Shown here: piece by piece, positions 1 to 64,000 of the stretch
Numbering within the stretch: position 1 is the stretch's first letter
How the letters are laid out: each line of letters opens with the position of its first letter
IMG/VR virus record: IMGVR_UViG_3300045988_144476
Direction: 5' to 3' (one strand)
DNA from: a virus
DNA: 64,000 nt
Notes under the pieces: generated by a model
The model's input: only the letters and a program-made list of their open reading frames with translations
Told to the model about the DNA's origin: nothing
Database searches by the model: none
Translations under genes and position numbers: made by a program

Positions 1-3000
1 AGTTATAGTTCTGTCTGCAAACACTTTTGTAAATGCTGCGTCCCAATGCTTAAATGTAAAATCATTCTCGACTGTACTTGGAATGGTAGGAGTCTTAATT
101 GGATTTGTAGCTCTTGTCAAAGGATCTTCGCCATCGGCACCAATATCTACATACTGAATATCAAGAACTGTGTGTGCCTCATCAGCATTGACACAGGTGA
201 TTTTGTACTGAACAATAAGAGAATCATAAGTAATTTCAAGTCCAGTCCAAATACCTTTATGGGTATCATTTCCAACATATTCCAGAAGTTCCTGGTTACG
301 AATAACAGGTACATGAATAGTTCCGGTAAGAACTGAATGTTCAGTATTGAATTCGTTTTCATCTTTTCCGGTAAGTTTTGATAATACTTTAAGAATATCT
401 GTGTTTTCCAGATTCCAGTTGATTCCTGTTACGGTTACAGTCTTAAGAGATTTAATAGCTTTCTGAATAATGCCTAAAGCATCAACTTTAGAATTTCTAC
501 AAATGAAAGTTTCAAGATTTTCATAAGAAGGAATTACTAAATCAGTAAGATTCTGTAAATCTCTAAATGTAAGAGCATTGATTGTTGCTGGGAGATAAAC
601 ATGTGTAATCTTTCCGTGTGTAGCAAATGATACAGAAGAAATGATTGTTCCTGATGCATTTAATTTCAGAAGATTTTCACATGCAGAAAGATTAATAGAA
701 CCTGTAAGGTTTGGACAATTCTGAACGTCAAGTTCTTCAAGAAGAGTATTGTTACCCATGTTCAGATTTGTTAAGAAGGAGTTTTGATATCCTTCTTTGT
801 TACTGCCAATAATAAGAGTTTTCAATTTAGATGCTTTTGAGAAATCATTATCATGGATATAACAAGCTGATAAATCGTTTAAAGCTTGGATTCTGGACGC
901 ACAGTAGATTAATACTGCGGTATCATCCATGTTTGTGAGAGTAGTAGTGATTTCATATTCCTGTCCAGCTTTAGCACGTACCTGAGTAGGATTTGCTGAG
1001 TTACCATATAATACGGAGATATACATATCAGAATATGGAATAATTCTTAATGTATAATCTGGTTTAACAACAGCCTGTTTAGGAGTATTACATCTGAACA
1101 TAATCTGGTCAGATTTTACATCTGTGTGAACGAATTTGGTTCCCATATAAGCATGTTGATCACGTTCCCACTGTGCAAGATGATATATTCCACGACCATT
1201 CATCATTTCCTGTAAGAATCTTACAGTGCCTGCTCTATAAGTTCTGAAATATAATCTATCATAATGAAGTCTCCAGAGTTCTTCTGGGAATTGATTCTGC
1301 CAAGCCTTATATTCATTAATCAGATGGGTATCAGACCAACAGTTAGCATCTACGGACTGATACATATTTCTTAATTGTGGTTGCATGAGATCACGGATCC
1401 TACACCATAATGTTGATTCAGCAGCATTAAATACATAACCAGAAGAAGGCTTACCATCTTCTTTATAATCAGTATCTTCTTTTCCATATGGAAAAACTAA
1501 TTCACCACTGTTATTAATTCCAAGCTGAGTATCCATATCATATGCCCAGAAATCAAATCTATATCCATTATGAATTGCAGCAGCATTATCATCTATTGTA
1601 TAATACTGGGCTTTATCTCCAGCTTCAGCAGCTTCAGATGTACTCATGTAATGTTTAGCCCAATGAGGAAAAACATTCTTTGCTCGGTTGTCAATCATGC
1701 TATATCTAAGAGTAACTAAATAGAAGTATAATGTTGTTTCTTTGATAACCCAATCTCCTAAATGAGCAACGAAATCTTCGTCAGAAGAAGTAACTATAAA
1801 TTCATAGAAATCACGCCATATCTGACGGTTGTTTGTACGAATCTTTTCCTTCTCTTCATCTGTAGAAATAGCAGAACCATCTTTAGAATCTCCACAACAA
1901 TCGTATCTAAATTCAAATGATCCGTCCCAATTATTGTAAAGATTGTCATAAGCAGTATTTCCTGCTTTCCATTCTGCTTTTGTAATTGGATATTTTGGTG
2001 TTCCGTCTGGATTTGTTACTCCCGTCTGGAATGCAGAGTTTGGAAGAGTATTATCTGAAATCTCAATACAAAATTCCTTCATATCATCTGGATCATAAGC
2101 TCTTGTAACATCTGTCTTTTTGGAATCACCCATATTGCCTAAACTATAGAAATGCCAATCAGTGTCTTGGAATTCTCTATGAGTAGATACGTCTGGATCG
2201 TTCTCTTTAAGGAAGATTACACAGTTTACGAACTCCATAGAGTTCTTTACTTTCGGATCTCTTTTAGTTCCTGGACTTGTATATGGAAGAAAATCATTAA
2301 ATCTCTTTTGTCCTAATGCGTTTGTAGCCATGTTAGAACTTGCTACATTCACCTTGAAATTCCACCAGTTATTAGGCACTGAATTTCTCGTAAGAGATAT
2401 TTTACCTGTTCCATCAGTAGTTTTACTTCCGTCCCCAAGTTCAAGAATCGTTTTATAATTAGGATCTAATTTGATTTTACTATTAACCTGATGTTCACCA
2501 TCAAAACAACAGATAACATCGATATTTCTTGCAGCAAAACCATATTCATTAGATGTTGTACCCTGGCCAGCATGATAGCAATTGGTAAATTTCCAGTTAT
2601 CAAGAACTGGATCACCATTTGTATAAATACACTGCATGGAGGTATTTTTTACGAAGTCCTTCTTATCATTTGTAAAATGAGGAGCTTCAATTTTAATAAT
2701 TCTCAAATCTGGACATGCTTTTGCAACTGACTCTGGAGTAAGTGAATTATTTTCATCATAAATCTGATTACGTTCATATCTTGCAATCATATCATCAGAA
2801 TCTCTGGCATCCGCAATAAAGTTAGAAAGAATATCTGTATCAGTTAAAGCTGCAGAATAGGCTTTCATTCGATAAACATATACATCACAGTCATCAGAAC
2901 CAATAGTAATTGGTACAGGAGAATATTGATATAATCTATGAACATCATTATATATCATAGGTCTGCTACCAACGCCATCTTCATAAGTCATAACAATAGA

Positions 3001-5751
3001 AGTAGCCCCGTCAGTTTTTGTATCCAAGGCATTGATATTAAATTCATATTCAATAATGTCTTCTTCACTGTATGGAAAATACAGACTATCTGTAGAAGAA
3101 TAAATATTTGCTTCATGAACATTCATTTCAAGACCAACTTTATCATCAGTAGTTGGGATACAAGACAAGAAAGTAGCAGAAGCATCACGAACATTTGTAG
3201 TTTTAAATACAATCTTAAATTCAGAACCTGTCTGTTTCGGATCAGTTCCAAAAAGATTATAATTAATAGTAGCAGTTGTTCCGGCTTTTACACAGAAATA
3301 TTGACTTCCATCTGAATCAAGCTGATATCCACCATTAGACCAGTCAAAGTTATCAGATACAGTCATATTTACATTTGTATGTGTCTTATCTGTCCAAAGT
3401 CTATTTTCGTCACTGTTTGAATATCCTGTTGGATTAAAATCAAATTCAAGATTTGCAGTAACTGGCTCAACATCAATATCCAGTTTTTCAATGTTTGCTT
3501 TTAGAATTTTTGTAACCTTTCGACAGGAAATAGTTAAATTATGGTTTCCAATATCAGATGATTTATAACTCCAGGTCTGCGCTGTACGATTAACAGATAA
3601 TGTAGATACAGTATTTCCATCTATGGCTAATTTTACTGTTGCTGGATTATGATCTGGATCATATACAACATAAGGAATATTTGTCGCATGATACTGCTGA
3701 GTTGTAAATTCTTGCATTGAACAACCAATAATAGGAGTTCTGTCATCCGGATTGACCCATATAATATCTTTAATAATTGTCTCTGACTGAATGTCCTGGT
3801 TATTTACAGTAGCAGTCATATATACTTTAAGTAGGTGCGCTCCGTGAGATTGTTTTGTAAGAACATAGGATAACTGTCTACCAGAGGCAGTAGTGTTGAT
3901 TGAATCTAACTCAACGCCATCAAGAATAAAATGTACTGTTTTATTAATATTTCCATAAGGGATATATCTGAATGAGACTTCATCAGAATAGAAGAGTGTA
4001 TCATTAAAAGAACTCTCTAATTTAAAATCGACAATTGTGATTGTCCATGTTTTCGTTGAGAGAGTGCCTACGCTATCAGTGATTGATAATCTAATAGAAT
4101 TTGTACCTGTTTTAAGAAACTCTGTAAGATCAATACTATTTTTACCCTGACCAACTGTAAGAGTAGAAACCGTTGTATTGTCTATTTTCCAAACCGCTGT
4201 ACCAATACCTGTTGAATCACCAACATTATCAACTGATGACCAGGTATATTCAATAACAGATTTATTACCCAATAAGAAAATGGCATCAGCTGGAGTAATA
4301 CGTTCAATTGTCATTGTAGAAGTAGTAGTTCCACCACCGCCTCCACCTTGAATTGTAAATGTTTTAATGGTTTCTCCATTTTCTTTCCAGTAGAAAATAT
4401 TATCAGCATAATCAACATCATATTCAGTGGATGCCGGATTTTCTTCTAATTTTTTAACCCTTCCTTCCAGAGTATCAAAATTCGTTCCTAAACTATCAAC
4501 GGCTTCTTTATTTCCGTCAACAGTCTGTTTCATATTTGCTACTGAGTTAGTAGCTTGCGACACATCTTTTTTAATTTGTGGAATCTCAGTTTTTTTTACT
4601 TCATCCAGAGAAGATGTTAAGTTGGTAATTTTCTGTTCATCCTTGGTCTGCTGCTCTTGAATAGACTGAATACTATTGTTAATAGGAGTAATGTTGGCAG
4701 TTACCCATTCAGTAGAAGGATCAATAGAACCAATATTAACAGAAGTAATAGGTTCTTCAACGCCTTCTTGATAAAAACTTAAAATACCTTTGCCATCAGA
4801 AGTAGTATATTTTGCTCGTAATTTAGATAGACTGTCAATGTCAATTACCGCATGAGCAATTTCCTTTTTGCTATCCTTGTATAATAAGGTAAGTGTCTGA
4901 TTTGCTTTTGTATAAGAAATATCAAGATTTGCCAATCCATCCATATTATCAATGGCATTTTTGAGTAAGGAAATAGAATCATTAATATGTTTTTCTTGTG
5001 TGTCAACTTCCGTTTTAGTATAATAATTTACTAAAGAAGACGTATTATTAATTTCATCTCTAATCTCACTCATGACGGATTCTTTGATGTTGTTTAGTTT
5101 TTCATTAACTTCTGTAGCAGCATTTTTGGCTTTTGTAGCAGCTTGTTTTGCTTCTTCTGTATATCCAACAATCTTCTTTTCAAAAGAAGTCATCCATCCA
5201 GAATCTGAAGGCTCAATTGCTCCATTAATATCAATTCCCTGTAAAATATTAATTTTTCCATTTGGTCTTGTACTCCAAGCATAAACCAAATTACCAATTT
5301 GTCCTGTTGCACGAATTTCAAATATATATTCACCTGGGGTTTTAGTAAGTTTATCATCAATTAGCCATCCAAAACAGATATATTGACTATTTCGTTTTAC
5401 ATTAACTACAGGATATTCCCCAGGATTTCCACCAGTTAATTTATCGCTATAGCGAACACAAAAAGTCATTTCTGATAAATCAATTCCATCGTAAAATCTT
5501 GGAATTCTAAATGGTATGTACTGGCTGTTTGATTCCTGTGTAATGTTAATCTGAGAAGAATCCATTGTGATATTTTTATTATTATCTACAGTAGAATACT
5601 TCTCATCAATATATTGTGAATATTGATCATAACCACTTACAATTTCATAATCATCTCCAGCATATACATCCATATCATCATCAACTGAAGCAAGCGTCAT
5701 TACTTCGGATGATGCAGCCATAGCTTTTCTTTTTACGTCTTTAAATGACAT
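1..5751 (-). CDS. giant tail fibre / adhesin-like virion protein, partial (>=1917 aa, C-terminus beyond the left window edge)
   Basis: The minus-strand frame is open from ATG 5751-5749 (RBS AGGAGGAAGCAA upstream) to base 1, checked codon by codon on many lines. It is absent from the ORF track only because no stop lies in the window. Manual translation shows a coiled-coil N-part, a GGGGGG linker (~4330-4350), Ig-like repeats, a CotH-like stretch (DNRAKNVF..FDFWAYDMDTQLG, ~1500-1720) and leucine-rich repeats (~400-900). It is the last gene of the tail module. Confidence 0.8.
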   Translation of the reverse strand, partial: MSFKDVKRKAMAASSEVMTLASVDDDMDVYAGDDYEIVSGYDQYSQYIDEKYSTVDNNKNITMDSSQINITQESNSQYIPFRIPRFYDGIDLSEMTFCVRYSDKLTGGNPGEYPVVNVKRNSQYICFGWLIDDKLTKTPGEYIFEIRATGQIGNLVYAWSTRPNGKINILQGIDINGAIEPSDSGWMTSFEKKIVGYTEEAKQAATKAKNAATEVNEKLNNIKESVMSEIRDEINNTSSLVNYYTKTEVDTQEKHINDSISLLKNAIDNMDGLANLDISYTKANQTLTLLYKDSKKEIAHAVIDIDSLSKLRAKYTTSDGKGILSFYQEGVEEPITSVNIGSIDPSTEWVTANITPINNSIQSIQEQQTKDEQKITNLTSSLDEVKKTEIPQIKKDVSQATNSVANMKQTVDGNKEAVDSLGTNFDTLEGRVKKLEENPASTEYDVDYADNIFYWKENGETIKTFTIQGGGGGGTTTSTMTIERITPADAIFLLGNKSVIEYTWSSVDNVGDSTGIGTAVWKIDNTTVSTLTVGQGKNSIDLTEFLKTGTNSIRLSITDSVGTLSTKTWTITIVDFKLESSFNDTLFYSDEVSFRYIPYGNINKTVHFILDGVELDSINTTASGRQLSYVLTKQSHGAHLLKVYMTATVNNQDIQSETIIKDIIWVNPDDRTPIIGCSMQEFTTQQYHATNIPYVVYDPDHNPATVKLAIDGNTVSTLSVNRTAQTWSYKSSDIGNHNLTISCRKVTKILKANIEKLDIDVEPVTANLEFDFNPTGYSNSDENRLWTDKTHTNVNMTVSDNFDWSNGGYQLDSDGSQYFCVKAGTTATINYNLFGTDPKQTGSEFKIVFKTTNVRDASATFLSCIPTTDDKVGLEMNVHEANIYSSTDSLYFPYSEEDIIEYEFNINALDTKTDGATSIVMTYEDGVGSRPMIYNDVHRLYQYSPVPITIGSDDCDVYVYRMKAYSAALTDTDILSNFIADARDSDDMIARYERNQIYDENNSLTPESVAKACPDLRIIKIEAPHFTNDKKDFVKNTSMQCIYTNGDPVLDNWKFTNCYHAGQGTTSNEYGFAARNIDVICCFDGEHQVNSKIKLDPNYKTILELGDGSKTTDGTGKISLTRNSVPNNWWNFKVNVASSNMATNALGQKRFNDFLPYTSPGTKRDPKVKNSMEFVNCVIFLKENDPDVSTHREFQDTDWHFYSLGNMGDSKKTDVTRAYDPDDMKEFCIEISDNTLPNSAFQTGVTNPDGTPKYPITKAEWKAGNTAYDNLYNNWDGSFEFRYDCCGDSKDGSAISTDEEKEKIRTNNRQIWRDFYEFIVTSSDEDFVAHLGDWVIKETTLYFYLVTLRYSMIDNRAKNVFPHWAKHYMSTSEAAEAGDKAQYYTIDDNAAAIHNGYRFDFWAYDMDTQLGINNSGELVFPYGKEDTDYKEDGKPSSGYVFNAAESTLWCRIRDLMQPQLRNMYQSVDANCWSDTHLINEYKAWQNQFPEELWRLHYDRLYFRTYRAGTVRFLQEMMNGRGIYHLAQWERDQHAYMGTKFVHTDVKSDQIMFRCNTPKQAVVKPDYTLRIIPYSDMYISVLYGNSANPTQVRAKAGQEYEITTTLTNMDDTAVLIYCASRIQALNDLSACYIHDNDFSKASKLKTLIIGSNKEGYQNSFLTNLNMGNNTLLEELDVQNCPNLTGSINLSACENLLKLNASGTIISSVSFATHGKITHVYLPATINALTFRDLQNLTDLVIPSYENLETFICRNSKVDALGIIQKAIKSLKTVTVTGINWNLENTDILKVLSKLTGKDENEFNTEHSVLTGTIHVPVIRNQELLEYVGNDTHKGIWTGLEITYDSLIVQYKITCVNADEAHTVLDIQYVDIGADGEDPLTRATNPIKTPTIPSTVENDFTFKHWDAAFTKVFADRTIT

Positions 5752-5763
5752 TTGCTTCCTCCT

Positions 5764-6486
5764 TTATTTCAAAAGTTTATCTAAATTAACCATCTGCATA
5801 CTCGGAATTTGGTCTAAATTTACAACACCATCTTGAGTACCGTCTGGATCTTTTCCTGTAAGGTCTTCAGCTATAAGAGTAGATAAATTAGTAACTTCAA
5901 TACCTTCTCCAGTATCATTTCCATCTCTATCTGTCAGAATAACTTTTCTGTCTTCAGTATTAATATGAATATCCTTTACCATTCCGTTATAAGCATTTTC
6001 TGCCATAGACATCATATCTTTCTGAAGTGCTTCCATAACAAGTAATCTCTGATCAATTTCATCAAGCATTTCATCAGGCTCGTATTTAGCAAAGGCAGCA
6101 AGAGGAGAAATATGGATAACTCCTGACTGAGTTTTACGAACATAAGAAGTAGTAGAATCATCTTCATTAGATACTAATTTAAGAAATGTGAATGATACTT
6201 CAATATCACCAGCTTCTGCAGTTAAATAAGCTTCTGCTGGAATTAAGTACTGTATATAATCAGTTTCATATGCCAGATCATTTGGTTCTAGTTTAATCAT
6301 TTTAATCTTACCTGTAACAGGAAGAACATATCTCATGTAAACTGTACAATCTGACATATCAATTTGTTCTCTATATAATTTTGCGACCACAATCTGTATT
6401 TGATCTACATAATCGCTTCTCTCAATAATCTTTTCTTTTACTGTAGTCACAACAGTATTTTCATCAGTAATTTTTAAGGTATACAT
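5764..6486 (-). CDS. hypothetical tail-fibre-module protein (240 aa)
   Basis: ATG start with AAGGAGG RBS and 12-nt spacing to both neighbours. No recognisable motif. Confidence 0.7.
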   Translation of the reverse strand: MYTLKITDENTVVTTVKEKIIERSDYVDQIQIVVAKLYREQIDMSDCTVYMRYVLPVTGKIKMIKLEPNDLAYETDYIQYLIPAEAYLTAEAGDIEVSFTFLKLVSNEDDSTTSYVRKTQSGVIHISPLAAFAKYEPDEMLDEIDQRLLVMEALQKDMMSMAENAYNGMVKDIHINTEDRKVILTDRDGNDTGEGIEVTNLSTLIAEDLTGKDPDGTQDGVVNLDQIPSMQMVNLDKLLK

Positions 6487-6497
6487 TGTGGCCTCCT

Positions 6498-7166
6498 TTA
6501 TTGTATAAGTTTTGAAAATTCTGTAATAGTAATCGCACTTGACATAGGCGTAGTTTCAACCCAATCTGTCCATTTAAAATTTAAATTAGATTTTAAACAA
6601 AATCGTTCGAAGCTTCTATATGAATTTTCGTTTGTAAGATATACTCTTTGATATAAATTTACATCATCACGATCACCTTGAATGGATCTATGTTCTCCAA
6701 AAGTAGAATATCCAGATAACTTAACAGGTGCATTAGATACTTTTGTTGAATCATCGTTCTTGTACCAACCTGTATTATTTATTTTATTCCAATCAGTTAC
6801 AGTATTTCTGTACTGTTTTCCTATTTTTAGGTTAATCTCGCTGACATCATCACATGTCTCACGAAGCACCTGAGTAATACATTCTTCTTTACCTAAACCA
6901 TTTATGCTAATTATTTGATTAATGTCATCTATCGACTTGTCTTGAGTATTATTAACTTCTTTTATATTCAATATATCTTTATTATTTTGTGCGAGTTTAT
7001 CTTCAACAGGTTTTAATCTGTCACCAACAGCTTTTGCGTCAGCAAACATTCCTTTTTCTCTTAAAGTAGCATCAGATACCGGAAGAGCATCTAATGCCGG
7101 ATAATATACTTTAACTAATCCTGATGTAGTTTCAATATATTCAATACTATTATTACTATTAGCCAT
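6498..7166 (-). CDS. putative tail fibre / receptor-binding protein (222 aa)
   Basis: Sits in the distal tail module. Coiled-coil-like N-half and aromatic-rich globular C-half. RBS GGAAAGGTG. Function is inferred from context only. Confidence 0.45.
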   Translation of the reverse strand: MANSNNSIEYIETTSGLVKVYYPALDALPVSDATLREKGMFADAKAVGDRLKPVEDKLAQNNKDILNIKEVNNTQDKSIDDINQIISINGLGKEECITQVLRETCDDVSEINLKIGKQYRNTVTDWNKINNTGWYKNDDSTKVSNAPVKLSGYSTFGEHRSIQGDRDDVNLYQRVYLTNENSYRSFERFCLKSNLNFKWTDWVETTPMSSAITITEFSKLIQ

Positions 7167-7192
7167 TTTTACACCTTTCCTTTCCTATAAAG

Positions 7193-7216
7193 AAAAGGCC
7201 ATTAAAATGACCTTTT
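7193..7216 (-). terminator. hairpin terminator-like element (could act in both directions)
   Basis: AAAAGGCCATT/AATGACCTTTT hairpin of 10 bp with one mismatch, flanked by A and T runs, between two co-directional genes. Confidence 0.5.
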
Positions 7217-7221
7217 CAAAA

Positions 7222-7665
7222 TTATTTCATTTGATATATTTTTTTACCCAAAATTTTATAATATGGTTTTACATCTGATTTATATCCAAAAATATAACAG
7301 TCAATCCAATCCATAAGAGGAATTACCCATGCTGCAATCAGCATCCATAACAATGAAAATGGCAAACATACCATACCATCAATATTCATTGGCATATTTC
7401 TGTAATCCCAAATATGATAATCTGCATTAAAAATAACACCAAATATATATTCTACAAATGTTGCAAATATTGTACATAGGACTAACTGCAATAGAAAATC
7501 AACTTCATATGAAAACTGATTATTTAAAACGACCATAGGAATAACACAAATAGAAGCACAAAACATCATGGTAATATCAGATCTGCCTCTAAACAATAAT
7601 TCAAGACATACATAAATATATCCAGAAAATGTGAATAATAATACATATTTCATGAAAGATTTCAT
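7222..7665 (-). CDS. polytopic membrane protein, CmpB/DUF1113-like (Pfam PF06541-like, recalled from memory)
   Basis: About four hydrophobic helices. Motifs LELLFRG and IWDYRNMPMNIDG resemble that family. Confidence 0.5.
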   Translation of the reverse strand: MKSFMKYVLLFTFSGYIYVCLELLFRGRSDITMMFCASICVIPMVVLNNQFSYEVDFLLQLVLCTIFATFVEYIFGVIFNADYHIWDYRNMPMNIDGMVCLPFSLLWMLIAAWVIPLMDWIDCYIFGYKSDVKPYYKILGKKIYQMK

Positions 7666-7668
7666 ATA

Positions 7669-8097
7669 TTATTCCTCTTTCTTATTCAATTCTTCATCCT
7701 TGTTTTCCTCTTCTTTTTCAGGAAGTACAAGAAAATCTTCAATAAGAACGTACTGACTTGGAGTAGCAGTAGCACAATATGGCATTATAAAATCATCTTT
7801 TGGAATCTGATAAAGATCTACATTTACTTCAAGAGCAGCAATAGGGTCTACTTTTTCTGTAAACTTTTTAATTGCTTCTGTATCCTTTTCATCAATATAA
7901 ACTCGCCCGTCTTCAGACTTTTTACCAAATTCATTTAAAGCATCGTTGATTACTTTTTCATAATCTTTAACTTCATTTTCAAGAATACGAATGTTTCTAT
8001 AAATTGCATATCCTGTTGGTCCAGAAGCACCATCTGTAAATCCTGGCTGATTTAATGTATTCAGTAAATATTTTATAATTCCATTTGTGATTTTCAT
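7669..8097 (-). CDS. hypothetical protein (142 aa, acidic C-terminus)
   Basis: ATG start, tightly packed in the operon. Confidence 0.7.
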   Translation of the reverse strand: MKITNGIIKYLLNTLNQPGFTDGASGPTGYAIYRNIRILENEVKDYEKVINDALNEFGKKSEDGRVYIDEKDTEAIKKFTEKVDPIAALEVNVDLYQIPKDDFIMPYCATATPSQYVLIEDFLVLPEKEEENKDEELNKKEE

Positions 8098-8118
8098 GTT
8101 AAATATCTCCTTTTATCC

Positions 8119-11100
8119 TTATTTTATTTTATCTTTTAATTTTTCTAATTCTGCTTGCAATTGTTTTACCTGATTCTGTAAGTCTATAATAATTGAATTG
8201 GCATTTGTATCAGAACTTGATATCTTAGATGTGAACATAGGGTTTGATAGTAATTGCTGAATAACTTCAGCACTAACTGTAAAATTAGAACCATTATTAG
8301 ATTTTCCTTGAATTGATCCGGCATCATGAGAACTTGCATTTACCATACCTTCAAGTAATGAATTATAGTCATCCCTCTTAGATGCATATTGAATCATATT
8401 TGAAAATGTGATTTCCATTGATTCATCAAGATCACACGGATTATAAGAAATCTTGATTAATCTTAATGTAATAAAAGTATTATCATTTAATTCTATATGT
8501 ACATAATCATTAACATTAAATCTGTCATGATAATCTTTTAGTTCAGGAAGTGCGTATATGTTCTCAATAGAATCTGAGTATATGTACTGAGGATGCGATT
8601 CAACATATAGCTCCTTTACTGCATCATCAAATAATTTCTTTACCTGTTTGACGGCTGTAACACTTGTATCAAGATCTGTAATTTCAATGTTTTCATTTGA
8701 GTAATTAGCCTGTCTGTACAAATGTGTAAGAATAATAAATTCTTCATTTGTAAAAGCCTCATTTAATAATTCGTCAGAAGATAAAATTCCTTGTAAATAT
8801 TTATAATTAGTATCCATATCTATATTATAGTCAGATTTCCAGTTCTTTCCCCAGTTTTTTATATCAACATCTTTAGCTATGAATAATCTCATATTATTTG
8901 CTTTATTAATACCACCATCAAAAGTATATAAGATTGGTATTGTTTTATCATTTTTATCGTTAATAGGTTTCCCATTATCATCAAGCTTTATATCACCAAT
9001 ATCAATATTGGTAACAGTACCCGTCTGTAGTTCATCATATTCTGCCTGGCGTTTTTTTAGAGCATCACTTGCCTGTTTAACTAAATTTTCATAATCCTTA
9101 TAGCACTGATTCATTTGTGAGTAATAATCCAAATCACATCCAAGATCAGAATTATAAGTATTATTAAAACCTTTCTTCTTTAATTCAAGCATGCAGTTTT
9201 CATAGGTTTTAATTTTTACTTTCAGCTCATCAATACCATATAAGTCCCAGTTAGTCTCATATGCCTTAATGTCATCATTATTTTCAATGAAATATCCAAA
9301 TCCGGCATTTAAAATATTCGATTCGTTACTTTTATAATTGTTGTATTCGTCTTCAGACAATTCTTCCAATTGCATACCGCAAATATAAAATGGTAAGGTA
9401 TTTCTATAATCAATACCTGCGGCAGTATATGCGACAAACGCTACATCTATTAATGTAGTATTTTTATCAGTTTTAAAGAGTAGCCAACATTTTTTCCAGT
9501 CATTTGCTTTTTTTATAACATATGATTTGTTGGATGCAGGGGTGTATTTATTTGATGATTTTGCATATGATAATTGGAATCCACCAGCGTTCGGTATACC
9601 AGACGCTTTTATATAACAGCTTAAACAATAATAACTTTCTACGTTTACAGATATTTTAGACTGAATAATACCAAAATTTCCTGCGAATTTATCTACTTTT
9701 GATGAAATATTTTCATTTCCTACATCAGGAACATAATCATCTTCGTATACTCCAATGATCTCATTCCCATCTTCATCATATATTTTTTCTGTTATATCAT
9801 AAAATTTAAATCCTCTTGTAATTCCTTTACATTGAGAAAGATCAATAGTAATATCATCAGTAATACAGTTAGTATATAATCTATTGCAAACTATCCAGTC
9901 AGTATTTATTACAACTGGATTAACATTGGATAGAAGATTGCCGTTTCCGGTAATCTTAAATTGAGCCTTATTTAATTTCTTGTCGGGATCATTCTCAAAC
10001 AGTTTATTAAGTTCTTTTATAGCTTCAGACCCATCGACACCCTTTGAATGAAGAGCAGCAATAATAGAGGGGAGAGCGTAATCCATAATAGAACTATATA
10101 AATTCCAGTCACTTTTATGTTTTTTTAGTTCGTCTAAACTAAAATTCTTATCAGCATCTACATATAAATTTTCTAAACCTAATATAATAGCAACATTTGA
10201 ATTATATGCTGATTTTAAATCTTTTACAGAAGATGAGAACCAATCAGTTTGAACACTATCAGTAGGTACACGATTAACCAATTCTGTCTGTTTTTCATTG
10301 ATATAAGCATATACTTTTGAGTTGAAAATATAATCTTTTCTCTTATCTTCCTTATACTCAATATATCTTTTATATTTCTCTTGTAATGATTTTGGCATAT
10401 ATTGATCATTAATAAAATGAGAAATATCCGTTATAACCGAATCACCAAAGTTTACGACATCAACATTATAGTCATTTGCGCCAGATACATAGAACTGAGT
10501 TATGAGACTGGTGTCTCTTGAAATTGATACATTATTCTGAATATTCCTAAATCCTAAGAACAATTCTGTATCAGTCCCTAATCCTTCAGGCCTATAAGCA
10601 TTAATAGTCATATTAACTGTATCAAATTCAAATACACATCGACAAATTCCTGCAACTTCCTGAGTAAGGAATGAATATACAGATTTATTGTCTACGTCAT
10701 AATAATATTTGTAATCCTTTAAAAGAGCTGTATCGCTTGTATCATTTGACTCTGAAGGAGTAGAATCAACGTATCCGACATGCCATCCTAAAACATCTGC
10801 TCCAGAATGCTTAAGTACCAAATCTAAAAGACTAAGTTCTGGACATTCTGAATTATATAAAACTACAGAAAAATATTCTCCGGAATCAAAATCCGGATCA
10901 TGGTCTGGATTATCTTTATGATTTAAGTCATAATTTTTTTTATATTGGATTTCATATGAACCCTCATCGCCAGTATTTATTTTAAATGTATTTAACATAT
11001 ATTGGGATAATGTTACTTCATATGATTCTGCAGTAACTTCTTTGGTTTCCTGTAATCCATCAAAACTAACAGAAGGAGGATCGACAATTTTAAACCATAT

Positions 11101-11343
11101 TCCGTCACAATATAATTCCATCATCTCTTCAATATAATCATATGAATTTGATACTGTATTTTCTCCAATATATTTATTTACAGAGAATGAGAGAGTAGTA
11201 GTATTATTTGTGTTTATTTCAAGTTTAACAGTAGAACTGTCAATTCCATTCATAGCACAGATTACATTCTTACCAGGTCTTGCTAGATAAATAATAGATG
11301 GTTCTTTACGATTATATACATCATATTCATGATTAATTCTCAT
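8119..11343 (-). CDS. tail-associated protein (Tal / baseplate hub-like) with a long C-terminal extension
   Basis: 1074 aa, immediately after Dit with an ATGA stop/start overlap. The N-terminus (MRINHEYDVYNRKEPSIIYLARPGK...LSFSVNKY...WFKIV) resembles the N-domain of Gram-positive phage Tal/minor structural proteins. Confidence 0.6.
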   Translation of the reverse strand: MRINHEYDVYNRKEPSIIYLARPGKNVICAMNGIDSSTVKLEINTNNTTTLSFSVNKYIGENTVSNSYDYIEEMMELYCDGIWFKIVDPPSVSFDGLQETKEVTAESYEVTLSQYMLNTFKINTGDEGSYEIQYKKNYDLNHKDNPDHDPDFDSGEYFSVVLYNSECPELSLLDLVLKHSGADVLGWHVGYVDSTPSESNDTSDTALLKDYKYYYDVDNKSVYSFLTQEVAGICRCVFEFDTVNMTINAYRPEGLGTDTELFLGFRNIQNNVSISRDTSLITQFYVSGANDYNVDVVNFGDSVITDISHFINDQYMPKSLQEKYKRYIEYKEDKRKDYIFNSKVYAYINEKQTELVNRVPTDSVQTDWFSSSVKDLKSAYNSNVAIILGLENLYVDADKNFSLDELKKHKSDWNLYSSIMDYALPSIIAALHSKGVDGSEAIKELNKLFENDPDKKLNKAQFKITGNGNLLSNVNPVVINTDWIVCNRLYTNCITDDITIDLSQCKGITRGFKFYDITEKIYDEDGNEIIGVYEDDYVPDVGNENISSKVDKFAGNFGIIQSKISVNVESYYCLSCYIKASGIPNAGGFQLSYAKSSNKYTPASNKSYVIKKANDWKKCWLLFKTDKNTTLIDVAFVAYTAAGIDYRNTLPFYICGMQLEELSEDEYNNYKSNESNILNAGFGYFIENNDDIKAYETNWDLYGIDELKVKIKTYENCMLELKKKGFNNTYNSDLGCDLDYYSQMNQCYKDYENLVKQASDALKKRQAEYDELQTGTVTNIDIGDIKLDDNGKPINDKNDKTIPILYTFDGGINKANNMRLFIAKDVDIKNWGKNWKSDYNIDMDTNYKYLQGILSSDELLNEAFTNEEFIILTHLYRQANYSNENIEITDLDTSVTAVKQVKKLFDDAVKELYVESHPQYIYSDSIENIYALPELKDYHDRFNVNDYVHIELNDNTFITLRLIKISYNPCDLDESMEITFSNMIQYASKRDDYNSLLEGMVNASSHDAGSIQGKSNNGSNFTVSAEVIQQLLSNPMFTSKISSSDTNANSIIIDLQNQVKQLQAELEKLKDKIK

Positions 11344-12341
11344 ATGAATACACCTACTTTTCTAGGTTCTCTATAAGTGATTTCCACGCTCATATCACCC
11401 TGGATAACAAATTCATTTATTCCATAACATAATCTGGGCCAGTATATGTTATTTATTGTTTCACTTGTGATTCCTAGTTCTTTAAAACTGATTTCTTGAT
11501 CGTCAGCATAAAGCTTGAAATTTTGGCAGTCCATATAAAATGTAATCTTATTTTTGATATCTTTAGTGTTTAAGATTAATTCACGATTATTATCCGTGAT
11601 ATTTAATAACCGTATCTCACCACGATATTCTTCTATAGGATTAAATTTAATCAATGGATAAATATATTCTTCCTGGCAATCTGAAGTGTTATTTATAGTA
11701 AATGAAGTTGGATTATTTTTTGTTGATGATTGCCAGACTTTTTTCTCTGGCGAATAACCATATGGGCTATCACATGTAACTGTGTAAGTAATCTGATAAG
11801 GTTTACCTATATTTTCAACATTAACAGCGGTTATAGTTCCAAAAAAATCCACATCTTCAAAATAGTAGTCATCATTTGTTGTATTTTTATTTTTTAACCT
11901 TAGTAATTTTGGAAACTGAGGTGATGTGAGCCAGGCGTTCAAAGCTTTAATATCATTTGATGTAAAATAATCAGAATGCTGGCTGATTAAATTACCATTA
12001 GAAACAGCTAAATCATATGAGCTTGGGAATGTAAGTACATGCGTTTTAGGATCAATTGTAGGAGTATCATGAAATACAAGAACGTTATTGTATTCAACAC
12101 CGTTAATTATTTTATCTTCTACCCATGGCAAATAATCTCTTTTACATATATCTTTAATAAATGTAATATTAAAAGAATAGTTCTTATCATAAGTAGTACC
12201 AAAATGATTTTCACGAGCACGGTATTTATTCTTTTGTCCTAAGATTAATGATCTACTCTCAAGCTCATTATTTTCCTCAATAGTTGTTACAATAACACCA
12301 AACTCATCAGAACTTTGTCCATTAAATTCAAATTCAACCAA
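11340..12341 (-). CDS. distal tail protein (Dit, siphovirus tail family)
   Basis: TTG start 4-5 nt after GAGGTGA. N-terminus VEFEFNGQSSDEFGVIV is typical of Dit. Lies directly after the tape measure. Confidence 0.65.
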   Translation of the reverse strand: MVEFEFNGQSSDEFGVIVTTIEENNELESRSLILGQKNKYRARENHFGTTYDKNYSFNITFIKDICKRDYLPWVEDKIINGVEYNNVLVFHDTPTIDPKTHVLTFPSSYDLAVSNGNLISQHSDYFTSNDIKALNAWLTSPQFPKLLRLKNKNTTNDDYYFEDVDFFGTITAVNVENIGKPYQITYTVTCDSPYGYSPEKKVWQSSTKNNPTSFTINNTSDCQEEYIYPLIKFNPIEEYRGEIRLLNITDNNRELILNTKDIKNKITFYMDCQNFKLYADDQEISFKELGITSETINNIYWPRLCYGINEFVIQGDMSVEITYREPRKVGVFI

Positions 12342-12406
12342 ATTTTCACCTCATTTCATATGTAAAATAGAAGAGACTGCATTACACAGTCTCTTCATTG
12401 AAAATA

Positions 12407-15400
12407 TTATCTGTTACGTCCTGTCAGTTTCATCATGTCTTTTCTCATGTATTTACTATAATCATTCATAACAGTGTTACTTACCTCTTTGGCAAGTTTC
12501 TTAACATCAACATCACTGCTGATACTATCAACATTGATCGTAACATTGCTATTGAATGTATTTTCCTGATTTGAAGCAGGAATATTAGGTAATTTACCGG
12601 AAAGCATATCATTAAACTGACTCATTGTTGCCGTTGCGGGTTTTAACTGCTTTGTAAATTCCTGAGTAAGGATAGTTTCTCCAGGATTAATTGGAGCAAA
12701 TCCAGTATCGCCATTCTTAAGAATTGCGTCACCTAAGAATGAATTTGCATCTGCCGGTATAAGTTGACGAACAACTCCACCTTTAGAGAATCCATATCCT
12801 TTTAATTCTTTAAGAATTTTATCCTTCCATGATTTCTTCCAGTCTTTATATGGTTTACTTGCAATATAGTTATGACCAAGGATTTTAGCTACCTGTTCAA
12901 AATCCTTCTGACCTACTTTTTTATTTTTCTTCCAGAAATAATAATAGAAATCATGGTGTTTTTCTTTAAATTTGCTGCTTGTAACCTTTCCGGTGGGAAC
13001 ACTATTATACCATTCCTGAAGTTTAGACTTTGTATTTGCAGCTGATTCAACAGCGGCTTTAGCCTTTTGAGCAGCAGCAGCGGCAGCTTCAGCTTGTTCT
13101 CTTGCTTGTCTTTGCTCAATAGTCTCAACTGTTAGATTCGATCCAGAAGGATCCTGACTATTTAAAGCATTATTAACAGCATTATCAGATCCACTCTTGT
13201 CAGGACGCTGACTATCAATCTCGTCCGTATTTGTTTTTGGAACATTTGTAGGTATTTCACTGATAGTTTTATTTGTTAATTGTGCCTTTTTAATAAGGTC
13301 ATCAAACATATCAGAAGTCTTATATCCAGTATCTTCAATAGTTTTCTGAATATTACTATACGCATCAGAATAGGAATTCTGTACTTCTTTAAGCATGTTA
13401 TTAATAACAGACTTCTGAAGCTCTGTATTAGACTTGACAGCCTGAAGTGTTTTATCAAGTGCATCATTGGCCTGCTCAGATAAATTATCATATCCTTTAG
13501 ATTCTAAATCGATTTGGTGTTCATATTTAGTATCTGCCAGATCATCCTCTTTATCTTTAAGATCTGCTTTAAGTTGTGCAAGACGAGCTTTTGCTGATGC
13601 ATTTGTTGTACCTTCAAGAGCAGCAATTTGTGCTTTGAGTGTGTCGATATCCTTATTCTTATCTTTTAAAGTCTTATCATAGTCATAATAATCTTTTTTA
13701 GCACTAAGGGCATCTTTACGCTTATCAATATTATCCTGTAAGGACTTATTAACTTTAGTGATCTGGTCTTCATAAGCCTTAAGCATATTCTGTTGGCTGC
13801 TATAGAGACTCTTAGAAGCTTTATTGATATTAGAAACAGCATCTTTGGTAGCATCTTCATACTCATCAAGAGTTATCATATGATTGTCATACAACTCCTG
13901 AACTTCAGATAATTGTTGTCTATAATCAACGATCTGCTGTTTATAAGCGTCCATTTCTTTGCTAATTAACAAGATATTAGATAATCCCTGTTTTGTGAAT
14001 GAACCATCGTCATTCAGGAATGTATCAGAATCCATCATATCCTGAAGATCGTTTAGATTATCAATATAATCATTCAGATCATCCTGGATGTCACTAAATG
14101 CTTTAAATCTCAGGTCAACAATAGATTTCTTTAATTCCGCTGTACTATTTGCCGTATCAATAATAGAACTATTAATATCAGCTAAATCTTTGGCTAAATC
14201 CTGATACTGAGTAGAATTTTCGCTATATTGACTCATCTGATTAATAATGTCATTTCTTCTATTATTTAAAGCAATAGCGGTTTTATCATTGGTCTTTATA
14301 GCATTTAGATAATCATTTTCGGTCAGATCATTTCCAGAACCTTTATAATTATTTTTTTCTTTATAATCTCTGGAATCAGAAAGCTTATCAGAAGCTCTTT
14401 GATATTTGTCAACTTGCCACTGATCATAAGTAAGTTGGATTTCTTTTAACTTATTTTCATATTCAGCAGTTGATTGTATAATGTCATAATAAGATTTATT
14501 AAGCCCTTCAAGAGTAGCTTTTGCTTCTTTTGTGGCTGTATCATCTGGACCATATTTTTTAGCAAACTCATTATAAGCAGTCTGATACTTCTGAATTTCC
14601 TGATAAATCAAATCTGCTTGTGTCTGATTTGAAGAAATCTGATTTCTGATCGTATTTGTATAATCAGAATTAGGAGCCTGAGATGCACCTTTTTCTTCAC
14701 GAGCAGAATTTAAACTGTCTAAAGTCTCATTGTAAGATGAATAAACCCCAATTAAAGCATCATATCTCTCTGTAATATTGTTAAGTTTCTGCTGGTAGAG
14801 TTCTTTTTCTTTTTGTTTTAATTCCTCTATAGCTTTGTTACAATCATTGATTTTGTCATACCATTTCTGGTAAGCTTCAACCTTTTTCTTGTTATCATCA
14901 GAAAGTTTTGCCAGATCAATTTTACCATTCTTGACTTTATTCTTTAAATCAGCTGATAATCCAATATCTTTTGCAAACTTATCGGATTTCTTGGTGTACA
15001 TTTTAGCACCTTTAGCATAATCCTTCTGAAGTTCCTGATTATCCTTAAGCTGTTTATTGATATAAGTTTCTTTGTTTGCAAGCTTATATGTGTTTTCAGC
15101 TTTAGCAGCATTTAAATCTATACGATTCTCAAGCTTCTTAACTAATCGTTCAAACCAGTCTACAATATCATCAAGATATTTCTTGGAAGAAGATTTAGAT
15201 GAGGATTTATTTTTTTTTCCAGATCCAGATCCTGAACCAGAATTTGAACCAGAAGATTTCTTATTGGAAGAACTAGAAGAAGTAGATTTCCGAGTAGAAG
15301 TGTCTTTAAAATTAAATCCAGTAAGTGCATAAGCATTAGAACCTAATGAACCTTGAGCATAAGCACGAGCATTACTATTTGTTCGTCCATGTTCTAATAA

Positions 15401-18400
15401 ATCTTTTGTTTGGGAAGCATTAAATATAATATCTCCCTTTTTCAGATTTTCGAAATGTGGACCACCTGGTAATAAACTCCACACACCATCACGAACAATA
15501 GATTCCGTACCTACTTCATTTGTAAGGGCAGTCTCATTCTGATTTAAAGCAACATTACCACCTGCATGAGCAGAAGAAAGTGGCTTCAGGTTAAGCATAT
15601 TATAAGCAGTACCATCAGCATGAGCGATTGAGGTCATTGTGCCAGTAGCTTGTACCTTTTTAGTGTATACAGCAGTTCCAAATATTGTAGGAGCAGTTTT
15701 AGGATAACTACCTAAAGTATAATTTGCAGTACCAGATATGTCTGGAGCTGTTGTTGGATGATCACCCATAGTATAATTTGCTTGACCTTTTATATCATCA
15801 GCTACTTTAGGTTCATCACCTTTTTTATAATTTACAGTAATGCTTGCAGGATTTGATTCTATCTGTGATTTAATTGCATCGACATTTCCTACATTACCTT
15901 CTTCTACACCAATTGAAATTTGTACTTCAGGAGGAAGTTGAGCAATTTCATTTACTAATTCTGATACTTTGTCATCTTGCACAATAGCATCAATAGTAAC
16001 ACCTTTTCCTTGAAGTTCAGAAATTCTCGCCTGTAATTGATCTACTAATTCAGCACCTTGAGTTTCGGCTGTAACCTGTACTTTTTTATCATGGATTTGC
16101 TGCAGAAGATCTATTAAAGCCTGAACTTTTTCTGCATCTTCAACATCTCCATCTATTGTAAACTTTGTTTGTTCTTTAGAGAGTTCTTGAATTTTAGATT
16201 CTAGATTGTCGATAGACATAGAATCAGCGTCTATGTCAAGATCAATTTTAGAATTTATTTTTCCATCACTTTGAAGTTGTTTTACATCTTCAAGAGCACT
16301 ATCTGCACTTGCTTTAAGCTCTTCAATTTCTGAAGAGTCAACTTCCGGCTTAAGAACACCCAATCCTTCAAGAGCCTGTACAAGCTGGTCTTTCGTTAAA
16401 CCGGCCTGATTAGCAAGATCTTGTAATGCATCTTCAGCTTGTTCCATACCTTCAACATTGTAAGCACCGTCACCAAGTTGGATTCCTTCAAGATCAGTAG
16501 CAGTATATTGTTTTAGAGCGTTGAAATCAGCTTCAGTTGCTTCTGCATTTGCTTCGTGAGCCTGCTTAACTGCTTCAAGAGAATTCGCATATTCTTTAGC
16601 TGCAGTCGGATCAGAAATTCCCATCTCTTCTGCAGTGAGAGGAGAATCAAATGTTCCAATACCTTTATCGTGTAGCATCTGATTAAAAGCATCTTCGTCA
16701 ACTTCGAACTCAGGAGTTAATTTAATCTTATTATCCTTAGCTAATTGCTGAATACGATCATATAATCCTTGAGCATATTCCTGTTGTGCCGGATCATCTT
16801 TCACCTGTTGGTATTCTTTTGCAAAATCATTAATTGTCTGTTTTGCAGTATTCAGATTTTGCACTTCACGATCAGTTGCGCCATTTACATATGTATCAAG
16901 AGCAGTATTAGCATCATTAACCTGATTCTTTAAATCATCCACAACTTGAGCTTGCTGTTCAATCGCATATTGTGGTGCACCATTGGCAACTAATTCAGAG
17001 TATTTTTCTTGTGCAGAAATAAGATCTTTAGTCTTTTTGGTAACATCAGCCTCTCCTTCGGCTATAGATGAAATATTTGTAACAACTCCACCCATATCTT
17101 CGTAACGGCCAATGTAATCCTTGAATTGTTCTTCACTCATTCCAACTGCTTTGGCTGCAACATCGGAATCAGCAAATGTCATTTGCCATTGTTTAGAGCC
17201 ATCTTCAAGAGTTTTATAAGTAGCAAGTCCTTTTGATTGTAATAAATCAAGGAATTTTAATGGGCCAGATTTATCATCTGTATAATATGGTTTCCACTTA
17301 TTATAATTCTCAATGAAATTATCAGCATCTGTGAATCCATAAGGAGAGAAGTAAGCGGCTTTCTCTTTAAAATCATCTGTACCAATTTCACCATTATCGT
17401 ACATTTCTTTTAAAGATTCTAACTTACTTTTAGTTGCCTTATAATGATCTCCGGCATTTGGAGTGCTTTCAGCATTAATACCCTTTTGCCATTGACTGGT
17501 CTGTTCCTGCATATTTTTATACTGAGCCATATATTCATTTTGAAGATTCTTAAGTTCTTCAAGTTTTTGTTTTTCTGACTCAATAATATTACCATTTGAA
17601 TCGTGGATTTTCTTCTCTTGATCAGCAATCTGAGATGCTAAATCTTTTGAAACCATTTCATTTTGGGCTTCAGAAAGCTCCTGGAATCTATCAGTATTTA
17701 ACTGTAATCCTTTTGCAGATCTTGTAAATAATCCACTTATATCAGTTCCCTGAGCAGTAAGATCACTAAACTGAGTAACAAGATTCTTCACAGAGTCACT
17801 GGTTAATCCAGTTTCACTATTTGTTTCTCCAATAGCAGTACTCAAAGCACTGGTCAGATTTGTAACATCAGTAATAGGAAGATTCTGGATTTCTTCAAGC
17901 CATCCAGCCTGAGAAGCTTTCATATTTTCGATGGACATTTGAGCAGACTGGATTTGATCCTGGTATCCTTTGATCTTCTCATTGTCTTCATCAGTAAGAG
18001 GAGAGATACCTTTACTTTCTCTAATTGTACGGATATTATCCTGGTAATCCTTAATCTGTTTATTCAGATTTGAAATCTGAGCATTACCATTCTCAACAAG
18101 ATTGTTGTAATCCTGTGCAGTTGCTTTCTGATTTAATGCAGATTTATTACTCATTAGGGTCTGCATATCTGAAGCGTCAGTCTGAAGTCTAGTTAAATCT
18201 TTAGAGAGATTTTCAAGATCCTGATCATTCGCATCAAGATGAATTTGTGGACGTAATTCATCAATTTTTGCAATCCATTCATCAAGACTAGCAGTAGCCA
18301 TAGAAGGATCCATAGACAATTTTACAATTGCTTGTTGAGCTACTTTATCACCAGAATATTTATCGAAAAGATTAGTAAGGGTATTTTCTGCATTATCCTT

Positions 18401-20383
18401 TAAGAATTCAGATCCTTTTAAATTTGACCGAACTCGTTTGATTACATCATCCTGAACGTTGCTCATATCAAATCCCGCAGTATTAATACCATCCAAAATA
18501 CTTTGAACATATTTATCTGCAGCAGCTAATTCCTTCGGATCAGTCGTATCTTTTACAGCATCACGAATCTTTCCAATAGCAGTAGAAGCTTTATCGGTTG
18601 CAAGTTTCTGCAAGCCTGTCTGTAAATCATCTGTCTCAGTAGCAAGTTCTGGGAATTGCTGAATAAGATCTGTGATATCAGAACTCTTCATATCACCGGA
18701 TTTCAGGGAATCCATAGCAGTCTTGATATTAGACATACTTGACTGGAAATTATCTGTTACGGTATCAATGTCTGTTGCTGTGTCTTCAGCTGCATTCTTG
18801 AAGAGAGAAGAAAAAGTTTTGGATGTATCTTCGGAAGAAGCTTTAGATTCTTCCATTGCTTTATTCCAATTGGAAGTAAGTGTACCTATTCCCCAATCAT
18901 TCTCTTCAGGATCAAGACCATTATTCTGGAGATAATTCCAGAAAGTTTCTATATCTTTATCTGATTTATCCTTAAAAAATGCATCAGCGATTGAGCCGCC
19001 AGAAGTACTCGGAAGTTTTGACATAAATGCAAAAGTATCTTTAAGATTTTCTTTTACACCTTCAATATTTAATGCTTCCGGATCAGCTATAGCCATGATA
19101 TAAGATGCCAAATCATCTTGTGATACATTTTTATCTCCAAGTGCTGATTTGAGATCAGAATAATCTTTATTACTATTCAGAGCATCAAGAATTCCCTTGG
19201 AACCTTTAGACTTACCAATACTTTCAAGTTTTGTCTGTAAGTCTGCATAATCAGCGAGAGCAAAAAGATTGTTTAGTTTGTCCTCTGTGTCGGAAGATGA
19301 ACCTATGAGATTTGAGTAATTATCAATAAGAGAATTAACCTGGTCAATGGTACCCTGGTATTTCTTATCAAGAACTGTACCATCATCTTTAAGCATACTC
19401 TGTGACTGATCTGAGATATTAGAAATCATTTCAGAAAGTTCTGATTTTTGAGTATCAATACCTTCTTGCTGTCTCTCAAGAGTTTTATTTTCCTCTTCGG
19501 TAATTAGGTCCATATTATCGCTATGACCTTTTTTAATATTTTCATAGGCGGTATCATATCTATCCTGTAGATGTTGGATGTAATCCATTTTTGCCTGAGC
19601 TTCATCAAGATCATTAACATATACTTTGGCTTGTGGATTATAAATTCCACTACCGTCAGAGAAATAATCCTGCTGTAGAGATTTCTTCTTTAGATCTTTT
19701 TGTGCAGCATCTGCCTCAGCAGTTTTGGCACTGTCAGCTAATTTTTGTTTCAATGATACTTGGGCACCAAGAAGTTCATTCTGATCCTGAAGAGTATTTA
19801 ATTCTTGACTCTCTTCTAGTGATCTGTTTTCTTTTGCTCGAAGCTCTTGAATACGATCTTGATTAGTTGCGTATGCAGATTGTGCGGTTTCAAGATCAGA
19901 TTGAGCTGTTTCATTCTTCTCTTGAGCTTTTTGGTATTTCTTTGTGGTGGTTGCTTTTGTAAGATCAAATTGATTATCAAGACCTTTCCATGTAGCTGTA
20001 ACTGCTGCAATGCCTAATGAAAGAATTAATTCTGGAGCAATTGCTTTAAGCACAGATCCAATACCGGATAATACACCACTAGCTTTTCCAGTGACTCCTT
20101 TAGAACCAAATAAGAAACTTTTAATGTCTACAGTTTTGGTAGCATTGTCAAGAGCCTTTTCAACCTCTTCTTTGGTATGCTCTTCACCAAATTTATTCTT
20201 AACAGCTTCAAAAATCTGATCTGTTGATAGGAATTTTTGATTGCCTTTTCTATCGGTGTTTACACGATAAGCCCATTTCATTGCTGTCTCAAAATCTGAG
20301 AATCCACCAAATGCCGCATTTAAATCTTCTTTTGTACCTGTTTTAAATGCATTTTTTAGTTTTCCGATTTTACTTAATGACAT
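12407..20383 (-). CDS. tape measure protein, distal part (TMP-B, 2658 aa)
   Basis: Hydrophobic N-terminal segment (GVLSGIGSVLKAIAPELILSLGIAAVTATW) followed by about 2500 aa of Lys/Glu/Gln/Asn coiled coil. Two TMP-end-like motifs: GTESIVRDGVWSLLPGGPHFENLKKGDIIFNASQTKDLL (~15400-15540) and PGETILTQEFTKQL (C-terminus). Followed by Dit and Tal. ATG at 20383 has no Shine-Dalgarno. Confidence 0.75.
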   Translation of the reverse strand: MSLSKIGKLKNAFKTGTKEDLNAAFGGFSDFETAMKWAYRVNTDRKGNQKFLSTDQIFEAVKNKFGEEHTKEEVEKALDNATKTVDIKSFLFGSKGVTGKASGVLSGIGSVLKAIAPELILSLGIAAVTATWKGLDNQFDLTKATTTKKYQKAQEKNETAQSDLETAQSAYATNQDRIQELRAKENRSLEESQELNTLQDQNELLGAQVSLKQKLADSAKTAEADAAQKDLKKKSLQQDYFSDGSGIYNPQAKVYVNDLDEAQAKMDYIQHLQDRYDTAYENIKKGHSDNMDLITEEENKTLERQQEGIDTQKSELSEMISNISDQSQSMLKDDGTVLDKKYQGTIDQVNSLIDNYSNLIGSSSDTEDKLNNLFALADYADLQTKLESIGKSKGSKGILDALNSNKDYSDLKSALGDKNVSQDDLASYIMAIADPEALNIEGVKENLKDTFAFMSKLPSTSGGSIADAFFKDKSDKDIETFWNYLQNNGLDPEENDWGIGTLTSNWNKAMEESKASSEDTSKTFSSLFKNAAEDTATDIDTVTDNFQSSMSNIKTAMDSLKSGDMKSSDITDLIQQFPELATETDDLQTGLQKLATDKASTAIGKIRDAVKDTTDPKELAAADKYVQSILDGINTAGFDMSNVQDDVIKRVRSNLKGSEFLKDNAENTLTNLFDKYSGDKVAQQAIVKLSMDPSMATASLDEWIAKIDELRPQIHLDANDQDLENLSKDLTRLQTDASDMQTLMSNKSALNQKATAQDYNNLVENGNAQISNLNKQIKDYQDNIRTIRESKGISPLTDEDNEKIKGYQDQIQSAQMSIENMKASQAGWLEEIQNLPITDVTNLTSALSTAIGETNSETGLTSDSVKNLVTQFSDLTAQGTDISGLFTRSAKGLQLNTDRFQELSEAQNEMVSKDLASQIADQEKKIHDSNGNIIESEKQKLEELKNLQNEYMAQYKNMQEQTSQWQKGINAESTPNAGDHYKATKSKLESLKEMYDNGEIGTDDFKEKAAYFSPYGFTDADNFIENYNKWKPYYTDDKSGPLKFLDLLQSKGLATYKTLEDGSKQWQMTFADSDVAAKAVGMSEEQFKDYIGRYEDMGGVVTNISSIAEGEADVTKKTKDLISAQEKYSELVANGAPQYAIEQQAQVVDDLKNQVNDANTALDTYVNGATDREVQNLNTAKQTINDFAKEYQQVKDDPAQQEYAQGLYDRIQQLAKDNKIKLTPEFEVDEDAFNQMLHDKGIGTFDSPLTAEEMGISDPTAAKEYANSLEAVKQAHEANAEATEADFNALKQYTATDLEGIQLGDGAYNVEGMEQAEDALQDLANQAGLTKDQLVQALEGLGVLKPEVDSSEIEELKASADSALEDVKQLQSDGKINSKIDLDIDADSMSIDNLESKIQELSKEQTKFTIDGDVEDAEKVQALIDLLQQIHDKKVQVTAETQGAELVDQLQARISELQGKGVTIDAIVQDDKVSELVNEIAQLPPEVQISIGVEEGNVGNVDAIKSQIESNPASITVNYKKGDEPKVADDIKGQANYTMGDHPTTAPDISGTANYTLGSYPKTAPTIFGTAVYTKKVQATGTMTSIAHADGTAYNMLNLKPLSSAHAGGNVALNQNETALTNEVGTESIVRDGVWSLLPGGPHFENLKKGDIIFNASQTKDLLEHGRTNSNARAYAQGSLGSNAYALTGFNFKDTSTRKSTSSSSSNKKSSGSNSGSGSGSGKKNKSSSKSSSKKYLDDIVDWFERLVKKLENRIDLNAAKAENTYKLANKETYINKQLKDNQELQKDYAKGAKMYTKKSDKFAKDIGLSADLKNKVKNGKIDLAKLSDDNKKKVEAYQKWYDKINDCNKAIEELKQKEKELYQQKLNNITERYDALIGVYSSYNETLDSLNSAREEKGASQAPNSDYTNTIRNQISSNQTQADLIYQEIQKYQTAYNEFAKKYGPDDTATKEAKATLEGLNKSYYDIIQSTAEYENKLKEIQLTYDQWQVDKYQRASDKLSDSRDYKEKNNYKGSGNDLTENDYLNAIKTNDKTAIALNNRRNDIINQMSQYSENSTQYQDLAKDLADINSSIIDTANSTAELKKSIVDLRFKAFSDIQDDLNDYIDNLNDLQDMMDSDTFLNDDGSFTKQGLSNILLISKEMDAYKQQIVDYRQQLSEVQELYDNHMITLDEYEDATKDAVSNINKASKSLYSSQQNMLKAYEDQITKVNKSLQDNIDKRKDALSAKKDYYDYDKTLKDKNKDIDTLKAQIAALEGTTNASAKARLAQLKADLKDKEDDLADTKYEHQIDLESKGYDNLSEQANDALDKTLQAVKSNTELQKSVINNMLKEVQNSYSDAYSNIQKTIEDTGYKTSDMFDDLIKKAQLTNKTISEIPTNVPKTNTDEIDSQRPDKSGSDNAVNNALNSQDPSGSNLTVETIEQRQAREQAEAAAAAAQKAKAAVESAANTKSKLQEWYNSVPTGKVTSSKFKEKHHDFYYYFWKKNKKVGQKDFEQVAKILGHNYIASKPYKDWKKSWKDKILKELKGYGFSKGGVVRQLIPADANSFLGDAILKNGDTGFAPINPGETILTQEFTKQLKPATATMSQFNDMLSGKLPNIPASNQENTFNSNVTINVDSISSDVDVKKLAKEVSNTVMNDYSKYMRKDMMKLTGRNR

Positions 20384-20386
20384 GTA
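20350..20386 (-). repeat. left arm of the island-flanking inverted repeat (covers the TMP-B start codon and first codons)
   Basis: The minus strand reads ATACATGTCATTAAGTAAAATCGGAAAACTAAAAAATG. Its partner is at 23936-23969 on the plus strand. Confidence 0.7.
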
Positions 20387-20405
20387 TAAAATTATCAGGT
20401 ATAAT
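20377..20405 (+). promoter_or_regulatory. sigma-70-like promoter for the Zn-ribbon gene
   Basis: ATGACA-17 nt-TATAAT. The -35 element overlaps the TMP-B start codon on the other strand. RBS AAAGGAGAG and ATG 20437 lie downstream. Confidence 0.55.
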
Positions 20406-20436
20406 GATGTTATAAAGATGCAAAGGAGAGATTAAA

Positions 20437-21024
20437 ATGGCTTTAATAAAATGTCCTGAATGTGGTAAGGAAGTTTCCAATAAAGCTCCAGCGTGCATAC
20501 ATTGTGGTTTCCCATTGAGTGAACTCAAAAAAGAAGGCACTTGTAAAATAAATGATCAAGAAGTTGATCTGATAAGGATCAAAAAATTATATGATTCATT
20601 ACCAGATGAATGTAAAAAAATTATATATAAAAGTTGTCGAACAAACGCAACAAAAACAGAAAAATATATTTGTTCATGTTCTCCGGATACATATACTGTA
20701 GAAGAAAGTAATAAAATTTATGATATTTATATGGATATGATATTTCCAATCCAAAAACAATTTAATTGGTTTGGTGCTAATGAGTATTTAGTTCACAGAT
20801 TCCTTGTAGAATGCATCGATCACAACTTTGAATACTTTGAGTTCAATACCTCAGATTATCCTTCTCCCGGATCTCAAAATCAACTTCGTTGTCCAAAATG
20901 TGGTTCAACTTCAATCGTTCCAGAAAAAAGAGGATACGATATTATGTGGGGATTTTTAGGATCTGAGAGAATCGTATATAATGTATGTCAGAAGTGTGGA
21001 CATAAGTGGAAGCCTGGAAAATAA
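20437..21024 (+). CDS. double zinc-ribbon protein (195 aa)
   Basis: N-terminal CPECG..CIHCG and C-terminal CPKCG..CQKCG ribbons, with a good RBS. Confidence 0.75.
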
Positions 21025-21277
21025 GGAGCAGTTACTTAATTGTTTTGTCAATCATATGTATAACGCATTTTTGGAATGCCAGAATCATTCAAACGAGAAT
21101 TAATAATTTGCTGTAATTTTTCTTGCTCTTTTTCAAATTGCCACCAGTAGATTACTTTTAGTATATTTTGATGTTTTGGTGTGGGTATAAGGTATAACAT
21201 GTTGATCAGCTCACTTTCAAGAGGGAATAATGAATATAAGAAAAATAAAGAAAACGATATATATACAACCGATATAA

Positions 21278-21442
21278 TTATTCACTTATGTCATGTTTTT
21301 GGTCTTGACAATCTGTATCTGATGAAGTGACCGGTATAAAACATTGAGTGAATATATATTTACAAAGTTCTTCTGTGTTTGTTTCAGTTATAGGCATACT
21401 GTCTGAATAAATGGTAGACACTTGTTCTGATTGTGTATTCAA
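21278..21442 (-). CDS. possible small ORF (54 aa, TTG start)
   Basis: GAGGTGA lies 5 nt before the TTG. Found by hand because it is below the ORF-track size cut-off. An in-frame ATG is at 21397. Confidence 0.3.
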   Translation of the reverse strand: MNTQSEQVSTIYSDSMPITETNTEELCKYIFTQCFIPVTSSDTDCQDQKHDISE

Positions 21443-21504
21443 TTAAATCACCTCGATTCTAATAAAAGTGTGGTTATAAGTGGTGGCTGGGGAGATAAAT
21501 AATT

Positions 21505-22320
21505 ATGTATATTGATACCTATGATACTAATAACGAAGATGAAAGATTTAAAAAATATGTAGAAATTCTTAAATCCCATGATCAGCTAAAAAAATCATTA
21601 TGGAATAAGCTTAATACTCCAGAAGTGTTAAAATTAGAAGAAGAATCAGATACTCTTTTTAAAGAATATATGAAACTAGATAGAAAACTTCAAAGAGAGG
21701 TTGCGTTTTATAATAGTTATTTGAAATCTGATTCTGATTGTATAGATTATTGCGATGTAAAATTTCATGAAGATCTAGATTTTAATCTTCCTGAAGAAAT
21801 TCAAGAGTTGGCTAATACATTTCATAAGAAAGATAAAGAATATAGTTGTGCTTGTAATGCCCACAAAGAAGCATTATGTAAAAATTTTGTAAAGCTAATA
21901 TCAGATATTACTCCTGAAAATTGTTTTAGAGATAATTCATTTGGAAGTACTCGTGATGTCTTCTCAGATTTTTATAATTCATGCAAACCATTCATGATCC
22001 TTAACATGGGGTTATACGAGCTTATTATAGTTCAAGATATTTTTACAGATAAGTATCATCATACAAATTATTCTATTACTATGTATGAATTGAAAAACAT
22101 GTCAAACTTTGATGTAAAAGTAAGATGTGAAAAGTTCTTCGATCAATTTAATAAAGAATTAGAACCATATCGACAAAACTTACGTTCTAACTTCGAACAT
22201 AAAACTCCTGTTCTGACACCTTTTAAAGATGCATATACTCTTTTTGCTCAGACCAGATCAGAAGAATATGGCAGAACTAGACAATATCTGATTATTGGAT
22301 GTGTGGTGTATCAAAAATAG
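21505..22320 (+). CDS. hypothetical protein (271 aa)
   Basis: ATG with GGGGAGA RBS. No recognisable motif. Confidence 0.7.
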   Translation: MYIDTYDTNNEDERFKKYVEILKSHDQLKKSLWNKLNTPEVLKLEEESDTLFKEYMKLDRKLQREVAFYNSYLKSDSDCIDYCDVKFHEDLDFNLPEEIQELANTFHKKDKEYSCACNAHKEALCKNFVKLISDITPENCFRDNSFGSTRDVFSDFYNSCKPFMILNMGLYELIIVQDIFTDKYHHTNYSITMYELKNMSNFDVKVRCEKFFDQFNKELEPYRQNLRSNFEHKTPVLTPFKDAYTLFAQTRSEEYGRTRQYLIIGCVVYQK

Positions 22321-22365
22321 CAGAAAATACGTTCTGATTTACATATTATATGAAAATGGTATAAT
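22321..22365 (+). promoter_or_regulatory. conserved box plus sigma-70-like promoter (cassette 1)
   Basis: CAGAAAATACGTTCTGATTTACA contains the inverted repeat CAGAA-N6-TTCTG. Promoter is TTTACA-16 nt-TATAAT. A near-identical copy is at 23073. Confidence 0.6.
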
Positions 22366-22555
22366 TTACCATGTAGATGGTGAGTGTACGCACCGCCCAC
22401 CTGTGCGTATCTACAAGCAACCCGTTAACCTATACACCATGAGAAAGTAGAGGTGTATGCTTATTTCCAGGAGTCTACATGATTCTGGTAGTCGTATCAA
22501 GTTCATCTTAGCTTCCAAACAAATAGTGAATCCGTCACTAGATTGGAGGTGAAAG

Positions 22556-22738
22556 ATGAATAATAATGATCGACTATTTAAGCTTGCAAGTTTAACACTT
22601 TTCTTGGTAGTTATAGTAGCTATAGTTTGGATAATTCTAGACCATAATCCAATCGTTTTAAAGGCAACTATTAACATATTGAAATTTTCTGCTGAGATTA
22701 GTTGCGAGTTTGCAAGCGTTGCATCAGGCTGCAATTAA
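22556..22738 (+). CDS. small single-pass membrane protein (60 aa)
   Basis: RBS GGAGGTG. One transmembrane segment (LASLTLFLVVIVAIVWIIL). Preceded by a ~190-nt structured leader. Confidence 0.6.
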   Translation: MNNNDRLFKLASLTLFLVVIVAIVWIILDHNPIVLKATINILKFSAEISCEFASVASGCN

Positions 22739-22920
22739 GTTGACCGTGGGTCGTTTATAGCCTGAGAATCAGAGGGTAATTCCTTTGATGTAAAACGGTG
22801 CCTTTTGCTCCAACAAGAGGTACCGTTATCAATAGAAATACCATGACATTTTACAATATCAGATTTTATTATTTGAGATTTCTCTTTGCTTATAAACAGC
22901 GAATCTAATTTATTATTCAT
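22735..22920 (-). CDS. possible small ORF (61 aa) convergent with the membrane-protein gene
   Basis: AAGGAA RBS. Its 3' end overlaps the plus-strand ORF by 4 nt. It could instead mark an antisense RNA. Confidence 0.3.
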   Translation of the reverse strand: MNNKLDSLFISKEKSQIIKSDIVKCHGISIDNGTSCWSKRHRFTSKELPSDSQAINDPRST

Positions 22921-23072
22921 AATAGTTCCTTTTATCCATTTTATTATATATTTGAAAATAAAGCTCCTGGATATTCCAAGAGCTTTGTTATCGGCAATCG
23001 TTCACGATTATTTTTTAAACAGGGGAGTGCCCGGATCAGCCGATATGATTCCCTCAGCATGTGAGCCTGTTA

Positions 23073-23118
23073 CAGAAAATATGTTCTGATTTACAAAAAT
23101 ACCAAATATTGGTAATAT
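23073..23118 (+). promoter_or_regulatory. conserved box plus sigma-70-like promoter (cassette 2)
   Basis: CAGAAAATATGTTCTGATTTACA matches the 22321 box at 22 of 23 positions. Promoter is TTTACA-17 nt-TAATAT. Confidence 0.6.
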
Positions 23119-23308
23119 ACCAATAGGTATTTTGTGGTTGTAGATGATGCATTACAACACGATTGCACGGCAAATACCTGATTTATTCTTTAATAAATCA
23201 TGCATAAGCAAAGCTATACAATCTTGTATACGCAATGCGAAAAGAGAATTCTGCCCGTTCTGGGCGAAACTTCCCAAATAAGAAATTTTTATTAGGGGAG
23301 GAGGTGAA

Positions 23309-23494
23309 ATGAATATGATTGAATTGTTTAGTATTTTTGGAGGTCTTCTAGTAATTATAATCTTAGCTCATATGTATTATAGTTCAAAGAAACACACCAT
23401 TGATCAGATTTGTAATCATCCAGAATTATCTGATGAGAAAGTTGAATCGATCACTAAAATGATGAAAAGACAGTACAAAGATCGTATCAAATAA
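23309..23494 (+). CDS. small single-pass membrane protein (61 aa)
   Basis: RBS GGGGAGGAGGTG. N-terminal transmembrane segment (IELFSIFGGLLVIIILAHMYY) and a charged C-terminus. Preceded by a ~190-nt structured leader. Confidence 0.65.
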   Translation: MNMIELFSIFGGLLVIIILAHMYYSSKKHTIDQICNHPELSDEKVESITKMMKRQYKDRIK

Positions 23495-23569
23495 TTCTAA
23501 TGTCATTTCCCAATTATGAATTCTCCTTTAGATTTAAAGTTTTAATAGATTTTTAGAAATGTTTACGAA

Positions 23570-23598
23570 AGAGGCCGGGAGTATTCTCGGTCTTTTTT
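23570..23598 (+). terminator. rho-independent terminator (usable in both directions)
   Basis: AGGCCGGGAG-TATT-CTCGGTCT hairpin followed by TTTTT on the plus strand. An A-run precedes it, so a weaker minus-strand version also exists. Confidence 0.65.
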
Positions 23599-23985
23599 CT
23601 CTTCATTCACAGTAGAAGAGTAGTACTGAGTGGATTTCACCACCGTTACAGTGGTACATGCATTAAAAGCATATGTCTTTCCGAACTTAACATATACTCC
23701 GAGGAAGGGTGCACTCTCTACACTTCCTGATTATTCATATGCTTCCATCACCATAACTTTCGTTATTGCTTCTAGTGTATCACATATTACTAAACGTAAA
23801 TCAGGTTGGCACATGCGTCACTCTGCGAACTTGCGTTCACTTCACTGCATAAGCAGAATAACAGGCTTCGATGTTTTATTCCTCTATTTATTTATAGCCG
23901 CTAGTCTCCACACATTGATTATTAATCTCTATGTAGATAGGCTCATTATCAAAATCGGAAAAATAAATGTAACCCTGAGTTTGGG
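23599..23985 (-). ncRNA. candidate structured RNA / long structured 3' UTR downstream of TMP-A
   Basis: No credible ORF and visibly higher GC than the surroundings. On the minus strand it has GNRA-capped hairpins GAAC-GCAA-GTTC (23827-23838) and TAAC-GAAA-GTTA (23754-23765), plus AGGAAG/CTTCCT (23703-23728). Confidence 0.4.
23936..23969 (+). repeat. right arm of the island-flanking inverted repeat
   Basis: The plus strand reads ATAGGCTCATTATCAAAATCGGAAAAATAAATG. It shares a 12/12 core AAAATCGGAAAA plus TCATTA and TAAA..TG flanks with the minus strand at 20350-20386. Confidence 0.7.
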
Positions 23986-26900
23986 TCAACCTACGGCTGT
24001 TTTAAAACCACCACCAATTAAGAAATCTAATCCTTTTTTACCTGCATTCTTTACAGTCATTGCTGAGAAAATTGCAGTGATTAGAGCTGGTATTGGTCCT
24101 AAAGTTTTCTCTAATCCGGTAAATCCTTCTGTTAATCCATGTACAAAATCAAGTGCTCCACCTACTTGATCTGAATTATAGAAGTTTAACCAGAATTCGT
24201 CCATTTGAGTTTTAATGGCCTGGACTTTGCCATTGAAAGATTCCATGTATTTCTCTTGGTTTGCTTCAGCGTTACCTTGAGCATTTGTAGCTTCTTCAGC
24301 TAAAGACATGGAGTCTGTGAATGCGTCCAATATGTTCTTGAACTTGGATGTTTGTCTTGTCGCTGCGACATCAAATGCGATTTTTGCTTGCTGTGCATCA
24401 GTCAAATCATTCCATTTGGATTTCAGTTCGGATAATACCGTAACAATTCCACGGTCTGATCCATCTGGATTATAGACATCAACACCTATAGAATGCAGAG
24501 AAGCAGAAGCATTTGATAATGTTGCATTATCAACCTCATCTGCGTATTGTGGCATTTTACCGACTTTTGTGGTTCTGGTAATAATTGTCTTTAAAGCATT
24601 ACCAATTGAACTTCCATCTTCACGAGTTCTTTCAGCTACTTTTGCAGAAATAGCAGCTAATTGTTCATATGACATTCCGGCATCATAAGCAACCTGACCT
24701 GAAGCCTGTACAGCATCAGACATTACCTTAATACCTTTGGCATAATCCATACCCACGTTCGATGATATTTTATCCATTACATCTACTACATGCATAGAAG
24801 CATCAGCAGCAGAAGTAGATCCGTCTTCTAACATATGGAACTGCTGTAAAATACCCTGTACCTGGTCAGCAGCAGTAGAAGCATCAACACCACTTAAGTT
24901 ACTCAGAATAGCAGTCGGTTTAGCAGTTTCCTGAATTTCTTTTGAAGTAGTATTCATATTTGCATAGATCTGATAAATATCCATTGTATTATCAAGAGAC
25001 ATTGACAGATCTTTTGCCATATCAACAGCAGAAGTACCTAAATCAGATAATTGCTGTTTATTCATATCCATGGTATAACTGATAGTAGTTAAAGCCTTAT
25101 CATAATCCATGAATGTATTGAATCCTTCACGCATTTGTTGCCATGCCTGTTGCATAATTTGGATACTACCAACAGCATTTGCGACATCACCAAGAGCGGA
25201 AGTAAAGTTACCTTTTACAAGTCCTTTCAGACTATCTGAAAGAGATGTAAAACCAGATGTTCCGGATTTATTTGTATATTTCTCCATTGTACGGAGACTG
25301 TCATTTGCTTTTTCTATATTACCTGTAAGAGTAACAAGATTACCTGAAACATCTTTAAAAACTAATGATATAGAACCGGTACTTTTATTTATACTAGTTG
25401 AAACTTCATTAGTAAGACCAAGTTGAGATGCATAATTTCTTAGAGCAGAAGTAGCATCATCAATATCTTTTATGGTACCAAGAGTACCTTCTTGTAAAAT
25501 ACCTTTTCCATTTTTTCTATCATATCCAGAAGCAGTTTTTTGGAAATTTTCAATATCAGAAATGATATTATTAACAGAATCATGAAAATTATTTTCGTCA
25601 ATTTCTTTATTATTAAGTGAATCAACTAATTGATTGTATCGTGTTCTAAATTCAGTGATCTTATCTTTGTAGGCATCAATTTTATTTCCAGAATTTGCAA
25701 ATTTATTTAATTTATTTATTTGTTCTGCGAAATTAAGCTCGTCATTACCTGTCACAGTATTTTCATAATAATTCTTTAGATCTGTAAATTTTTCGGTCTG
25801 TTCTTGTATTTTATCAACATAATCTAAAATACCATTAGCATTTTTATTTTGATTAAATGCACTTTCAGCATCTTTAGTAGATGTTTTTATACTTTCTAAA
25901 TCAGCTTTTAAACGATCGGTTATACGACCTGCACTTTCAAGTTTGGTGAGATAACTATCGACTTGATTTAAGAATGACTTAGAATTATTTGAAATTAACT
26001 GATCTTGAGTAGCATTGGCTCTATTACGAATATCAAATATTGCATTTTCAGCAACTTCTTTCCCAAATATGCTATTTACTTGTGCACGAAGACTTTGATA
26101 TGCATTAGTATAATTTTCACCTAAAATCTTTCCGGCAGTAATATCGGCTCCATCTTTAGTAGCAAGACCAAGAAGTTTGTTTTCGTTATTTCTTTTGTTT
26201 GAATATGCCTTCTTCATCAATTCAATGATATTATTGTTTTTACCATCAAAATTAGAATAATCAGACATATCATCAAAAGCCTTTTGATATGAATCAAATT
26301 TCTTTTGATCTAAAATTCTGTCGGGATTTGATTTATTATTATCGTATACTGTATTATAAAAATCCCCAACTTCTTTTCGTAAAGATTTAATTTTATCTAC
26401 TTGAGCATTTACTTTTTCAATGTATTCATCTTTACCATATTTGCCAGAAGCTCCATTTGCCTGGATATTATATAAATCAACATATGCTTGTTTTAATTCT
26501 TTAACTTTAGCAATAGCAGAGTCATATGTTTGATTATAATCATCTATATTTTTCTGTGTATTTTCTTTCTGAAAAGCACTATATGCACCTTGTTCAGCTT
26601 CACCTAATTTACTTTTTTGGGTGTTATAAGCATTTACACGATCTTTTCCTAATACATCAGAATGCTGTTCAATAAATTTATCGGCATCCTCAATATTCTT
26701 TTGTTTATTATCAATTTCTTTGCGTAAATTGTTAATTAATTCATTAGAAGCACCTTTAGATTTAGCAGAAGATAATTCTTTATTTTTCTTCTCTAGTTTA
26801 GAAAGACCATTCATTAAATCGGTGTATTCAGAAATAATTTGATCTGAAATACGATTTCCCGCACGTTCGTTCATATCAATCCGATGTTGTTCAATTCCTT

Positions 26901-29775
26901 TTTGAATTGCCTCATCAAATTGTTCAGTCGTATATTCAGGATGTTCTTGAGCATAAGTCTCTGCATCTGCTCTTAAGCTCTTCATACGTCCCTTTAAATA
27001 TCCAATACGTTTTTTAGAAGCTTTAATATTAGATTGACTACTATTTTTGGCAATACCTGCCTCCATATCAGCAAGATCTTCACGTTCGGTCATTAATCTT
27101 TTTTCTATATTAATTGCTTCTGTCTCTAACGCTGCATATCCGCTTTTTATATCACCGCCAGATTGTCTCCATAAACCATCTGAATCTTTTGTGAGAGTTC
27201 TAGTGTATGATCGTCCGGTCTGATCGTCTTTGTAAACTGTAGTCTTTTTTCGACCATTAATGTCTTCCTTATTAGACACAAGTCTATAATTCTTATATGG
27301 ATTATCTTGTTCCAAAAACCCTAAAAGTTTTTCTGGAGAAAGTTTAAATCCATTATATGTACTACCTAAAAGATTTCCAGATTTATAACCAGTTAAAAAA
27401 TTCTCTTTATGAGCAATAAAACTTTGTTCGTTTTCAGCTGCTTGAGCATTTTTCTTAGCTTGTATAATACGAACTCTTTGTTCTTCTCTATCAGATTTGC
27501 TTTGAGCAGTATCTGTAGATACTTTTAATTTAGGCGCAGAAGTAACTTTATATTTTCTTTCTTCTTGTTTAACAGATTCTTCCTGCTTCTTAGCCGTATC
27601 CTCAGTAGCAACACCAAGTCTCTTAGTAGAATCAGCCATCTGATCAATATTTTCAGTGGCATTACCGGCAGCAGAAGCAACAGCATCATTGATATGATCA
27701 ACGGCAGTATCCACAGCATCTGCAGTCTTTTCTGTTTTCTTAGCTTGAGTGGTAGGAGATTTAGAAGAAGTAGATGTATCCTCTAAAGAATCACGAAGTG
27801 CATAATGAGTGTCAGAAAGAAAATATAATCCTTTAGTATCTTTACCAGATTTTTTACGAATTTTCCCTAATAATCTTTCTTCGTATCTTTCTGTTTTATC
27901 TAAATCTGCAATAGATAAATTTCCGTTATTTTTTTTGATATTTTGAGCAAACATCTGATTGACAAGTTTATCAGCTGCATTTCTAATACTATCATGTGAT
28001 AATAATGTACCATCAAAATTATTTATCTGATCATAAATTTGAGAAAAAATAGATAATCTTTGTTCTAACCCTTTTAATTCTGATTCGGCATCTTTCAAAT
28101 TAGTATTTTGATTTACATAAGGAGAATGTAAATTTAAAGCTTCTGCAGGTATACCATTTTTTAAAGCAGTTATATAATATTTTCTTGTTTTATATAAAGC
28201 TGCAGTTTCTGAAAAACTACCTTGTGGTATATCTGGATTTTCTCGAATTTGATCTAAATCTCTTGAAGCTGCCATAAATTTTGTGGCGGCATTTTTTTTA
28301 CCAGTAGCAGAATAATCAGCGTTTACAATTGAATCATATACAGAACCTTTCGAAGTAATATTCTGTGTAGGAGTAGTAGATTGAGTGGATTTCTTCTGGG
28401 TAGTTTTAGGTTTAGAAGAAGTAGATTTGGAAGTAGATTTCTTTTTAGGAGTGGTTGTTTTTGGAGCGAAACTAGAAACAGCTTTCTTTTCCGCATCTTG
28501 TTGCTCTAAGAATAGTTTGGCAGATTGTTCTTCATATATTTTTTTGAAAAATCCTGTAGTATCTTGTTCGAATATAAGGTTTTTTACGTCATCAAAATCT
28601 TGAAGATCTTTAAGACCTGTTCCACCCTTATATTTATACACTAGGAGATTTCCAAGAATACCAGCCTGAACAGTTGGGCTTAAGTCTTCATTTTGAAAAT
28701 CATGTTCCCGTCTGTATCTATTTAATGTTGCTCTTGACGTTTTAGCGTCATTTTTTTCAATAGCTTCTAGTATTTTATCTTTAGCATTAGATAATTCTCT
28801 ATTTTTAGTATCTAAAATATCACGTTTTCCTGCATCTTTAGCTTGGGCTGTCAGTCCAGTTTGCACTGACTTTAAAGCATCTATAACTTCTTTAGATCCA
28901 GCACCAATGGATTTTGCTGCTGTAATAAATACTGTAGCGATTCCTTCACCACCAGCTTCTAACGAAGTCTTTATATCGCCAATTAATGCTTTTTGAGATA
29001 CTTCTTCAGTAACAGATGTATTAAAACCGGGAATAAGTTCAGAATTTTTTTTGGTAAAATAATTTCTTGTGGCTACTTGATGACCACCTAAATTATCTGG
29101 AGTATTATTTTTATTAAATTGTTCAACAAGTCTGTCATGATAAGCAAGAACGTCCGCTTGTCTTTGTCGTGCAGCTAACATTTCATCTAAAGTTTCATAT
29201 TCTTCAGCTTTAAAAAGTCCAGACTTACTGCTATAAGATTCATTAATTTTTTTTATAATATTACCAATACGAAACAATTCTGCAATTTGTTCTTGATATT
29301 CACTAGAAATTTTATTCTTATTTATAAAAGAAGTAATTCCACCACGAACTCTTGAATCTAATTCAGAAGTAGACGCTAATTCTGGATATTGAGACATAAA
29401 ATCTTTTACATTAGCATTTTTACCTAATTGTGTTAAATTTTTTTTTGTAACGTTGGTAGTTGCATTTGAAATAGCACTTTCTAATGCCTTTGCATATGCT
29501 TTAGCGTCACTTAAAGTTTTCTTATCAAGATTTGATGGAAGTTTTACTTCTCCCATTAATGGAATTTTAGTTTCTTTATATTTAATCTCAGCTTCTGTTT
29601 TAATTGGCTTTTCAGCCTCTCTACGAGCTTTATCTATTTTTGATGTATCTGGGATAATAGTATCTTTTGTTTCATAATCTTTACTTGCTTCTTTTTTCCA
29701 TTCATCCCATAATTTTTTATCAACATTAATCGGAACATTTATTTCATGTTCGCCACTTGGTCCTTGATAACTCAT
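23986..29775 (-). CDS. tape measure protein, proximal part (TMP-A, 1929 aa)
   Basis: TP901-type TMP core-like stretch (AKDLSMSLDNTMDIYQ...SSIGNALKTIITRTTKVG), long coiled coils, a Ser/Thr/Lys linker and a hydrophobic Gly-rich C-terminus (PALITAIFSAMTV..FLIGGGF). RBS AGGTGAT. Confidence 0.85.
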   Translation of the reverse strand: MSYQGPSGEHEINVPINVDKKLWDEWKKEASKDYETKDTIIPDTSKIDKARREAEKPIKTEAEIKYKETKIPLMGEVKLPSNLDKKTLSDAKAYAKALESAISNATTNVTKKNLTQLGKNANVKDFMSQYPELASTSELDSRVRGGITSFINKNKISSEYQEQIAELFRIGNIIKKINESYSSKSGLFKAEEYETLDEMLAARQRQADVLAYHDRLVEQFNKNNTPDNLGGHQVATRNYFTKKNSELIPGFNTSVTEEVSQKALIGDIKTSLEAGGEGIATVFITAAKSIGAGSKEVIDALKSVQTGLTAQAKDAGKRDILDTKNRELSNAKDKILEAIEKNDAKTSRATLNRYRREHDFQNEDLSPTVQAGILGNLLVYKYKGGTGLKDLQDFDDVKNLIFEQDTTGFFKKIYEEQSAKLFLEQQDAEKKAVSSFAPKTTTPKKKSTSKSTSSKPKTTQKKSTQSTTPTQNITSKGSVYDSIVNADYSATGKKNAATKFMAASRDLDQIRENPDIPQGSFSETAALYKTRKYYITALKNGIPAEALNLHSPYVNQNTNLKDAESELKGLEQRLSIFSQIYDQINNFDGTLLSHDSIRNAADKLVNQMFAQNIKKNNGNLSIADLDKTERYEERLLGKIRKKSGKDTKGLYFLSDTHYALRDSLEDTSTSSKSPTTQAKKTEKTADAVDTAVDHINDAVASAAGNATENIDQMADSTKRLGVATEDTAKKQEESVKQEERKYKVTSAPKLKVSTDTAQSKSDREEQRVRIIQAKKNAQAAENEQSFIAHKENFLTGYKSGNLLGSTYNGFKLSPEKLLGFLEQDNPYKNYRLVSNKEDINGRKKTTVYKDDQTGRSYTRTLTKDSDGLWRQSGGDIKSGYAALETEAINIEKRLMTEREDLADMEAGIAKNSSQSNIKASKKRIGYLKGRMKSLRADAETYAQEHPEYTTEQFDEAIQKGIEQHRIDMNERAGNRISDQIISEYTDLMNGLSKLEKKNKELSSAKSKGASNELINNLRKEIDNKQKNIEDADKFIEQHSDVLGKDRVNAYNTQKSKLGEAEQGAYSAFQKENTQKNIDDYNQTYDSAIAKVKELKQAYVDLYNIQANGASGKYGKDEYIEKVNAQVDKIKSLRKEVGDFYNTVYDNNKSNPDRILDQKKFDSYQKAFDDMSDYSNFDGKNNNIIELMKKAYSNKRNNENKLLGLATKDGADITAGKILGENYTNAYQSLRAQVNSIFGKEVAENAIFDIRNRANATQDQLISNNSKSFLNQVDSYLTKLESAGRITDRLKADLESIKTSTKDAESAFNQNKNANGILDYVDKIQEQTEKFTDLKNYYENTVTGNDELNFAEQINKLNKFANSGNKIDAYKDKITEFRTRYNQLVDSLNNKEIDENNFHDSVNNIISDIENFQKTASGYDRKNGKGILQEGTLGTIKDIDDATSALRNYASQLGLTNEVSTSINKSTGSISLVFKDVSGNLVTLTGNIEKANDSLRTMEKYTNKSGTSGFTSLSDSLKGLVKGNFTSALGDVANAVGSIQIMQQAWQQMREGFNTFMDYDKALTTISYTMDMNKQQLSDLGTSAVDMAKDLSMSLDNTMDIYQIYANMNTTSKEIQETAKPTAILSNLSGVDASTAADQVQGILQQFHMLEDGSTSAADASMHVVDVMDKISSNVGMDYAKGIKVMSDAVQASGQVAYDAGMSYEQLAAISAKVAERTREDGSSIGNALKTIITRTTKVGKMPQYADEVDNATLSNASASLHSIGVDVYNPDGSDRGIVTVLSELKSKWNDLTDAQQAKIAFDVAATRQTSKFKNILDAFTDSMSLAEEATNAQGNAEANQEKYMESFNGKVQAIKTQMDEFWLNFYNSDQVGGALDFVHGLTEGFTGLEKTLGPIPALITAIFSAMTVKNAGKKGLDFLIGGGFKTAVG

Positions 29776-29786
29776 ATTATAATCAC

Positions 29787-30320
29787 CTACCTATTAAATA
29801 GTCTATACTGTTTAAATACTGAATAAGCAGCAGTATTTTTCATATTATCAAATTCTTCGCTTCCCCAAAATGCTGCAATATCACTTTCAATAAGAGGAGC
29901 AGGTGCAGCAGAACGAGCGGCCGGCCTCCCCCACATAACATATGCCGGAACCGGCATACGATATGTAGGTATACCATTATAATATCCTCCACCATGATAA
30001 CCATCCATAATTGTTAATTTATAAATATAATCACCATCTACACTATCAACTCTATGAGTTTTTTGAACCATATCAGAAGTCGAATTCCAAATTACAGACT
30101 TTGCTGTATAACTAACTTTATATGCATTATGTAATGAACCGGTACGTCTGTAATATTCAGGAGAATATGCTTCATAAAATTCATTGATTCGCTTGTTAAA
30201 TATATTTTCTATTTTTTTAGCAATTTTAGGTGCAATTATTTTTGCTATTTTTTGAGGAATCACAGTATCTTTATCTCTGACAAATTCATTTAAAATTTTA
30301 TCGAATTCTCCTGGAGACAT
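29787..30320 (-). CDS. hypothetical tail-module protein (177 aa)
   Basis: The track ORF starts at a GTG. The ATG at 30320 is preceded by AAGGAAGGTG at good spacing. Confidence 0.7.
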   Translation of the reverse strand: MSPGEFDKILNEFVRDKDTVIPQKIAKIIAPKIAKKIENIFNKRINEFYEAYSPEYYRRTGSLHNAYKVSYTAKSVIWNSTSDMVQKTHRVDSVDGDYIYKLTIMDGYHGGGYYNGIPTYRMPVPAYVMWGRPAARSAAPAPLIESDIAAFWGSEEFDNMKNTAAYSVFKQYRLFNR

Positions 30321-30345
30321 ATTACACACCTTCCTTTTACTATTT

Positions 30346-30924
30346 TTAAATCTCTTTAAAAGTCATTTCTTTTGTATCTTCTTCGGATTCTTCGCCTTTT
30401 ACCTGGCTTACTAATTCCTGTAATCCTTCACTTACAAACAATCCAAGAGTAGTGGCTGCAGCATCGACATATTTCTTCACATAAGCATCAGCTGTCTTAT
30501 TTTCTTCCATATAATTATTCATAATCAATCCATTAATGCTTAATAATTCATCAAGTTCATCTTGACCAATAGTTTCCCAAATCATATTCATAATATTTCT
30601 CTGACGAAGCATGTCATAATCATCAAAAGCAGTAGTTTCACTGTCGTCAGTTTTGGATACTTTAATATTCGTATACAATATGAGAGTAGTAGTAACCATA
30701 TTTACTTTTGATAAGAAATAATCCATATGGGATACACCATTTGGTCCAGTAACGATTATTTTGTCAAACATTGTCTGCAAGATTACTTTCTTTTCAAGTA
30801 CAGGACAATATTTTCTTGTAATAATACTTTCAAGCATTTTTTGTTTTGCCTCATCGTTTTTGGCCATATCAAATCTACGACAGAATTCTTTTACATCAAT
30901 TTTTCTTTCTACGTTTTCATTCAT
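30346..30924 (-). CDS. putative tail assembly chaperone (192 aa)
   Basis: Lies just upstream of the tape measure and has an acidic C-terminus. No frameshift partner was seen. Confidence 0.4.
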   Translation of the reverse strand: MNENVERKIDVKEFCRRFDMAKNDEAKQKMLESIITRKYCPVLEKKVILQTMFDKIIVTGPNGVSHMDYFLSKVNMVTTTLILYTNIKVSKTDDSETTAFDDYDMLRQRNIMNMIWETIGQDELDELLSINGLIMNNYMEENKTADAYVKKYVDAAATTLGLFVSEGLQELVSQVKGEESEEDTKEMTFKEI

Positions 30925-30936
30925 AACAAAATCCCT

Positions 30937-31503
30937 CTATTCCTTATATTTACAACAAACCATATCTTTAATCTCTTCCTGAACTCTACCTTCTTTTGCC
31001 TTGCGTAGAAGAGAGCAGTTACGTTTATATCTCTTACATGATTTGCATTTATTCTCAAATTCATCTAAATCTTCCTGGCTGTCAAAAATACCAATAAAGT
31101 CTGTTTTATAAATCGTATATTCAATTCTAGGATTCTCAGAATCATATAAAACTTTTACAACACGTTCGCAGGCCATATTATCATCAACCCATACAATCCC
31201 GGAATCTGTAATAGCATCAAAAGCTACCTTCCAATAATTGTTTGTGTCCATATCAATTCTAGGAAAATAAAAAACAGCATCTACATAGTAGTGCTGCATC
31301 GGATCTGGATCAGTTATCCAGCCTTGTTCGGTTGCTTGTTTTTTTACATAATCAATAAAATCTTTTTGAAACTTCTTTGCTTCAGCTGTCTTATAGCTCA
31401 TTGCCATAGCACGACCATTCTTAGTAACAGTTTGATATGCCAGATAATGATTGACTGAAACAAAGTCTTTGACGGTTAATTTCAGTGTTTGAGTATTATG
31501 CAT
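30937..31503 (-). CDS. rusA: RusA-family Holliday junction resolvase
   Basis: Motif RIDMDTNNYWKVAFDAITDSGIVWVDDN matches the RusA catalytic Asp cluster. The C-terminal tail is Cys/Lys-rich. Confidence 0.75.
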   Translation of the reverse strand: MHNTQTLKLTVKDFVSVNHYLAYQTVTKNGRAMAMSYKTAEAKKFQKDFIDYVKKQATEQGWITDPDPMQHYYVDAVFYFPRIDMDTNNYWKVAFDAITDSGIVWVDDNMACERVVKVLYDSENPRIEYTIYKTDFIGIFDSQEDLDEFENKCKSCKRYKRNCSLLRKAKEGRVQEEIKDMVCCKYKE

Positions 31504-31867
31504 AAAAATTACCTATTAATTTAAACTGTATAGTACCACAATCTAAATCTGAAAAATGCATTTTAAAATCATCTATCAAAGCATTAGCATTATATTCATA
31601 CATTAAATTATCAAAACTTTCTGTAATATCTTTAGTCCAAACACCTTTAAAAATAAAAGTTATTTTTTTAACTGTATTTCGCATTTCGTATTCTTTTTTA
31701 ATAAGAGGATAAAATACATCACTTTTAATAGTAATATAACAAGTTTCAATTCTATTTAAATTGACATCGCAATCACGAATATTTCTTAATATACACACTT
31801 CATTGTCTTCAAATTCAATATGTATTTCTTTGACTTTTTCTACATAATAAGATTCATTTTGTTCCAT
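31496..31867 (-). CDS. hypothetical protein (123 aa)
   Basis: ATG start, with an 8-nt overlap onto rusA. Confidence 0.65.
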   Translation of the reverse strand: MEQNESYYVEKVKEIHIEFEDNEVCILRNIRDCDVNLNRIETCYITIKSDVFYPLIKKEYEMRNTVKKITFIFKGVWTKDITESFDNLMYEYNANALIDDFKMHFSDLDCGTIQFKLIGNFYA

Positions 31868-31923
31868 ACGTGTTTTTCTTTCTCCATTTATTCCATTCTA
31901 TTCAAATTTATAACCGTTAATAT

Positions 31924-32190
31924 CTATAGTACTTTTACTAATTCATAACTGATTACCAATGGAATAATTACCAATTCAGATCTAGTATCTCCAGTATCAT
32001 GAATATAGTTATCTAGCAACATTCTAGCTATTTTACTTGAATGAGCTTTTGTAGCATCAGTTATATCTGTAGTAAACGAATATTCAATTTTTTGTAATTT
32101 CTTTTTTAAATACATAGGTTTGCCAGAAACAGCAGTACCTAGTACATATCTTAATTCTTGTTTTTCTAATATTTTTTCAATGTTATCCAT
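31924..32190 (-). CDS. hypothetical protein (88 aa)
   Basis: ATG start, 3-nt gap to the upstream gene. Confidence 0.6.
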   Translation of the reverse strand: MDNIEKILEKQELRYVLGTAVSGKPMYLKKKLQKIEYSFTTDITDATKAHSSKIARMLLDNYIHDTGDTRSELVIIPLVISYELVKVL

Positions 32191-32193
32191 AAT

Positions 32194-32430
32194 TCACTCC
32201 AATGTATGATCAAGCCATTTTTGATAAAGGTTTTGAGTTTCTTCTTTAAGAAATATATAAACGGTAATATCTTTACCGTCTTTATCAACACTTGGATAAA
32301 TGTCTACTGGATAAACGTTATGTTTTATATATAAATCCCTCTGTTTAGGATTTACAATTCGAATTACTTCGTCAGCTATATAAGGCCGATATCTTAAATT
32401 CGGCTGTATAATATTATCTTTTTTATTCAT
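32194..32430 (-). CDS. hypothetical protein (78 aa, start revised)
   Basis: The track start at 32502 would run through the strong terminator at 32457-32485. The ATG at 32430 has a GGAGAA RBS. Confidence 0.6.
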   Translation of the reverse strand: MNKKDNIIQPNLRYRPYIADEVIRIVNPKQRDLYIKHNVYPVDIYPSVDKDGKDITVYIFLKEETQNLYQKWLDHTLE

Positions 32431-32450
32431 ATTCCCTGTTCTCCAAGGTG

Positions 32451-32485
32451 AAAAAAGGGTATAACTCGAACGGTGAGTTATACCC
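32451..32485 (-). terminator. strong rho-independent terminator
   Basis: 11-bp stem GGGTATAACTC/GAGTTATACCC followed by TTTTTT on the minus strand. Confidence 0.75.
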
Positions 32486-32518
32486 TTATAAAAAATCACC
32501 ATTCAAAATTCAAATTAA

Positions 32519-32989
32519 TTACTTCTTTTTTGTATACTTCATACGTTTAGGCTGCTTAACAGCAGTGTCACCCATAACCGGATGGTTAATAAAAGATTCA
32601 TTTCGTGAAGACTTAATATCATCAGTATCAATTACCGGTGTTTCAACAATAGGATCAATTACTTCTTCAACTTTTTCTGTTGCCTGATGTTTAATTTCTT
32701 TAACAACAGATTTTTTAGTAACAGTTTCTTCCATAATACTATTTATACAGTTTAAAGTACTTTCTTTAAATGAATGCTTATTAGACAAATCACATTTTGA
32801 TAAAATATCTCTAGCCTTATCCTTTGTAATTTGCTTCATATTATAAGCAGATAAAGTATCAAATATATCTTTGCAATTTCTGCTACAGTAACAGATCATC
32901 CAATATGGAAGATGATCAAATTCAGCACAATTATTGCAATATGTATATTTAGTTCCACATAGTATACAAGTTTTATTATTTTCTACCAT
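32519..32989 (-). CDS. Cys-rich (zinc-binding-like) protein (156 aa)
   Basis: N-terminal CILCG..CNNC..CYCSRNC cluster. Confidence 0.65.
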   Translation of the reverse strand: MVENNKTCILCGTKYTYCNNCAEFDHLPYWMICYCSRNCKDIFDTLSAYNMKQITKDKARDILSKCDLSNKHSFKESTLNCINSIMEETVTKKSVVKEIKHQATEKVEEVIDPIVETPVIDTDDIKSSRNESFINHPVMGDTAVKQPKRMKYTKKK

Positions 32990-33068
32990 ATTTTTATACC
33001 GCCTCCTTAACTAAATTGGTATTTATATAGAATGGTATATAATATATTAATCCTGAATAAAAATGATA

Positions 33069-33094
33069 GAAGTGAGGTCAGGAAACCTCACTTC
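33069..33094 (-). terminator. rho-independent terminator (second of a tandem pair after the major tail gene)
   Basis: GAAGTGAGG/CCTCACTTC 9-bp stem followed by a TATCATTTTTATT tail on the minus strand. Confidence 0.65.
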
Positions 33095-33134
33095 TCAATC
33101 TGGGTCATGAGTCCAAATCTATCTATCATAAAAA

Positions 33135-33162
33135 GCTTTATAAGCTATGACACTTATAAAGC
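33135..33162 (-). terminator. rho-independent terminator (first after the major tail gene)
   Basis: GCTTTATAAG/CTTATAAAGC 10-bp stem followed by TTTTTAT on the minus strand. Confidence 0.55.
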
Positions 33163-33184
33163 CTGAAAAATTATAATTTAAGAA

Positions 33185-34006
33185 TTATTCTTCTTCTTCG
33201 TCATCCTCTGCATAGTAAATTTCATACAGTGCTTTTTCAGCAGAACAATAATTCATCTGGAGCACCCCGTTATATGGTAACTGACCATCAGTTGTCAGAG
33301 AAATCTCTAACTCAGGAGATACCTGGAATGATGGAATTACAATATAAGCTGCACGAAGTGTATCAACAGAACATGGATCTACAACAAGAGCTTTAAGAGT
33401 AAGTCTAACTGTAGATGGGAACTTATCACCTTTGTTGATAATTCTTGCACCTTTATCTTTTTCAATTTTTCTTTCATATTTAATAATGAATGTACCGCCT
33501 GCTACTTTTGGAAGTTTGATTTTTCCATTAGAATATACATATTCTGTTTCACTTGCATCAGTACCATCACCTTTTGTATAAGCCTTGCCGGATGTTCCAT
33601 TGTTAGAGAAATCGTTTACTCTAATAGATTCTGCAACAATATTTGCTGCCTTCTCAGCTGTACAAAGCTCAATCTCTGCTGTACCTTCTTTATTCTGATG
33701 AACAGTAACAATTTTTGGCATTGTAAGCTCGCCATCAGCACTTGTAACAGAACCTTCGCCTGCAGCAGCTGCTGCAATATTAAGGTTGATCATAGCATTA
33801 TTAGCTGTAAGTTCTCCGGATTTTGCTTTCCAGAAACGTTTAATAAGAGTACCCTGATTGTCAACAGCGTCTGTAGAATCAGCAGTAATATTGATAGATA
33901 CATCCTGAAGCTGTGTTAATGTATAGAGAAGGTTTTCGCCTTTAACATCTTCAGTGTAACCATACTGTACTCTATCAACAATAATGTCACCTAAATTAAA
34001 TCCCAT
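33185..34006 (-). CDS. major tail protein (273 aa)
   Basis: Very strong RBS AAAGGAGGAAAA and tandem terminators downstream. Beta-rich Gly/Thr/Val composition with an acidic tail. Lies between the connector genes and the tape measure. Confidence 0.6.
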   Translation of the reverse strand: MGFNLGDIIVDRVQYGYTEDVKGENLLYTLTQLQDVSINITADSTDAVDNQGTLIKRFWKAKSGELTANNAMINLNIAAAAAGEGSVTSADGELTMPKIVTVHQNKEGTAEIELCTAEKAANIVAESIRVNDFSNNGTSGKAYTKGDGTDASETEYVYSNGKIKLPKVAGGTFIIKYERKIEKDKGARIINKGDKFPSTVRLTLKALVVDPCSVDTLRAAYIVIPSFQVSPELEISLTTDGQLPYNGVLQMNYCSAEKALYEIYYAEDDEEEE

Positions 34007-34075
34007 TATGTTTTCCTCCTTTAGAATTTTTAGAATTGTGTTTTAGATTTGTTCTTATAGAAATGTATAAAAAGA

Positions 34076-34849
34076 CTATTTTTTCTGAGAGAGATCTCTC
34101 ATGAAATTCAAGTCATCTTTATTAATTTTTGAAGCGTCAATAAATCCGCTGTAGATACCCTTTAATAAAGCCGTAGAAGATTCATAAATTTGGAGTCTTT
34201 GAACACTGTCCATAAATTCAACAATGCCAACCTCTTTTAATTCATTTTTCTTGTATTTAAAACCGGGATGATTCAGACATGAAGAAATGAGTGGAAGAAG
34301 AGTAGACTTATAAGTATCATTTTTATGAAGATCATAATTTTGTTGATCTTCCCAAATCAAAGCTTCTTTAGTAGCTTTACCTCGGGCTTTCTCAGTTTTG
34401 GGGAATATATTGAACATAGTTTTAAGATATAATGCCAGGATTTGATAAGTAGATTCATCAATTAGATAGTCCTGGTCATCATTATATAAATAGAAGAAAG
34501 GTTTATTTTCTTCATCAGTATTTTGATATAATTTAAATAATTGAAAATCCAAATCACCGAATAGTAATTTGGTTGAGTCCTGATCAAGACTCGTAGATAA
34601 CATACAGAATAAATCAAAATCAGAAAGTTTATTCCAATCAATACCCATTTTCCATAACTGCAATCTATACATAGTAGGATTAGCAACTAAGGTATTTACT
34701 GCAGAATATACTTTCTTTTCACCTTCATGAATAATATCACCTATAGTTGGTTGAAAAATAACTATATCGTTTGCAGGTTCAGAAGGAATACTAAAAGGTT
34801 CTCCAAAATATAATTGAAGAGCATCAACCTCAAATTCTGAAGTTGTCAT
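34076..34849 (-). CDS. hypothetical head-tail joining / tail module protein (start revised)
   Basis: The ATG at 34849 has a GGAAGGAA RBS. The track start at 34870 has none. Confidence 0.65.
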   Translation of the reverse strand: MTTSEFEVDALQLYFGEPFSIPSEPANDIVIFQPTIGDIIHEGEKKVYSAVNTLVANPTMYRLQLWKMGIDWNKLSDFDLFCMLSTSLDQDSTKLLFGDLDFQLFKLYQNTDEENKPFFYLYNDDQDYLIDESTYQILALYLKTMFNIFPKTEKARGKATKEALIWEDQQNYDLHKNDTYKSTLLPLISSCLNHPGFKYKKNELKEVGIVEFMDSVQRLQIYESSTALLKGIYSGFIDASKINKDDLNFMRDLSQKK

Positions 34850-35438
34850 ACCTATTGTTCCTTCCAGCATAAATATTATTTGGACATTCGATCTTAAATT
34901 TTAGAGTTCTACAATAATATCGTGTATCAACAATATCACCATAATCAGCAATACATTTAAGCTGTTTACCAAATGCATTGGTCCAACATAATAGATCCTT
35001 AACAATATAACTTAATAAATCAGCTCTCATAATTCCATATTCTGTTTCAACATCATCTTCATGGACTAAGCACATAACTTCTACAATCTGATTTTTAATA
35101 GATTCATTAGTATCAGATACATTATAATCATTAATGTCGTACATAATAAAATTAAGGACTTCTTTATTGATACCATTCAATTTTAACATTGGAATGATTT
35201 GTTTCTTGTCAATTCTTTTATTATATTCTAAAATTAGATTTCGTTCCTCTAATTCCTGAGTAGTAGGATGTTCTTTATCTGCAAATTTATTTAAAGGCCG
35301 CTTATCCTTTTTGCCTAAAATTTCATTCAGGTCAGGATCCGCCTCAAATATCTCTTGAAGCTTATTTTTTTTATAAATAATATCATTATTTTTTTTATCT
35401 TCAAGATCTCTTTTAATATTAGAAATATCTCTAATCAT
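34830..35438 (-). CDS. hypothetical head-tail module protein (start revised, 202 aa)
   Basis: The ATG at 35438 is preceded by GGAGGTGG and overlaps the upstream stop (ATGATTAG). Confidence 0.65.
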   Translation of the reverse strand: MIRDISNIKRDLEDKKNNDIIYKKNKLQEIFEADPDLNEILGKKDKRPLNKFADKEHPTTQELEERNLILEYNKRIDKKQIIPMLKLNGINKEVLNFIMYDINDYNVSDTNESIKNQIVEVMCLVHEDDVETEYGIMRADLLSYIVKDLLCWTNAFGKQLKCIADYGDIVDTRYYCRTLKFKIECPNNIYAGRNNRYDNFRI

Positions 35439-36636
35439 CGTCAACCACCTCCAGTATAATAGATGACATGTTGTCACCGTTATTGTCAGTGGCAGTAAGA
35501 GTAAATCGTTTACCAATTAAACTCTTAGCTTTTCCAGGTTTAATAGATATAGAAACATTATCCAATACAGTAATTTTCATTAACCCATTATAATAGGAAG
35601 TTTCTCTTTCAGTATACTCATTATTTTTATCAATTATATGCAAATTCCATTCTGATTTCATATCAGAATAAGGAAGGGTATATTCAAAATATGAGTTCTT
35701 TCCTATATATAATGCTTGTCGTGATTTATCAATTAAAGGTTCTAATTCACCATCATCATTCAATGTCATCCATTGAATATGAGAATCAGTTTTCATCATT
35801 TGTGGATGTTGAGTTGTTTCTGTTTTTTGATCTCCGGAATCAGTGTAATAATCACAAATACGAAGTTGTACATTATCTGTTTTATTATTTAATTCATCCT
35901 GTTTGATGGATAATTTAATAATTCCAGATGGATTCAAATCAATAACTTTTGTTACCTGATATACCTTTGGGTCCAAAATATTATTTGTGAGCATAAAACG
36001 CTGTTCATGCATAATAGTCCTGGTATCACCAAGATTAAGAGTATACATATCATTTCCGTATGCATAATATAAATCTGGCACCCAAGCAGCTGTCAGGTTA
36101 TCAAGACTGGATGAAATTTCGTCAGTCCATTTACCACTTGTATATGAGTTAGCTGATCTATTCGCACCCCAACAGGAGTACAGTTCATTTTTATAAATCC
36201 ATTGAAATTTCCAATTACATTTTAAAATATTATATCTAACATAAGCAGCAGCGTCATCTCTAGCAACAATAAACCATAACTGTGTTATACGTTCATCTGG
36301 AAGAGAGAATGGATCATCAAGTTCGTGCCCGGATATATTAATATCAAAGTCAGTATCATCAGGAACAAATACATAACTTCCTATTGGATAATGAACTTTA
36401 GGCCGAAATTGTAGATAATAATCCACTGCGTCTTTAAGAATGGATAGTTTGGCATGTCTCGAATAATGAGCATCTTCCCATTTCCATCCATCACGAGTTA
36501 ATATATAAACTCTTTTATATTGAGCATCAGCAGTAAAAGTAGAATTAATCACTCGATCAGATTGAGTTCTTTTAATTTGTGATAAATTACTGCCTTGTGC
36601 CAATAAGTGATTTTTGTACATCTCAGCAGTAACCAT
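35431..36636 (-). CDS. hypothetical structural protein (401 aa)
   Basis: Large ORF in the connector region, with no recognisable motif. Confidence 0.7.
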   Translation of the reverse strand: MVTAEMYKNHLLAQGSNLSQIKRTQSDRVINSTFTADAQYKRVYILTRDGWKWEDAHYSRHAKLSILKDAVDYYLQFRPKVHYPIGSYVFVPDDTDFDINISGHELDDPFSLPDERITQLWFIVARDDAAAYVRYNILKCNWKFQWIYKNELYSCWGANRSANSYTSGKWTDEISSSLDNLTAAWVPDLYYAYGNDMYTLNLGDTRTIMHEQRFMLTNNILDPKVYQVTKVIDLNPSGIIKLSIKQDELNNKTDNVQLRICDYYTDSGDQKTETTQHPQMMKTDSHIQWMTLNDDGELEPLIDKSRQALYIGKNSYFEYTLPYSDMKSEWNLHIIDKNNEYTERETSYYNGLMKITVLDNVSISIKPGKAKSLIGKRFTLTATDNNGDNMSSIILEVVDDD

Positions 36637-36640
36637 AAAA

Positions 36641-36979
36641 TCAACCCCTATCAGTATTAATTTTATCTACTTCGTGATGAGCATCTAATATCAATTTTCT
36701 GTAAGATTGATAATCAAAATCATTTCCATTTCTGGATTCATCCCATGCTGCCTGTAACAAACTCATAATAGTAATAATCTCTACAGGATAGGAGAGTATT
36801 TCATTTAATCCATCAATCCGCAACATCAAATTAATAAAATATTTGTCAAAATCAACATTTTTAAATTTATCTTTTGTTTCCGGATCCTTATATAAAAGTA
36901 ACCAGAACATATCTTTGTGCAATTTCTTTTTATAGTATTCAAACTGTTGATCATCAAAATGTCCGTATATCGTATCCAT
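36641..36979 (-). CDS. hypothetical head-tail connector protein (112 aa)
   Basis: Assigned from position and tight packing. Confidence 0.6.
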   Translation of the reverse strand: MDTIYGHFDDQQFEYYKKKLHKDMFWLLLYKDPETKDKFKNVDFDKYFINLMLRIDGLNEILSYPVEIITIMSLLQAAWDESRNGNDFDYQSYRKLILDAHHEVDKINTDRG

Positions 36980-37443
36980 TATGATTCACCGTCCAAATAA
37001 CTATTCCATATATAACCTCTGTCTCTGATAATGTTTCTTTGCTCTCTAATAAGACTATCTTTTAAGCTCATAAGAGTATTTAAGTGAGCGGCCTGTGAGT
37101 AATATTTTTCCTCAGAAGAACCATATACCTGAACAATATTATTTAAATTATTGATTTTAGGAGTAATCCATTCAATAACTAAACCAATACCAACTACATC
37201 AGTAATTAATTCTTTGTCAAAATCATCATTTACTGAATATTTCATAGTAAAATCAAATTGCTGAATTTCATCATGAAATTTTGTATTGGTAAATAATCTG
37301 TAAATATAGGGCTTATGAATTGCAGAATGCATCCAATCACACAAAAATGCATTTACATCATCATCTCTGAAATCTAATAAATCATAAGCAGAGGCTTTTA
37401 AACGAAACTTAGAATAAATCTCTTCATAATCTAGTGAAGGCAT
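36979..37443 (-). CDS. hypothetical head-tail connector protein (154 aa)
   Basis: Assigned from position. 1-nt overlap with the next gene. Confidence 0.6.
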   Translation of the reverse strand: MPSLDYEEIYSKFRLKASAYDLLDFRDDDVNAFLCDWMHSAIHKPYIYRLFTNTKFHDEIQQFDFTMKYSVNDDFDKELITDVVGIGLVIEWITPKINNLNNIVQVYGSSEEKYYSQAAHLNTLMSLKDSLIREQRNIIRDRGYIWNSYLDGES

Positions 37444-37461
37444 AAAACACCTCCAAACTAA

Positions 37462-38034
37462 TTAGTTGAATAATCCAGTCATAACAGTCATATCTGTATC
37501 AAAGATTTCGTCAAGAATTTTAATTTTCTTTACACTGTCAAGTCGTCCATCACTAACCATTTTTGATGCAAGATGACTAATAGAAGTTTGTGCACCTTCT
37601 GGAAGTGAGAGAATAGTAGCTTTCATACTTGTAGGATCAAGATCAAGAATAACATCTTCAAGTTCCCCTACAGAGTATAGAGAATCATAAAGTTTCTTAA
37701 TCTGAGGATAATGTTCAATAACACCTGAATCTTCGATAACAAAAAGAGGACGCATTACATATCCGTTATTTGAACGAATAGCTGCCATTAAATCCTGGTA
37801 TTCAACTTCTACAACATCACCGGAATCAACCCATGTGTATAGAATATTTGATTTAAGACCTGGCATATAAAGTCCTCCCTGTGTAATTGATTTACATGGG
37901 ATTCCATCATTTGCTCCATAAGTTTTAGTAACTTTCTTTTCTTCTTTAACTTCAACAGTTCCTTTTTCTTCAACAGCAGATTCTGTTTTAACTGGTTCTA
38001 TCTTTGTATTTTTAGTTTTCATAGCAGTAGCCAT
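37462..38034 (-). CDS. hypothetical head-associated protein (190 aa, start revised)
   Basis: The track start at 38055 is a TTG inside the upstream hairpin. The ATG at 38034 follows AAAAGGAGAAATACA. Confidence 0.65.
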   Translation of the reverse strand: MATAMKTKNTKIEPVKTESAVEEKGTVEVKEEKKVTKTYGANDGIPCKSITQGGLYMPGLKSNILYTWVDSGDVVEVEYQDLMAAIRSNNGYVMRPLFVIEDSGVIEHYPQIKKLYDSLYSVGELEDVILDLDPTSMKATILSLPEGAQTSISHLASKMVSDGRLDSVKKIKILDEIFDTDMTVMTGLFN

Positions 38035-38055
38035 TGTATTTCTCCTTTTATTCAA

Positions 38056-38085
38056 AAGCAGTATGCCAATTAAGACATACTGCTT
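38056..38085 (-). terminator. rho-independent terminator after the capsid gene
   Basis: GCAGTATG/CATACTGC stem (extendable to 10 bp) followed by TTTTGAAT on the minus strand. Confidence 0.6.
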
Positions 38086-38134
38086 ATTTTATATAAGTTT
38101 ATTTAGACTAACTTAAAGCCTTAAAAAATAAGAT

Positions 38135-39271
38135 TTAAGCAAGCTCCCAGGTACCGAAGTATCTTCCGAGCTGAACACCTACACCCATGCTTCTCTGTAC
38201 TTCGTATTTCATTGTATCATCCATACGTGCACCAATTTCATTCACTTCATAGATTTCAGTTTCACCTACATCTACAAATTTAATGAATTTATCTTCAACC
38301 TGTGGCATAATGAACAGTTTCTTAGGATCAAGAAGTTTCTTAGTTGTATCATTCAGGGCAAATCTCTGTGGAAGTTCAAACAGAGTATATGGACCATAAT
38401 ATCCAAGTCTACCTGTAGTAGCAACATCTCTCTTCTGATCGTCAGAAATCCAATTAACATCAATCAGTTTCTGGAACTGAGCAAGACCAGTTCTTGTACC
38501 CATAATTACAACCTGAGCACCATCGTTAGCCATAGATACATCTTCAAGCAGATCATCAAGTTTTTCTTTTGTTTCGGCAGAAAGAGCACCTGTTCCCTGG
38601 AACTGAGCTGGAAGTTTCTTTCCGGCATTCATCATTTCAGCATAGATATCATTCTGAATTTTTCTTACGAAAGCAGCAGCGCACTGGTCTGTAAGTTTAG
38701 CCCAATCATATCTTCCTGCAAGATACATATCAATATCTGCACCAACAGCAATACCATATACAGATGTTGTTACTGTGTAGCTTTCTCCAGAACCAAGTCT
38801 CTGAAGGGTGAAATCATGATGGTCACCAGCTATTTTAGCAACTGACAGAATAACTTTATCGTCTGTCCAGAATTCCTGACGATCTCCACGAGCAAGATTT
38901 CTTGTTTCCACATAGTTATTAAAAAACTCTGATTCTTTAAAACCGGTTTCAACTTTAATATCGATTTCATCTTCCATAACTTCAAACAGTTCATTATGAT
39001 GTTTCTTCATTGCACGATTTCTATCACGTTTAGAAGAATTTTCATTCAGTCCCATAATTGCAAATACAAATTTACGAACTGCACTTTCAGCATCTTTCTT
39101 AGAGATTCTATTCCCTTCCTCGTCAAAAATTTCATTAGGATTATGATTTAACTCATATGTAAGTCTTTTAAATCCTTCATAATTTTCTTCCGGTGTAACA
39201 CCATCTTCGCACAGATTTGCGAATACTTCTTTTGTATAATTACTTAAGTCATTAAAATAAATTTTTCTCAT
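38135..39271 (-). CDS. major capsid protein (378 aa)
   Basis: Strong RBS AAGGAAGGGGTG and a terminator downstream. Size and position after the scaffold-like and small head genes fit. No motif-level proof. Confidence 0.55.
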   Translation of the reverse strand: MRKIYFNDLSNYTKEVFANLCEDGVTPEENYEGFKRLTYELNHNPNEIFDEEGNRISKKDAESAVRKFVFAIMGLNENSSKRDRNRAMKKHHNELFEVMEDEIDIKVETGFKESEFFNNYVETRNLARGDRQEFWTDDKVILSVAKIAGDHHDFTLQRLGSGESYTVTTSVYGIAVGADIDMYLAGRYDWAKLTDQCAAAFVRKIQNDIYAEMMNAGKKLPAQFQGTGALSAETKEKLDDLLEDVSMANDGAQVVIMGTRTGLAQFQKLIDVNWISDDQKRDVATTGRLGYYGPYTLFELPQRFALNDTTKKLLDPKKLFIMPQVEDKFIKFVDVGETEIYEVNEIGARMDDTMKYEVQRSMGVGVQLGRYFGTWELA

Positions 39272-39289
39272 TATCTATTCACCCCTTCC

Positions 39290-39766
39290 TTACGCTGTTT
39301 CAACTTTCAGCTTTTTAGAAACGCTGTCGTAAGTTACTTTCTTACCTACGGCAAGTTCTTCACCTGTAAATCCTTCTGCGGATAATTCGAAAACATCATG
39401 TTTTGCAAGTTCATATCCTCTAACAACATCACCTTTTGCATTATAGAAGTTGGATTCTTTCTTAAATCTGTTTGTCCAATCTTCAGCAATGAATGCCTGC
39501 ATATAAACAAGAAGTGCATCGCCTGGATCAACAACCTCTACATACCAATGTCCATTGGCAGCCTGTTTCTGAATTTTACCTTCGAATGTAGTTGGAGCAG
39601 CTTCTGTATATCTGTCAAGGTCTTCAAATTCGCCTGCAGCTACGAGTGTTCCGTTATCTGTATCATTTTTTAATGTGATATTTAAAATATGTTTTCCACC
39701 ATTCTGTGCAAGAAGTTTAGAAGGAAAACAAATTGCGTGAGTATCTATAGAATACTTAATTGCCAT
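39290..39766 (-). CDS. putative head decoration / capsid-associated protein (158 aa)
   Basis: Lies immediately upstream of the capsid gene. RBS GAAAGGAGC. Confidence 0.4.
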   Translation of the reverse strand: MAIKYSIDTHAICFPSKLLAQNGGKHILNITLKNDTDNGTLVAAGEFEDLDRYTEAAPTTFEGKIQKQAANGHWYVEVVDPGDALLVYMQAFIAEDWTNRFKKESNFYNAKGDVVRGYELAKHDVFELSAEGFTGEELAVGKKVTYDSVSKKLKVETA

Positions 39767-39804
39767 GCTTTTTAGCTCCTTTCATATTTTTAGACATAAA
39801 AATA

Positions 39805-39823
39805 AGATCAGAATCTCTGATCT
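39805..39823 (-). terminator. terminator-like hairpin after the scaffold-like gene
   Basis: 8-bp stem AGATCAGA/TCTGATCT with a 3-nt loop, followed by TATTTTTATG on the minus strand. Confidence 0.5.
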
Positions 39824-39876
39824 CAAATAAATAAAGTTAAATATAACTAACTAGACAATATAAAAATAATTAATAT

Positions 39877-41448
39877 TTATTTAGCAGAAAATAAAGAACC
39901 GAATTTGTTCTTTTTCTGTGTAGATTTAACATTTGCAAGACCAACTTTAGCAGCTGGTTTCTTTGTATCCACTGGTTCTTCAACTACAGCAAAATTAAGT
40001 TTTCCGGCTTTTGCATAAGATAGAAGAATTCCATCTAATTTTTCTTTTAGCTCATCGACTGTGAATTCTTTATGATCGTTCATAAGAGTAGTAAATTCTT
40101 CGGTTTCTTTAATTCCTTTGTAGTCGTCCATTGCAAATAAAGCATCTTTGTTTGCGTCTTCTTCAGCTTTTTCATATTTCTGCAATTTTTCAGAAATAGC
40201 AGCGTAGTTAGAACGCATATTCTGAAGTTCTGTATATTCAGAATCTGTTAAAAGCTCACGATGAAGATTATATCTTTCACCATCAAAAGCAACGTTATCA
40301 CCGTCTTTTGTATAATTCTGTCCGTAGATTTTATCTCCATCCCAGTTTTCATATGTAAAATGTGAATCATAAACTGAATTAATAAAATACCATTCATTAT
40401 CTGATTCTTCATAAGCACTTAAAAGATTGTAAAGTGCATAACGAATATCGCTATGAGACAATTCAAAAGATTTTACAAAGTTTTCTGGTTCCGGATCTGA
40501 TGCTGGATCAGCGGCCGGTTCTGGATCGTTTTCTTCGAATGCTTCAGCAAAAGCAGATTCCAGTTCTTCATCTGAAAGATCTTTATATTCAAAAGTAATA
40601 TCTTCTACGGTTTTACCGTATTTCTGTAAAAGTTCCTCAAATTTATTCACCTGATTCTCCTCCTTTCCTTCAGCATTATTTATATTGAAATTAGAGAGAG
40701 TAGTATTAATTTTCTCCAATGTTTCAACCAATTTAGAGTTAATATCAAAATCTGCATACATAGAATTTGTCTTAGAATTAAAATCAGCAAGCTGAACATT
40801 ACTTCCTGCCATACCTGGACCAACATTTTCATTTAAAAGAGTTAGTCCACCAACATAATAATCATCAAGGTTCAATACTTTGTCTTTGGCATTAAAAGAT
40901 AATTCTCGTATGCTTAATTCAACACTACAATCAACTTTTTCTCTACGTTCCATGATATCAACGGCATCCTGGCAATATCCTTCCCATAGATAACCTTGTA
41001 TCATCGCTCTGTTGACTCCAGCTTCTTTATCATATTCAATAGAGTAATCTTTTTTTATTACACCAACCGGACGTTCCTGATAAATGAATTTCTCATTTCC
41101 GTCATCATCTGTTTCTACTGTAAAATCATGAGAACCAAAATCTTTATTTCCATCAGCATTTTCAACAATATTAGCTAAAATTGGTCTGTATGGAATTGAT
41201 TGAGTATTTTCTTCGAAAACATCTTCTTCTATATTAGATTTATTTAAATTTACATGATCATGATAAGCAGCAGCAACAAATGGTTTCAATCCTTCAGTAT
41301 GTTTATTATCATCAGATTTTCCAAACGTAGCGACTGCAGGCATCTGTACACAAATTTCGGCATTTGATTCTTTACTACTAAATTTCGCAAAATTATTTTG
41401 TATACAAAATTCGATTAAATCATCAATAGTTAAATATTTCTTAACCAT
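39877..41448 (-). CDS. putative scaffolding protein, possibly a prohead protease-scaffold fusion (523 aa)
   Basis: Lies between portal and capsid. Globular N-half and a very acidic coiled-coil C-half. The protease assignment is not verified. Confidence 0.4.
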   Translation of the reverse strand: MVKKYLTIDDLIEFCIQNNFAKFSSKESNAEICVQMPAVATFGKSDDNKHTEGLKPFVAAAYHDHVNLNKSNIEEDVFEENTQSIPYRPILANIVENADGNKDFGSHDFTVETDDDGNEKFIYQERPVGVIKKDYSIEYDKEAGVNRAMIQGYLWEGYCQDAVDIMERREKVDCSVELSIRELSFNAKDKVLNLDDYYVGGLTLLNENVGPGMAGSNVQLADFNSKTNSMYADFDINSKLVETLEKINTTLSNFNINNAEGKEENQVNKFEELLQKYGKTVEDITFEYKDLSDEELESAFAEAFEENDPEPAADPASDPEPENFVKSFELSHSDIRYALYNLLSAYEESDNEWYFINSVYDSHFTYENWDGDKIYGQNYTKDGDNVAFDGERYNLHRELLTDSEYTELQNMRSNYAAISEKLQKYEKAEEDANKDALFAMDDYKGIKETEEFTTLMNDHKEFTVDELKEKLDGILLSYAKAGKLNFAVVEEPVDTKKPAAKVGLANVKSTQKKNKFGSLFSAK

Positions 41449-41477
41449 AGCTCCTCCTTTCTTTGAATATAAAAATA

Positions 41478-41497
41478 CTCCTCAAATAAAAGAGGAG
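41478..41497 (-). terminator. terminator-like hairpin directly upstream of the scaffold RBS
   Basis: CTCCTC-TTTTATTT-GAGGAG followed by TATTTTTATATTC on the minus strand. Confidence 0.5.
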
Positions 41498-41500
41498 CAG

Positions 41501-41680
41501 CTAAATACATAATGTATTTGTATAGACAAGATCACTTAAATTATTAAAAAGCATCTTACCATCATTTAAAAAAGTCCACTGTGTTCCAGACTGATTTACT
41601 AATTTAAATCCTGTCTTTAGTAATAAATCAGCAGACTCGTCATTATTTGTTATAATAAATTTTGCTTCATTATTTATCAT
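41501..41680 (-). CDS. small hypothetical protein (59 aa, below the ORF-track cut-off)
   Basis: ATG at 41680 preceded by AGGTGAGAAC. It fills the portal-scaffold gap. Manual translation begins MINNEAKFIITNNDESADLL... Confidence 0.5.
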   Translation of the reverse strand: MINNEAKFIITNNDESADLLLKTGFKLVNQSGTQWTFLNDGKMLFNNLSDLVYTNTLCI

Positions 41681-41688
41681 GTTCTCAC

Positions 41689-43272
41689 CTACTTCTTATT
41701 ATCTTGTTTTTCTCTACTTGCCGCTCCATCATCAGTAATCTCAGTATCATCTTTTGTTGGTGCACCACCTGTGTCTGAAGATCCAGACTGTGTATATGAT
41801 GTTTGAAGCGGAACAAATAATTGTGAAATGCCAAGCACTTGTTGTTCTAAAACATTAAGTGCAAGAGTATCTTTCTCAGAAAATTGATTTAATGTATTAT
41901 AGGCCAAAGCAGTAGGGAGTCCGTTCTGTGCAGCAGTTAAAAGTTCTTGTTTAAATTCATCTTTTGTATATGCACTTACTTCAAAAAATTTAACTTTTGC
42001 TGGTGTAGATACCCAATAAGTTAAGAAGCGATTGACCCATCCCTGGGTTTCCGGTAAAAGCATAGAAATAGCCATTTCTGTATCAGCTTTAACAGCAGCC
42101 TCAAAAGCCTTTTGGCCGCTGATACTAGCACTATTTAATATCTGTGCACCACCAGAACTATTAAATAAAGTTTCTGTAGATTTAGCTATTTTATTTGTAT
42201 CCGTAGCTTTATCATTATTAAACGAAATTTGGTCAAGTTTTCCTGGTATAATAGCAGCAGAAGTGTAGTCAGGAAGAGCTTCGTTAATCATTCTATTAAA
42301 ATATTCAATTACAATATCTGGTGTAATTTTCCAATCATCAACATTATCACTGCCGGTAATTGTTTCAAGTTCTAGCCAAATCATTTTATAAATATCTTGC
42401 TGATCAGCAATAGCTTGTAAATCGTCAAGATCAATAAGATTAATAATTCCAGATAGTAATCCAGAAAATGGAGGAATAACAGTTTCCCAATCTTCAGCTC
42501 TTGCTTTCAAACATATAGCATATTCATCTGGCATTGGCTGCCACTTTCCATTTGTTGTATCATTTTCATATGCACGATACATAGATTGAAACGGTTCTCC
42601 CCATAATTCAAGAACAGTTTGTCTTGATCTGAAATAGCTCATATCCATTACAAATGCATAATCTCCGGTGTTATATGCACCAGAAATTTTACAATAGTCT
42701 GGATCTAATGGAAGAATAAATAATCCTTGATCTTCATCATAATAAGCACATCCATAAAAAACATCTTCACGAAAACAAACCATATAAGCTTTAAGCATTT
42801 CATATTGAAGATGCATTTTGTCAAGAACATTAAGTGTATCCTGATATGAAGACAACATTGAATTTGTATCTCCACCATTTACTAAATCATAATCTGGGAT
42901 AACTGAACGAGCGTTCAAGCAGAACATATTTGCATTATACGCAATTAATCTATAATATGCATGACATCTATAATACAAATATCTAGAAAGATTTCGAAGG
43001 TTCTTTTCATTTGAACCAATATTTTTTAGATATGTTCTTAAACTATCTTTATTAAAAGCAGTAATAGTAGTAGTACTTGTCTTAGTAACATCTCTAAGAC
43101 CTCTTGCTCCATCCATTGCTGCAGCATAATTTTCTATATCTCTATGATTTTTCGTATACCAATCTTTTATTTCAGCAACCGAACTTTTTTGAGTAGGTGC
43201 CGGGTCCATTTTTTTAGCAGTTGGAACCTTGCTATTAGCACTAACATTTCTTCTTTTCATTCTTTGTGCCAA
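41689..43272 (-). CDS. portal protein (527 aa)
   Basis: Lies immediately downstream of TerL and has a portal-like size. TTG start 8 nt after GGAGGTG. An in-frame ATG lies four codons downstream (fifth codon). Confidence 0.7.
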   Translation of the reverse strand: MAQRMKRRNVSANSKVPTAKKMDPAPTQKSSVAEIKDWYTKNHRDIENYAAAMDGARGLRDVTKTSTTTITAFNKDSLRTYLKNIGSNEKNLRNLSRYLYYRCHAYYRLIAYNANMFCLNARSVIPDYDLVNGGDTNSMLSSYQDTLNVLDKMHLQYEMLKAYMVCFREDVFYGCAYYDEDQGLFILPLDPDYCKISGAYNTGDYAFVMDMSYFRSRQTVLELWGEPFQSMYRAYENDTTNGKWQPMPDEYAICLKARAEDWETVIPPFSGLLSGIINLIDLDDLQAIADQQDIYKMIWLELETITGSDNVDDWKITPDIVIEYFNRMINEALPDYTSAAIIPGKLDQISFNNDKATDTNKIAKSTETLFNSSGGAQILNSASISGQKAFEAAVKADTEMAISMLLPETQGWVNRFLTYWVSTPAKVKFFEVSAYTKDEFKQELLTAAQNGLPTALAYNTLNQFSEKDTLALNVLEQQVLGISQLFVPLQTSYTQSGSSDTGGAPTKDDTEITDDGAASREKQDNKK

Positions 43273-43292
43273 AAATTCGACACCTCCTTTAT

Positions 43293-45350
43293 TTAATCAT
43301 CAAATATCGATCCAATACGTCCTCTACGAATAGTAAGAGACTGGACTAATGAAATATCAGCTTTAGGCCGTTTTTTATTTGTAATAAATTTTCTACGTTC
43401 ACATTGAAGTGCATAAGATACCATGCAACAAGTGTAGGCACGATCATCGTGTAATTTATTACGTTTTTCTGGACATAATTCAAAAGAATCTTTACCAGAT
43501 TCTCTTTTAATACGAACCATATTGACAAGTTCTTCTTTTAAAGCGTCTATACTAGCAAGTGCTTTTTGTTCTTGCCAGTTTAATTTCTCAGTTCTACTTT
43601 TTACATTTTGTAGATTATTTAAATCATTCTGAACATTATAATCAATATCTTCAGGACTCATTTTTTGTTTTTTATATTTTGCTTCAAGTTCCCTTTTGGC
43701 TTTTTCATATTTTTCTTTATCAATATCAAAAATAGTAAGATAGTCCTTGCCATCATAATCAGCAGTAAAATTAATCTTATCCTGATTCATAAGTTCAATC
43801 ATAGCTTCGTACATCTCAGATTTATATTGAGTAGGAGACATAAGATGTATTTTATTAACAGCATTAGGAAATTTTTTAACATATTCCTCAGAATATTCTT
43901 TATCAATTAAACCACGATGCATTTTGCCATCTTTACCTTTCCAATCTGGCATAAGATAATCAGCAATATTAACACCGCCTCCACCAGATCCAGCATCGAT
44001 ATATATACCTAAAATATTACTATAGGTATCATCACCGCCTTGATTATAATCAAGAATAATTTCTTTCAAATAATCAATCTGATCGGGAGTTTGCATTGGG
44101 CTTTTTCTTTTGTTTCCTATATCAATAAGATTAATACAATTTAATAATCGCATTTTGTATTCAGTGTCACCATTTTGATCTTTATCAACATATATTTCTG
44201 CAACTAAAATTACAGAGTTATCTCTACTACGAGCAGGATCATACGCAATAACAATCTTACGCTCACTTGTATCATTACACAAAATAGGTTTTCGTACTTC
44301 AGAATTTCGTGCAATAACACCTCTTCGGATAATAGCATTAGCTCCAGCATCAGAAGTAAATTCACAATAATACTCTCTACGAGCCTTTTCAGGATTAGAA
44401 CGCATAGCTGCTTCAACAGTTGATTTTGTAAGAAGTGGAGCCATAACTTGACCACGAATAGTAGGTTTAAAAGCTACTTCACAATCTATATGAGCAACAA
44501 AATAATCAGGATCACCCATAAGTTGTCTTTTGCTAAAATCTCTATATAATTTATAAAATTCTGTATCAGTAGAAGACGCAGAAGATATATAAAATAATTG
44601 GTTCGGAATATTTGATGGAATACATCTTAGACGATTTATATCAATAGAATTGCCATCACGGTCTTTACCAGATTTAAAGCTTTTATTGACGATTGCAAAT
44701 GCACCATAAGTTTGAAGCATTTCATCAGAAAGCCATCCACATTCATCAAAAATTACATTACCACGCATTCCCCTTTTTTTATCTATATTACTATTGAGCG
44801 TCTGAGTAAATGCGCCATTATATAAGCTATATGAGAATCCGTTAGAAGAGTGACTAAAACCATCTCCAGCGGCATTTTTTATTTCTATCTCTGCTTTAAA
44901 TATATATCCGGTAGAACCAAGCATTGTATCAATGTTATCATTCGCAATTCTTTCAAGTGTTGTAAAGGTTTGTTCAGCCTGGCTGCCTGAACCAGAAGCA
45001 ATATAGGTCCAATAGTTATTAAACAACATATCTTTAGCCATAACCATAATATCTATTAATGTAGACTTTCCAAATCCTCTCGTACAAACAAGAAGAACAT
45101 TAGGACAATTCCAAGATCTTTGAATTATCCATGCTTGTGAATCCAATAATTCAATATTAAAAAAGTCATTTATAAATCTTACTGGATTACACTGATAATA
45201 TTTCTGAAGATTTGCGATTTTTATAAAACCTTCCAATTTTCTGGAGGACATTGGATAAATACCAGGTTTAACAAAAATTTTATCTCCTTGTTCACAATAA
45301 TTAAGATTCGGCAGATGATTCATTTTCTTCGGATTGATCATCTTCTTCAT
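43293..45350 (-). CDS. terL: terminase large subunit
   Basis: Walker A-like CTRGFGKST, Walker B-like VIFDECGW and a C-terminal nuclease-like half. The likely true start is the ATG at 45341, 9 nt after GAAGAGG. Confidence 0.9.
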   Translation of the reverse strand: MKKMINPKKMNHLPNLNYCEQGDKIFVKPGIYPMSSRKLEGFIKIANLQKYYQCNPVRFINDFFNIELLDSQAWIIQRSWNCPNVLLVCTRGFGKSTLIDIMVMAKDMLFNNYWTYIASGSGSQAEQTFTTLERIANDNIDTMLGSTGYIFKAEIEIKNAAGDGFSHSSNGFSYSLYNGAFTQTLNSNIDKKRGMRGNVIFDECGWLSDEMLQTYGAFAIVNKSFKSGKDRDGNSIDINRLRCIPSNIPNQLFYISSASSTDTEFYKLYRDFSKRQLMGDPDYFVAHIDCEVAFKPTIRGQVMAPLLTKSTVEAAMRSNPEKARREYYCEFTSDAGANAIIRRGVIARNSEVRKPILCNDTSERKIVIAYDPARSRDNSVILVAEIYVDKDQNGDTEYKMRLLNCINLIDIGNKRKSPMQTPDQIDYLKEIILDYNQGGDDTYSNILGIYIDAGSGGGGVNIADYLMPDWKGKDGKMHRGLIDKEYSEEYVKKFPNAVNKIHLMSPTQYKSEMYEAMIELMNQDKINFTADYDGKDYLTIFDIDKEKYEKAKRELEAKYKKQKMSPEDIDYNVQNDLNNLQNVKSRTEKLNWQEQKALASIDALKEELVNMVRIKRESGKDSFELCPEKRNKLHDDRAYTCCMVSYALQCERRKFITNKKRPKADISLVQSLTIRRGRIGSIFDD

Positions 45351-46608
45351 CCTCTTCTATAGAACTAAAACATGAATATAATTCATTTAGATCAACCAGA
45401 TCCTCCGGTTTGATTAATCCTTCTTCTTCCATATAATCCTTAAGATCTATATTTTCACGTAGTAAAATACGAGAAATTTCTTTATAATTATCTAAATCAC
45501 TTCGTAAGTTAGTAATCATCTGTCTTTGTTCAGCAACCATATCAGACCATTCAGATTCATCTAATCGCAATGCCTTTAATATAGAAGTATTACTCATATC
45601 CATAACTTGTTGCATACCTCTACAGGTAGCTAAATCAAATCCATTAACCTCTCCTTCACGAAGATTCATATCTTTGATCTTTTTAATTTTTCCGGTCCAA
45701 GTATTTTCGCCTTTTTTAGCATTTTTATTATTTTTCAGAGAAATACAACTTTCAGCAGCGAGATCTTTAATAATACTTGTTAAATCTTTTTTACTTTGTT
45801 GAAGGGATTTAATTGTTGCAGAATTATTTTGCAACTTACGAATATCAGACATGTATGTAGAAATAGCATTATCTATTTTAGATTGTTGTAGAAATGCTCT
45901 TACAATAGAAATAGCAGAAGCGGTTCTCATCATATCATCATTAGCATCTTCACTAGAATCAAGAAGTCCTAGCAATTGAGAATATAAGAAAGGCTGGTCA
46001 GATATAGCTTCTTTTTCGAATGGATCATATCCAAGTAATCTGACTACATCATTTTTATTTTTTACAAAACTACTATAAGTGTCTTGATCTTCACGACCTT
46101 TAATTACGTCTTCAGTAGTCTTCTCATCTTCATATATGATTTTTTCTTTAAACATATCTGAATCAGCATATGTTTCACCAATATATTGCGGCATAGAAAC
46201 ATTTTTAATATAAGATGTCCATGCATTATTCTTAGTTTTTCCAGTAGCGGAATTTTCCGATTCCTGAATACTTGAATCATATAATTTATTATAAAAAGGT
46301 TTATTTAAATAGCGTAAAGCTAACTGAATAGATTCTTTAGTGGGTTCATGTTCTTCTCCATTTGCATCAATTCTTAAAGCAATTTTCTTAGCGCAATCTT
46401 TACAAATTGGAGAACAATGAGATGTTACCAATGGATCGGTATTATCATAGAATCTATCTTTCCTTTTTGGTTTACCGCACATAAAACACCATGCGGTATT
46501 TTCTTTATAGTTTTCAATTTCAGTTTCTAATTCAGCAATTTTTTTTCTCATCTGAGTTGGAGTCATTTTGACAGGCTCAGACGTAGTACTTTTTCTTGTT
46601 GTTGCCAT
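45301..46608 (-). CDS. hypothetical Cys-rich protein (435 aa), small-terminase candidate by position only
   Basis: RBS AAGGAGGAG. CFMCG..CSPICKDC cluster. Its 3' end overlaps terL. Confidence 0.35.
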   Translation of the reverse strand: MATTRKSTTSEPVKMTPTQMRKKIAELETEIENYKENTAWCFMCGKPKRKDRFYDNTDPLVTSHCSPICKDCAKKIALRIDANGEEHEPTKESIQLALRYLNKPFYNKLYDSSIQESENSATGKTKNNAWTSYIKNVSMPQYIGETYADSDMFKEKIIYEDEKTTEDVIKGREDQDTYSSFVKNKNDVVRLLGYDPFEKEAISDQPFLYSQLLGLLDSSEDANDDMMRTASAISIVRAFLQQSKIDNAISTYMSDIRKLQNNSATIKSLQQSKKDLTSIIKDLAAESCISLKNNKNAKKGENTWTGKIKKIKDMNLREGEVNGFDLATCRGMQQVMDMSNTSILKALRLDESEWSDMVAEQRQMITNLRSDLDNYKEISRILLRENIDLKDYMEEEGLIKPEDLVDLNELYSCFSSIEEDEEDDQSEENESSAES

Positions 46609-46634
46609 AACAACTCCTCCTTGTGTTCGTTAAA

Positions 46635-46709
46635 TAGATGTAGTAGGACTCGAACCTACAAAACTCTGATCCTAAGTCAGATGCGTCTGCCAAATTGCGC
46701 CATACATCC
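46635..46709 (-). tRNA. tRNA-Leu(TAG)-like: tRNA with anticodon UAG (Leu CUA/CUG decoder by anticodon) but a class-I short variable loop
   Basis: Acceptor GGATGTA/TACATCT, A73, anticodon arm TCTGA-CTTAGGA-TCAGA, 5-nt variable loop, T arm GTAGG-TTCGAGT-CCTAC. No encoded CCA. Confidence 0.75.
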
Positions 46710-46715
46710 AAAGAA

Positions 46716-46733
46716 GGGCAGTAAAGACTGCCC
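46716..46733 (-). terminator. terminator-like hairpin between the phosphoesterase gene and the tRNA
   Basis: GGGCAG-TCTTTA-CTGCCC followed by TTCTTTGG on the minus strand. Confidence 0.55.
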
Positions 46734-46777
46734 TGTATAGAAGTGTATAATATAAGCAGCAACGCCACTCGTATTAT

Positions 46778-47959
46778 TTAATGTAATTTATATTTATGTT
46801 CATCTACAAGTCCATCTAACTGGTCAAACACAAACATAGAAGCACCTGCGTTTGCAGTTTTATTGATAGACATACTATATGGATTCACTCCAATAATTGA
46901 TCGAACACTAATTACTTCAGAATTTCGTGCAACTTCTTCAGAAAAAGAAGAATGCCAGTGTCCTGTAAATAAATAGTCGATAGGCACTTCATGGATCTTC
47001 ATAATATCTTTCATTGTCTTATTCAGATCTTTTGTTTCAAAATGTCCACCTAAACATGTATAAATAGTTAACTGTGAATATGCTAATCCAGTAGGATTTT
47101 CAACAATTTTTACATTTGGATTATCTTTTAATCTGGCTTTCATCAAAGCTAACATAGATTTACTCATATCTTCATTATCAAAAGCATTTTTAGGTTGTCC
47201 TAATAATCGCAATTGATTATGATTTGATTTTTTAACCATTTGAAAAGTAATAAAAACATGTTTACTTAATTCATTCAGCCATTCAGATAAAAAGTTTGCA
47301 TATAAAATAGAAGAATCAATAACTCCATATTTTAACTGCATAAGCTGAGAATTAGCTCTTAATAAACCATCAAGAGCATCTCCTAAATCCCAAATATGTA
47401 AATGTGTAATTCCGTCTTTATTGATCTGATCAACAACTTTATAATATAATTCCCACATTCTATGTTCAAAAATTTCAGGACTATATTCATTAATGGTATA
47501 TCCATGAAGATCTTTTATATTAAATTCAACTCCGTAATGAGCATCAGAAATAGTAAGAAGATAAGCTTTTGTAGTTGGTTTTAAAATGATCGGTTCAGGC
47601 TTCTCTAATGGTTCAAGACATTTTACAGCTTCGCCAATTTTTTCAGCAATTAATTCATCTCGTGAATACTCACGTAACCATTTATTAAACTCAAGTTTTT
47701 CAGTTTGAAGTTTAATTCGTTCTTTTTTAATTGCAAGTTCTTCCGGTATATTAGAAATAGAAGAGGATGGAGTAATATTCCATCCTGCATCTATATACTC
47801 TAATAATAATTTTGATCCTTTTCGAATTGTATCACGATGTTCAATTTCTCCTAAAGCATCAGATCTAAAATCTGTTACATCTTGCCATTCGATAGATGAA
47901 TCAGTTTGCTTTCGTTTAATCAGATCAAGCTGTTCTTTTAAAAATTGATCTTTATCCAT
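46778..47959 (-). CDS. calcineurin-like metallophosphoesterase (393 aa)
   Basis: Motifs ISDAHYG, DLGDALDG and GHWHS in the canonical order. Confidence 0.65.
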   Translation of the reverse strand: MDKDQFLKEQLDLIKRKQTDSSIEWQDVTDFRSDALGEIEHRDTIRKGSKLLLEYIDAGWNITPSSSISNIPEELAIKKERIKLQTEKLEFNKWLREYSRDELIAEKIGEAVKCLEPLEKPEPIILKPTTKAYLLTISDAHYGVEFNIKDLHGYTINEYSPEIFEHRMWELYYKVVDQINKDGITHLHIWDLGDALDGLLRANSQLMQLKYGVIDSSILYANFLSEWLNELSKHVFITFQMVKKSNHNQLRLLGQPKNAFDNEDMSKSMLALMKARLKDNPNVKIVENPTGLAYSQLTIYTCLGGHFETKDLNKTMKDIMKIHEVPIDYLFTGHWHSSFSEEVARNSEVISVRSIIGVNPYSMSINKTANAGASMFVFDQLDGLVDEHKYKLH

Positions 47960-47968
47960 AAATTTACC

Positions 47969-48184
47969 TTACATATTATCTGTTGCGGATCCAGAAATGT
48001 CATCAAGATCAATTTTCTCTTCAGTTTTAGTAGTAGTAGAAAGGTCAAAAGGAATATCTCCGTATGCCTTTTCAAAAACTTCAAGAATGTCAATAATTTC
48101 GCCATTCATATCAACAAGTCTTCCATCTACCATATGTAAACTTTTTATTTTTCCATCATATTTTACAGTCTTTTTTAATTCCAT
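47969..48184 (-). CDS. hypothetical protein (71 aa)
   Basis: ATG start with AAGGAGAAAA RBS. Confidence 0.6.
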   Translation of the reverse strand: MELKKTVKYDGKIKSLHMVDGRLVDMNGEIIDILEVFEKAYGDIPFDLSTTTKTEEKIDLDDISGSATDNM

Positions 48185-48205
48185 AATTTTTCTCCTTGTA
48201 TTCCA

Positions 48206-48234
48206 TTGACATATATCAATGTTTGATATATAAT
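48206..48234 (+). promoter_or_regulatory. perfect consensus sigma-70 promoter pointing antisense into clpP
   Basis: TTGACA-17 nt-TATAAT (12/12 consensus positions). The -35 sits in the palindrome CATTGA-N6-TCAATG. Confidence 0.45.
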
Positions 48235-48264
48235 GTTATTTGTGAAAGATTAAATAAAATTCAA

Positions 48265-48870
48265 TTATAATAAAGAATCTAATTCAATATCTTGTCCAAT
48301 AATACCGTCTACAATACCACGTTCTTTTGCCTCTTCAGCAAACATATAATATTCACGGTCTTTAATTTCTTCAAGAAATTCTGCAGACATATTACTATGT
48401 TCAATCATAAAATCAGTCATTCTTTTTTCAAGATTATCATAAAATTTCTGAATATCTTTTCCTTTATTTGACGAACTTACATATCCAGTCTGTCCATCAT
48501 GATACAATACAATAGTATTTGGGAAACAATATCTTTTATGTCCTGCGGCAAGAATATAGGATCCCATAGAAGCACATTTTGCAAATCCAATTGTAATTAC
48601 AGGAGTAGTAGATGTAGAAATTGAACTTAATACTTGTGATCCAGAAATAACATCTCCACCATCTGAATTAATATAAATATAAATTGGTTTTCTACAACCT
48701 TTTGGAAGACCCTTATCTTCTTTGTTCCACTGCATAATCATTAAACAAATATTTTCAATAATATTGTCATCGATATCTTCATTAAGAATAATTTTTCTTT
48801 GATTTAGATGTTCTTTTACAATTGTAGTATAAATTTCATCATCATCTTTTAATGTTAATAATTCCATCAT
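48265..48870 (-). CDS. clpP: ClpP-family serine protease
   Basis: INSDGGDV, catalytic-Ser context FAKCASMGS, and His context IVLYHDGQ. Confidence 0.8.
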   Translation of the reverse strand: MMELLTLKDDDEIYTTIVKEHLNQRKIILNEDIDDNIIENICLMIMQWNKEDKGLPKGCRKPIYIYINSDGGDVISGSQVLSSISTSTTPVITIGFAKCASMGSYILAAGHKRYCFPNTIVLYHDGQTGYVSSSNKGKDIQKFYDNLEKRMTDFMIEHSNMSAEFLEEIKDREYYMFAEEAKERGIVDGIIGQDIELDSLL

Positions 48871-48890
48871 ATATAATCCCTTTATTCCTT

Positions 48891-50336
48891 TTATAATGTA
48901 ATAACCATATCCTTTACAGAAGCAACAACTTTAAATGTTTTATCTTCATTAGATATAGCTGTTTTTAAATCTTGTTTTAAACTATTTTTAGCAACTTCTG
49001 AACCGTGAACTAAAACTAATTTTTCAGTATTTACTTTAGATCCATATGTGATAAGTTCATTTCTGTTAGCATGACTTGAAAATGTTCCAAGAGATATACA
49101 ATCCGCTTTATTTTCAACTCCATCACCACTAATTTTTATTATCTTATTTTCCTTATAGTTTTTAATTCTATATGAAAGATAGGAATTATCAGCTCCGGTA
49201 TATCCGCTAAAAATAACCATACTGTTTTCATCATTTAAGTATTCATGCAAATAAGATAAAATACGTCCATTTGTACAAAAACCTGAACTGCTTAAAACAA
49301 TTTTAGGTCTATGATCTTTAACAATAGCTAAAGAGTCTTCTTTTTCACGAATAAAATGAACTTTATCCCAACTAGATATTTTTCCCCATAACTCCAAATC
49401 ATTATCTGGTAGAAGAGTAGAATATAGATCACAAATATCACATGATAAGATAGAATCAACAATAATGTCATATTGAAAATTCTGATCATGATAAATACTA
49501 TATAGATTTGTCAATATTTCTTGCGTTCTACTAAAACTAAAGCATGGCATAATAACGGATCCACCACGTTCAGTTACTGTGTCAATAGCAGCTTTCAAAT
49601 GATCCAGGTCAAATTTACGTGTTTTCTTATTAATTCGTCCTGGTTCACCATAAGTAGACTCCATAATAGTAATTTTATTAAAATCTGTTGGAATTTCAGT
49701 ATTAGGAACATAATGATTCTTTGTATTCAAAGAACCAATATCAGAAGTGTATAAAATAGATTTTGGGATTCCGTTTTGATCCCGAAGTGTAAGTTGGAGC
49801 TGCCTAGCACCAACGCAATGACTATTTTCATACCATTTAAACGAAACGACATCATCCAAAACATATTGCGTATGAATTTCATCATATTCAACAATATATT
49901 TCAAGGTATCAGTAACATCTGTTTCATCATAGATAGGAGAATAGTTTCTTTTATATTTAAATGATAAAGCATTTGCTTCACTGAGTAAAATAAAAGCACA
50001 ATTATAAAGCAGCGGTTTCATAAGTTGTGCAGTAGCATGTGAAGCAATAATTTTTCCTGTAAATCCTTCTTTTACCAGTCTTGGAAGTAATCCAATATGA
50101 TCAACATGAGTATGTCCAATAAAAACATAATCAATTTCAGAAGGTTTAAATTGAAATTTTGCTGAATTTATATTATATGACTCAAGATAATTATTATTTT
50201 GATATAAACCGCATTCTAATAATATTTTTTTGCCGTTGTATTTAATATAAATACAGCTGCCGGTAACATCATTGGCATTTTGACCTATTAAATAAATGCC
50301 TTCATCTTTTTTCTTTTTAGCTATGTCAAACACCAA
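48891..50336 (-). CDS. metallo-beta-lactamase / beta-CASP family nuclease (RNase J / CPSF-like)
   Basis: HxHxDH motif (IGHTHVDHIG), ESTYG, and the C-terminal SSHAN motif. TTG/GTG start with a weak RBS. Confidence 0.8.
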   Translation of the reverse strand: MVFDIAKKKKDEGIYLIGQNANDVTGSCIYIKYNGKKILLECGLYQNNNYLESYNINSAKFQFKPSEIDYVFIGHTHVDHIGLLPRLVKEGFTGKIIASHATAQLMKPLLYNCAFILLSEANALSFKYKRNYSPIYDETDVTDTLKYIVEYDEIHTQYVLDDVVSFKWYENSHCVGARQLQLTLRDQNGIPKSILYTSDIGSLNTKNHYVPNTEIPTDFNKITIMESTYGEPGRINKKTRKFDLDHLKAAIDTVTERGGSVIMPCFSFSRTQEILTNLYSIYHDQNFQYDIIVDSILSCDICDLYSTLLPDNDLELWGKISSWDKVHFIREKEDSLAIVKDHRPKIVLSSSGFCTNGRILSYLHEYLNDENSMVIFSGYTGADNSYLSYRIKNYKENKIIKISGDGVENKADCISLGTFSSHANRNELITYGSKVNTEKLVLVHGSEVAKNSLKQDLKTAISNEDKTFKVVASVKDMVITL

Positions 50337-50355
50337 CTTTCAGTATATATTAGTA

Positions 50356-50568
50356 TTAGAAATTAAAATTTTTCTTATTTTTATCAATATATAAATCGGT
50401 CTGGTGAACTGATTTTCTATATTCATTCAAAATTTCAACAGTTTTATATCTGGTTGTCATATAATATCTTTTTGCACGACCTTTATGTGTCTTACTAATC
50501 GTATGAACATCAAAACCTCTTCCTTTTGAACGTAAGTATTCAGCTTCTTTTTGACTAATATTTATCAA
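50356..50568 (-). CDS. hypothetical basic protein (70 aa)
   Basis: TTG start 7 nt after GAGGAAA. Confidence 0.55.
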   Translation of the reverse strand: MINISQKEAEYLRSKGRGFDVHTISKTHKGRAKRYYMTTRYKTVEILNEYRKSVHQTDLYIDKNKKNFNF

Positions 50569-50748
50569 TTATTTTTCCTCGCTTAAAATAGATTTCTCCA
50601 ATAGGAGATTTTGTGTAGACTCAAAGGCTCATTATCTGTCATGATCAGAGACAAAACCTTTTGTAAACCCAATCTGACGCAAGCATCCTCATGGTAAAAC
50701 TATATCTACGATGTTTTATTGGAATTTTGATTTAATTTGTCAACCTCA

Positions 50749-50830
50749 TGGGAGAGGTAGGACTCGAACCTACGATGTTTCTTTGTGGCTGATTTACAGT
50801 CAGCTGCCTTCGCCGCTAGACTACTCTCCC
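50749..50830 (-). tRNA. tRNA-Tyr(GTA): tRNA-Tyr (GTA)
   Basis: Acceptor GGGAGAG/CTCTCCC, anticodon arm GCTGA-CTGTAAA-TCAGC, long variable arm, T arm GTAGG-TTCGAGT-CCTAC. Confidence 0.85.
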
Positions 50831-51147
50831 TTGTGTTAAGTGAACAGCTATTCTTATTAAATATATAACCATAAATGGAGGCCATATATTTTATTGGAAA
50901 CTTAACTTTCCCATATGATTTATGGTTAAATCACAAAAACTTGACTGCGTTTCGTCCTAAGTCAAACTCCCGCCAGATTTTCACGCTACTAGATATCTGG
51001 AACTTATCTTTTAATTCATCAAGAATACAGATTTGCGCCTGTCATTCTAAGATATAGTCTGTGTACTTTAGACTGCCATTTACTTCACTTCCTAAATGGT
51101 CAAAACGTAATCTGGGGCTAGAGGAGCTACCTCCGCATTTCAGATAA

Positions 51148-51219
51148 CACGCCCCCAAAGATTCGAACTCTGACTAATCGGGTTGGAGCCGATTGTACTG
51201 CCAATTATACGAAAGGCGT
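51148..51219 (-). tRNA. tRNA-Trp(CCA): tRNA-Trp (CCA)
   Basis: Acceptor ACGCCTT/GGGGCGT, D arm GTAT/GTAC, anticodon arm ATCGG-CTCCAAC-CCGAT, T arm CAGAG-TTCGAAT-CTTTG. Confidence 0.85.
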
Positions 51220-51227
51220 AAATAAAA

Positions 51228-51300
51228 GGTGACTAACGGGATTCGAACCCGTATAAGGTGGATCCACAATCCACTGCATTACCAAATCTGCCATAGTCAC
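51228..51300 (-). tRNA. tRNA-His(GTG): tRNA-His (GTG) without a genome-encoded G-1
   Basis: Acceptor GTGACTA/TAGTCAC, discriminator C73, anticodon arm GTGGA-TTGTGGA-TCCAC, T arm ACGGG-TTCGAAT-CCCGT. The base at -1 (51301) is U. Confidence 0.85.
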
Positions 51301-51302
51301 AA

Positions 51303-51384
51303 CGCTGCACACACGATTCGAACGTGCAAATCCTTTCGGACCAACAGTTTTCAAGACTGCTTCTTCACCACCCAGACATGCAGC
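51303..51384 (-). tRNA. tRNA-Ser(TGA): tRNA-Ser (TGA)
   Basis: Acceptor GCTGCAT/GTGCAGC, anticodon arm GCAGT-CTTGAAA-ACTGT, long variable arm TCC-GAAA-GGA, T arm GCACG-TTCGAAT-CGTGT. Only 2 nt separate it from tRNA-His. Confidence 0.8.
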
Positions 51385-51447
51385 ATAAAAAATATCCGTC
51401 TTTCCGGATTGTCAGACTACCCAGTAGTCATTTGCTAATTAATAATA

Positions 51448-51485
51448 GAAGCTGCGTCCTGCAGTTTCTTTTTTTTGTTTTTATT
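51448..51485 (+). terminator. plus-strand rho-independent terminator inside the minus-strand tRNA array
   Basis: GAAGCTGC-GTCCT-GCAGTTTC (8 bp including one G-U pair) followed by TTTTTTTTGTTTTT on the plus strand. Confidence 0.5.
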
Positions 51486-51506
51486 AATAATTCCTATATG
51501 GGATAA

Positions 51507-51591
51507 CGCAAAGCAGAATACTCGAAATTCAATCCAATAAAGGATCGCATGACTTAGCAGGTCAGCTCCGTGCCTCACGGATTTACTTTGC
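51507..51591 (-). tRNA. tRNA-Ser(GCT): candidate tRNA-Ser (GCT), non-canonical
   Basis: Acceptor GCAAAGT/GCTTTGC, 3-bp D stem, anticodon arm TGAC-CTGCTAA-GTCA, variable arm ATCC-TTTATT-GGAT, weak T arm GAAT-TTCGAGT-ATTC. A8 in place of U8. Confidence 0.5.
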
Positions 51592-51684
51592 AAGAGGAGA
51601 GTGGGAGACAGAAGTCTCCCTCAAAAAAAAATGAAAACAATAGTAACATAAACAACATCAAATTTGAGAGAAAAATTCTCTCAA

Positions 51685-51770
51685 TACTACCTGTGGGACT
51701 TGAACCCACACTTCGTATTTCAGAAACAGGATTTTAAGTCCTGTGCGCCTGCCAATTACGCCAAGGTAGC
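51685..51770 (-). tRNA. tRNA-Leu(TAA): tRNA-Leu (TAA)
   Basis: Acceptor GCTACCT/AGGTAGT, anticodon arm CAGGA-CTTAAAA-TCCTG, long variable arm, T arm GTGGG-TTCAAGT-CCCAC. Confidence 0.85.
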
Positions 51771-51782
51771 ATTTATGGGATA

Positions 51783-51854
51783 AGCACTATATGAGAATTG
51801 AACTCATATCATCTGATTGGAAGTCAGATATCATTGCCATTAGACCAATAGTGC
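51783..51854 (-). tRNA. tRNA-Gly(TCC): tRNA-Gly (TCC)
   Basis: Acceptor GCACTAT/ATAGTGC, anticodon arm TCTGA-CTTCCAA-TCAGA, T arm ATGAG-TTCAATT-CTCAT. Confidence 0.85.
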
Positions 51855-51858
51855 AAAA

Positions 51859-51932
51859 TGCCCGGTGCGAGACTCGAACTCGCATTATTGCCTTGAAAGG
51901 GCAATGTCACTAGCCTGTTAGACCAACCGGAC
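51859..51932 (-). tRNA. tRNA-Glu(TTC): tRNA-Glu (TTC)
   Basis: Acceptor GTCCGGT/ACCGGGC, anticodon arm TTGCC-CTTTCAA-GGCAA, T arm GCGAG-TTCGAGT-CTCGC. Confidence 0.85.
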
Positions 51933-52090
51933 TTATTTTATCTAGGAAGCGGGAAGCGGTCTTCTGCCGAACTGTTTATCTTATTACCTACTAAATTATA
52001 AAGAGCCATGGTTTTATAAAATTTTGGATCTCAGTTTAAAGAACTAAGATAATATTCTTTACGATTAAATCGTACTTAATACTTCCCAAA

Positions 52091-52161
52091 TAGCGGAGAT
52101 TAGATTCGAACTAATGTCTCTAGGGTATGAACCTAGCAAGGATCCACTCCTCTACTCCGCA
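52091..52161 (-). tRNA. tRNA-Met(CAT): tRNA-Met (CAT) with initiator-like features
   Basis: Anticodon arm CTAGG-TTCATAC-CCTAG, T arm ATTAG-TTCGAAT-CTAAT. Positions 1:72 are a U-U mismatch and 11:24 is A-U. Confidence 0.8.
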
Positions 52162-52345
52162 TTAATCGTTTATATGGTAGAACTATATCTGTATCGTCTT
52201 ACAATACATAGCATGTTCACTTATTGCCTACTAAGGATTCCATACTTTATCCCGATCAAAGTATAAAATGGACTCGGTTAATAATTCACATCTCATTTAA
52301 TATACTTTGTGTATGTTTATCCACACCAAACTTTCAGGCACCAAA

Positions 52346-52419
52346 CTGGAATGATGCGATTTGAACGCACAACATCTTGGTCCCAAACCAAGCGGACTGC
52401 CAAATTGTCCTACATTCCA
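52346..52419 (-). tRNA. tRNA-Pro(TGG): tRNA-Pro (TGG)
   Basis: Acceptor TGGAATG/CATTCCA, D arm GGAC/GTCC, anticodon arm CTTGG-TTTGGGA-CCAAG, T arm GTGCG-TTCAAAT-CGCAT. Confidence 0.85.
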
Positions 52420-53221
52420 TTAATAATAGGATGAGATTATTGACCTATTTAAATCAGCTTTGCTTACCGTTGGAAGTAAGTAATCACACGAACGATTAAT
52501 TCGTAGCTGATAGCGACACCAGTTTCAGTGGCTACTGGCAAACTCTTACTACATAGTATTATAAATTTCCTTTCAGCACATTCTTCCTTGCGAGATTCAG
52601 AGATTGCAGTCTCTTAGAGTTGCACCTAATTGTACTTTTTCATATTTCACCTTGCGAGTTTAATATGTGTCCATATTACAGAACAATAAGTCGCTTTTCT
52701 CTATGTAGTCGCATACACTTTTGCTTAATATAAGAATTTAACATTATTTTATGTTTTCTAACCAATTAAAAATATGTATGCTATTATTTATAGACTACGA
52801 GGTATACGTTTGAACATCTGTATCTTTTGAATACAGCCCATTCATCGCAGCCTTGCTTGTCTTGCTATCGACTCACTTTAGGCTATTCTAACTATCTTTC
52901 GATTTAAGTCAGAAATGTCCAATTAAATACAGCACTTGCTCTTGCGGAACTTGCACCATAAAACAACCTTACTGTCCACCCATTTCTGAGTTTATTTATA
53001 GCACCTTTCCCATGATGCCCGACCAACCATTGTCCTCAGCGGATGCCCCAAGACTTTAGGTTGGAACGTTAGTAAGTATTGGCTTTCTATCACCCCTCTT
53101 TAGAAGGAGGCACTTTCGTGCTTTATACGTGTCACCACGCTTATTTAACGACTTGAAGCCAGCCGATCTAATATTTATATATTTTATAAAAAAAACATAA
53201 AGCTTATTAGATAAAGCTAAG
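52420..53221 (-). ncRNA. candidate large structured non-coding RNA (GOLLD/ROOL-like context)
   Basis: 800-nt spacer between tRNA-Pro and tRNA-Asn with no ORF and less AT bias than its flanks. Minus-strand GNRA-capped hairpins: GCAC-GAAA-GTGC (53110-53121) and CGTG-GTGA-CACG (53128-53139). Three-way junction CAGCT[ACGAA..TTCGT][CTTAC..GTAAG]AGCTG (52455-52509). CCAACC/GGTTGG stem. Internal repeat CTCGCAAGG at 52586 and 52650. Confidence 0.5.
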
Positions 53222-53294
53222 CTGACCCAGTAGGAATTGAACCTACGACACGCTGGTTAACAGCCAGCTGCTCTACCTATTGAGCTATGGGCCA
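53222..53294 (-). tRNA. tRNA-Asn(GTT): tRNA-Asn (GTT)
   Basis: Acceptor TGGCCCA/TGGGTCA, D arm GCTC/GAGC, anticodon arm GCTGG-CTGTTAA-CCAGC, T arm GTAGG-TTCAATT-CCTAC. Confidence 0.85.
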
Positions 53295-53301
53295 ATATAT
53301 A

Positions 53302-53321
53302 GGAGTGAGTTTCCTCACTCC
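53302..53321 (-). terminator. hairpin after the HU gene, directly abutting tRNA-Asn
   Basis: GGAGTGAG-GAAA-CTCACTCC (8 bp, GNRA loop on the minus strand) followed by TATATATT. Confidence 0.5.
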
Positions 53322-53330
53322 ATTATTTAA

Positions 53331-53603
53331 TTACGCATTAACTGCTTCTTTAATAGCTTTACCAAATTTGCATTTTACTGCATTCTTAGCATCAACCATT
53401 ACAGTTTCACCAGTTCTTGGATTACGAGCTGTACGAGCATCTTTATGTACAGAATACAGAGTTACTCCGTCCATCAGTTTAACTTCCTCACTAGCAAGTG
53501 TAGCAAATGTTACGTCCTGAACAGCTTCAATAACTGTCTTTACATCTTTCTGTGTGAATCCTGTTTTACCTGCAACTTCTTTAATCATTTCAACTTTGTT
53601 CAT
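53331..53603 (-). CDS. hup: HU/IHF-family DNA-binding protein
   Basis: 90 aa. MNKVEMIKEVA...GFTQKDV...RTARNPRTGETV...KCKFGKAIKEAVNA is a typical HU fold signature. Strong RBS AAAAAGGAGAAA. Confidence 0.9.
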   Translation of the reverse strand: MNKVEMIKEVAGKTGFTQKDVKTVIEAVQDVTFATLASEEVKLMDGVTLYSVHKDARTARNPRTGETVMVDAKNAVKCKFGKAIKEAVNA

Positions 53604-53680
53604 TATAAATTTCTCCTTTTTATCCTTTTATATTTTTTAATTTATAGAAAACAGCAAAATACTGTTAACTTTCAATACGA

Positions 53681-53696
53681 TTGATTAAAACATTAG
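53681..53696. repeat. intergenic motif TTGATTAAAACATTAG, copy A
   Basis: Overlaps the stop of the Zn-ribbon gene, about 80 nt upstream of the HU start. Confidence 0.7.
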
Positions 53697-53697
53697 T

Positions 53698-54036
53698 TTA
53701 GTTAAAAATATTATTGGCGATTTCTGCGCCTTTTTCATTAAGTATTTCACATGAATTGATATAAGATGTAATTACATTACCTTCTTTATCTTCACGCTTG
53801 ATTTCAATCCCTTTGCATTTTGGATTTTTGCATGCCATTACATTTCCATGAATAAATGTCATTGGCTGACCACATGCTCTACAAATGTGTTTAGATACAA
53901 ATTTTTCCTGTTGTTTTGCAAGTTTTTCTTCATCACTTGTTTTTTTAACAATTGGTTTCATTCCCCAGGCTTCTCTAAGATCAGCGAGAGAAGTATAATG
54001 TTCTTTTGTCCCGGAGGATAATCTATAATTTTTCAT
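53698..54036 (-). CDS. zinc-ribbon protein (112 aa)
   Basis: CRACG..CKNPKC. RBS AAGGAGA. Confidence 0.7.
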   Translation of the reverse strand: MKNYRLSSGTKEHYTSLADLREAWGMKPIVKKTSDEEKLAKQQEKFVSKHICRACGQPMTFIHGNVMACKNPKCKGIEIKREDKEGNVITSYINSCEILNEKGAEIANNIFN

Positions 54037-54309
54037 TTTGTAAATCTCCTTGTTTTCAAATAATTATTTGTACGTCCGGATGTATTAAGCCCATCCGGAG
54101 GCATTAAAAAACTATCAATTCGAATCCCATATTTAAATACGCATCGGTAATAGCGCAGAAGGTTTTGCCTTTTTTCAAACAGCTGTCTGACCACATGTAT
54201 CCAAATTCTACGTATAATATGGACCTGAAGGATCAACGAAGCAAAAAGTTATTCCCCTCATATAGTGGACGAATTTGACATTGCGAAAAGTACTGGTTTT
54301 ATATACGTT

Positions 54310-57174
54310 TTAAACCAACTTTTTTTTTGAATTCGTGTAATTTTTGCGGAAATTTTGAAGGAATGCATCTTTATCCATATTGTAAAGAAGATTAAGCAAG
54401 TTACGTGTATACCGAATGTATTCTTTAGCTTTACCTCGATTACTGGTATTTAAAGCAATTTCAATAAGTCTGCTCATTGTTTTTGGATTTTTTATTTTCA
54501 TTTTACGTAAATCTTTAAGAATTTCATCAAATCTTTGAGTATATGCTATAATATCGTCATCTGACATATTATCTTTACTCAATAACTCTAATTCTTTAGC
54601 ATATCCTATAATTTTATCCATTTGTCTTCGATTAGCATCGCCAGAAACTTTTATAATAAAATCTTTCGTAGGAGTAGAATTTTTAGAAGAGATAGGTTTA
54701 ATCTCATTTATTACAATCTGCAGAGCATTCATAGGACATATATAATAGGAAGAAATTCTGTTATTGAGCTTGTCAACCTGTTGCATAACTTCTTCTTTTT
54801 CAAGTTCTTTACCGTTCTTTGTATATGAAATTTTCCTTGTATATCTCATAAACTCTGGAAAATCAATTTTCTGTTTCTTGGTATTGCCATCTTCATCAAC
54901 ATATTCCCTATACCGATTCATGCATTCCATTCTTTTGATTCTCTTTATTTCATCAAGAGCGTCAACTTCATATTCTCTTTTGCAACCATCAATTATAACT
55001 TGGGCAAGAACAGAAAGAATAACGAAGTTATCGTATAATTCCCTTGTAGGTTCAGTCCAATAATATGTCATAGCAAGCTGTGCTAAATTACTAGATTCAC
55101 CAATACCAATTCTAGATTTTGCAAATTTATTATCCATACGAGCGTACTCTTTGAGTGTATTCTTATATGTAAGGCCGCTTTCTTTAAGCTTATTTACAAT
55201 AGTAGGATATTTTTGATATGCAATTTTTGCACTTTGTACCATTACATCATTATTAGTAACAAAAAAGAAATCTGAATCAAAATCACATCCATTAGCACGA
55301 TCCTGGATATCAGTATGGATACAATTTACAAACATGATATTGTTACTAATATTAAAATATCGCTTAAATCTATCATCATAGTGATTATGTAAGTAGCAAA
55401 TATTATTAGGACTATTATGAGGGTTTCTGATACCACACAAATATTCACCATCATCAAATCTTTTGGTATATACCTGAATTACGCCATCTTCATGTTTAAA
55501 AGTTGGATCGTCATCCGGATTTTCTCCTACAGCTTTCATTAAAAGAGCATAAGGATTTCCAAAAATAGTTAAGTTATCTCCATTTATAGTAATTTTACCG
55601 GTACGAAGTTTATTTACATATTGATTTATAATTTTTCTTTTTTCAAATCTAAACCATGTACTTTCTGCAAATTCATTGTTCCAATTATACAAATCTGCCA
55701 GCATTTCATAGTGATTCACTACATTTGCATTTTTTCTCAGATAATCAACATAAATACCATTGTCAACTTTCATAGATTCAACATAATCAACACTTTTTTT
55801 AGCTAATTTACGAATTTCATTTACATAGCAGCATGGAAGAATATCATCTTTATAAGAAGGAAGAGTATTAACCATTTGATAGCTCATCTGTTGCACATTA
55901 CCTAATTTACTTGGATGATCGGTTTTAACTATCCCCCAGTAGGATCCATCAGCATTAACTCTATCACACCAATATTTATAGGCATCTGCAGGTGTTTTAC
56001 CCATCAAATTCATGAATTTCTTCCATTTAATAGCATTATCTGTTGTAATCATCTTAATATCTTTCAATTTATGTAAAATACCAAACATATCCTTTACTTC
56101 ATATGTTTCGTAATCATACCCATGTTCAGCACACCAATCTTTTAAAAATAACTGTATTTCACATCGAATAGCACATGCTTTAAAGAAATGTTCTCTCAAA
56201 AGTGCCATTCCATTCACCCATGATGGAAGAATAGAAGACTCTGCAAGCATCTCACCATCAAATAAAGTATTTTTTACCTCAGTTTCCTCATCATGAACGA
56301 CACATTTTTTCTTAATTACCGGAATTGTTTTATATCTTCTGGTATATTTCGGAGTAACGCCATCTTTAAGAAATTTCTTTTCCTTAATAGCCTTTTGTCT
56401 AGCAGCTTCAGTAGCTTCTTCATCAAGAACACGTTCATAATCTGTATATTCTTCAGCTGAAACAATCTTAGCCATCGTTTTAAAAAAACTGTCATGATCC
56501 TTAAGAATTAAAATATCTTCAACAGGACAATGAAATTTCCCTACAATAGTAGAAGTAGTAAGCGGAGCATAAGCTGACATTTCAACAATTTTCGCATCGT
56601 CAATAGGCATTTTGTCTCCAAGTCCCATAGTGAGCCAATCATATGCCTTTTTGTATAATTTACTATTAATAAACATTACCTGGCCAATTTTAGCCTTTGA
56701 AGAATTTCGGTAAAGCATTTTATAATTAATTTTCTGTACCTTTTCTTCATTTTTCTTAGAGTATTTGGTCCGGTATGTAACATCTATACCATTTTCATAG
56801 AATAATTCTCTAATTTCATCTTTGGACATTTTTAGATAATTATCCTTATTAGCCTGTACATTTTCAAATATTTGTTTAATTCTTTCTTTTGATTCCTTTG
56901 TAAGAGAAGCATCTTCCTCATATCCTTTAAATTGTTTCCTTAAATGAGTAATTTCTTCTTCATAGCTGCGACTACCAAAATTAAAATCAAGACAGATAAT
57001 ATCTCTTGTACTTGTATCATTCCATATATTTAAACCATGTTCTTTTATCCAGTCTGAGAATAAACTGTTACTGAACATAGCATCAGTAAAATCAAATCTT
57101 TCACGAACACCCTGATTATTTCCAAAGAGAGTGCCGGCTTTTATATTTTTTATTTTTAATCCAAATTCTGACAA
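54310..57174 (-). CDS. YonO-like / RdRP-fold single-subunit two-barrel RNA polymerase (954 aa)
   Basis: Ordered motifs SAYAPLTTSTIVG, ILILKDHDSFF, LFDGEMLAESS, GIRNPHNSPNNI and the metal-binding-like NGCDFDSDFFFV (DxDxD). This is the pattern of eukaryotic-type RdRP and SPbeta YonO. TTG start 5 nt after GGAGGTG. Confidence 0.65.
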   Translation of the reverse strand: MSEFGLKIKNIKAGTLFGNNQGVRERFDFTDAMFSNSLFSDWIKEHGLNIWNDTSTRDIICLDFNFGSRSYEEEITHLRKQFKGYEEDASLTKESKERIKQIFENVQANKDNYLKMSKDEIRELFYENGIDVTYRTKYSKKNEEKVQKINYKMLYRNSSKAKIGQVMFINSKLYKKAYDWLTMGLGDKMPIDDAKIVEMSAYAPLTTSTIVGKFHCPVEDILILKDHDSFFKTMAKIVSAEEYTDYERVLDEEATEAARQKAIKEKKFLKDGVTPKYTRRYKTIPVIKKKCVVHDEETEVKNTLFDGEMLAESSILPSWVNGMALLREHFFKACAIRCEIQLFLKDWCAEHGYDYETYEVKDMFGILHKLKDIKMITTDNAIKWKKFMNLMGKTPADAYKYWCDRVNADGSYWGIVKTDHPSKLGNVQQMSYQMVNTLPSYKDDILPCCYVNEIRKLAKKSVDYVESMKVDNGIYVDYLRKNANVVNHYEMLADLYNWNNEFAESTWFRFEKRKIINQYVNKLRTGKITINGDNLTIFGNPYALLMKAVGENPDDDPTFKHEDGVIQVYTKRFDDGEYLCGIRNPHNSPNNICYLHNHYDDRFKRYFNISNNIMFVNCIHTDIQDRANGCDFDSDFFFVTNNDVMVQSAKIAYQKYPTIVNKLKESGLTYKNTLKEYARMDNKFAKSRIGIGESSNLAQLAMTYYWTEPTRELYDNFVILSVLAQVIIDGCKREYEVDALDEIKRIKRMECMNRYREYVDEDGNTKKQKIDFPEFMRYTRKISYTKNGKELEKEEVMQQVDKLNNRISSYYICPMNALQIVINEIKPISSKNSTPTKDFIIKVSGDANRRQMDKIIGYAKELELLSKDNMSDDDIIAYTQRFDEILKDLRKMKIKNPKTMSRLIEIALNTSNRGKAKEYIRYTRNLLNLLYNMDKDAFLQNFRKNYTNSKKKLV

Positions 57175-57186
57175 ACAAACACCTCC

Positions 57187-58920
57187 TTAAAATGGAATTA
57201 GCGTATTATTATATTCTCGTGTAGACATAACTATATTATTGTCAGAATTAGTTGATGAAATGCTTCTATTAATTGATGAAACACTGTGATGGAAACGTGA
57301 ACGTGTATATCTGCCATAATCTTCCATAAATTGTTTTAAAACCTTTTTATCTTTATTTTTAATTTTATCAGATTCGCATTTCTTTAACTGTTTCTGCAAA
57401 TTACTTAATTGTCTATTACTACTAAGTGTACCTAATGGTCCACCAATTTTCATTTTTATATCTTTCTTTTTACGTTCAATCTCTTTTTTAAGAAATTCAA
57501 TTTTCTTATCCAAATCTTCATTTATCATTTTTTCAAAAGCTTTATTATATCTATCGATGTAATATTGCTGAAGATCTTTGGAGAATGTCTTCATCAGATC
57601 ATTCCATGTCATTTTCTCAATTTCTTCTATATTAATAGATTTAGCAAAATCAATAATATCTTTCACGAACTCAAGAGTAAGTAAAAATGTCTCATATTTT
57701 AAAGTACTTTTGAACATTCTAAATTCAATGGTGTCTTTGTGCTGTAAGTTTAACGCAGCTTTTTTACCGGTATTATCATACTTTGCAAGCAGATTAAGAA
57801 CCGTATCTTCTTTACAACGATCACCCACAAATTGACTATAATCCGTATTTCTTCTTCCAATAACACAAATATTGTCGTTAAATTTCTCAATAATATACAA
57901 TATTTTAGAAATTACCAGATCCTGCTGCATTTTGGTTTTACCTAAATAATCTCTATTTGCATGAATATGTAAGCCTGCAGTATTACAATCATGTCCTTTA
58001 TAACCCATTTCATCAAGATATTTAAACATTTCTTTGTAGTTCATCTTGTTTTTATGATATTCTAAGCTACAAGGCATAGTATCAAGTTCAATTTGAACCG
58101 TACCATCATGAGTACTATATATAAGATCTTCTTTATCAGACTCAGATCCATTCATTATTTGAATACATCTCTTTACAACTGATTGTTTATTATTAGAATC
58201 TACTTCTGGTTTATTTCCACCAACTTCTATTTCTGCTCCAAGTAGAAGAGTAGTACGTTTATTTTCGTGGTCCATAAAATGTTTAATATATTCTGGCGTA
58301 TAATTATATTCATGAATATAGTATTTTTTATTACAATTATTTATCATAGCAGTTCGTAACATTGATGCACTGTAATCTATAAAAAAATCATTAGCATAAG
58401 AAGATGAAGCACTAACTGATTCTATTAGACGATCTAAGCCCCTATCATTTACAACATTCCCATTAGTATCTACTTTTCTATATCCGATTAATTCACATCT
58501 ATTACATTCTGCATTAAAATATACATTATCATTAGATAGACTATTTAATCTGTGTTGTGATACAAGTTTTCTAGATACTTCATACGTATCGGTATTTAGT
58601 CTGCTACAGAACCAATTATAAAATAAATTAAAATTATAAATAATTCGACAATCAAATCTATGCCAGCCAGAATCATCGCAATATGAAACAGTTGCGGTAT
58701 CTATATCTGTATAATTCGATAGTGCTATTCTTACTTTTTCAGCTAATTCACGCATATTAAATTCAATTGCATAATCATTACATTCAAAAATAATACAATC
58801 TCCAAAACTATTATTTGTATAAATACATCTTATATTTGTAACAAAATAATTATCTACAACAAATGGATCCTGAAGACTAATAGTATGTCCGTCAATCTCT
58901 ATATCAGGTAATAATTTCAT
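57187..58920 (-). CDS. amidoligase-like enzyme (glutamine-synthetase-like COOH-NH2 ligase, Amidoligase_2-like) with a basic coiled-coil C-terminus
   Basis: GAEIEVGG, HDGTVQIELDTMP, TAGLHIHAN and DTIEFRMFKSTL in the family order. Confidence 0.55.
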   Translation of the reverse strand: MKLLPDIEIDGHTISLQDPFVVDNYFVTNIRCIYTNNSFGDCIIFECNDYAIEFNMRELAEKVRIALSNYTDIDTATVSYCDDSGWHRFDCRIIYNFNLFYNWFCSRLNTDTYEVSRKLVSQHRLNSLSNDNVYFNAECNRCELIGYRKVDTNGNVVNDRGLDRLIESVSASSSYANDFFIDYSASMLRTAMINNCNKKYYIHEYNYTPEYIKHFMDHENKRTTLLLGAEIEVGGNKPEVDSNNKQSVVKRCIQIMNGSESDKEDLIYSTHDGTVQIELDTMPCSLEYHKNKMNYKEMFKYLDEMGYKGHDCNTAGLHIHANRDYLGKTKMQQDLVISKILYIIEKFNDNICVIGRRNTDYSQFVGDRCKEDTVLNLLAKYDNTGKKAALNLQHKDTIEFRMFKSTLKYETFLLTLEFVKDIIDFAKSINIEEIEKMTWNDLMKTFSKDLQQYYIDRYNKAFEKMINEDLDKKIEFLKKEIERKKKDIKMKIGGPLGTLSSNRQLSNLQKQLKKCESDKIKNKDKKVLKQFMEDYGRYTRSRFHHSVSSINRSISSTNSDNNIVMSTREYNNTLIPF

Positions 58921-59255
58921 TCTGAACTTCCTTTCATAGTATTATTTTTGATTGATCTATCGTGTTCAACTCTACTTACATCATCTAACGCAGCACATGT
59001 TTGTGTATAAGGATTTTCAAATGTAATAGGAATTTCTTTAACTGTAGGCGGTATATTAAGCGGTACCGGAGATCCATTAGGTATTCCAGGTGTACATGGA
59101 GTAGGAGTCCATGTTACTTTATTTTTCTGTCCATCTTCAACTCCAGCGTTATATATTTCCTGAAAAATTTCTTCTAATCTATGTTTTTTAATTGTTACGC
59201 TATTATTTGGATCATTTACAGCAGGTTCAAAATCATAAAATATTAAAGGTTTCAT
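58917..59255 (-). CDS. hypothetical protein (112 aa)
   Basis: 4-nt overlaps on both sides, indicating translational coupling. Confidence 0.65.
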   Translation of the reverse strand: MKPLIFYDFEPAVNDPNNSVTIKKHRLEEIFQEIYNAGVEDGQKNKVTWTPTPCTPGIPNGSPVPLNIPPTVKEIPITFENPYTQTCAALDDVSRVEHDRSIKNNTMKGSSE

Positions 59256-59674
59256 TCCATTTCCTCCTTAATCGGTGTTCTTTTTTCGCTTACAGTTATA
59301 AATGTGCCTTTATTTAAATCAACTAAATATTCATATGAATAAATAACGCCTACTTCTTTATATTCATCAAATATTGTAAGTAAATTTACATTATCTTCAT
59401 GCTCCTGGAACACAGGATTATGTAATCTTAAATTATAAAATTTATAACACTTAAGATTAATAAAAATTGAAGTATAAGAGACATAAGAGTTGCATATATC
59501 TTCTACACCCGATTCATAAGTGATTCTTTTATTAAAATCGTAATTTTTCATTATATTAACAATTTTTAAAATACTATCCTGTGTATTCTTTAATTCTTTT
59601 TGTAATTTGTCTATTTTGTCATATAATTCTTCATATTCACTTTTCTTATTCCAAAACATATTATTCCCCCACAT
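59252..59674 (-). CDS. hypothetical protein (140 aa)
   Basis: Overlaps its neighbours within the operon. Confidence 0.65.
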   Translation of the reverse strand: MWGNNMFWNKKSEYEELYDKIDKLQKELKNTQDSILKIVNIMKNYDFNKRITYESGVEDICNSYVSYTSIFINLKCYKFYNLRLHNPVFQEHEDNVNLLTIFDEYKEVGVIYSYEYLVDLNKGTFITVSEKRTPIKEEME

Positions 59675-60494
59675 ATACTAATTTATTTATATATTCTCTA
59701 CCTTCATTCCGAAATACAGGAATTTGAACATCTATACGCCAATAATCACCACTATAATTCTTAACGCAACAAATTCCACGTTGTTTATGTGTTTCAAAAT
59801 CATTATCAAAATCAATATTTTTCTGCTTATGTAACATTTCTTTAATATCAGCAGTATTTTTATTCTGCAGTTCTTTCTGAGAAAAATTAGCCTGACCAAC
59901 CATCTGAATTGAATTACGAATACAATCCTGCTGTCTCCAGAAAAAATAATTAGTGACTTCATCTTTAGAGAGATTAAAACATCTGGAGTCAAAACCTTTA
60001 TACTTAACTTCAATTGCATTACTTAAATAATTAATATAAGTGAGATCTTCCTGATGCTGATTAATAAGCCATTGATTGGTACATCCCATATCCCAATTAG
60101 GAATATTTTTATAACCAAATTTCTCAATATTGTTCTCAAATACTTCTTTGAACCTAATAGTAGCTAGAGCAGCAGAGGTACTAACTATTTTCTGAATACG
60201 ATTATCAAACCAAGGTTGAGTATCAAAATCTTTATAATCAATAAGAAGTAATGAGATTTCATCAGACTGAGTATATGCAATAACACAATTCTGTACATTC
60301 TTACATAAATACAAAGCAGTCTGTTGCATAGAATTAATCAAAATATCATCAAATGGCCTCTTGAATCCTCTTGTAAAACTATGAAATCTGCGGCCATCAA
60401 GTCTAATGATTACCGGCATTCTCCGGATCAACTTCTGGTCCGTGACTTTTTCGTAGCTTTTCATTCTGATATCTAAATCTGTGTATACTGGCAT
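59661..60494 (-). CDS. Thg1-like protein (tRNA-His guanylyltransferase family, 3'-5' nucleotidyltransferase)
   Basis: IIRLDGRRFHSFTRGFKRPFDD...IAYTQSDEISLLL matches the Thg1 N-terminal catalytic motifs. RBS AAGGAGAG. Confidence 0.8.
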   Translation of the reverse strand: MPVYTDLDIRMKSYEKVTDQKLIRRMPVIIRLDGRRFHSFTRGFKRPFDDILINSMQQTALYLCKNVQNCVIAYTQSDEISLLLIDYKDFDTQPWFDNRIQKIVSTSAALATIRFKEVFENNIEKFGYKNIPNWDMGCTNQWLINQHQEDLTYINYLSNAIEVKYKGFDSRCFNLSKDEVTNYFFWRQQDCIRNSIQMVGQANFSQKELQNKNTADIKEMLHKQKNIDFDNDFETHKQRGICCVKNYSGDYWRIDVQIPVFRNEGREYINKLVYVGE

Positions 60495-60497
60495 TGT

Positions 60498-60824
60498 TTA
60501 ACTCTCCTTATCTGATTTTCCTAAAATTTTTTCAACAGAATGTGTACATTGATGAGTAACTTCAATAAAATCATTATTGTCTAATTCATTCTGACAATTC
60601 CTAAAGAATTTATTATAAATTTCATTTACACATTCTTTACTACAGCAATCAAGAGGTCTATCTTGATTCCAATTGTCATTTTTATCTACTTTTGTTATGG
60701 ATATCATCCAATAATGCTGCGGAATCTTCATTTTACGTCCACATACATCACAAACATAAGTATGATCAACAAGCACACGCTGTATCACTTGGCGTTCTTC
60801 AAATTTGTTTTCAATCATATGCAA
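60498..60824 (-). CDS. hypothetical Cys-containing protein (108 aa)
   Basis: CDVCG...CCSKEC. Tightly packed with neighbours. Confidence 0.6.
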   Translation of the reverse strand: MHMIENKFEERQVIQRVLVDHTYVCDVCGRKMKIPQHYWMISITKVDKNDNWNQDRPLDCCSKECVNEIYNKFFRNCQNELDNNDFIEVTHQCTHSVEKILGKSDKES

Positions 60825-61105
60825 CCCCCACTTACAATTACAGTAAGTCCATTCTTTATTCCTTTTTCTGGATTAGACCATTCTTCTGATTTAATAACTT
60901 CTTTATCTGAGTCATAAATACCCCCGTCAAGAGTAATTATCTTCCCTGATTCAGTTCTAAATGCTCCTGCAAATACATCTTTTTGTTCATCTGCAGAAGG
61001 AATAGTAACTCTATATTCAACATAGTCGTAGTCTTTGTTTTTTATAAGATCTCCTATAGTAGGATAAGATTCTTCATTCTTAATCATCGTTTTTATCCTT
61101 ATCAA
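60815..61105 (-). CDS. hypothetical protein (96 aa)
   Basis: Part of the overlapping operon arrangement. Confidence 0.6.
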   Translation of the reverse strand: MIRIKTMIKNEESYPTIGDLIKNKDYDYVEYRVTIPSADEQKDVFAGAFRTESGKIITLDGGIYDSDKEVIKSEEWSNPEKGIKNGLTVIVSGGCI

Positions 61106-61397
61106 TCTCTAATACGATTTTTCTGTATTCTGCTGATGTTATTTTCCCAAGCTTCATATTTATATAATCACTAAAATGCTCATCTCTAAATTTTGTATTA
61201 TACTGTATATCGTTACATAACTCTCTTATGTCTGATATAGCTTCTTGAGAATCCATATCACATTTACTCACATGGAGGCATATTTCACCGACTCCAAAAT
61301 AAAGGTGATAAAGCTGATCAATTATATAAATAAGCTGTTCTTTATCAAGTTTCTCTAGGTTTCTTTTAATACTTTTTCTCATAGTGTATCTATCCAA
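61080..61397 (-). CDS. hypothetical protein (105 aa)
   Basis: Part of the overlapping operon arrangement. Confidence 0.6.
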   Translation of the reverse strand: MDRYTMRKSIKRNLEKLDKEQLIYIIDQLYHLYFGVGEICLHVSKCDMDSQEAISDIRELCNDIQYNTKFRDEHFSDYINMKLGKITSAEYRKIVLEIDKDKNDD

Positions 61398-61666
61398 TCT
61401 TTTAACTCATATACATCAAATTCTGTAATATTCTCAACATCTGGATGATAGAAGAAGAGCGAACTATCATTAGTACCAGCATTAAAAGTCTGTTCCATGA
61501 GTGATAGGATGTTTTCAACACCGAGAGAGTATGCAGCTCTCTCAGTGTCAGTCATGTTTTTAGTTATATCTTTATTATTATTTAATGCTTCTTTAAATGT
61601 TTTTGTGTTGAATCCCCAGAAGGATATATCTTCCATATCTGTCTTGTCTAGTCTTTTGAATCCCAT
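61379..61666 (-). CDS. hypothetical protein (95 aa)
   Basis: RBS GTGAGGT. Motif copy B lies immediately upstream. Confidence 0.6.
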   Translation of the reverse strand: MGFKRLDKTDMEDISFWGFNTKTFKEALNNNKDITKNMTDTERAAYSLGVENILSLMEQTFNAGTNDSSLFFYHPDVENITEFDVYELKDWIDTL

Positions 61667-61681
61667 TACTTAATACCTCAC

Positions 61682-61696
61682 TGATTAAAACATTAG
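61682..61696. repeat. intergenic motif TGATTAAAACATTAG, copy B
   Basis: Lies between the Bro-N gene stop and the next RBS. Confidence 0.7.
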
Positions 61697-62838
61697 TTTA
61701 AATTAATGCTGTCGAAATCAATTTCACGAGCATCATACATCTGCTGAATAAGAGCTTCATAGTCAGATTTAAAAAGCTTAACAGCGAGGTCAAAAAGTTC
61801 ATTTATCATTCCAAGATGAAGATCGATAAATTCCATCTGAGACTTACACATTGGAGTGTGAGTGACGTTGTACTTATTCATGCGGGCTTTTACATTCATA
61901 TGGTATACATTATCAAATTCTCTGTAGAGAACCATCCATCTCAGACCAAAGTTTGTTCCAGGGAATCGAATCAATCTGTTAATCAGCATACGTTTTGTAG
62001 CGATAGGAACATCTTTTGTATAAGCATCAAGAGCCTTCTGGAAATCTTTGATATCCTGTTTCTGGGTTTCAATGATGACTTTCTGCTTGCGAATTGTCTT
62101 ATTTTGCTGATCAAGTGCCTGCAGATTCAGTTTAAATAGATTTTTATAATTTTCGTCTAAGAACGGCATGTATGTATCAATAAATAAGTCTTCTTGACCC
62201 TGGTTAATATAACCCCCGGTCTTACGAATAGTTTTCAGGATTTCTTTTACTTTCTTCTTGAATTCTTTTGCTTTAGGCTTACGTGAAAGCATCAGTACTT
62301 CGTAGAGGCCATTTTCAGTGAGGAACCATGCTTCTGTCTGGTAATTTGAACCGGTCGGAATAATCTTCCGAGTGGTTTTTTCATCTTCGTCTACATTAGC
62401 GAGCATTTTGTTTACAGAAGAAATATTATAATCAATCCACTCAGCCACATCTTTTGCTAAAAATAACGGTTCTTCCGGTGTCCCGAATACACGGACTGTC
62501 TTTTCAAGGAATGATTCTTCACGAAGAAGTGAGAGTGATGTAGATGTTGCTTCTACGGTAATTTTCTTCTCGGCTGCTGCTTTCTCAGCTGCTTCTTCAG
62601 CATCAAGTTCAGCAATAACATCCTGTGGTGTTTTGGAATGTTCTTCAATATCTCTAAGAGCCTGGCGAGGATCCGCATAAGCTGGAGCCTTTTTTGTTGG
62701 GGCAGTAGCAATTTTCTTCATATCTTCAAAGTCATGTGCAAGCATTTCGTCCATAGAAGAGTAAAATGCCCGTGCTACTTTGTCAGTTGCTTTTTCTGTA
62801 CTTGTAATCATCGTTGTGTCTGTGTTTTTTGTTTTCAT
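61693..62838 (-). CDS. Bro-N domain antirepressor-like protein (381 aa)
   Basis: VRVFGTPEEPLFLAKDVAEWIDY...ENGLYEVLMLSRKPKAKEFKKKVKEILKTIRKTG is a typical Bro-N signature. Confidence 0.8.
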   Translation of the reverse strand: MKTKNTDTTMITSTEKATDKVARAFYSSMDEMLAHDFEDMKKIATAPTKKAPAYADPRQALRDIEEHSKTPQDVIAELDAEEAAEKAAAEKKITVEATSTSLSLLREESFLEKTVRVFGTPEEPLFLAKDVAEWIDYNISSVNKMLANVDEDEKTTRKIIPTGSNYQTEAWFLTENGLYEVLMLSRKPKAKEFKKKVKEILKTIRKTGGYINQGQEDLFIDTYMPFLDENYKNLFKLNLQALDQQNKTIRKQKVIIETQKQDIKDFQKALDAYTKDVPIATKRMLINRLIRFPGTNFGLRWMVLYREFDNVYHMNVKARMNKYNVTHTPMCKSQMEFIDLHLGMINELFDLAVKLFKSDYEALIQQMYDAREIDFDSINLN

Positions 62839-62872
62839 TTTAGTTTTCTCCTTTTAAATTACACTGTTAAAA

Positions 62873-62887
62873 TTGATTAAAACATTA
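62873..62887. repeat. intergenic motif TTGATTAAAACATTA, copy C
   Basis: Lies in the 5' leader of the Bro-N gene. Confidence 0.7.
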
Positions 62888-63007
62888 TTTATAAAGATTT
62901 TTTAAATCAGCTTTTATGTAGTTGGTATTTCTACTACATAATTGTCAAATGTTAAATCTGGAGATGTAAGTAGTGATTTAATCAAATAACCGTTGCTGAT
63001 TGTTTGT

Positions 63008-63036
63008 AGTATATCACTGAAAAATGAGGATGTCAA
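63008..63036 (-). promoter_or_regulatory. sigma-70-like promoter for the leftward early operon
   Basis: Minus strand reads TTGACA-17 nt-TATACT. Motif copy D lies about 25 nt upstream. Confidence 0.6.
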
Positions 63037-63061
63037 TAGGCTTTTTAAATAATATGCTAGG

Positions 63062-63077
63062 TTGATTAAAACATTAG
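63062..63077. repeat. intergenic motif TTGATTAAAACATTAG, copy D
   Basis: Lies just upstream of the -35 of the leftward promoter. Confidence 0.7.
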
Positions 63078-63725
63078 AATAAGGAATTTAATACATCTAA
63101 TAGGAAGAAAGTGCTATTTGGATGAAAGTGTTAAGGTGATTTTTGCGATGATGGGATCGATGGAGGGGAGAAAATTAGAGATGAGGTGATTGCTGGATTT
63201 CTGGTTAGTGTAGAAGTATACCGGCTTAGGAAAAATGACTGACAATTTCGACGTTTTGCAGTCAAAAGCACCCCCTATACGATTATTAATCATGTTTAAC
63301 ACGCCTAAAACCCTCTGTTTATGCGGGTTTGCGGACTTTTCTAAATTTTTTTAAAAATTGCAAAAATGGTATAGTACTATAATATGAGTATGGTATTCTA
63401 TGCTTGTCCGAGGGGGACGTTAAACACTTATGTCCAAGCAAGTAATATCGTACATTGACAAGCAATTGAAATATGGCAAGTATCACGCATAGAGTACCTT
63501 TTATGGACTTTAGCGTATCTCTTTAGAACGCTGTGAAAAAACCATAAAGTAGACGAACATACAAGATAGAAAAGTCTAGTTCCGATTAGACAAATTGTTT
63601 TTTTCTTCCTTGTCATCTTGCCACCGTGCATTGAAAATTTTCAGTGTAGGGTGGTGGGATGAACACCAAACTAACAATATTATTTTGGTACTCGTAAACC
63701 ATATTGCGAGAGAAAAGGGGAAAAT

Positions 63726-64000
63726 TATGACAGAATCAACAAAAATTACAGCGGTAGCATTCGTTATCAACAAAGACGGTGATGTAAAATCTATCTCAGC
63801 CAAAACACCAAAAAACGTGGTGAATGATAACTTTTTCAGTTACGCTTGCCAGTATCATGCACTGAATATTCAGTATAATGTTGCTGAATCTGATGTGTTA
63901 AAAGCTGAATACGAAAAACTTGAAAAGTTATCTGATGATGTTAACGAACGATTAAAGATTCATAAAAAACACGTTGAAGATGCTAAAGCATACAGGACGG
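63726..64000 (+). CDS. hypothetical protein, partial (N-terminal 91 codons, runs off the right edge)
   Basis: ATG at 63726 follows AAAAGGGGAAAATT. The frame is open to base 64000. It is absent from the ORF track for lack of a stop. It is the only rightward gene at this end. Confidence 0.65.

Follow-up and report, generated by a model that had tools for sequence, protein, structure and literature searches.

A giant phage tape-measure gene very probably split by a long group I intron that carries antisense genes

Two giant open reading frames (ORFs) on the minus strand of a viral DNA stretch of 64,000 nucleotides (IMG/VR record IMGVR_UViG_3300045988_144476, hereafter the window) are very probably the two exons of a single tape-measure gene, split by a 3,608-nt group I intron whose splicing we infer from the sequence. 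The evidence for this reading is computational: the intron boundaries and the frame they leave, conservation and covariation in the RNA, and the colinearity of the joined product with uninterrupted tape measures. An earlier note on this DNA had taken the two ORFs, TMP-A and TMP-B, for the halves of one tape measure of about 4,600 aa, and the analysis supports that view, as removal of the intron fuses both ORFs in frame. The predicted join GGT|TCA would give 1929 + 2657 = 4,586 aa (...TAVG-SLSKIG...), and the spliced RNA would read ...GCCGUAGGU|UCAUUAAGU... at the junction, the form predicted for the family being ...GCCGTrGGT|TCATTAAGT.... Group I introns in tape-measure genes are already known, and the present case would be an unusual version of them; a tape measure of 5,002 aa is known as well.

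An ORF check found TMP-A (23986-29775 including its stop, 1929 aa) and TMP-B (12407-20383 as called, 2658 aa) where they had been placed, on the minus strand and 3.6 kb apart. In the spliced gene, exon 1 would comprise 23989-29775 (1929 codons) and exon 2 would comprise 12407-20380 (TMP-B without its apparent Met, 2657 codons and a stop). The same layout recurs in more than 15 independent contigs and one isolate genome, which rules out an assembly artefact or an isolated case.

TMP-A carries the TP901-type tape-measure core that the earlier note had recognized: Pfam PhageMin_Tail (PF10145) matches residues 1583-1801 (24373-25029, minus strand) with 71.7 bits and E = 9.7e-20, the cut-off being 33.2 bits, and five PHROG tape-measure families match residues ~1280-1910 (best E = 3e-42). 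No additional domain was found in the N-terminal ~1,280 residues of TMP-A, PDB sequence searches with TMP-A and TMP-B returned nothing useful, and megablast of the locus against GenBank phages gave no match. The ribosome-binding site AGGTGAT is present in front of the TMP-A start. TMP-B has no Shine-Dalgarno sequence, as had been noticed: its start region reads ...CCTGATAATTTTATAC|ATG and a TAA closes the frame 16 codons upstream, whereas the genes neighbouring it have GGAG/AGGTG-type sites. Hydrophobic segments had been described at the facing ends of both ORFs. A strong one does lie near the start of TMP-B (residues 103-132, i.e. residues 2031-2060 of the joined protein; 19988-20077, minus strand; Kyte-Doolittle scan) and is the sole strong one in the joined protein; hydrophobicity at the TMP-A C-terminus is mild.

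The gene order, with terminase, portal, further genes, two ~190-aa ORFs, the tape measure, a 333-aa ORF and a 1074-aa ORF, would fit a tape measure set between the tail-assembly chaperones and Dit/Tal. Dit and Tal behind TMP-B are putative assignments by position. Both tail-tip genes (together 8119-12341, minus strand) are syntenic in relatives, and the Dit-like product (333 aa, 11340-12341, minus strand) weakly matches DUF6558 ("phage tail protein N-terminal"). Neither the Tal-like 1074-aa ORF (8119-11343, minus strand) nor the two ~190-aa ORFs in the putative chaperone position before the tape measure match any family.

The predicted intron occupies 20381-23988 on the minus strand, starting with the TGA "stop" of TMP-A and ending with the "ATG" of TMP-B, the terminal G of which would be the omega-G. 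These boundaries are kept in 11 distinct introns of 1,587-3,608 nt. Exon 1 ends in ...GCCGTrGGT in all relatives, with its final U before the 5' splice site, and the intron opens with a stop codon (5' end UGACC or UAACC). At every locus the last intron base is G, and the two bases before it vary (AT, GT, TT, TA). On the other side, the N-terminus SL(S/K/G)KIG is conserved from the first base past the intron. The first 26 nt of exon 2 (UCAUUAAGUAAAAUCGGAAAACUAAA; 20355-20380, minus strand) would form the P10 helix and its extension, and in the exon-2 start no relative deviates by a nucleotide from TCATTA and AAAATCGGA. The string GTCATT is found once in the entire intron, at the 3' splice site.

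These boundaries bear directly on whether TMP-A is a real tape measure by itself and TMP-B a separate virion or tail protein with a Shine-Dalgarno-independent or leaderless start, the conserved RNA element described below then being some other RNA, for instance a dead ribozyme or a stabiliser in the 3' UTR. We consider this very unlikely. The terminal G closes a codon that reads ATG, GTG, TTG or TAG and is start-like in four of the five lineages, as an independent gene would have it; a GATAAT lies 7 nt upstream of the TMP-B ATG in the window, and small elements bear the first ~630 aa of TMP-B without TMP-A. In the fifth lineage (L003-L006, L118, L123, L126, L127, L131 and L133), which includes a prophage of the cultured Ruminococcus isolate AM36-2AA (locus L118, scaffold QTYB01000001.1 around 414-436 kb), the TMP-B "start" is nonetheless TAG; the ORFs there remain intact at ~3,000 aa and are conserved from right after the stop, and the next possible starts (codon 13, 21 or 28) are not conserved. 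Leaderless initiation at the GATAAT was accordingly rejected as the main route to TMP-B, neither the start codon nor the sequence upstream of it being conserved. The lack of a Shine-Dalgarno sequence is explained if the intron itself ends with the apparent ATG, in place of which one lineage has TAG. Relatives that always encode two independent genes, each with its own ribosome-binding site, had been named as evidence against a single tape measure. Every relative found is indeed split, but none has a conserved independent start or ribosome-binding site and all of them retain the ribozyme, so the sequences indicate that the split is an old fixed intron and not two independent genes.

At the 5' end of the intron lies a non-coding core of ~398 nt (23591-23988, minus strand; helices P1-P9.1), which is conserved in all relatives, has a sole copy in the window by nhmmer and, wherever a locus contains the end of TMP-A, starts at the very next base. 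DNA identity to relatives is 73-89% in the core vs 55-58% in exon 2. When a P1-P9 helix model was fitted to the core, 95.5% of cells were paired, compared with 28-44% when the model was slid along the alignment, and 17 compensatory pairs were counted vs 1-4 in the slid controls, a result reached by none of 500 shuffles. The helices follow the canonical order P3-P4-P5-P6-P7-P3'-P8-P7'-P9 with the P3/P7 pseudoknot, supported by covariation. Compensatory changes occur in P2, P4, P5 (4 of 4 pairs), P5a, P5b, P6a, P6b, P7, P8, P9a and P9.1; P3 (23880-23884 with 23701-23705) is invariant, and P3 and P6 are consistent, without two-sided changes. P7 (23710-23714 with 23654-23658; 23654-23714, minus strand) encloses P3' (23701-23705) and P8 and is itself supported by covariation, one of its pairs (columns 297/359) being C-G in 6, A-U in 3 and U-A in 2 sequences; in the model this region would form the pseudoknotted catalytic centre expected for a group I intron. 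RNAalifold independently finds most helices, agreeing on the non-pseudoknotted ones, and adds a helix between exon 1 and the intron with two compensatory pairs. Purifying selection on a full group I fold is hard to square with a dead ribozyme, and the pairing of the element with both exon ends described below, with covariation, likewise argues against an unrelated RNA beside two separate genes.

An internal guide sequence, 5'-UAAUGA|GCCUAU-3', was identified at intron nt 41-52 (23937-23948, minus strand). Its GCCUAU pairs with the exon-1 end GUrGGU to form P1, with U.G at the splice site and five further pairs in 11 of 11 introns, a one-sided A/G change at position -4 preserving the pairing. 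Its UAAUGA pairs with UCAUUA at the start of exon 2 to form a 6-bp P10 in every locus. All 12 guide pairs are thus present at each locus, and a comparable guide arose in 631 of 200,000 shuffles (0.3%). P10 is continued by a second arm at intron nt 22-38 (23951-23967, minus strand), which pairs with exon-2 positions +10 to +26 (inverted repeat I4, 16 of 17 complementary). This extension is conserved in all lineages as a helix of 10-17 bp with dG of -13 to -21 kcal/mol and z of -2.8 to -6.0, shuffles being as good in 0-6 of 300 cases. The conserved extended P10 of ~23 bp may help the ribozyme to locate its remote 3' splice site. A search for a helix that would close the intron by pairing the end of the core with the intron's 3' end found none (z about 0).

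Some features of the intron depart from familiar group I introns. J6/7 and J8/7 are 11 and 10 nt in the helix model, longer than in typical group I introns; the model has no P7.1/P7.2, and the probable group I assignment extends to no subgroup. The 1.2-3.2 kb with antisense genes between the core and the 3' splice site are likewise atypical. Rfam searches of the window, the island between the two ORFs, the core alone, a relative and locus L142, at gathering and permissive thresholds, found no intron family, and RF00028 gave no match even at E <= 10. This negative carries little weight since it comes from a low-power test: in the control, the same tool scored the T4 nrdB intron at 35.7 bits, below the gathering score of 50, and missed T4 td. 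The large size of the intron and the Rfam result might also suit a group II intron or some other kind of intervening sequence, a reading to which we give next to no credence. The 5' end reads UGACC/UAACC where a group II intron would have GUGYG, and the 3' end does not conform to AY. The intron holds neither a reverse-transcriptase ORF nor hairpins resembling domains V/VI close to its 3' end, Rfam gave no group II match, and the helix order with its P3/P7 pseudoknot suits group I. A search for a homing endonuclease (GIY-YIG, HNH, LAGLIDADG, PD-(D/E)XK and others) in the intron found no same-strand ORF, and the antisense ORFs match zinc-ribbon models only. Split inteins, for their part, were rejected by eye, no intein motifs being seen at the TMP-A C-terminus or the TMP-B N-terminus.

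A DNA-level insertion, i.e. a transposon, an integrative island or a recombinase-excised element removed before late expression, would fit the opposite-strand genes of mobile-element type that the island bears. Yet the island contains no recombinase or transposase and its boundaries no terminal direct or inverted repeats; they match instead the group I splice-site rules and the guide pairings, and the same position and core recur in all relatives though the cargo varies. Such an insertion is extremely improbable.

If the intron is spliced as predicted, the joined product should read as one continuous polypeptide, with the core, the hydrophobic segments and a long C-terminal extension in succession, and this holds for the spliced sequence only. 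TMP-B searched alone against Pfam and PHROG matched no family, as might be expected of a separate protein, but tape-measure profiles and uninterrupted tape measures run across the junction. PHROG profiles cross it (at position 424) as single stretches in the spliced sequence only, phrog_4211 covering 19-1300 and phrog_1533 covering 48-1420, and phrog_10871 matches solely the joined sequence. Single tblastn HSPs cross the junction in the uninterrupted tape measures of phiL47, P1048, PMBT69, phi36 and Thrax3, similarity being low exactly at the junction, and the alignment with phiL47 places TMP-B residues 103-132 opposite the second hydrophobic segment of its tape measure. As to the comparison with related phages that the earlier note had proposed, continuous tape measures of cultured phages align over the junction, and all relatives found are split.

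No intron-less allele was found among IMG/VR sequences (an exact scan for spliced junction DNA gave 100 matches, all by chance) or among proteins, and none of 5.8 billion called proteins spans the junction, which would also be expected of two separate genes. The exon junction is for this reason predicted rather than observed. One protein, P0023, was considered as a junction-spanning candidate and rejected, its tail being read-through into a homologous intron. P0023 also shows an apparent compensatory P1 (AUAGCU with GGCUAU), which is weak evidence, since a 6-nt match in ~60 nt is not rare. In three relatives the summed spliced lengths are 4,586, 4,626 and ~4,532 aa and the halves differ by 14-21%; this near-constant sum speaks for a single gene and is no more than suggestive as to protein length setting tail length.

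The whole non-core part of the intron (3.2 kb) is filled by a cassette on the opposite strand (20377-23598, plus strand), recognized from its ORFs and signals. It opens with a promoter-like site, ATGACA-17-TATAAT (11 of 12 positions; 20377-20405, plus strand), and closes with the only strong terminator in the region (23567-23598, plus strand). Its first gene, isl195 (20437-21024, plus strand), encodes a 195-aa double zinc-ribbon protein (Pfam Zn_Ribbon_1, PHROG 2546) and has its own Shine-Dalgarno sequence, AAAGGAGAG. A homologue lies antisense to the intron at every locus, 42-53 nt from the 3' splice site, and the family, with more than 1,200 clusters, also occurs at the edges of integrated elements beside toxin-antitoxin and resolvase genes. 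A PADLOC search of isl195 and isl271 gave no match. Isl195 was examined as a homing endonuclease and rejected, as it has zinc-ribbon matches only, relatives outside introns and no PDB or PADLOC support. The second gene, isl271 (271 aa; 21505-22320, plus strand), is variable cargo with homologues in L115, L120, L121 and L132, and matched nothing in Pfam or PHROG either; a 61-aa membrane-like ORF follows at 23309-23494 (plus strand). The cargo is probably expressed independently of the late operon and would encode accessory ("moron"-like) proteins.

These signals also bear on a dual use of the locus, in which partial splicing, possibly antisense-regulated, would yield the fused 4,586-aa protein, free TMP-A and, where the codon is NTG, free TMP-B, each with its own role. 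The immediate stop at the intron start, the start-like codon at its end in most lineages and the convergent promoter-like and terminator signals within it are what such a design would have, and splicing across 3.6 kb may be slow. Free full-length TMP-B is nevertheless impossible in the TAG lineage, and a tape measure without its C-terminal part would normally be non-functional or harmful; we regard dual use as very unlikely.

On the preferred reading of one gene with a removable intron, the following course is proposed. The late transcript would pass through the whole locus, and the first ~398 intron nt would fold into the ribozyme. The guide would hold the end of exon 1 through P1 with its U.G wobble and through a further 6-bp exon-intron helix, and the guide region would hold the first ~26 nt of exon 2 through the unusually long P10. 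A guanosine cofactor would then attack after the exon-1 U, and the freed exon 1 would attack after the terminal G, 3.6 kb downstream. Ligation would give ...GCC GUA GGU|UCA UUA AGU..., from which translation starting at the TMP-A start would yield 4,586 aa, and on unspliced RNA the TGA at intron bases 1-3 would halt translation. The cassette of 3.2 kb that separates the core from the 3' splice site would be tolerated cargo on the opposite strand, with its own promoter, Shine-Dalgarno sequence and terminator. A more far-reaching and rather doubtful proposal is that, in large Ruminococcus-type gut prophages, the intron is more than a tolerated parasite and serves as a fixed, endonuclease-less "safe harbour" for an antisense cassette expressed in lysogeny within an essential tail gene of 4.6 kaa, that exceptionally long helices between guide and exons (covering 10 nt in exon 1 and ~23 nt in exon 2) evolved to splice over kilobases, and that antisense transcription could gate splicing and tail production. 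If true, lysogeny would be coupled to late-gene silencing at the RNA level.

The closest parallel is the group I introns TMP-IVS1, IVS2 and IVS3, described at three sites in the tape-measure genes of Bacillus cereus-group prophages (Tourasse & Kolsto 2008, PMC2504315). Their subclasses are IA1/IA2, and some of them no longer have a complete endonuclease gene (PMC2504315). Like them, the present element would be a group I intron in a tape-measure gene of a Firmicutes (pro)phage with P1/P10 guide pairing; several insertion sites per gene are found among the relatives here too, and some Bacillus copies are likewise without a working homing endonuclease and passively inherited. Unlike them, the introns here span 1.6-3.6 kb, contain no recognisable endonuclease and carry a conserved opposite-strand cassette, with a ~23-bp P10, a model without P7.1/P7.2 and no detectable similarity to the Rfam model.

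The core of the T4 nrdD (sunY) intron lies wholly upstream of a long insertion near its 3' end, and its 3' splice site, far from the core, depends on P9.0/P10-type pairings. The core here is also upstream of a long 3' insertion, but that of T4 is a same-strand homing-endonuclease ORF of <1 kb, and the one here comprises up to 3.2 kb of opposite-strand genes with promoter and terminator. In engineered trans-splicing group I ribozymes, a long antisense extension beside the guide improves the capture of the substrate or 3' exon. The P10 of 6 + 17 bp seen here looks like the same solution, though those ribozymes are artificial and act in trans, and the predicted one is natural, in cis and conserved across a phage family. 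Prophage "morons" are independently transcribed accessory genes in late operons and normally stand between genes. The cassette resembles them in being an opposite-strand unit with its own promoter-like site, Shine-Dalgarno sequence and terminator within a late structural operon, but it lies within an essential gene, where it would be tolerated only because it is in an intron. The locus would represent a natural group I intron presumably acting over 1.6-3.6 kb that hold opposite-strand, independently signalled genes, and having an unusually long P10. It offers a testable model of splice-site recognition by ribozymes over long distances and of the sheltering of accessory genes by introns in essential genes.

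If all 4,586 aa measure the tail, at 0.15 nm per residue, its length would be ~0.69 µm. The earlier note had called a tail of ~0.65-0.7 µm extraordinary; it would be very long and, if real, among the longest known, but not unprecedented. Lactococcus phage phiL47 (NC_023574) has an uninterrupted tape measure of 3,275 aa, and in the Thermus phages P23-45/P74-26 a tape measure of 5,002 aa goes with tails of 0.8-1 µm (10.1101/2022.12.01.518664, PMC10034513). The N-terminal part of the P23-45 protein is an RNA polymerase. All of these are siphovirus-type tape measures of several thousand residues; theirs are continuous ORFs, and the one here is predicted to require RNA splicing. Gene callers working on this phage family, and probably on others, would give at least two "giant hypothetical proteins" where there is one tape measure, and Rfam-based screens miss the intron, so that tail-length predictions from called ORFs and protein-family statistics would be wrong. 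The family is common in human-gut metagenomes, and its presence in the Ruminococcus isolate AM36-2AA makes work on splicing, virion proteomics and tail length feasible.

Two giant ORFs, TMP-A (23986-29775, 1929 aa) and TMP-B (12407-20383, 2658 aa), lie 3.6 kb apart on the minus strand of the window. The coordinates in the earlier note were exact, and its observations that TMP-A follows an AGGTGAT ribosome-binding site, while TMP-B has no Shine-Dalgarno sequence and an in-frame TAA 16 codons upstream, were borne out; the adjacent genes have normal ribosome-binding sites. A Pfam PhageMin_Tail domain was found at TMP-A residues 1583-1801 (E = 1e-19), and five PHROG tape-measure families matched the last ~650 residues of TMP-A only. 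The best of these profiles, phrog_4211 (2,625 positions), was covered from position 470 to 947, where TMP-A stops. TMP-B alone gave no Pfam or PHROG match. The surrounding module is siphovirus-like, comprising genes for the large terminase (43293-45350) and the portal (41689-43272), an ORF of capsid size, small tail ORFs, the tape measure, an ORF with a weak DUF6558 ("Dit-like") match and a 1074-aa ORF, with no sheath protein recognised. A RusA-like Holliday-junction resolvase gene (30937-31503, minus strand) also sits within the tail module, directly upstream of two ~190-aa ORFs preceding the tape measure; it is conserved in relatives (75-89% identity), and a recombinase-like gene occupies the corresponding position in Lactococcus phage phiL47.

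The spliced sequence was scanned with PHROG tape-measure profiles, which matched it in single stretches over the junction. With the junction at 424 of the scanned sequence, phrog_4211 spanned 19-1300, phrog_1533 spanned 48-1420, and phrog_10871, which matched neither half alone, spanned 263-622. A tblastn search of all GenBank phages with a 617-aa junction peptide also gave single HSPs over the junction in uninterrupted, annotated tape measures, for example those of Lactococcus phiL47, P1048 and PMBT69 (query 5-386), Mammaliicoccus phi36 (2-396) and Bacillus Thrax3 (5-319). The phiL47 tape measure (3,275 aa, uninterrupted) aligned in the order of the spliced product, in which the core domain is followed by a mild hydrophobic patch, a further ~100 residues and then the main hydrophobic segment, with low identity at the junction itself. 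The proposal of a single tape measure divided into two parts is supported. Data were complete for three relatives, in which the summed exon lengths were 4,586, 4,626 and ~4,532 aa, against 1,593-1,929 aa for exon 1 and 2,657-3,033 aa for exon 2; with n = 3, this steady sum of variable halves is no more than suggestive of one protein. Giant tape measures are also known elsewhere: phages P23-45 and P74-26 have a 5,002-aa tape measure and a 0.8-1-um tail (10.1101/2022.12.01.518664, PMC10034513). Visual inspection of TMP-B showed two non-coiled motifs that resemble each other, at residues ~1620-1690 and ~2555-2605 (…NEVGTESIVRDG…GGPHFENLKKGDIIFNASQTKDLL… and …NGDTGFAPINPGETILTQEFTKQL…), the first followed by a Ser/Gly/Lys-rich linker (~1700-1745). 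Both look like C-terminal motifs of ordinary tape measures, a hint that exon 2 itself may derive from duplication or fusion.

No close relative was found among GenBank phages, and more than 20 related loci were collected from IMG/VR, metagenomes and GTDB genomes (source contigs ~130-200 kb), nearly all of human gut origin. A scaffold from a cultured isolate, Ruminococcus sp. AM36-2AA, supplied one of them (L118), which is identical to the IMG/VR locus L003. Every locus covering the region has the order TMP-A, an insert of 1.6-3.6 kb, a homologue of the 195-aa zinc-ribbon ORF isl195 (opposite strand, at a distance of 42-53 nt from TMP-B) and finally TMP-B itself. Because this layout is identical throughout, the split is old and fixed, rather than a recent insertion or an artefact. 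An intron-less allele was not found in searches of DNA and protein.

The TMP-B "start" codon varies among the aligned loci, its sole constant base being the final G: ATG stands in the window, L117, L120, L121 and L132, GTG in L007, L114-L116 and L136, TTG in L124, L125, L130 and L134, and the stop TAG in L003-L006, L118, L123, L126, L127, L131 and L133. Phages of the TAG lineage differ in where their next in-frame start falls, which is codon 13, 21 or 28. The window has 11 tRNA genes (Leu x2, Tyr, Trp, His, Ser, Gly, Glu, Met, Pro and Asn) at 46634-46710 and 50749-53294 on the minus strand, ten of them in a 2.5-kb array, a set that fits a phage with a large genome (~170-200 kb). As none is a suppressor, recoding there does not explain the relatives' TAG. 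Conservation of TMP-B, SL[S/K/G]KIG..., begins at the codon directly after the variable "start". At the other side, TMP-A ends in all loci with GCC/GTC GTr GGT, followed at once by TGA or TAA, and the DNA downstream of this stop is strikingly conserved. Group I splice sites require an exon ending in U and an insert ending in G, and the insert here (20381-23988, minus strand) obeys both rules. Joining GGT to TCA keeps the frame (...TAVG/SLSKIG..., 1929 + 2657 = 4,586 aa), and we infer that TMP-A is spliced to TMP-B. In four of the five lineages, the triplet that contributes the terminal G could serve as a start codon, so that back-up initiation of TMP-B could conceivably occur there.

The first ~398 nt of the insert (23988-23591, minus strand) form a conserved core, present once in the window, whose first base is the base after TMP-A in every locus. 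Between lineages, its DNA identity is 73-89%, compared with 55-58% for exon 2 and 71-80% for the well-conserved end of exon 1. Intron nt 41-52 constitute a guide, 5'-UAAUGA-GCCUAU-3', in which GCCUAU forms P1 with the final six bases of exon 1, GUrGGU (U.G wobble at the splice site), and UAAUGA forms P10 with the opening six of exon 2, UCAUUA. All 12 pairs are formed in every locus; when the first 400 nt were shuffled 200,000 times, a comparable guide arose in 631 cases. Based on an 11-sequence alignment, we modelled P1, P1x, P2, P3, P4, P5/5a/5b, P6/6a/6b, P7, P8 and P9/9a/9.1 in canonical order, with P3 crossing P7 and GNRA tetraloops capping two hairpins. Paired cells amounted to 95.5% versus 28-44% with partners slid by 1-3 columns, and compensatory pairs to 17 versus 1-4; none of 500 column shuffles reached the observed values. 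The P7 pair varies among C-G, A-U and U-A, each of the four pairs of P5 covaries, and compensatory pairs occur in each of P4, P5a, P5b, P6a, P6b, P8, P9a and P9.1. RNAalifold, which cannot draw pseudoknots, independently found P1, P1x, P2, P4, P5, P5b, P6, P6b, P7, P8 and P9a. It also found an extra exon-intron helix between exon-1 positions -10 to -5 (AGCCGU) and intron GCGGCU (alignment columns 103-108; 23989-23998 and 23891-23896, minus strand), with two compensatory changes across lineages; this helix is additional to a standard P1, and it competes with the two outermost P1 pairs of the model. The single-sequence MFE was modestly better than that of shuffles (z = -2.2). In the model J6/7 and J8/7 are long and P3 is invariant, and the assignment stops short of a subgroup. 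Rfam recognised no group I or group II family at any threshold, a negative of little weight because, in a control on phage T4, the nrdB intron scored 35.7 bits (gathering score 50) and the td intron was missed.

A plus-strand cassette takes up the 3.2 kb from the core to the 3' splice site, and a helix closing around this cargo was looked for but not found. A repeat scan showed that intron nt 22-38, directly 5' of the guide, are complementary at 16 of 17 positions to exon-2 +10 to +26, extending P10 to a 6 + 17-bp helix with a 2x3 loop between. Every lineage keeps this extended P10 (dG -13 to -21 kcal/mol, z -2.8 to -6.0, with 0-6 of 300 shuffles equally good), which may be how the remote 3' splice site is located. 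Exon-2 TCATTA and AAAATCGGA never vary in relatives, synonymous positions included, because they are paired in it. GTCATT has no further occurrence within the 3,608-nt intron.

The cassette has the region's best promoter-like site (20377-20405, plus strand; ATGACA-17-TATAAT), which overlaps the splice site, and its sole strong terminator (23567-23598, plus strand), which abuts the core end. Between them lie isl195 (195 aa, with its own Shine-Dalgarno AAAGGAGAG), isl271 (271 aa) and a 61-aa membrane-like ORF, and no ORF on the tape-measure strand, recombinase or terminal repeat was found in the island. Cargo content and length (1,587-3,608 nt) differ among relatives, with isl195 constant. Its family comprises more than 1,200 clusters of double zinc-ribbon proteins of ~180-200 aa, which are also found bordering integrated elements, next to genes for toxin-antitoxin systems and resolvases and frequently in tandem as paralogues. 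Searches with isl195 matched no nuclease, no defence system and no PDB entry; our reading is a moron-like cargo gene rather than a homing endonuclease. About 1 kb of cargo (22320-23300) has no ORF of at least 62 aa, and within this ORF-poor part intron nt ~1059-1291 and 1615-1678 are 70-78% identical to relatives and may represent decayed genes or small RNAs.

The cut in the tape measure is thus very probably a group I intron with antisense cargo. Group I introns of subclasses IA1/IA2 occur at three sites in tape-measure genes of Bacillus cereus-group prophages, some without a complete endonuclease gene (PMC2504315), and other phage structural genes are also well known to harbour introns (PMC3706429). 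Three features appear unusual here: the size of the intron with an opposite-strand, independently signalled cassette in its 3' part, of which full-text literature searches found no description; the very long P10; and an intron that lacks an endonuclease yet is fixed throughout a family of large gut prophages. The locus bears on the annotation of giant phage proteins, and provides a natural and tractable example both of splice-site capture over a long range and of an essential gene that shelters accessory genes.

Several relatives carry a second insertion of 1.6-1.7 kb at TMP-A residues 1805-1808, within or beside the PhageMin_Tail domain (L004:7670-9356, the same in L005; L007:14291-15875; L119:1102-2686; L121 before 1226), with same-strand ORFs of 304-382 aa lacking a Pfam match; the window, L003 and L006 are without it. 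Protein matches also break off abruptly at junction-query positions 58, 98, 135 and 153, which suggests more insertion sites in other relatives. These candidates are probably further introns, and Rfam did not recognise the second insertions. In a degraded prophage (L116:942-2530), the TMP-B homologue ends at residue ~349, fused to fragments of the 1074-aa tail protein, and is followed by endolysin (GH25 + CHAP), holin and integrase genes, which show the phage family to be temperate. Small integrative-looking elements (L131:1433-8838, also L123, L124, L126, L127, L114 and L115) encode a tyrosine integrase, a DEAD-box helicase and an isl195 homologue, together with no more of TMP-B than its first 620-660 residues, frequently with a TAG "start"; neither TMP-A nor the intron core was found within 6 kb. 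The element in L114 lies between bacterial-type genes, and the group could be satellites or prophage remnants. Finally, a distant element with an SNF2-like helicase and a large serine recombinase (L142:9001-18632, and L143) has a 1012-aa PhageMin_Tail protein, a ~800-nt gap without an Rfam match (L142) and a 1929-aa protein. The gap holds group-I-like R/S motifs (AGAGACTGTAAGG / ATATGGTAGTCTATG) and an antisense 107-aa ORF; it may be an independent candidate intron with antisense cargo in a tape-measure-like gene, a hint that the arrangement recurs.

Follow-up and report, generated by a model that had tools for sequence, protein, structure and literature searches.

A putative 3.6-kb group I-type intron within a very long phage tape measure gene

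The stretch of viral DNA analysed here (the window, 64,000 nt in full) carries on its minus strand two tape measure reading frames, TMP-A and TMP-B, which are separated by a 3,608-nt island of unrelated genes and connected by an inverted repeat that places a copy of the start of TMP-B, in the opposite orientation, next to the end of TMP-A. The question is why a tape measure gene should be divided in this way and what the repeat does. The reading that we favour, with a probability of roughly 0.8, is that the island is a very long group I-type self-splicing intron within one very long tape measure gene. TMP-A and TMP-B are most likely two exons which are joined by splicing into one giant gene, and most likely this splicing skips 3.6 kb of unrelated cargo genes.

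The inverted repeat and its conservation

The minus strand at 20386-20350 reads TACATGTCATTAAGTAAAATCGGAAAACTAAAAAATG and the plus strand at 23936-23969 reads GATAGGCTCATTATCAAAATCGGAAAAATAAATG. The two arms contain an exact inverted 12-mer pair (TTTTCCGATTTT at 20360 and AAAATCGGAAAA at 23951) and a 6/6 match between TCATTA and TAATGA; the repeat scan of the window lists them as I7 (17 nt, 94% complementary). The initial annotation had described both arms with their 12/12 core and had noted that the distal arm lies 16 nt beyond the TMP-A stop codon (TGA, minus strand, 23986-23988) and that the TMP-B start (ATG, 20383-20381) has no Shine–Dalgarno sequence upstream; all of this was confirmed on re-examination, and a Shine–Dalgarno sequence upstream of TMP-B is absent in all relatives.

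Exact inverted 12-mers are common in the AT-rich window (78 k-mer pairs within 5 kb of each other), and therefore the repeat as such is not exceptional; taken alone, it is only mildly unusual. This frequency is what speaks for a functionless chance match in an AT-rich genome, to which we assign a vanishingly small probability. Against it stands a stronger, placement-specific test, in which 80 nt by the TMP-A stop and the reverse-complemented 80 nt surrounding the TMP-B start were aligned with each other: none of 5,000 dinucleotide shuffles and 9 of 5,000 real-sequence pairs at the same spacing attained the observed score of 31. The comparative evidence is decisive. Both arms are found at the same two boundaries in all ~50 related loci, with changes compensated between the arms, also across lineages with 22-40% protein identity; conserved and co-varying arms are present in about 60 related phage contigs. 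One bacterial carrier of a relative is Ruminococcus sp. AM36-2AA. A chance origin of the repeat is refuted by these comparative data.

Guide pairings and proposed ribozyme core

Based on the breaks in homology in ~50 relatives and on the geometry of P1 and P10 described below, the whole intron occupies 20381-23988 (minus strand, as are all exon and intron features that follow). Exon 1 (23989-29775) is the TMP-A reading frame of the ORF list minus its stop codon (1,929 codons); it contains a PhageMin_Tail domain, matches tape-measure PHROG families and ends in ...ACA GCC GUA GGU, GGU being the last codon. Exon 2 (12407-20380) is TMP-B without its ATG and with its stop codon (2,657 codons), and is collinear with unsplit tape measures. 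The proposed 5' splice site falls between nt 23989 and nt 23988; the intron opens with the TMP-A stop codon UGA and closes with the G of the TMP-B 'ATG' (20381), the candidate omega-G.

The end of exon 1 (GUAGGU, 23989-23994) pairs with the P1 strand of the internal guide sequence (GCCUAU, intron nt 47-52, 23937-23942), as seen with RNAalifold and pair counts. Compensatory changes turn this pairing into GUAGCU/GGCUGU in relative L048 and into CUAGAU/GUCUAG in distant clades. The last U of exon 1 forms a U·G wobble with the guide; apart from one case it is invariant, with U·G in 10 of 11 diverse sequences and, as aligned, C-G in the remaining one. Exon 1 is also bound by a second helix, between its nt -10 to -5 (23993-23998) and intron nt 88-93 (GCGGCU, 23896-23901), which is likewise predicted by RNAalifold and has compensatory changes in four of six pairs. 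Directly 5' of the P1 guide, the intron strand of P10 (UAAUGA, intron nt 41-46, 23943-23948) pairs with exon 2 nt +1 to +6, and the extension of P10 (UUUUCCGAUUUU, intron nt 27-38, 23951-23962), which is the 12/12 core of the distal arm, pairs with exon 2 nt +10 to +21. The proximal arm is the first 21 nt of exon 2 (UCAUUA AGU AAAAUCGGAAAA, 20360-20380), which are nearly invariant in nucleotides, whereas the remainder of TMP-B falls to ~40% amino-acid identity. Where the arms do vary, they co-vary: an exon A to U change is matched by intron U to A in the L016 clade, and L048 has two double changes. The geometry of P10 is kept with other sequences in L117 (GAGUGA/UCACUU plus CUUCUAUUU/AAAUAGGAG), L139 (GAGUGA/UCACUC plus CUUCUAU/AUAGGAG) and L125 (AAAUCG/CGAUUU), and the P10 duplex energies range from -14 to -22 kcal/mol across all 29 haplotypes of the window's family. 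What shows up as an inverted repeat is the pairing of the intron's guide sequence with the opening of the downstream exon, and it is best read as an extended P10 which picks out a remote 3' splice site; we infer that P10 is long because that site is remote.

The arms might instead belong to the DNA, as an insertion scar, as terminal inverted repeats bounding a mobile element, or as a place where the island inverts. Transposable elements typically carry inverted repeats on either side of inserted foreign genes, and the cargo gene content is highly variable among relatives. Yet the island keeps one orientation across all its 45 distinct versions, the ribozyme-like end abutting TMP-A and a zinc-ribbon gene abutting TMP-B, and the inversion or template switching suggested by the initial annotation is not supported; families of transposases, recombinases or invertases were not found in the cargo. 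The arms are also not at the ends of the insert: one is inside the TMP-B coding sequence and the other is 16 nt into the island. Finally, G·U-compatible changes (GGA to GGG opposite an unchanged U) fit RNA pairing only, in the minus sense. We therefore hold a DNA-level feature to be extremely unlikely.

Approximately 390 nt behind exon 1 are conserved even at 22-40% protein identity. This block, for which nhmmer finds one match per genome, is the proposed ribozyme core; it spans P1.1 to P9.1, or roughly the first 392 nt of the intron (23594-23988). It begins at intron nt 1 with the hairpin P1.1 (UGACCC...GGGUUA, 23970-23988; four of six pairs compensatory), which was flagged as terminator-like. 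The 5' strand of P3 (GAGGAA, 23879-23884) has its partner at 23701-23706, and its first pair is G-C, C-G or A-U across relatives. The P4-P5-P6 domain (23720-23874: P4, P5a, P5b and P6 to P6d, with one GNRA loop in P5b and another in P6 to P6d) contains many compensatory pairs. The 5' strand of P7 (G[A]GUGCA, 23710-23716; partner 23653-23658) contains a bulged A, adjacent to which is an invariant G-C pair, the candidate guanosine-binding pair, and another of its pairs is seen as A-U, U-A, C-G and G-C. The P8 hairpin is 100% paired in the pair counts and is followed by the 7-nt J8/7 linker UAAUGCA (together 23666-23700). P7 and P3 make a pseudoknot, and the order of the helices is exactly that of group I: P3-J3/4-P4-P5-P4'-P6-J6/7-P7-P3'-P8-J8/7-P7'-P9. 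The structure was scored on 11 diverse sequences, with slid partners and 500 shuffles as controls: 92.1% of the pair cells are paired (33-46% with partners slid), 47 pairs have a compensatory change (9-14 with partners slid), and none of the 500 shuffles attained the observed values. Two results count against the intron reading: the part of the intron immediately before the 3' splice site shows no conservation, so that a P9.0 could not be assigned, and the Rfam group I model RF00028 matches neither the core, even when a 446-nt stretch is searched with E <= 10, nor the distant family member L117.

Exon junction, cargo and the case for splicing in cis

From these elements the following mechanism can be proposed. 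The minus-strand transcript would run from TMP-A through the island into TMP-B, and the first ~390 intron nt would fold into the catalytic core. The guide would pair with the last six nucleotides of exon 1, setting the splice-site U in the wobble of P1, and the helix with intron nt 88-93 would be a further hold on the 5' exon. The six nucleotides before the guide would capture the first six of exon 2 and, after a small internal loop, the next twelve paired nucleotides would complete an interrupted 18-bp helix, the repeat of the initial annotation, which would keep the 3' exon, 3.2 kb past the core, beside the 5' exon. With the terminal G docked in the guanosine site of P7, ligation of the exons would follow.

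The junction itself is in agreement with such a reaction. The two TMP halves break at the same codon in every related locus that has both, with 1.6-4.6 kb between them (3.9-6.7 kb in distant relatives), and the nucleotide before exon 2 is G in every relative, the triplet being ATG, GTG, TTG, TAG or AAG. The conceptual splice keeps the frame (...TAVG joined to SLSKIGK...) and gives a tape measure of ~4,586 aa. This protein aligns with the uninterrupted 3,256-aa tape measure of L123 in one BLASTP alignment over the junction (E = 2e-21, query 5-400), with SLSKIGK opposite SLGNIGR and NAFKTG common to both, and it matches the TMP family phrog_4211 in a single stretch over the junction. It counts against splicing that a collection of 5.8 billion sequences contained no protein covering both junction halves, that no spliced or intron-less copy of the window's lineage was found, and that the ligated junction, when searched for among viral and metagenome contigs, produced only two chance matches.

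The initial annotation had proposed that the helix in a minus-sense transcript juxtaposes the TMP-A end and the TMP-B start, for termination-reinitiation or RNase III-type excision, TMP-A and TMP-B then being separate proteins without any splicing. The interrupted helix is real and co-varies, and this part of the proposal stands. A stop codon directly after exon 1 and an ATG, GTG or TTG, without a Shine–Dalgarno sequence, at the opening of TMP-B are found in most relatives, so that independent initiation of TMP-B could be an alternative there. However, TAG replaces the start codon at five loci in two lineages (L016, L042, L044, L051 and the Ruminococcus scaffold L114; one of the five is an isolate genome) and AAG replaces it in L125; no start codon follows for 12-44 codons at these loci, yet the peptide after the junction is conserved. 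As a general mechanism, reinitiation at an AUG is therefore excluded. The TMP-A frame of L048 continues past the junction without a stop there, and TMP-A alone would stop in the middle of a protein that is continuous in L123 and in Lactococcus phage 949. Neither reinitiation nor RNase III would account for the setting of the helix: it is part of a conserved RNA of 390 nt whose topology is fully that of group I, it lies immediately 5' of a guide that pairs with the final six nucleotides of TMP-A and forms a U·G wobble there, and its downstream arm is always preceded by G. An arrangement of two unspliced proteins is, in our estimation, very unlikely.

From the core to the 3' splice site there are 3.2 kb of cargo, mostly antisense genes with their own promoter-like sites. 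On the plus strand these encode a 195-aa protein with two zinc ribbons (20437-21024), antisense to the tape measure gene; a 271-aa protein with no family match (21505-22320); a 60-aa hydrophobic protein (22556-22738; promoter-like site 22338-22365, ~190-nt leader, repeat D5); and a 61-aa hydrophobic protein (23309-23494; promoter-like site 23090-23118). The promoter-like site of the zinc-ribbon gene (20377-20405) overlaps the 3' splice site, and a gene of this type is at the same place in all 45 distinct introns, also in the distant L117. A plus-strand terminator-like hairpin is located at 23567-23598.

Two further observations count against the favoured reading, with splicing within a single transcript: the P1.1 hairpin, followed by a U-rich stretch, resembles a weak terminator, and transcription of the tape measure gene must traverse 3 kb of convergent genes. 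The same ribozyme could instead act in trans, a TMP-A transcript with the core and a separate TMP-B transcript starting in the cargo being assembled for ligation by the 18-bp P10 and the docking of the terminal G, like a naturally split group I intron. The unusually long guides which hold both exons (6+6 bp for exon 1, 6+12 bp for exon 2), the lack of conservation near the 3' splice site, the convergent transcription of the cargo from strong promoter-like sites and introns of up to 6.7 kb would all suit such an arrangement. A convincing minus-strand promoter is nevertheless absent from the island, which has 28 promoter-like sites (21.6 +/- 5.0 in shuffles), the best ones on the plus strand, and P1.1 is its only minus-strand terminator-like site. 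Cis-splicing is moreover established for phage introns with an ORF after the core, and a neighbouring intron in the relatives is so arranged: their same gene has further insertions with sense-strand ORFs (up to three insertions per gene), one of which matches the full Rfam Intron_gpI model (42.7 bits, E = 4e-9), core first and ORF after. We consider splicing in trans unlikely and infer that TMP-A is spliced to TMP-B in cis.

Comparison with known introns

Compared with known introns, the unusual traits of the window's family are the 16-18-bp pairing with the 3' exon, the second 5'-exon-binding helix, the 1.6-6.7 kb with independently transcribed, mostly antisense cargo, and the lack of a match to the Rfam group I model. 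The nrdD (sunY) intron of phage T4, described by Michel and colleagues in 1992, reportedly has its core before the ORF and a remote 3' splice junction; it is said to carry one sense-strand endonuclease ORF of ~0.8 kb, with conserved 3'-terminal intron helices joining in the pairing. As in sunY, the core is at the 5' end, a long coding insert precedes the 3' splice site, and this site must return to the core through base pairing. Unlike in sunY, unrelated genes make up the insert (1.2-6.3 kb), conservation is absent near the intron's 3' end, and the pairing partner is the exon itself (6 + 7 to 12 bp).

In group II introns, EBS1 and EBS2 are two intron segments which pair with adjacent stretches of the 5' exon. 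Similarly, exon 1 nt -4 to -1 (or -6 to -1) pair with the guide and nt -10 to -5 with intron nt 88-93. This resemblance is one of logic only: the window's RNA has group I topology and a terminal G in place of a branch-point A, and it lacks both the GUGYG 5' end and the domain V of group II.

That group I introns can interrupt tape measure genes is already known. Such introns have been documented in Firmicutes prophages, namely TMP-IVS1, -IVS2 and -IVS3 of Bacillus cereus-group prophages (Tourasse and Kolstø 2008, PMC2504315), which belong to subgroups IA1 and IA2, occupy several insertion sites in one gene with P1 and P10 adapted to each site, and in some copies have no homing endonuclease (PMC2504315). 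The window's family is like them in that the tape measure gene is interrupted, with up to three insertions in the gene in the window's relatives. It differs in that the window's intron has no P7.1/P7.2 between P7 and P3' and no RF00028 match, and in that the introns of the family are 1.6-6.7 kb long, carry several independently transcribed, mostly antisense genes and pair with exon 2 over 16-18 bp.

A probably interrupted tape measure gene

The window comes from a large phage genome (~170-kb class), and a long series of structural genes runs along its minus strand. Ten tRNA genes are also found on the minus strand (46635-53294), nine of them clustered in 50749-53294. Two tape measure ORFs are present on the minus strand: TMP-A (23986-29775; 1,929 aa), with a PhageMin_Tail domain and, towards the C-terminus, matches to tape-measure PHROG families, and TMP-B (12407-20383; 2,658 aa), for which no strong family match was obtained and which, searched alone, matched no tape-measure family. 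The 3.6 kb separating them contain four plausible plus-strand genes, and gene callers report TMP-A and TMP-B as separate ORFs in every relative. Searches of 50,697 phage records by megablast and blastn, with the locus and with the core described below, gave no match, so there is no cultured phage close to the locus in that set; the nearest annotated tape measures, of the Lactococcus phage 949 group and of Bacillus phages, are ~25% identical. The most likely explanation, to which we give a probability of roughly 0.8, is that the 3,608-nt stretch between the two ORFs (the island, 20381-23988) is an intron removed by group I splicing, with TMP-A minus its stop codon as exon 1 and TMP-B minus its ATG as exon 2.

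The TMP-A C-terminus was found at 53 loci in protein-guided scans of IMG/VR. In every locus which contains both halves the break is found at exactly the same codon, with a gap of 1.6-4.6 kb. The ~390 nt after exon 1 are strongly conserved, though TMP-B is only about 40% identical to that of the window, and the first 21 nt of exon 2 after the 'start codon' are nearly invariant at the nucleotide level. TMP-B (12407-20359 in the window) diverges right after those 21 nt into at least six very different N-terminal types (L002-L054), despite the near-identical TMP-A C-terminus and core; the intron thus coincides with a recombination (mosaic) boundary within the gene, and the locus is useful for studying the influence of introns and accessory genes on phage structural modules.

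Concerning the 'start codon' of TMP-B, it is ATG in most relatives, GTG in L001, TTG in L048 and TAG in L016, L042, L044 and L051, as well as on a 499-kb scaffold from the isolate Ruminococcus sp. AM36-2AA. Where TAG is present, the first in-frame start codon is 12-27 codons further downstream, at a position differing between loci, and SLSKIGNLKKA, the peptide that immediately follows the TAG, is conserved. TMP-B is not preceded by a Shine-Dalgarno sequence in any relative. Most lineages have ATG, GTG or TTG at the 3' splice site, which may mean that TMP-B is in part also produced independently. Immediately before exon 2 there is an invariant G, whereas the two bases before it vary (AT, GT, TT, TA, AA); the last intron nucleotide thus fits throughout the terminal guanosine (omega-G) of group I introns. 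The Ruminococcus locus (L114, QTYB01000001.1, 412935-430149) belongs to a close relative of the TAG-variant phage, and its position inside the scaffold of a cultured isolate suggests a host range and a prophage, or at least cell-associated, state.

The predicted ligated junction would read ...ACAGCCGUAGGU followed directly by UCAUUAAGUAAAAUCGG..., joining GGU to UCA. The frame would be kept (...TAVG followed by SLSKIGK...) and the product would have 1,929 + 2,657 = 4,586 aa; in the annotation, two 'tape measure' ORFs of 1,929 and 2,658 aa would become one protein. Tape measure proteins span 1.5 Å of tail per residue, by which rule ~4,586 aa would correspond to a tail of roughly 0.7 µm. The fused junction, searched as a 1,200-aa construct, matches the tape measure family phrog_4211 over a single stretch that spans the join (residues 24-1181, profile positions 408-1445). 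A related clade has an uninterrupted tape measure of 3,256 aa (L123, 1335-11105); BLASTP of the conceptual spliced junction against it gave a single alignment across the junction (E = 2e-21, query 5-400), in which SLSKIGK lies on SLGNIGR and NAFKTG is common to both just downstream. The homologous point in Lactococcus phage 949 is roughly a third of the way into a protein of 3,276 aa; the BLASTP alignment with the fused junction ends 12 residues before it, and shows only that the point is internal to a continuous protein. No intron-less allele or spliced product of this lineage was found in the protein and DNA collections: none of the 44 protein matches to the fused junction covered more than half of the query, the DNA pattern of the ligated junction had 0 matches in viral contigs, and its two matches in metagenome contigs are attributed to chance because both lie in short unrelated ORFs. 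Splicing in cis and in trans would both be compatible with the sequence.

Core structure and class assignment

In the minus-sense RNA, intron nucleotide n corresponds to window position 23989 - n. RNAalifold predicted 86 pairs from 15 sequences, 24 of them with compensatory changes; the full core model of 95 pairs was built by hand from this prediction and inspection. It comprises P1.1 (intron nt 1-6/14-19), P2 (53-64/70-81), P3 (105-110/283-288), P4 (115-120/172-178), P5a and P5b (with a GNRA loop on P5b), P6 (179-181/266-269), P6a-d (with a terminal GNRA loop), P7 (273 and 275-279/331-336, with a bulged A274 and the pair G275-C335), P8 (289-297/315-323), a J8/7 of 7 nt, P9 (346-349/356-359) and P9.1 (369-374/385-390). 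The helices follow the order P3-P4-P5-P6-P7-P3'-P8-P7'-P9, P3/P7 pseudoknot included, and the J3/4, J6/7 and J8/7 linkers have 3-7 nt, as in group I introns. P7 is G[A]GUGCA/UGUACC, with a bulged A and, next to it, an invariant G-C pair, a modelled geometry which fits a candidate guanosine-binding site.

Based on the first alignment, 94.9% of the cells are paired and 23 pairs show compensatory changes, values equalled in 0/500 shuffles; slid controls reached 31-45%. A conserved-motif pattern search added contigs whose TMP-A C-terminus is only 22-28% identical. With these distant relatives (alignment A3) 92.1% of the cells are paired and 47 pairs are compensatory, again reached in 0/500 shuffles, and slid partners gave 33-46% paired cells and 9-14 compensatory pairs. 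In A3 one P7 pair is seen as A-U, U-A, C-G and G-C, and the first P3 pair as G-C, C-G and A-U. Many helices contain G·U pairs, from which the RNA strand is the tape-measure sense.

Rfam RF00028 gave no match at the gathering threshold or at E <= 10 to the core of the window or of the distant clade L117, and no Rfam group I match was obtained for this intron on the whole window, the island, the core alone or the relatives. Because RF00028 fails to recognise the core, its membership in group I rests on the structural model and not on a curated profile. The standard Rfam model is blind to the family, and similar introns have therefore probably been missed in metagenomic phage genomes. A group II intron was considered because of the two exon-binding segments, and is ruled out by the 5' end, topology and ORF content: the introns begin with UGACCC, UAACCC, CAGCC or UAGCC and not GUGYG, and neither an Rfam group II match nor a reverse transcriptase ORF was found. 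Translational bypassing of the T4 gene 60 type was considered because of the stop codon and hairpin after GGU; it is rejected on the lack of a matching landing codon and on the 3.6-kb gap.

Guide pairings and the inverted repeat

Exon 1 ends with ...GCC GUA GGU, and its GUAGGU pairs with intron nt 47-52 (GCCUAU) to form P1, with the last exon U opposite G (U·G wobble). Standard pairs are found in 100% of the P1 cells; the U·G is present in 10/11 diverse sequences, and the eleventh, as aligned, has C-G at the splice site. Compensatory changes in P1 are seen in L048 and the distant clades. Adjoining the P1 strand on its 5' side, intron nt 41-46 (UAAUGA) pair with exon 2 nt +1 to +6 (UCAUUA) as P10, in the position and polarity of group I introns. 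Past a GA/AGU internal loop the pairing is extended by intron nt 27-38 (UUUUCCGAUUUU) with exon 2 nt +10 to +21. A second helix with the 5' exon, also part of the core model, pairs exon nt -10 to -5 (23993-23998) with intron nt 88-93 (23896-23901) and shows compensatory changes in 4/6 pairs across clades; we are aware of no standard name for such a helix in group I introns, and it is alike in logic to the EBS2/IBS2 pairing of group II introns.

The inverted repeat reported in the initial annotation (arms at 20386-20350, minus strand, and 23936-23969, plus strand) is this same pairing, its 6/6 TCATTA being P10 and its 12/12 core the P10 extension. The arms are in the window exactly as described, and the pair is also present in the repeat listing (I7). 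As a bare repeat it is unremarkable, since 78 pairs of exact inverted 12-mers within 5 kb occur in the window. Its placement is rarer: when the 80 nt beside the TMP-A stop were aligned with the 80 nt surrounding the TMP-B start, reverse-complemented, the observed local alignment score was reached in 0/5,000 dinucleotide shuffles and by 9/5,000 real-sequence pairs at equal spacing.

MAFFT placed the guide arm of the L016 clade and of L048 out of register, so P10 was evaluated by RNAduplex for each haplotype and not by alignment pair counts. In the window's family the duplex is predicted in 29/29 haplotypes (-14 to -22 kcal/mol), always starting at exon 2 nt +1 and ending beside the P1 guide. 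Covariation of the two arms, which had been proposed as a check, is borne out: changes fall in the internal loop, are wobble-compatible (GGA to GGG opposite U) or are compensated, as with exon AAAU and intron AUUU in the L016 clade and exon AAUAUCGGGAAA and intron UUCCCGAUAU in L048. In the distant clades L117, L139 and L125, where exon 2 was recognised from its open frame, from the G before it and from the SLxxIG motif, P10 again adjoins the P1 strand. L117 (intron of 6,738 nt, junction ttG before UCACUUAAAAAAAUAGGAG) has P10 GAGUGA/UCACUU and extension CUUCUAUUU/AAAUAGGAG; L139 (5,316 nt) has P10 GAGUGA/UCACUC and extension CUUCUAU/AUAGGAG; L125 (3,915 nt, junction aaG before CGAUUU) has P10 AAAUCG/CGAUUU, almost no extension and no start codon for 44 codons. 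The recurrence of a 6 bp + loop + 7-12 bp design with other sequences is what a functional RNA pairing predicts.

The proposal that the arms form a real RNA helix looping out the island is thus retained, whereas the processes suggested for it, namely DNA inversion or template switching, termination-reinitiation coupling and RNase III-type excision, are much less likely than group I splicing. Inversion fares worst: the 45 distinct versions of the island all have a single orientation, and family searches of the cargo (the genes between core and 3' splice site) found no recombinase or transposase gene. Terminal inverted repeats of an invertible segment or transposon are rejected on that single orientation, and also because one arm lies inside the TMP-B coding sequence and so not at the exact end of an insert.

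Cargo genes and further introns

Across the 45 distinct versions, the genes that look real are antisense to the tape measure gene. The window's two best promoter-like sites (11/12 matches) are on the plus strand, as is the only terminator-like hairpin inside the island. Two ORFs on the tape-measure strand, at 21048-21200 (50 aa) and 21278-21442 (54 aa, preceded by GAGGTG), have no family matches; the cargo of the window is therefore not purely antisense. The gene common to all 45 versions, and present in the distant L117 clade as well, encodes a double zinc-ribbon protein and adjoins the 3' splice site in antisense orientation (window 20437-21024, plus strand; L117 17256-17915, minus strand). 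One ribbon is N-terminal (M[A/S]LIKCPECG...) and the second is at the C-terminus, and the -35 element of the promoter-like site (ATGACA, 20377-20382) overlaps the splice site; the gene may be part of the intron and not random cargo. The other antisense cargo across versions consists of homologues of a 271-aa protein, small hydrophobic proteins, DUF6173, DUF2513 and a 427-aa protein, and L117 also has a sense-strand GNAT acetyltransferase and an antisense trypsin-like peptidase. Searches with Pfam, PHROGs, NCBIfam and PADLOC found no homing endonuclease (LAGLIDADG, GIY-YIG, HNH, His-Cys box, PD-(D/E)xK) in the window's cargo; no recombinase or defence-system family was found, and PADLOC and NCBIfam assigned no functions to the cargo proteins.

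A 23-nt repeat (CAGAAAATAYGTTCTGATTTACA) with a -35-like hexamer, at 22321-22343 and 23073-23095, precedes two genes for hydrophobic proteins of 60-61 aa with leaders of ~190 nt (22366-22555 and 23119-23308). The first leader contains, around 22375-22415, the overlapping complementary segments GTAGAT GGTG..TACGCAC..CACC..GTGCGTA ATCTAC; beyond the promoter-like repeat the leaders are not conserved in relatives. The two genes could be a toxin-like or regulated small-protein cassette.

Many relatives also contain one or two further tape measure insertions of ~1.6-1.75 kb at other codons, absent from the window. They lie in TMP-A at positions 401/402 and 476/478 of the C-terminal 600 (L020 10835-12484, L028 7663-9267, L050 8244-10000, L042 10835-12521), and each contains a sense-strand ORF of 304-413 aa with a GcrA-like N-terminus or a DUF4379 treble-clef zinc finger. 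The L028 insertion matches the full Rfam Intron_gpI model (42.7 bits, E = 4e-9, below the gathering score of 50), with its core at the 5' end as in the window's intron. The HMM of our core did not detect the other insertions in relatives, which are thus different introns. In other clades exon 1 ends at the homologous place and is followed by other hairpin-initiated sequences (UGAGUGAUAACAUCAC..., UGACUCAAAAUCAUGAGUGA...), negative with the core HMM (L121, L122, L124 and L127 near 11236, L141 near 10449); these may be further intron families, and the shared exon 1 end makes the site look like a favoured position for introns. In this phage group the tape measure gene is a hot spot of introns. 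For prophages of the B. cereus group, three group I intron sites in such genes have been described (PMC2504315).

On the splicing explanation, an intron of group I type would tolerate 1.2-6.3 kb of foreign genes, antisense ones with their own promoters included, between its core and its 3' splice site, and the unusually long guide pairings with both exons are likely an adaptation to this. We tentatively consider, as a possibility against which the odds still stand, that a distinct group I lineage serves as a gene harbour, its ribozyme wholly 5' and its 3' splice site set only by exon guide pairing (6 + 7 to 12 bp) and a second clamp on the 5' exon. If so, kilobases of unrelated, mostly antisense and independently transcribed genes could be inserted, swapped and harmlessly expressed in an essential late gene, for instance in a prophage whose tape measure gene is silent. 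In a stronger form, antisense transcription or a break in the precursor may make splicing conditional or trans.

Follow-up and report, generated by a model that had tools for sequence, protein, structure and literature searches.

Introduction

The primary transcript of the SOS-regulated gene dinQ is translationally inert, and mutually exclusive RNA structures gate its translation (PMC3567139, PMC5066626). Both tisB/istR-1 and dinQ/agrB of Escherichia coli combine a LexA box at the promoter with a long structured 5' untranslated region (UTR), in which alternative pairings control ribosome access, and a small product with a single transmembrane (TM) segment (PMC3567139, PMC5066626). Type I toxin-antitoxin (TA) loci of Firmicutes prophages, such as CD0977.1/RCd11 of Clostridioides difficile and bsrG/SR4 and yonT/SR6 of the Bacillus subtilis prophage SPbeta, encode proteins with a hydrophobic N-terminus and have a convergent partner (PMC7699646). 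Phage morons, exemplified by gp15 of HK97 and the bor/lom type of lambda, are autonomous promoter-ORF-terminator units located between tail genes and variably present in close relatives. Yet another group, consisting of B. subtilis YneA, S. aureus SosA, Caulobacter SidA and SfiC of e14, comprises small, SOS-induced membrane proteins that inhibit division. To our knowledge, most examples of SOS-controlled small membrane proteins with gated leaders, such as those of tisB and dinQ, come from E. coli chromosomes.

Here, we report a computational analysis of two units, each with an operator-like palindrome, a promoter, a long leader and a gene for a small membrane protein (ORF60 in unit 1 and ORF61 in unit 2), in a 64,000-nucleotide stretch of viral DNA (IMG/VR record IMGVR_UViG_3300045988_144476; henceforth, the window). 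The reading that we favor, with a probability of about 0.5, is that these are LexA-repressed moron cassettes in which the leader gates translation, in analogy with tisB and dinQ. The likeness to the E. coli loci extends to a putative LexA box at the promoter, a long structured 5' UTR with alternative pairings and the small single-TM product. Unlike in those loci, the putative LexA box belongs to the Gram-positive type, no gene for an antitoxin sRNA was detected, the units lie in a phage moron island, ORF61 carries a conserved, predicted cytoplasmic domain instead of a minimal pore-forming helix, and there is no sequence homology. The prophage location, the hydrophobic N-terminus and, for unit 1, the convergent partner recall the Firmicutes type I TA loci, but here the partner is a protein gene separable from ORF60, homology is lacking, ORF60 has no lysine-rich tail, and the leader, of much greater length, is conserved in its fold. 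The units share the autonomous organization of morons, but the additional presence of an elaborate leader and an operator of the repressor type suggests that expression in the lysogen is conditional rather than constitutive. Like YneA, SosA, SidA and SfiC, the products are small single-pass membrane proteins under putative LexA/SOS control; they show no homology to this group, and the predicted topology of ORF61, with the tail in the cytoplasm, is the opposite of that of YneA and SosA. The logic of tisB and dinQ seems to have been packaged into mobile cassettes in abundant human-gut phages, with a LexA box of the Gram-positive type.

Two independent genes in a variable phage island

Both units reside in a hypervariable island on the plus strand (20437-23600), with the tape-measure gene on one side and a gene for a 2658-aa tail protein on the other. 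The same large gut phage encodes a YonO-like RNA polymerase. Searches with megablast and blastn detected no close deposited phage relatives, and only remote protein matches were obtained. These protein relatives come from phages of Clostridia and Bacilli: the terminase has matches in Bacillus and Clostridioides phages, and a 954-aa protein has matches among Enterocloster phage proteins, one of which is annotated as an RNA-dependent RNA polymerase. The host is probably Clostridial. A scan of GTDB genomes for the box described below yielded four chance matches and one true match, on an 8-kb contig in a Melainabacteria metagenome-assembled genome, the sole genome-bin placement obtained; cyanobacterial LexA boxes differ from the Firmicutes/Clostridia type.

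The main elements of the island are the following.

22338..22365, plus strand: unit 1 promoter, TTTACA-16 nt-TGgTATAAT, 11/12 consensus matches, TG before the -10 element
22556..22738, plus strand: ORF60, 60-aa single-pass membrane protein, TM residues 10-28 (KD 3.04)
22735..22920, minus strand: convergent gene for a 61-aa soluble basic protein, from dN/dS and 10 homologue clusters
22960..22986, no strand assigned: inter-unit hairpin AAAGCTCCTGG-ATATT-CCAAGAGCTTT, read from the sequence
23090..23118, plus strand: unit 2 promoter, TTTACA-17 nt-TGgTAATAT
23309..23494, plus strand: ORF61, single-pass membrane protein, TM residues 4-22 (KD 2.26)
23567..23598, plus strand: unit 2 intrinsic terminator at the right edge of the plus-strand island, a 14-pair stem followed by a T-run
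23970..23988, minus strand: terminator-like hairpin directly after the stop codon of the tape-measure gene

Both promoters are of the near-consensus sigma-70 type (host-type sigma-A) with an extended -10 element, and transcription is predicted to start at ~22371-22373 in unit 1 and ~23125 in unit 2. A terminator equivalent to that of unit 2 is present in the related locus L029 and in diverged relatives. Loci in which unit 1 adjoins unit 2 conserve the inter-unit hairpin; on the minus strand, a U-run follows it, giving it the appearance of a terminator of transcription antisense to unit 2. The hairpin behind the tape-measure gene would protect the island against read-through from the late operon. 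With their own promoter and terminator, placement between late genes and variable presence in relatives, the units have the hallmarks of phage morons.

The first-pass annotation described the units as paralogous copies of one duplicated cassette, a view that the comparison of their parts contradicts. Alignment of the two leaders scored no better than that of shuffled sequences (z = -0.26 for global and 0.15 for local alignment), the leader 2 covariance model matched leader 1 at 9.3 bits (E = 0.71), and BLASTP of ORF60 against ORF61 returned no alignment at E <= 100. Homology of the leaders was accordingly rejected as unproven. The features common to both units are the operator/promoter module, GGAGGTGAAA and the motif TGTAGATGRTG, the presence of which in both leaders was correctly noted. 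Moreover, the units occur singly in relatives: unit 2 is found without unit 1 in L011-13, L015, L016 and L020, and unit 1 without unit 2 in L004, L005, L009, L010 and L021-28. These are two independent genes, not a pair or a duplicated cassette; the initial fallback suggestion of a riboregulated holin- or exclusion-like gene pair comes closer than a TA locus, but fails as far as the pairing is concerned. All three small ORFs are under purifying selection as judged by dN/dS.

The operator-like box

Each unit is headed, as previously noticed, by a near-identical 23-nt box, CAGAAAATACGTTCTGATTTACA at 22321-22343 and CAGAAAATATGTTCTGATTTACA at 23073-23095. At up to 3 mismatches, these two are the only matches in the window, compared to 0 expected from 100 shuffles. 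Each box contains the palindrome CAGAA-N6-TTCTG adjoining the -35 element TTTACA, as initially described; the palindrome measures 12-16 bp.

22321..22336, no strand assigned: unit 1 operator-like palindrome CAGAAAATACGTTCTG, LexA-type core GAAA-ATAC-GTTC at 22323-22334
23073..23088, no strand assigned: unit 2 operator-like palindrome CAGAAAATATGTTCTG, core GAAA-ATAT-GTTC at 23075-23086

The unit 1 palindrome ends 1 nt upstream of the -35 element, with its center at about -43, and is retained in all unit 1 variants including L029, which is 80% identical. Relatives of unit 2 carry AAAC/GAAC-N4-GTTC/T at the position equivalent to the unit 2 palindrome. RAAM-N4-GTTY persists across 7 promoter versions of unit 2 relatives, and the palindrome ends 1-4 nt before the -35 element in 8 promoter versions, with the other bases unalignable; in the window and in the versions from unit 2 relatives, the core lies 3-4 nt from the -35 element. 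Compared to GAAA-ATAY-GTTC in the window, the core reads AAAC-TAAT-GTTC in relatives of ~74% identity (L032, L063 and others), AAAC-ATAG-GTTC in L077, AAAC-ATAT-GTTT in L080, AAAC-CTAT-GTTC in L085 and AAAC-TTAT-GTTC in L087, and is a perfect GAAC-N4-GTTC in L068 and L093. By tblastx, L080, L085 and L087 show no similarity to the window beyond the unit 2 relative and hence represent three unrelated contexts; in L087, the box is kept despite a short, unrelated leader. Retention of the box in unrelated contexts, and in L087 without the leader, favors recognition by a conserved host factor.

The LexA operators of C. difficile conform to GAAC-N4-GTTT/C, and two that are stably bound are AAACACCCGTTCTG and AAACATTCGTTCTG (PMC4234289). 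Against a matrix trained on these C. difficile sites (PMC4234289), the unit 2 box ranked 5th and the unit 1 box 14th among 63,985 window positions. On the same C. difficile matrix, the boxes scored 9.7-14.7, and all training sites except one scored 10-17. Both window boxes agree with GAAC-N4-GTTC/T at 7/8 core bases, GAAA replacing GAAC. The palindrome is a probable LexA (SOS) operator of the Firmicutes/Clostridia type, judging from the motif and its placement. It resembles Clostridial LexA operators in both core and flanks, and AAAC-N4-GTTCTG has the same form as the stably bound CDR20291_2056 operators; the window boxes themselves, GAAA-N4-GTTC, differ by one core mismatch. The operator is dispensable, given that one relative, L084, lacks the box and that GTTC is mutated to ATTC in L111, L112 and L116. 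The window contains 16 sites within 1 mismatch of the GAAC-N4-GTTC core, compared to 16.8 expected, and thus shows no enrichment.

Three other LexA-like sites were considered and discarded. No position in the window scores higher on the matrix than those at 22174 and 22200, but close variants carry mutations in both sites and the 272-aa allele lacks them; the perfect GAACTTGCGTTC at 23827 reads AGGCTTGCGCCT in L029, a change that identifies it as a compensated hairpin stem and not a LexA site.

An unlikely alternative, in our estimation, is that the palindrome serves a phage repressor or a host regulator other than LexA, for instance, an activator of the Crp/Fnr type bound at -42. The 5-6-5 palindrome is centered near -43, the classical class II activator position, and GAAC is replaced by GAAA in both window boxes. 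An activator is not needed, however, at near-consensus promoters with an extended -10 element. Phage repressor specificities usually diverge between phages, whereas this motif persists in unrelated genomic backgrounds; furthermore, there are only two sites in 64 kb, no HTH or S24 repressor gene was detected among the window ORFs scanned, and the motif matches bound Clostridial LexA sites.

The small membrane proteins

As originally annotated, each unit has a strong ribosome-binding site followed by an ORF for a single-pass membrane protein of 60-61 aa. Homologues of ORF60 are rare, with only 5 clusters among 5.8 billion proteins, and its dN/dS values are 0.13-0.49. Contigs of 214-314 kb are among those with the ORF60 gene. 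The C-terminal 30 aa, which are neutral to acidic, probably face outward.

ORF61 (dN/dS 0.22-0.29) belongs to a larger family: a profile search retrieved 38 representative proteins at E < 1e-3, mostly of 54-68 aa. Its conserved start is probably the ATG at 23315, which gives 59 aa, in agreement with the alignment of relatives and with 59-aa gene calls. The most conserved part of the protein is not the TM segment but the tail (...H-T-I-D-Q-I-C-N-HPELSDEKV...), which is predicted to be cytoplasmic. An AlphaFold model of ORF61 is a helix-loop-helix (pLDDT 82.8), for which Foldseek found no match at E <= 0.001 in BFVD. Searches of Pfam, PHROGs, NCBIfam and PADLOC gave no usable match for ORF60, ORF61, the minus-strand ORF or a 271-aa ORF.

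The leader RNAs

Leader 2 and its elements are arranged as follows.

23125..23308, plus strand: leader 2, RNA family of ~195 nt (covariance model R1; fold z = -2.55)
23125-32/23172-79, plus strand: helix P1
23137-42/23153-58, plus strand: helix P2
23147..23152, plus strand: pseudoknot 5' strand (AUGCAU) formed by the final six bases of the P2 loop, pairing with 23200-23205
23180-87/23192-99, plus strand: helix H3
23200..23205, plus strand: pseudoknot 3' strand (AUGCAU; relatives have AUGCAG or AUACGG)
23215-20/23225-30, plus strand: helix H4
23253..23265, plus strand: hairpin H5, GCCC-GUUCU-GGGC, near-invariant in all clades
23270-75/23295-300, plus strand: helix H6, CTTCCC with GGGGAG, enclosing a nested A/U hairpin

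The previously described helices GGTATTT (23126)/AAATACC (23172-23178) and GTTGTA/TACAAC are confirmed, and they form part of a conserved architecture in which a 6-bp pseudoknot accompanies five helices that covary or are invariant. The covariance model recovered the leader itself (23125-23321, 203.8 bits) plus 17 further loci. In the helices, 88.9% of cells are paired, versus 40-46% with the partners slid, and the covariation score is 0.173 versus 0.04-0.08, a value reached by 0/500 shuffles; these figures derive from ~6 independent lineages and from a test alignment fitted to the model. The pseudoknot has 95.8% of cells paired, with changes on both sides at 3/6 pairs, and was equaled by 0/500 shuffles. 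The pairs of H5 are never lost and its RUUCU loop is conserved, making this hairpin a candidate recognition site. The motifs GCACGR and AUGCAGAAG are invariant and single-stranded. Comparative analysis thus shows leader 2 to be an evolutionarily conserved, pseudoknotted RNA; with its conserved fold, compensatory changes and a potential expression platform, it has the attributes of a cis-regulatory leader. H6 overlaps the purine tract of the Shine-Dalgarno (SD) sequence of unit 2, but only abuts the GGAGG core, so that occlusion would be partial.

Leader 1 (22372..22555, plus strand, ~184 nt; MFE z = -3.97 versus shuffles) is structured as well. The helices named at the outset, GTAGAT (22373)/ATCTAC (22409-22414) and ATACACC/GGTGTAT (22432/22452), are indeed present. 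The 5'-terminal hairpin (22373-22414) includes interleaved alternatives, GGTGAGTG/CGCCCACC and TACGCAC/GTGCGTA, and is followed by hairpins at 22431-22459 and 22467-22488. In the predicted fold, the anti-SD segment CTTCCAA (22512-22518) pairs with TTGGAGG (22543-22549) and covers the SD core. The leader of L029 has the same helices (z = -3.5), and one-sided changes in L021 and L029 improve the GGTGAGTG helix. Motif scans of IMG/VR for unit 1 gave no true match, all 23 matches to a 16-mer being due to chance, and leader 1 is accordingly known in three sequence versions only. The first-pass view of structured leaders with conserved pairing therefore holds in that both fold better than shuffles and leader 2 covaries; for leader 1, homologues are too few for true covariation statistics.

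In neither leader did Rfam searches give a match at the gathering score (at E <= 10, there were only chance matches far below threshold), and the 23500-24100 block matched no Rfam family. The proteins encoded downstream of leader 2, of 55-65 aa with a TM helix and the HPELSD motif, form an unannotated family. Neither the ~195-nt pseudoknotted RNA nor the HPELSD membrane protein family that it would control is represented in Rfam, Pfam, PHROGs or NCBIfam. A bolder proposal, which we put forward with little confidence, is that leader 2 represents a new, phage-confined class of pseudoknotted cis-regulatory RNA, either a riboswitch or a protein-responsive element, which together with the LexA operator would control HPELSD effectors through a two-key gate requiring DNA damage and a second signal; leader 1 would be an analogous switch that evolved independently.

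Somewhat less probable still is that a ligand or protein is sensed by leader 2, and perhaps by leader 1, acting as a new riboswitch class or as the site of a phage RNA-binding protein, rather than as a gate of the processing or standby type. The multi-helix fold with a pseudoknot, the invariant single-stranded motifs, the near-invariant GC hairpin with its pentaloop, the SD-overlapping helix as a potential expression platform and the absence of such a family from Rfam are all compatible with sensing. Against it, the family is narrow and found in phages only, the controlled gene encodes a tiny membrane protein without a metabolic link to a ligand, none being inferable, and the L087 relative manages without the leader.

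ORFs of 31 aa within the leaders (22457 and 23200) were rejected as coding: neither frame nor length is preserved in L029 or in the unit 2 relatives L032 and L080, and an SD sequence is absent or badly spaced.

The convergent gene and the toxin-antitoxin interpretation

The minus-strand ORF noticed at 22735-22920 does converge on unit 1. It overlaps the stop codon of ORF60 by 4 nt, and its entire coding sequence corresponds to the ORF60 3' region. Its reading as a dedicated antisense RNA does not hold, given that dN/dS is 0.09-0.33 for 8/10 pairs compared, with dS reaching 0.7; the values outside this range, 0.54 and 1.23, both come from pairs with the truncated L020 copy. By these substitution patterns, the element is a protein-coding gene. 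It is also inherited separately from ORF60: L029 and L030 have ORF60 without it, and L012, L013 and L020 retain it with ORF60 deleted.

These observations bear on the classification as a prophage type I TA locus, originally suggested by analogy, in which hydrophobic toxins would be produced from mRNAs neutralized by a cis antisense RNA, in unit 1, a transcript across 22735-22920. We consider this improbable, even though several features agree with it: the proteins have a TM segment and the size of such toxins (60 aa and 59-61 aa), the ORF61 tail has a charge of +3, the leaders are long and structured, the SD sequence of unit 1 is occluded in the predicted fold, and ORF60 and the minus-strand gene converge. 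C. difficile prophage type I TA loci are convergent as well (PMC7699646). Because an intrinsic terminator separating ORF60 from the minus-strand gene was not observed, pairing of the two mRNAs is conceivable. However, the convergent element is under purifying selection as a protein gene and co-inheritance fails, so a classical type I TA locus is not supported. No antisense partner is conserved for unit 2 and its relatives, in which the flanks differ, and neither unit has a conserved antisense promoter, a promoter-like site on the minus strand at 22589 being lost in L029. There is no match to any toxin family (Fst/Ldr, TxpA/BsrG, Hok, TisB and others) in Pfam, PHROGs, NCBIfam, PADLOC or by fold in BFVD, the ORF60 tail is not basic, and ORF61 conservation peaks in the tail, not in the TM segment. 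The specific comparison with SPbeta likewise found no counterpart: the window has no DNA or protein match to SPbeta-like phages, no DNA match to any deposited phage, and no Pfam, PHROG, NCBIfam or PADLOC family. An istR-like divergent sRNA gene upstream of unit 2 was also considered and rejected, the upstream sequence differing between loci.

A model for LexA-repressed, leader-gated cassettes

Least probable of all is that the units are constitutive lysogenic-conversion or superinfection-exclusion morons, the box being a promoter-upstream or recombination boundary and the leaders merely stabilizing the mRNA: the cassettes do adjoin the tape-measure gene in a variable island under a promoter and terminator of their own, the box lies at the boundary of the cassette, and each predicted transcript begins with a 5'-terminal hairpin, a known mRNA stabilizer in Firmicutes, but the palindrome-to-(-35) spacing is fixed across otherwise unalignable promoters, and the pseudoknot and SD-overlapping helix far exceed what stabilization needs.

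Under the favored reading of LexA-repressed cassettes, host LexA bound to the palindrome would occlude the -35 element, such that an undamaged lysogen would keep the genes silent, and DNA damage or prophage induction would lead to their transcription by the host RNA polymerase. Translation would then be subject to an additional gate, the leader. The SD core of unit 1 would be sequestered by CUUCCAA. In unit 2, CUUCCC would bind the 5' half of the purine tract, and the SD core could instead be paired with the ACCU of the P1 3' arm. Given such alternative pairings at the SD sequence, refolding, 5' processing or a bound factor would decide ribosome loading. The ORF60 and ORF61 proteins would act at the membrane, ORF61 via its cytoplasmic HPELSD helix-loop-helix, the conservation of which suggests a specific partner rather than simple pore formation. 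If the link to LexA is true, gut Firmicutes exposed to DNA-damaging drugs would turn on membrane effectors encoded by phages.

The near-identity of the two boxes may reflect recombination between cassettes at the box, which would form the left boundary of the cassette, and the locus illustrates how a short operator/promoter box can serve as a junction for the swapping of moron cassettes. Divergence of the flanks sets in within 1-3 nt of the box, and similarity to the diverged unit 2 relatives (~74% nucleotide identity) starts at 23081, within the box.

Two units in a plus-strand island

The best-supported reading of the two units is that they are moron cassettes, independently mobile, which share an SOS-type operator/promoter module that would be read by host RNA polymerase, and in each of which a structured leader of its own would gate translation of a small membrane protein. 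The phage genome is large (about 32% G+C), without detectable DNA-level similarity to deposited phages, and carries nearly all of its genes on the minus strand. The island that holds both units (20437-23600) is the only plus-strand stretch of the region, flanked on one side by a 2658-aa tail gene and on the other by the gene for a tape-measure protein of 1929 aa with a PhageMin_Tail domain, the stop codon of which is immediately followed by a terminator-like hairpin on the minus strand.

Features of the two units
22321-22343: 23-nt box of unit 1
22372-22555, plus strand: leader 1
22556-22738, plus strand: ORF60, one strong hydrophobic segment
22735-22920, minus strand: convergent 61-aa ORF, soluble, basic protein
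23073-23095: 23-nt box of unit 2
23125-23308, plus strand: leader 2
23309-23494, plus strand: ORF61, one strong hydrophobic segment

The boxes are as the first-pass annotation described them, with a palindrome (CAGAA-N6-TTCTG) joined to the -35 element. The two copies differ by one base and are unique in the window: no further match was found at up to 3 mismatches, nor in 100 shuffles. A single nucleotide lies between the palindrome and the -35 TTTACA, which is followed after 16 nt by the extended -10 TGgTATAAT in unit 1 and after 17 nt by TGgTAATAT in unit 2.

A proposed LexA-type operator

Diverged relatives of unit 2 were gathered from IMG/VR and metagenomes. In their promoters, only the -35, the -10 and the palindrome persist, the last 3-4 nt before the -35.

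Palindrome in the window and in diverged loci
Window, units 1 and 2: GAAA-ATAY-GTTC
L032, L063 and others (about 74% identity): AAAC-TAAT-GTTC
L068, L093: GAAC-TCAY-GTTC (perfect)
L077: AAAC-ATAG-GTTC
L080: AAAC-ATAT-GTTT
L085: AAAC-CTAT-GTTC
L087: AAAC-TTAT-GTTC

The last three loci have nothing else in common with the window, and L087 retains the box before a short, unrelated leader. The Gram-positive SOS box is GAAC-N4-GTTC, the core SOS genes of C. difficile use GAAC-N4-GTTT, and two LexA operators with stable binding by SPR are AAACACCCGTTCTG and AAACATTCGTTCTG (PMC4234289). With a LexA matrix derived from the published C. difficile sites (PMC4234289), the boxes score 9.7-14.7 and all but one of the training sites 10-17, and the window boxes rank 5th and 14th among 63,985 positions. 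The box thus looks like a Clostridial LexA operator, and by this likeness the module would bind LexA and respond to DNA damage. The window shows no enrichment of sites that differ from the core by at most one mismatch; one locus (L084) lacks the box and three (L111, L112, L116) carry a point mutation in it. As to the host, the only binned sequence is an 8-kb contig placed with a Melainabacteria MAG, whereas the protein relatives point to phages of Clostridia and Bacilli.

Three other high-scoring LexA-like sites in the window were rejected. The two best matrix matches (22174-22189 and 22200-22215), which lie within the 3' end of a 271-aa ORF and precede the unit 1 box by 120-150 bp, are probably non-functional, since close variants (L005, L006, L010) carry mutations in them and the 272-aa allele lacks them. 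The third, a perfect GAAC-TTGC-GTTC at 23827, is ruled out by its form in L029, AGGC-TTGC-GCCT, which is a fully compensated hairpin stem. In two related MAGs of 46-50% G+C (L035 5732-5754; L039 6136-6158), AGAAAATACGTTCTG-TATTTACA appears to be the promoter of rpsO, the gene for ribosomal protein S15; we take this as a chance pattern match, yet the resemblance runs through the -35.

Separate cassettes rather than a duplication

The units had been regarded as paralogous copies of one duplicated cassette. Outside the box and promoter, this view found no support: the leaders are not detectably related (z = -0.26 and 0.15 against shuffles), BLASTP yields no alignment between ORF60 and ORF61, and the covariance model of leader 2 reaches 9.3 bits on leader 1 (E = 0.71), with again only a weak full-length alignment when restricted to that stretch. 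Among 30 human-gut metagenome loci obtained by exact-protein look-ups, unit 2 occurs without unit 1 in L011-13, L015, L016 and L020, and unit 1 without unit 2 in L004, L005, L009, L010 and L021-28. The flanks diverge 1-3 nt upstream of the box, which therefore marks the left edge of the cassette. Homology between unit 2 and its diverged relatives starts inside the box, at 23081, and unit 2 of L038 is preceded by the box in its unit-1 version. Recombination at the box is therefore the best explanation of why the two copies are nearly identical.

Several loci illustrate the fates of these units. On an 82-kb scaffold (L007 1-2000), unit 1 lies in another element, where its neighbours are a holin gene, a gene similar to the tail protein's C-terminal part and a bacterial-type glgB, which suggests an integrated prophage or prophage remnant. 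Decayed copies of unit 1 (L012 4200-4300; L020 2960-3065) have box and promoter replaced and the leader hairpin joined to the last ORF60 codons, forming a 9-codon ORF beside an intact convergent gene. Upstream of a relative of the unit 2 ORF (L033 1477-1743; L034 324-590), unrelated sequence replaces the whole leader up to the SD, yielding an 88-aa gene call; this shows that recombination just upstream of the anti-SD partner can remove the leader.

Structured leaders

Leader 2 folds more stably than dinucleotide shuffles (z = -2.55), and about six lineages, down to about 40% protein identity, keep one architecture, which extends from the predicted start of transcription as far as the start codon.

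Elements of leader 2
P1: 5'-terminal helix
P2: hairpin with G-C/A-U and U-A/U-G exchanges and a conserved loop, GRUGMUGCAU
H3: stem of five differing sequence kinds
AUGCAGAAG: conserved single-stranded motif
H4: stem of two unrelated types
H5: nearly invariant hairpin, GCCC-RUUCU-GGGC
H6: CUUCCY with RGGRAG, a C-G to U-A exchange, directly 5' of the SD

Across 17 distinct sequences in an alignment fitted to the leader 2 covariance model (R1), 88.9% of cells are paired in the proposed structure, versus 40-46% with partners slid, and the covariation score is 0.173 versus 0.04-0.08; none of 500 shuffles equals these values. The last six bases of the P2 loop pair with an AUGCAG motif about 50 nt downstream in a pseudoknot, three of whose six pairs have changes on both sides. 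At the pair formed by the 5'-most loop base, most lineages have C-G where the window has A-U; L077 has U-G there, and at two inner pairs it reads U-A for C-G and C-G for U-A. In all, 95.8% of pseudoknot cells are paired (0/500 shuffles). Comparative analysis of homologues, as the first-pass annotation proposed, thus shows leader 2 to be a conserved, pseudoknotted RNA. Neither leader matches an Rfam family.

Leader 1, too, folds more stably than dinucleotide shuffles (z = -3.97). The helices named earlier were all found in place, and those of leader 1 are kept between the window and L029 (80% identical). Its 5' domain contains interleaved helices, GGUGAGUG/CGCCCACC and UACGCAC/GUGCGUA, the former strengthened by one-sided changes in L021 and L029; with three sequence versions only, this conservation is suggestive.

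Both leaders may gate translation. In unit 1, an anti-SD (CUUCCAA) covers the GGAGG core; L029 employs CCUC for this, with the register shifted. H6 of unit 2 reaches only the 5' half of the purine tract, and the SD core has an alternative partner in the 3' arm of P1 (ACCU).

Small proteins and the toxin-antitoxin alternative

All three small ORFs encode proteins by comparative criteria, and ORF60 and ORF61, single-pass as previously described, would act at the membrane. ORF60 (dN/dS 0.13-0.49) belongs to a tiny family, with 5 clusters among 5.8 billion proteins. ORF61 (dN/dS 0.22-0.29, dS above 1), which is probably 59 aa long with its conserved start at 23315, has a wider family that carries no annotation, with 38 representative proteins in a profile search (E < 1e-3), mostly of 54-68 aa. 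These combine a variable N-terminal TM helix with a conserved tail, ...H(T/A)(I/V)D-x-IC-x-HPELSD-x-KV-x-x-I..., which the positive-inside rule places in the cytoplasm. The AlphaFold model of ORF61 (pLDDT 82.8), for which no fold match was found, consists of two helices, the first of them long, joined by a loop at HPELSD. Since the tail is more conserved than the TM, the family points to a specific partner rather than generic membrane damage.

The first-pass annotation likened the locus to prophage type I toxin-antitoxin systems, with a convergent minus-strand ORF or transcript as antisense. The ORF stands (22735-22920). It is not merely an antisense RNA, since its dN/dS is low (0.09-0.33 in 8 of 10 comparisons, dS up to 0.7; the outliers, 0.54 and 1.23, involve the truncated copy in L020) and its frame is open in all variants possessing it. 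Nor is it bound to ORF60: in L029 and L030 the minus-strand gene is missing, whereas ORF60 persists with about 55 nt of its 3' region, and in L012, L013 and L020 that gene is retained although all that is left of ORF60 is a remnant of the leader hairpin joined to the last codons. The two mRNAs could pair, given convergence with no intrinsic terminator seen between the genes; such pairing would be a by-product of the layout, not a dedicated antitoxin. Assignment to the type I class fails on antitoxin RNA, co-inheritance and homology. The closest functional analogues of the two cassettes are E. coli tisB and dinQ, in which a LexA box goes together with a primary transcript that is translationally inert and with leader structures that exclude one another (PMC3567139, PMC5066626).

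Other features of the phage genome

The non-coding block that separates the unit 2 terminator from the tape-measure stop codon (23600-23985, about 385 nt) shows 86-100% conservation across all related loci and bounds the variable island on the right. It may be a structured RNA, because the stem at 23827 is compensated in L029; it has no Rfam match, and its fold z is only -1.8 (minus strand).

A cluster of ten tRNA genes and, nearby, a gene for a Thg1-like tRNA-His guanylyltransferase lie on the minus strand (46635-53294 and 59661-60494). Beside the tRNA cluster, a beta-CASP/metallo-beta-lactamase/RMMBL protein is encoded (48891-50336, minus strand); this RNase J- or CPSF-type ribonuclease could have a bearing on how structured leaders are processed at the 5' end. 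A 954-aa protein (54310-57174, minus strand) without a Pfam domain shares 24-43% identity with proteins from uncultured phages of human faeces and about 26% with those from Enterocloster bolteae phages, one annotated "RNA-dependent RNA polymerase". This is probably a two-barrel RNA polymerase like YonO, the type to which the earlier annotation alluded. Just six ORFs of at least 60 aa, none with a Pfam domain, lie wholly within 1-5700, a stretch that may contain numerous very small genes or elements that do not code for protein. Part of it, 286-1830, nevertheless shares 73% identity with the L038 contig.
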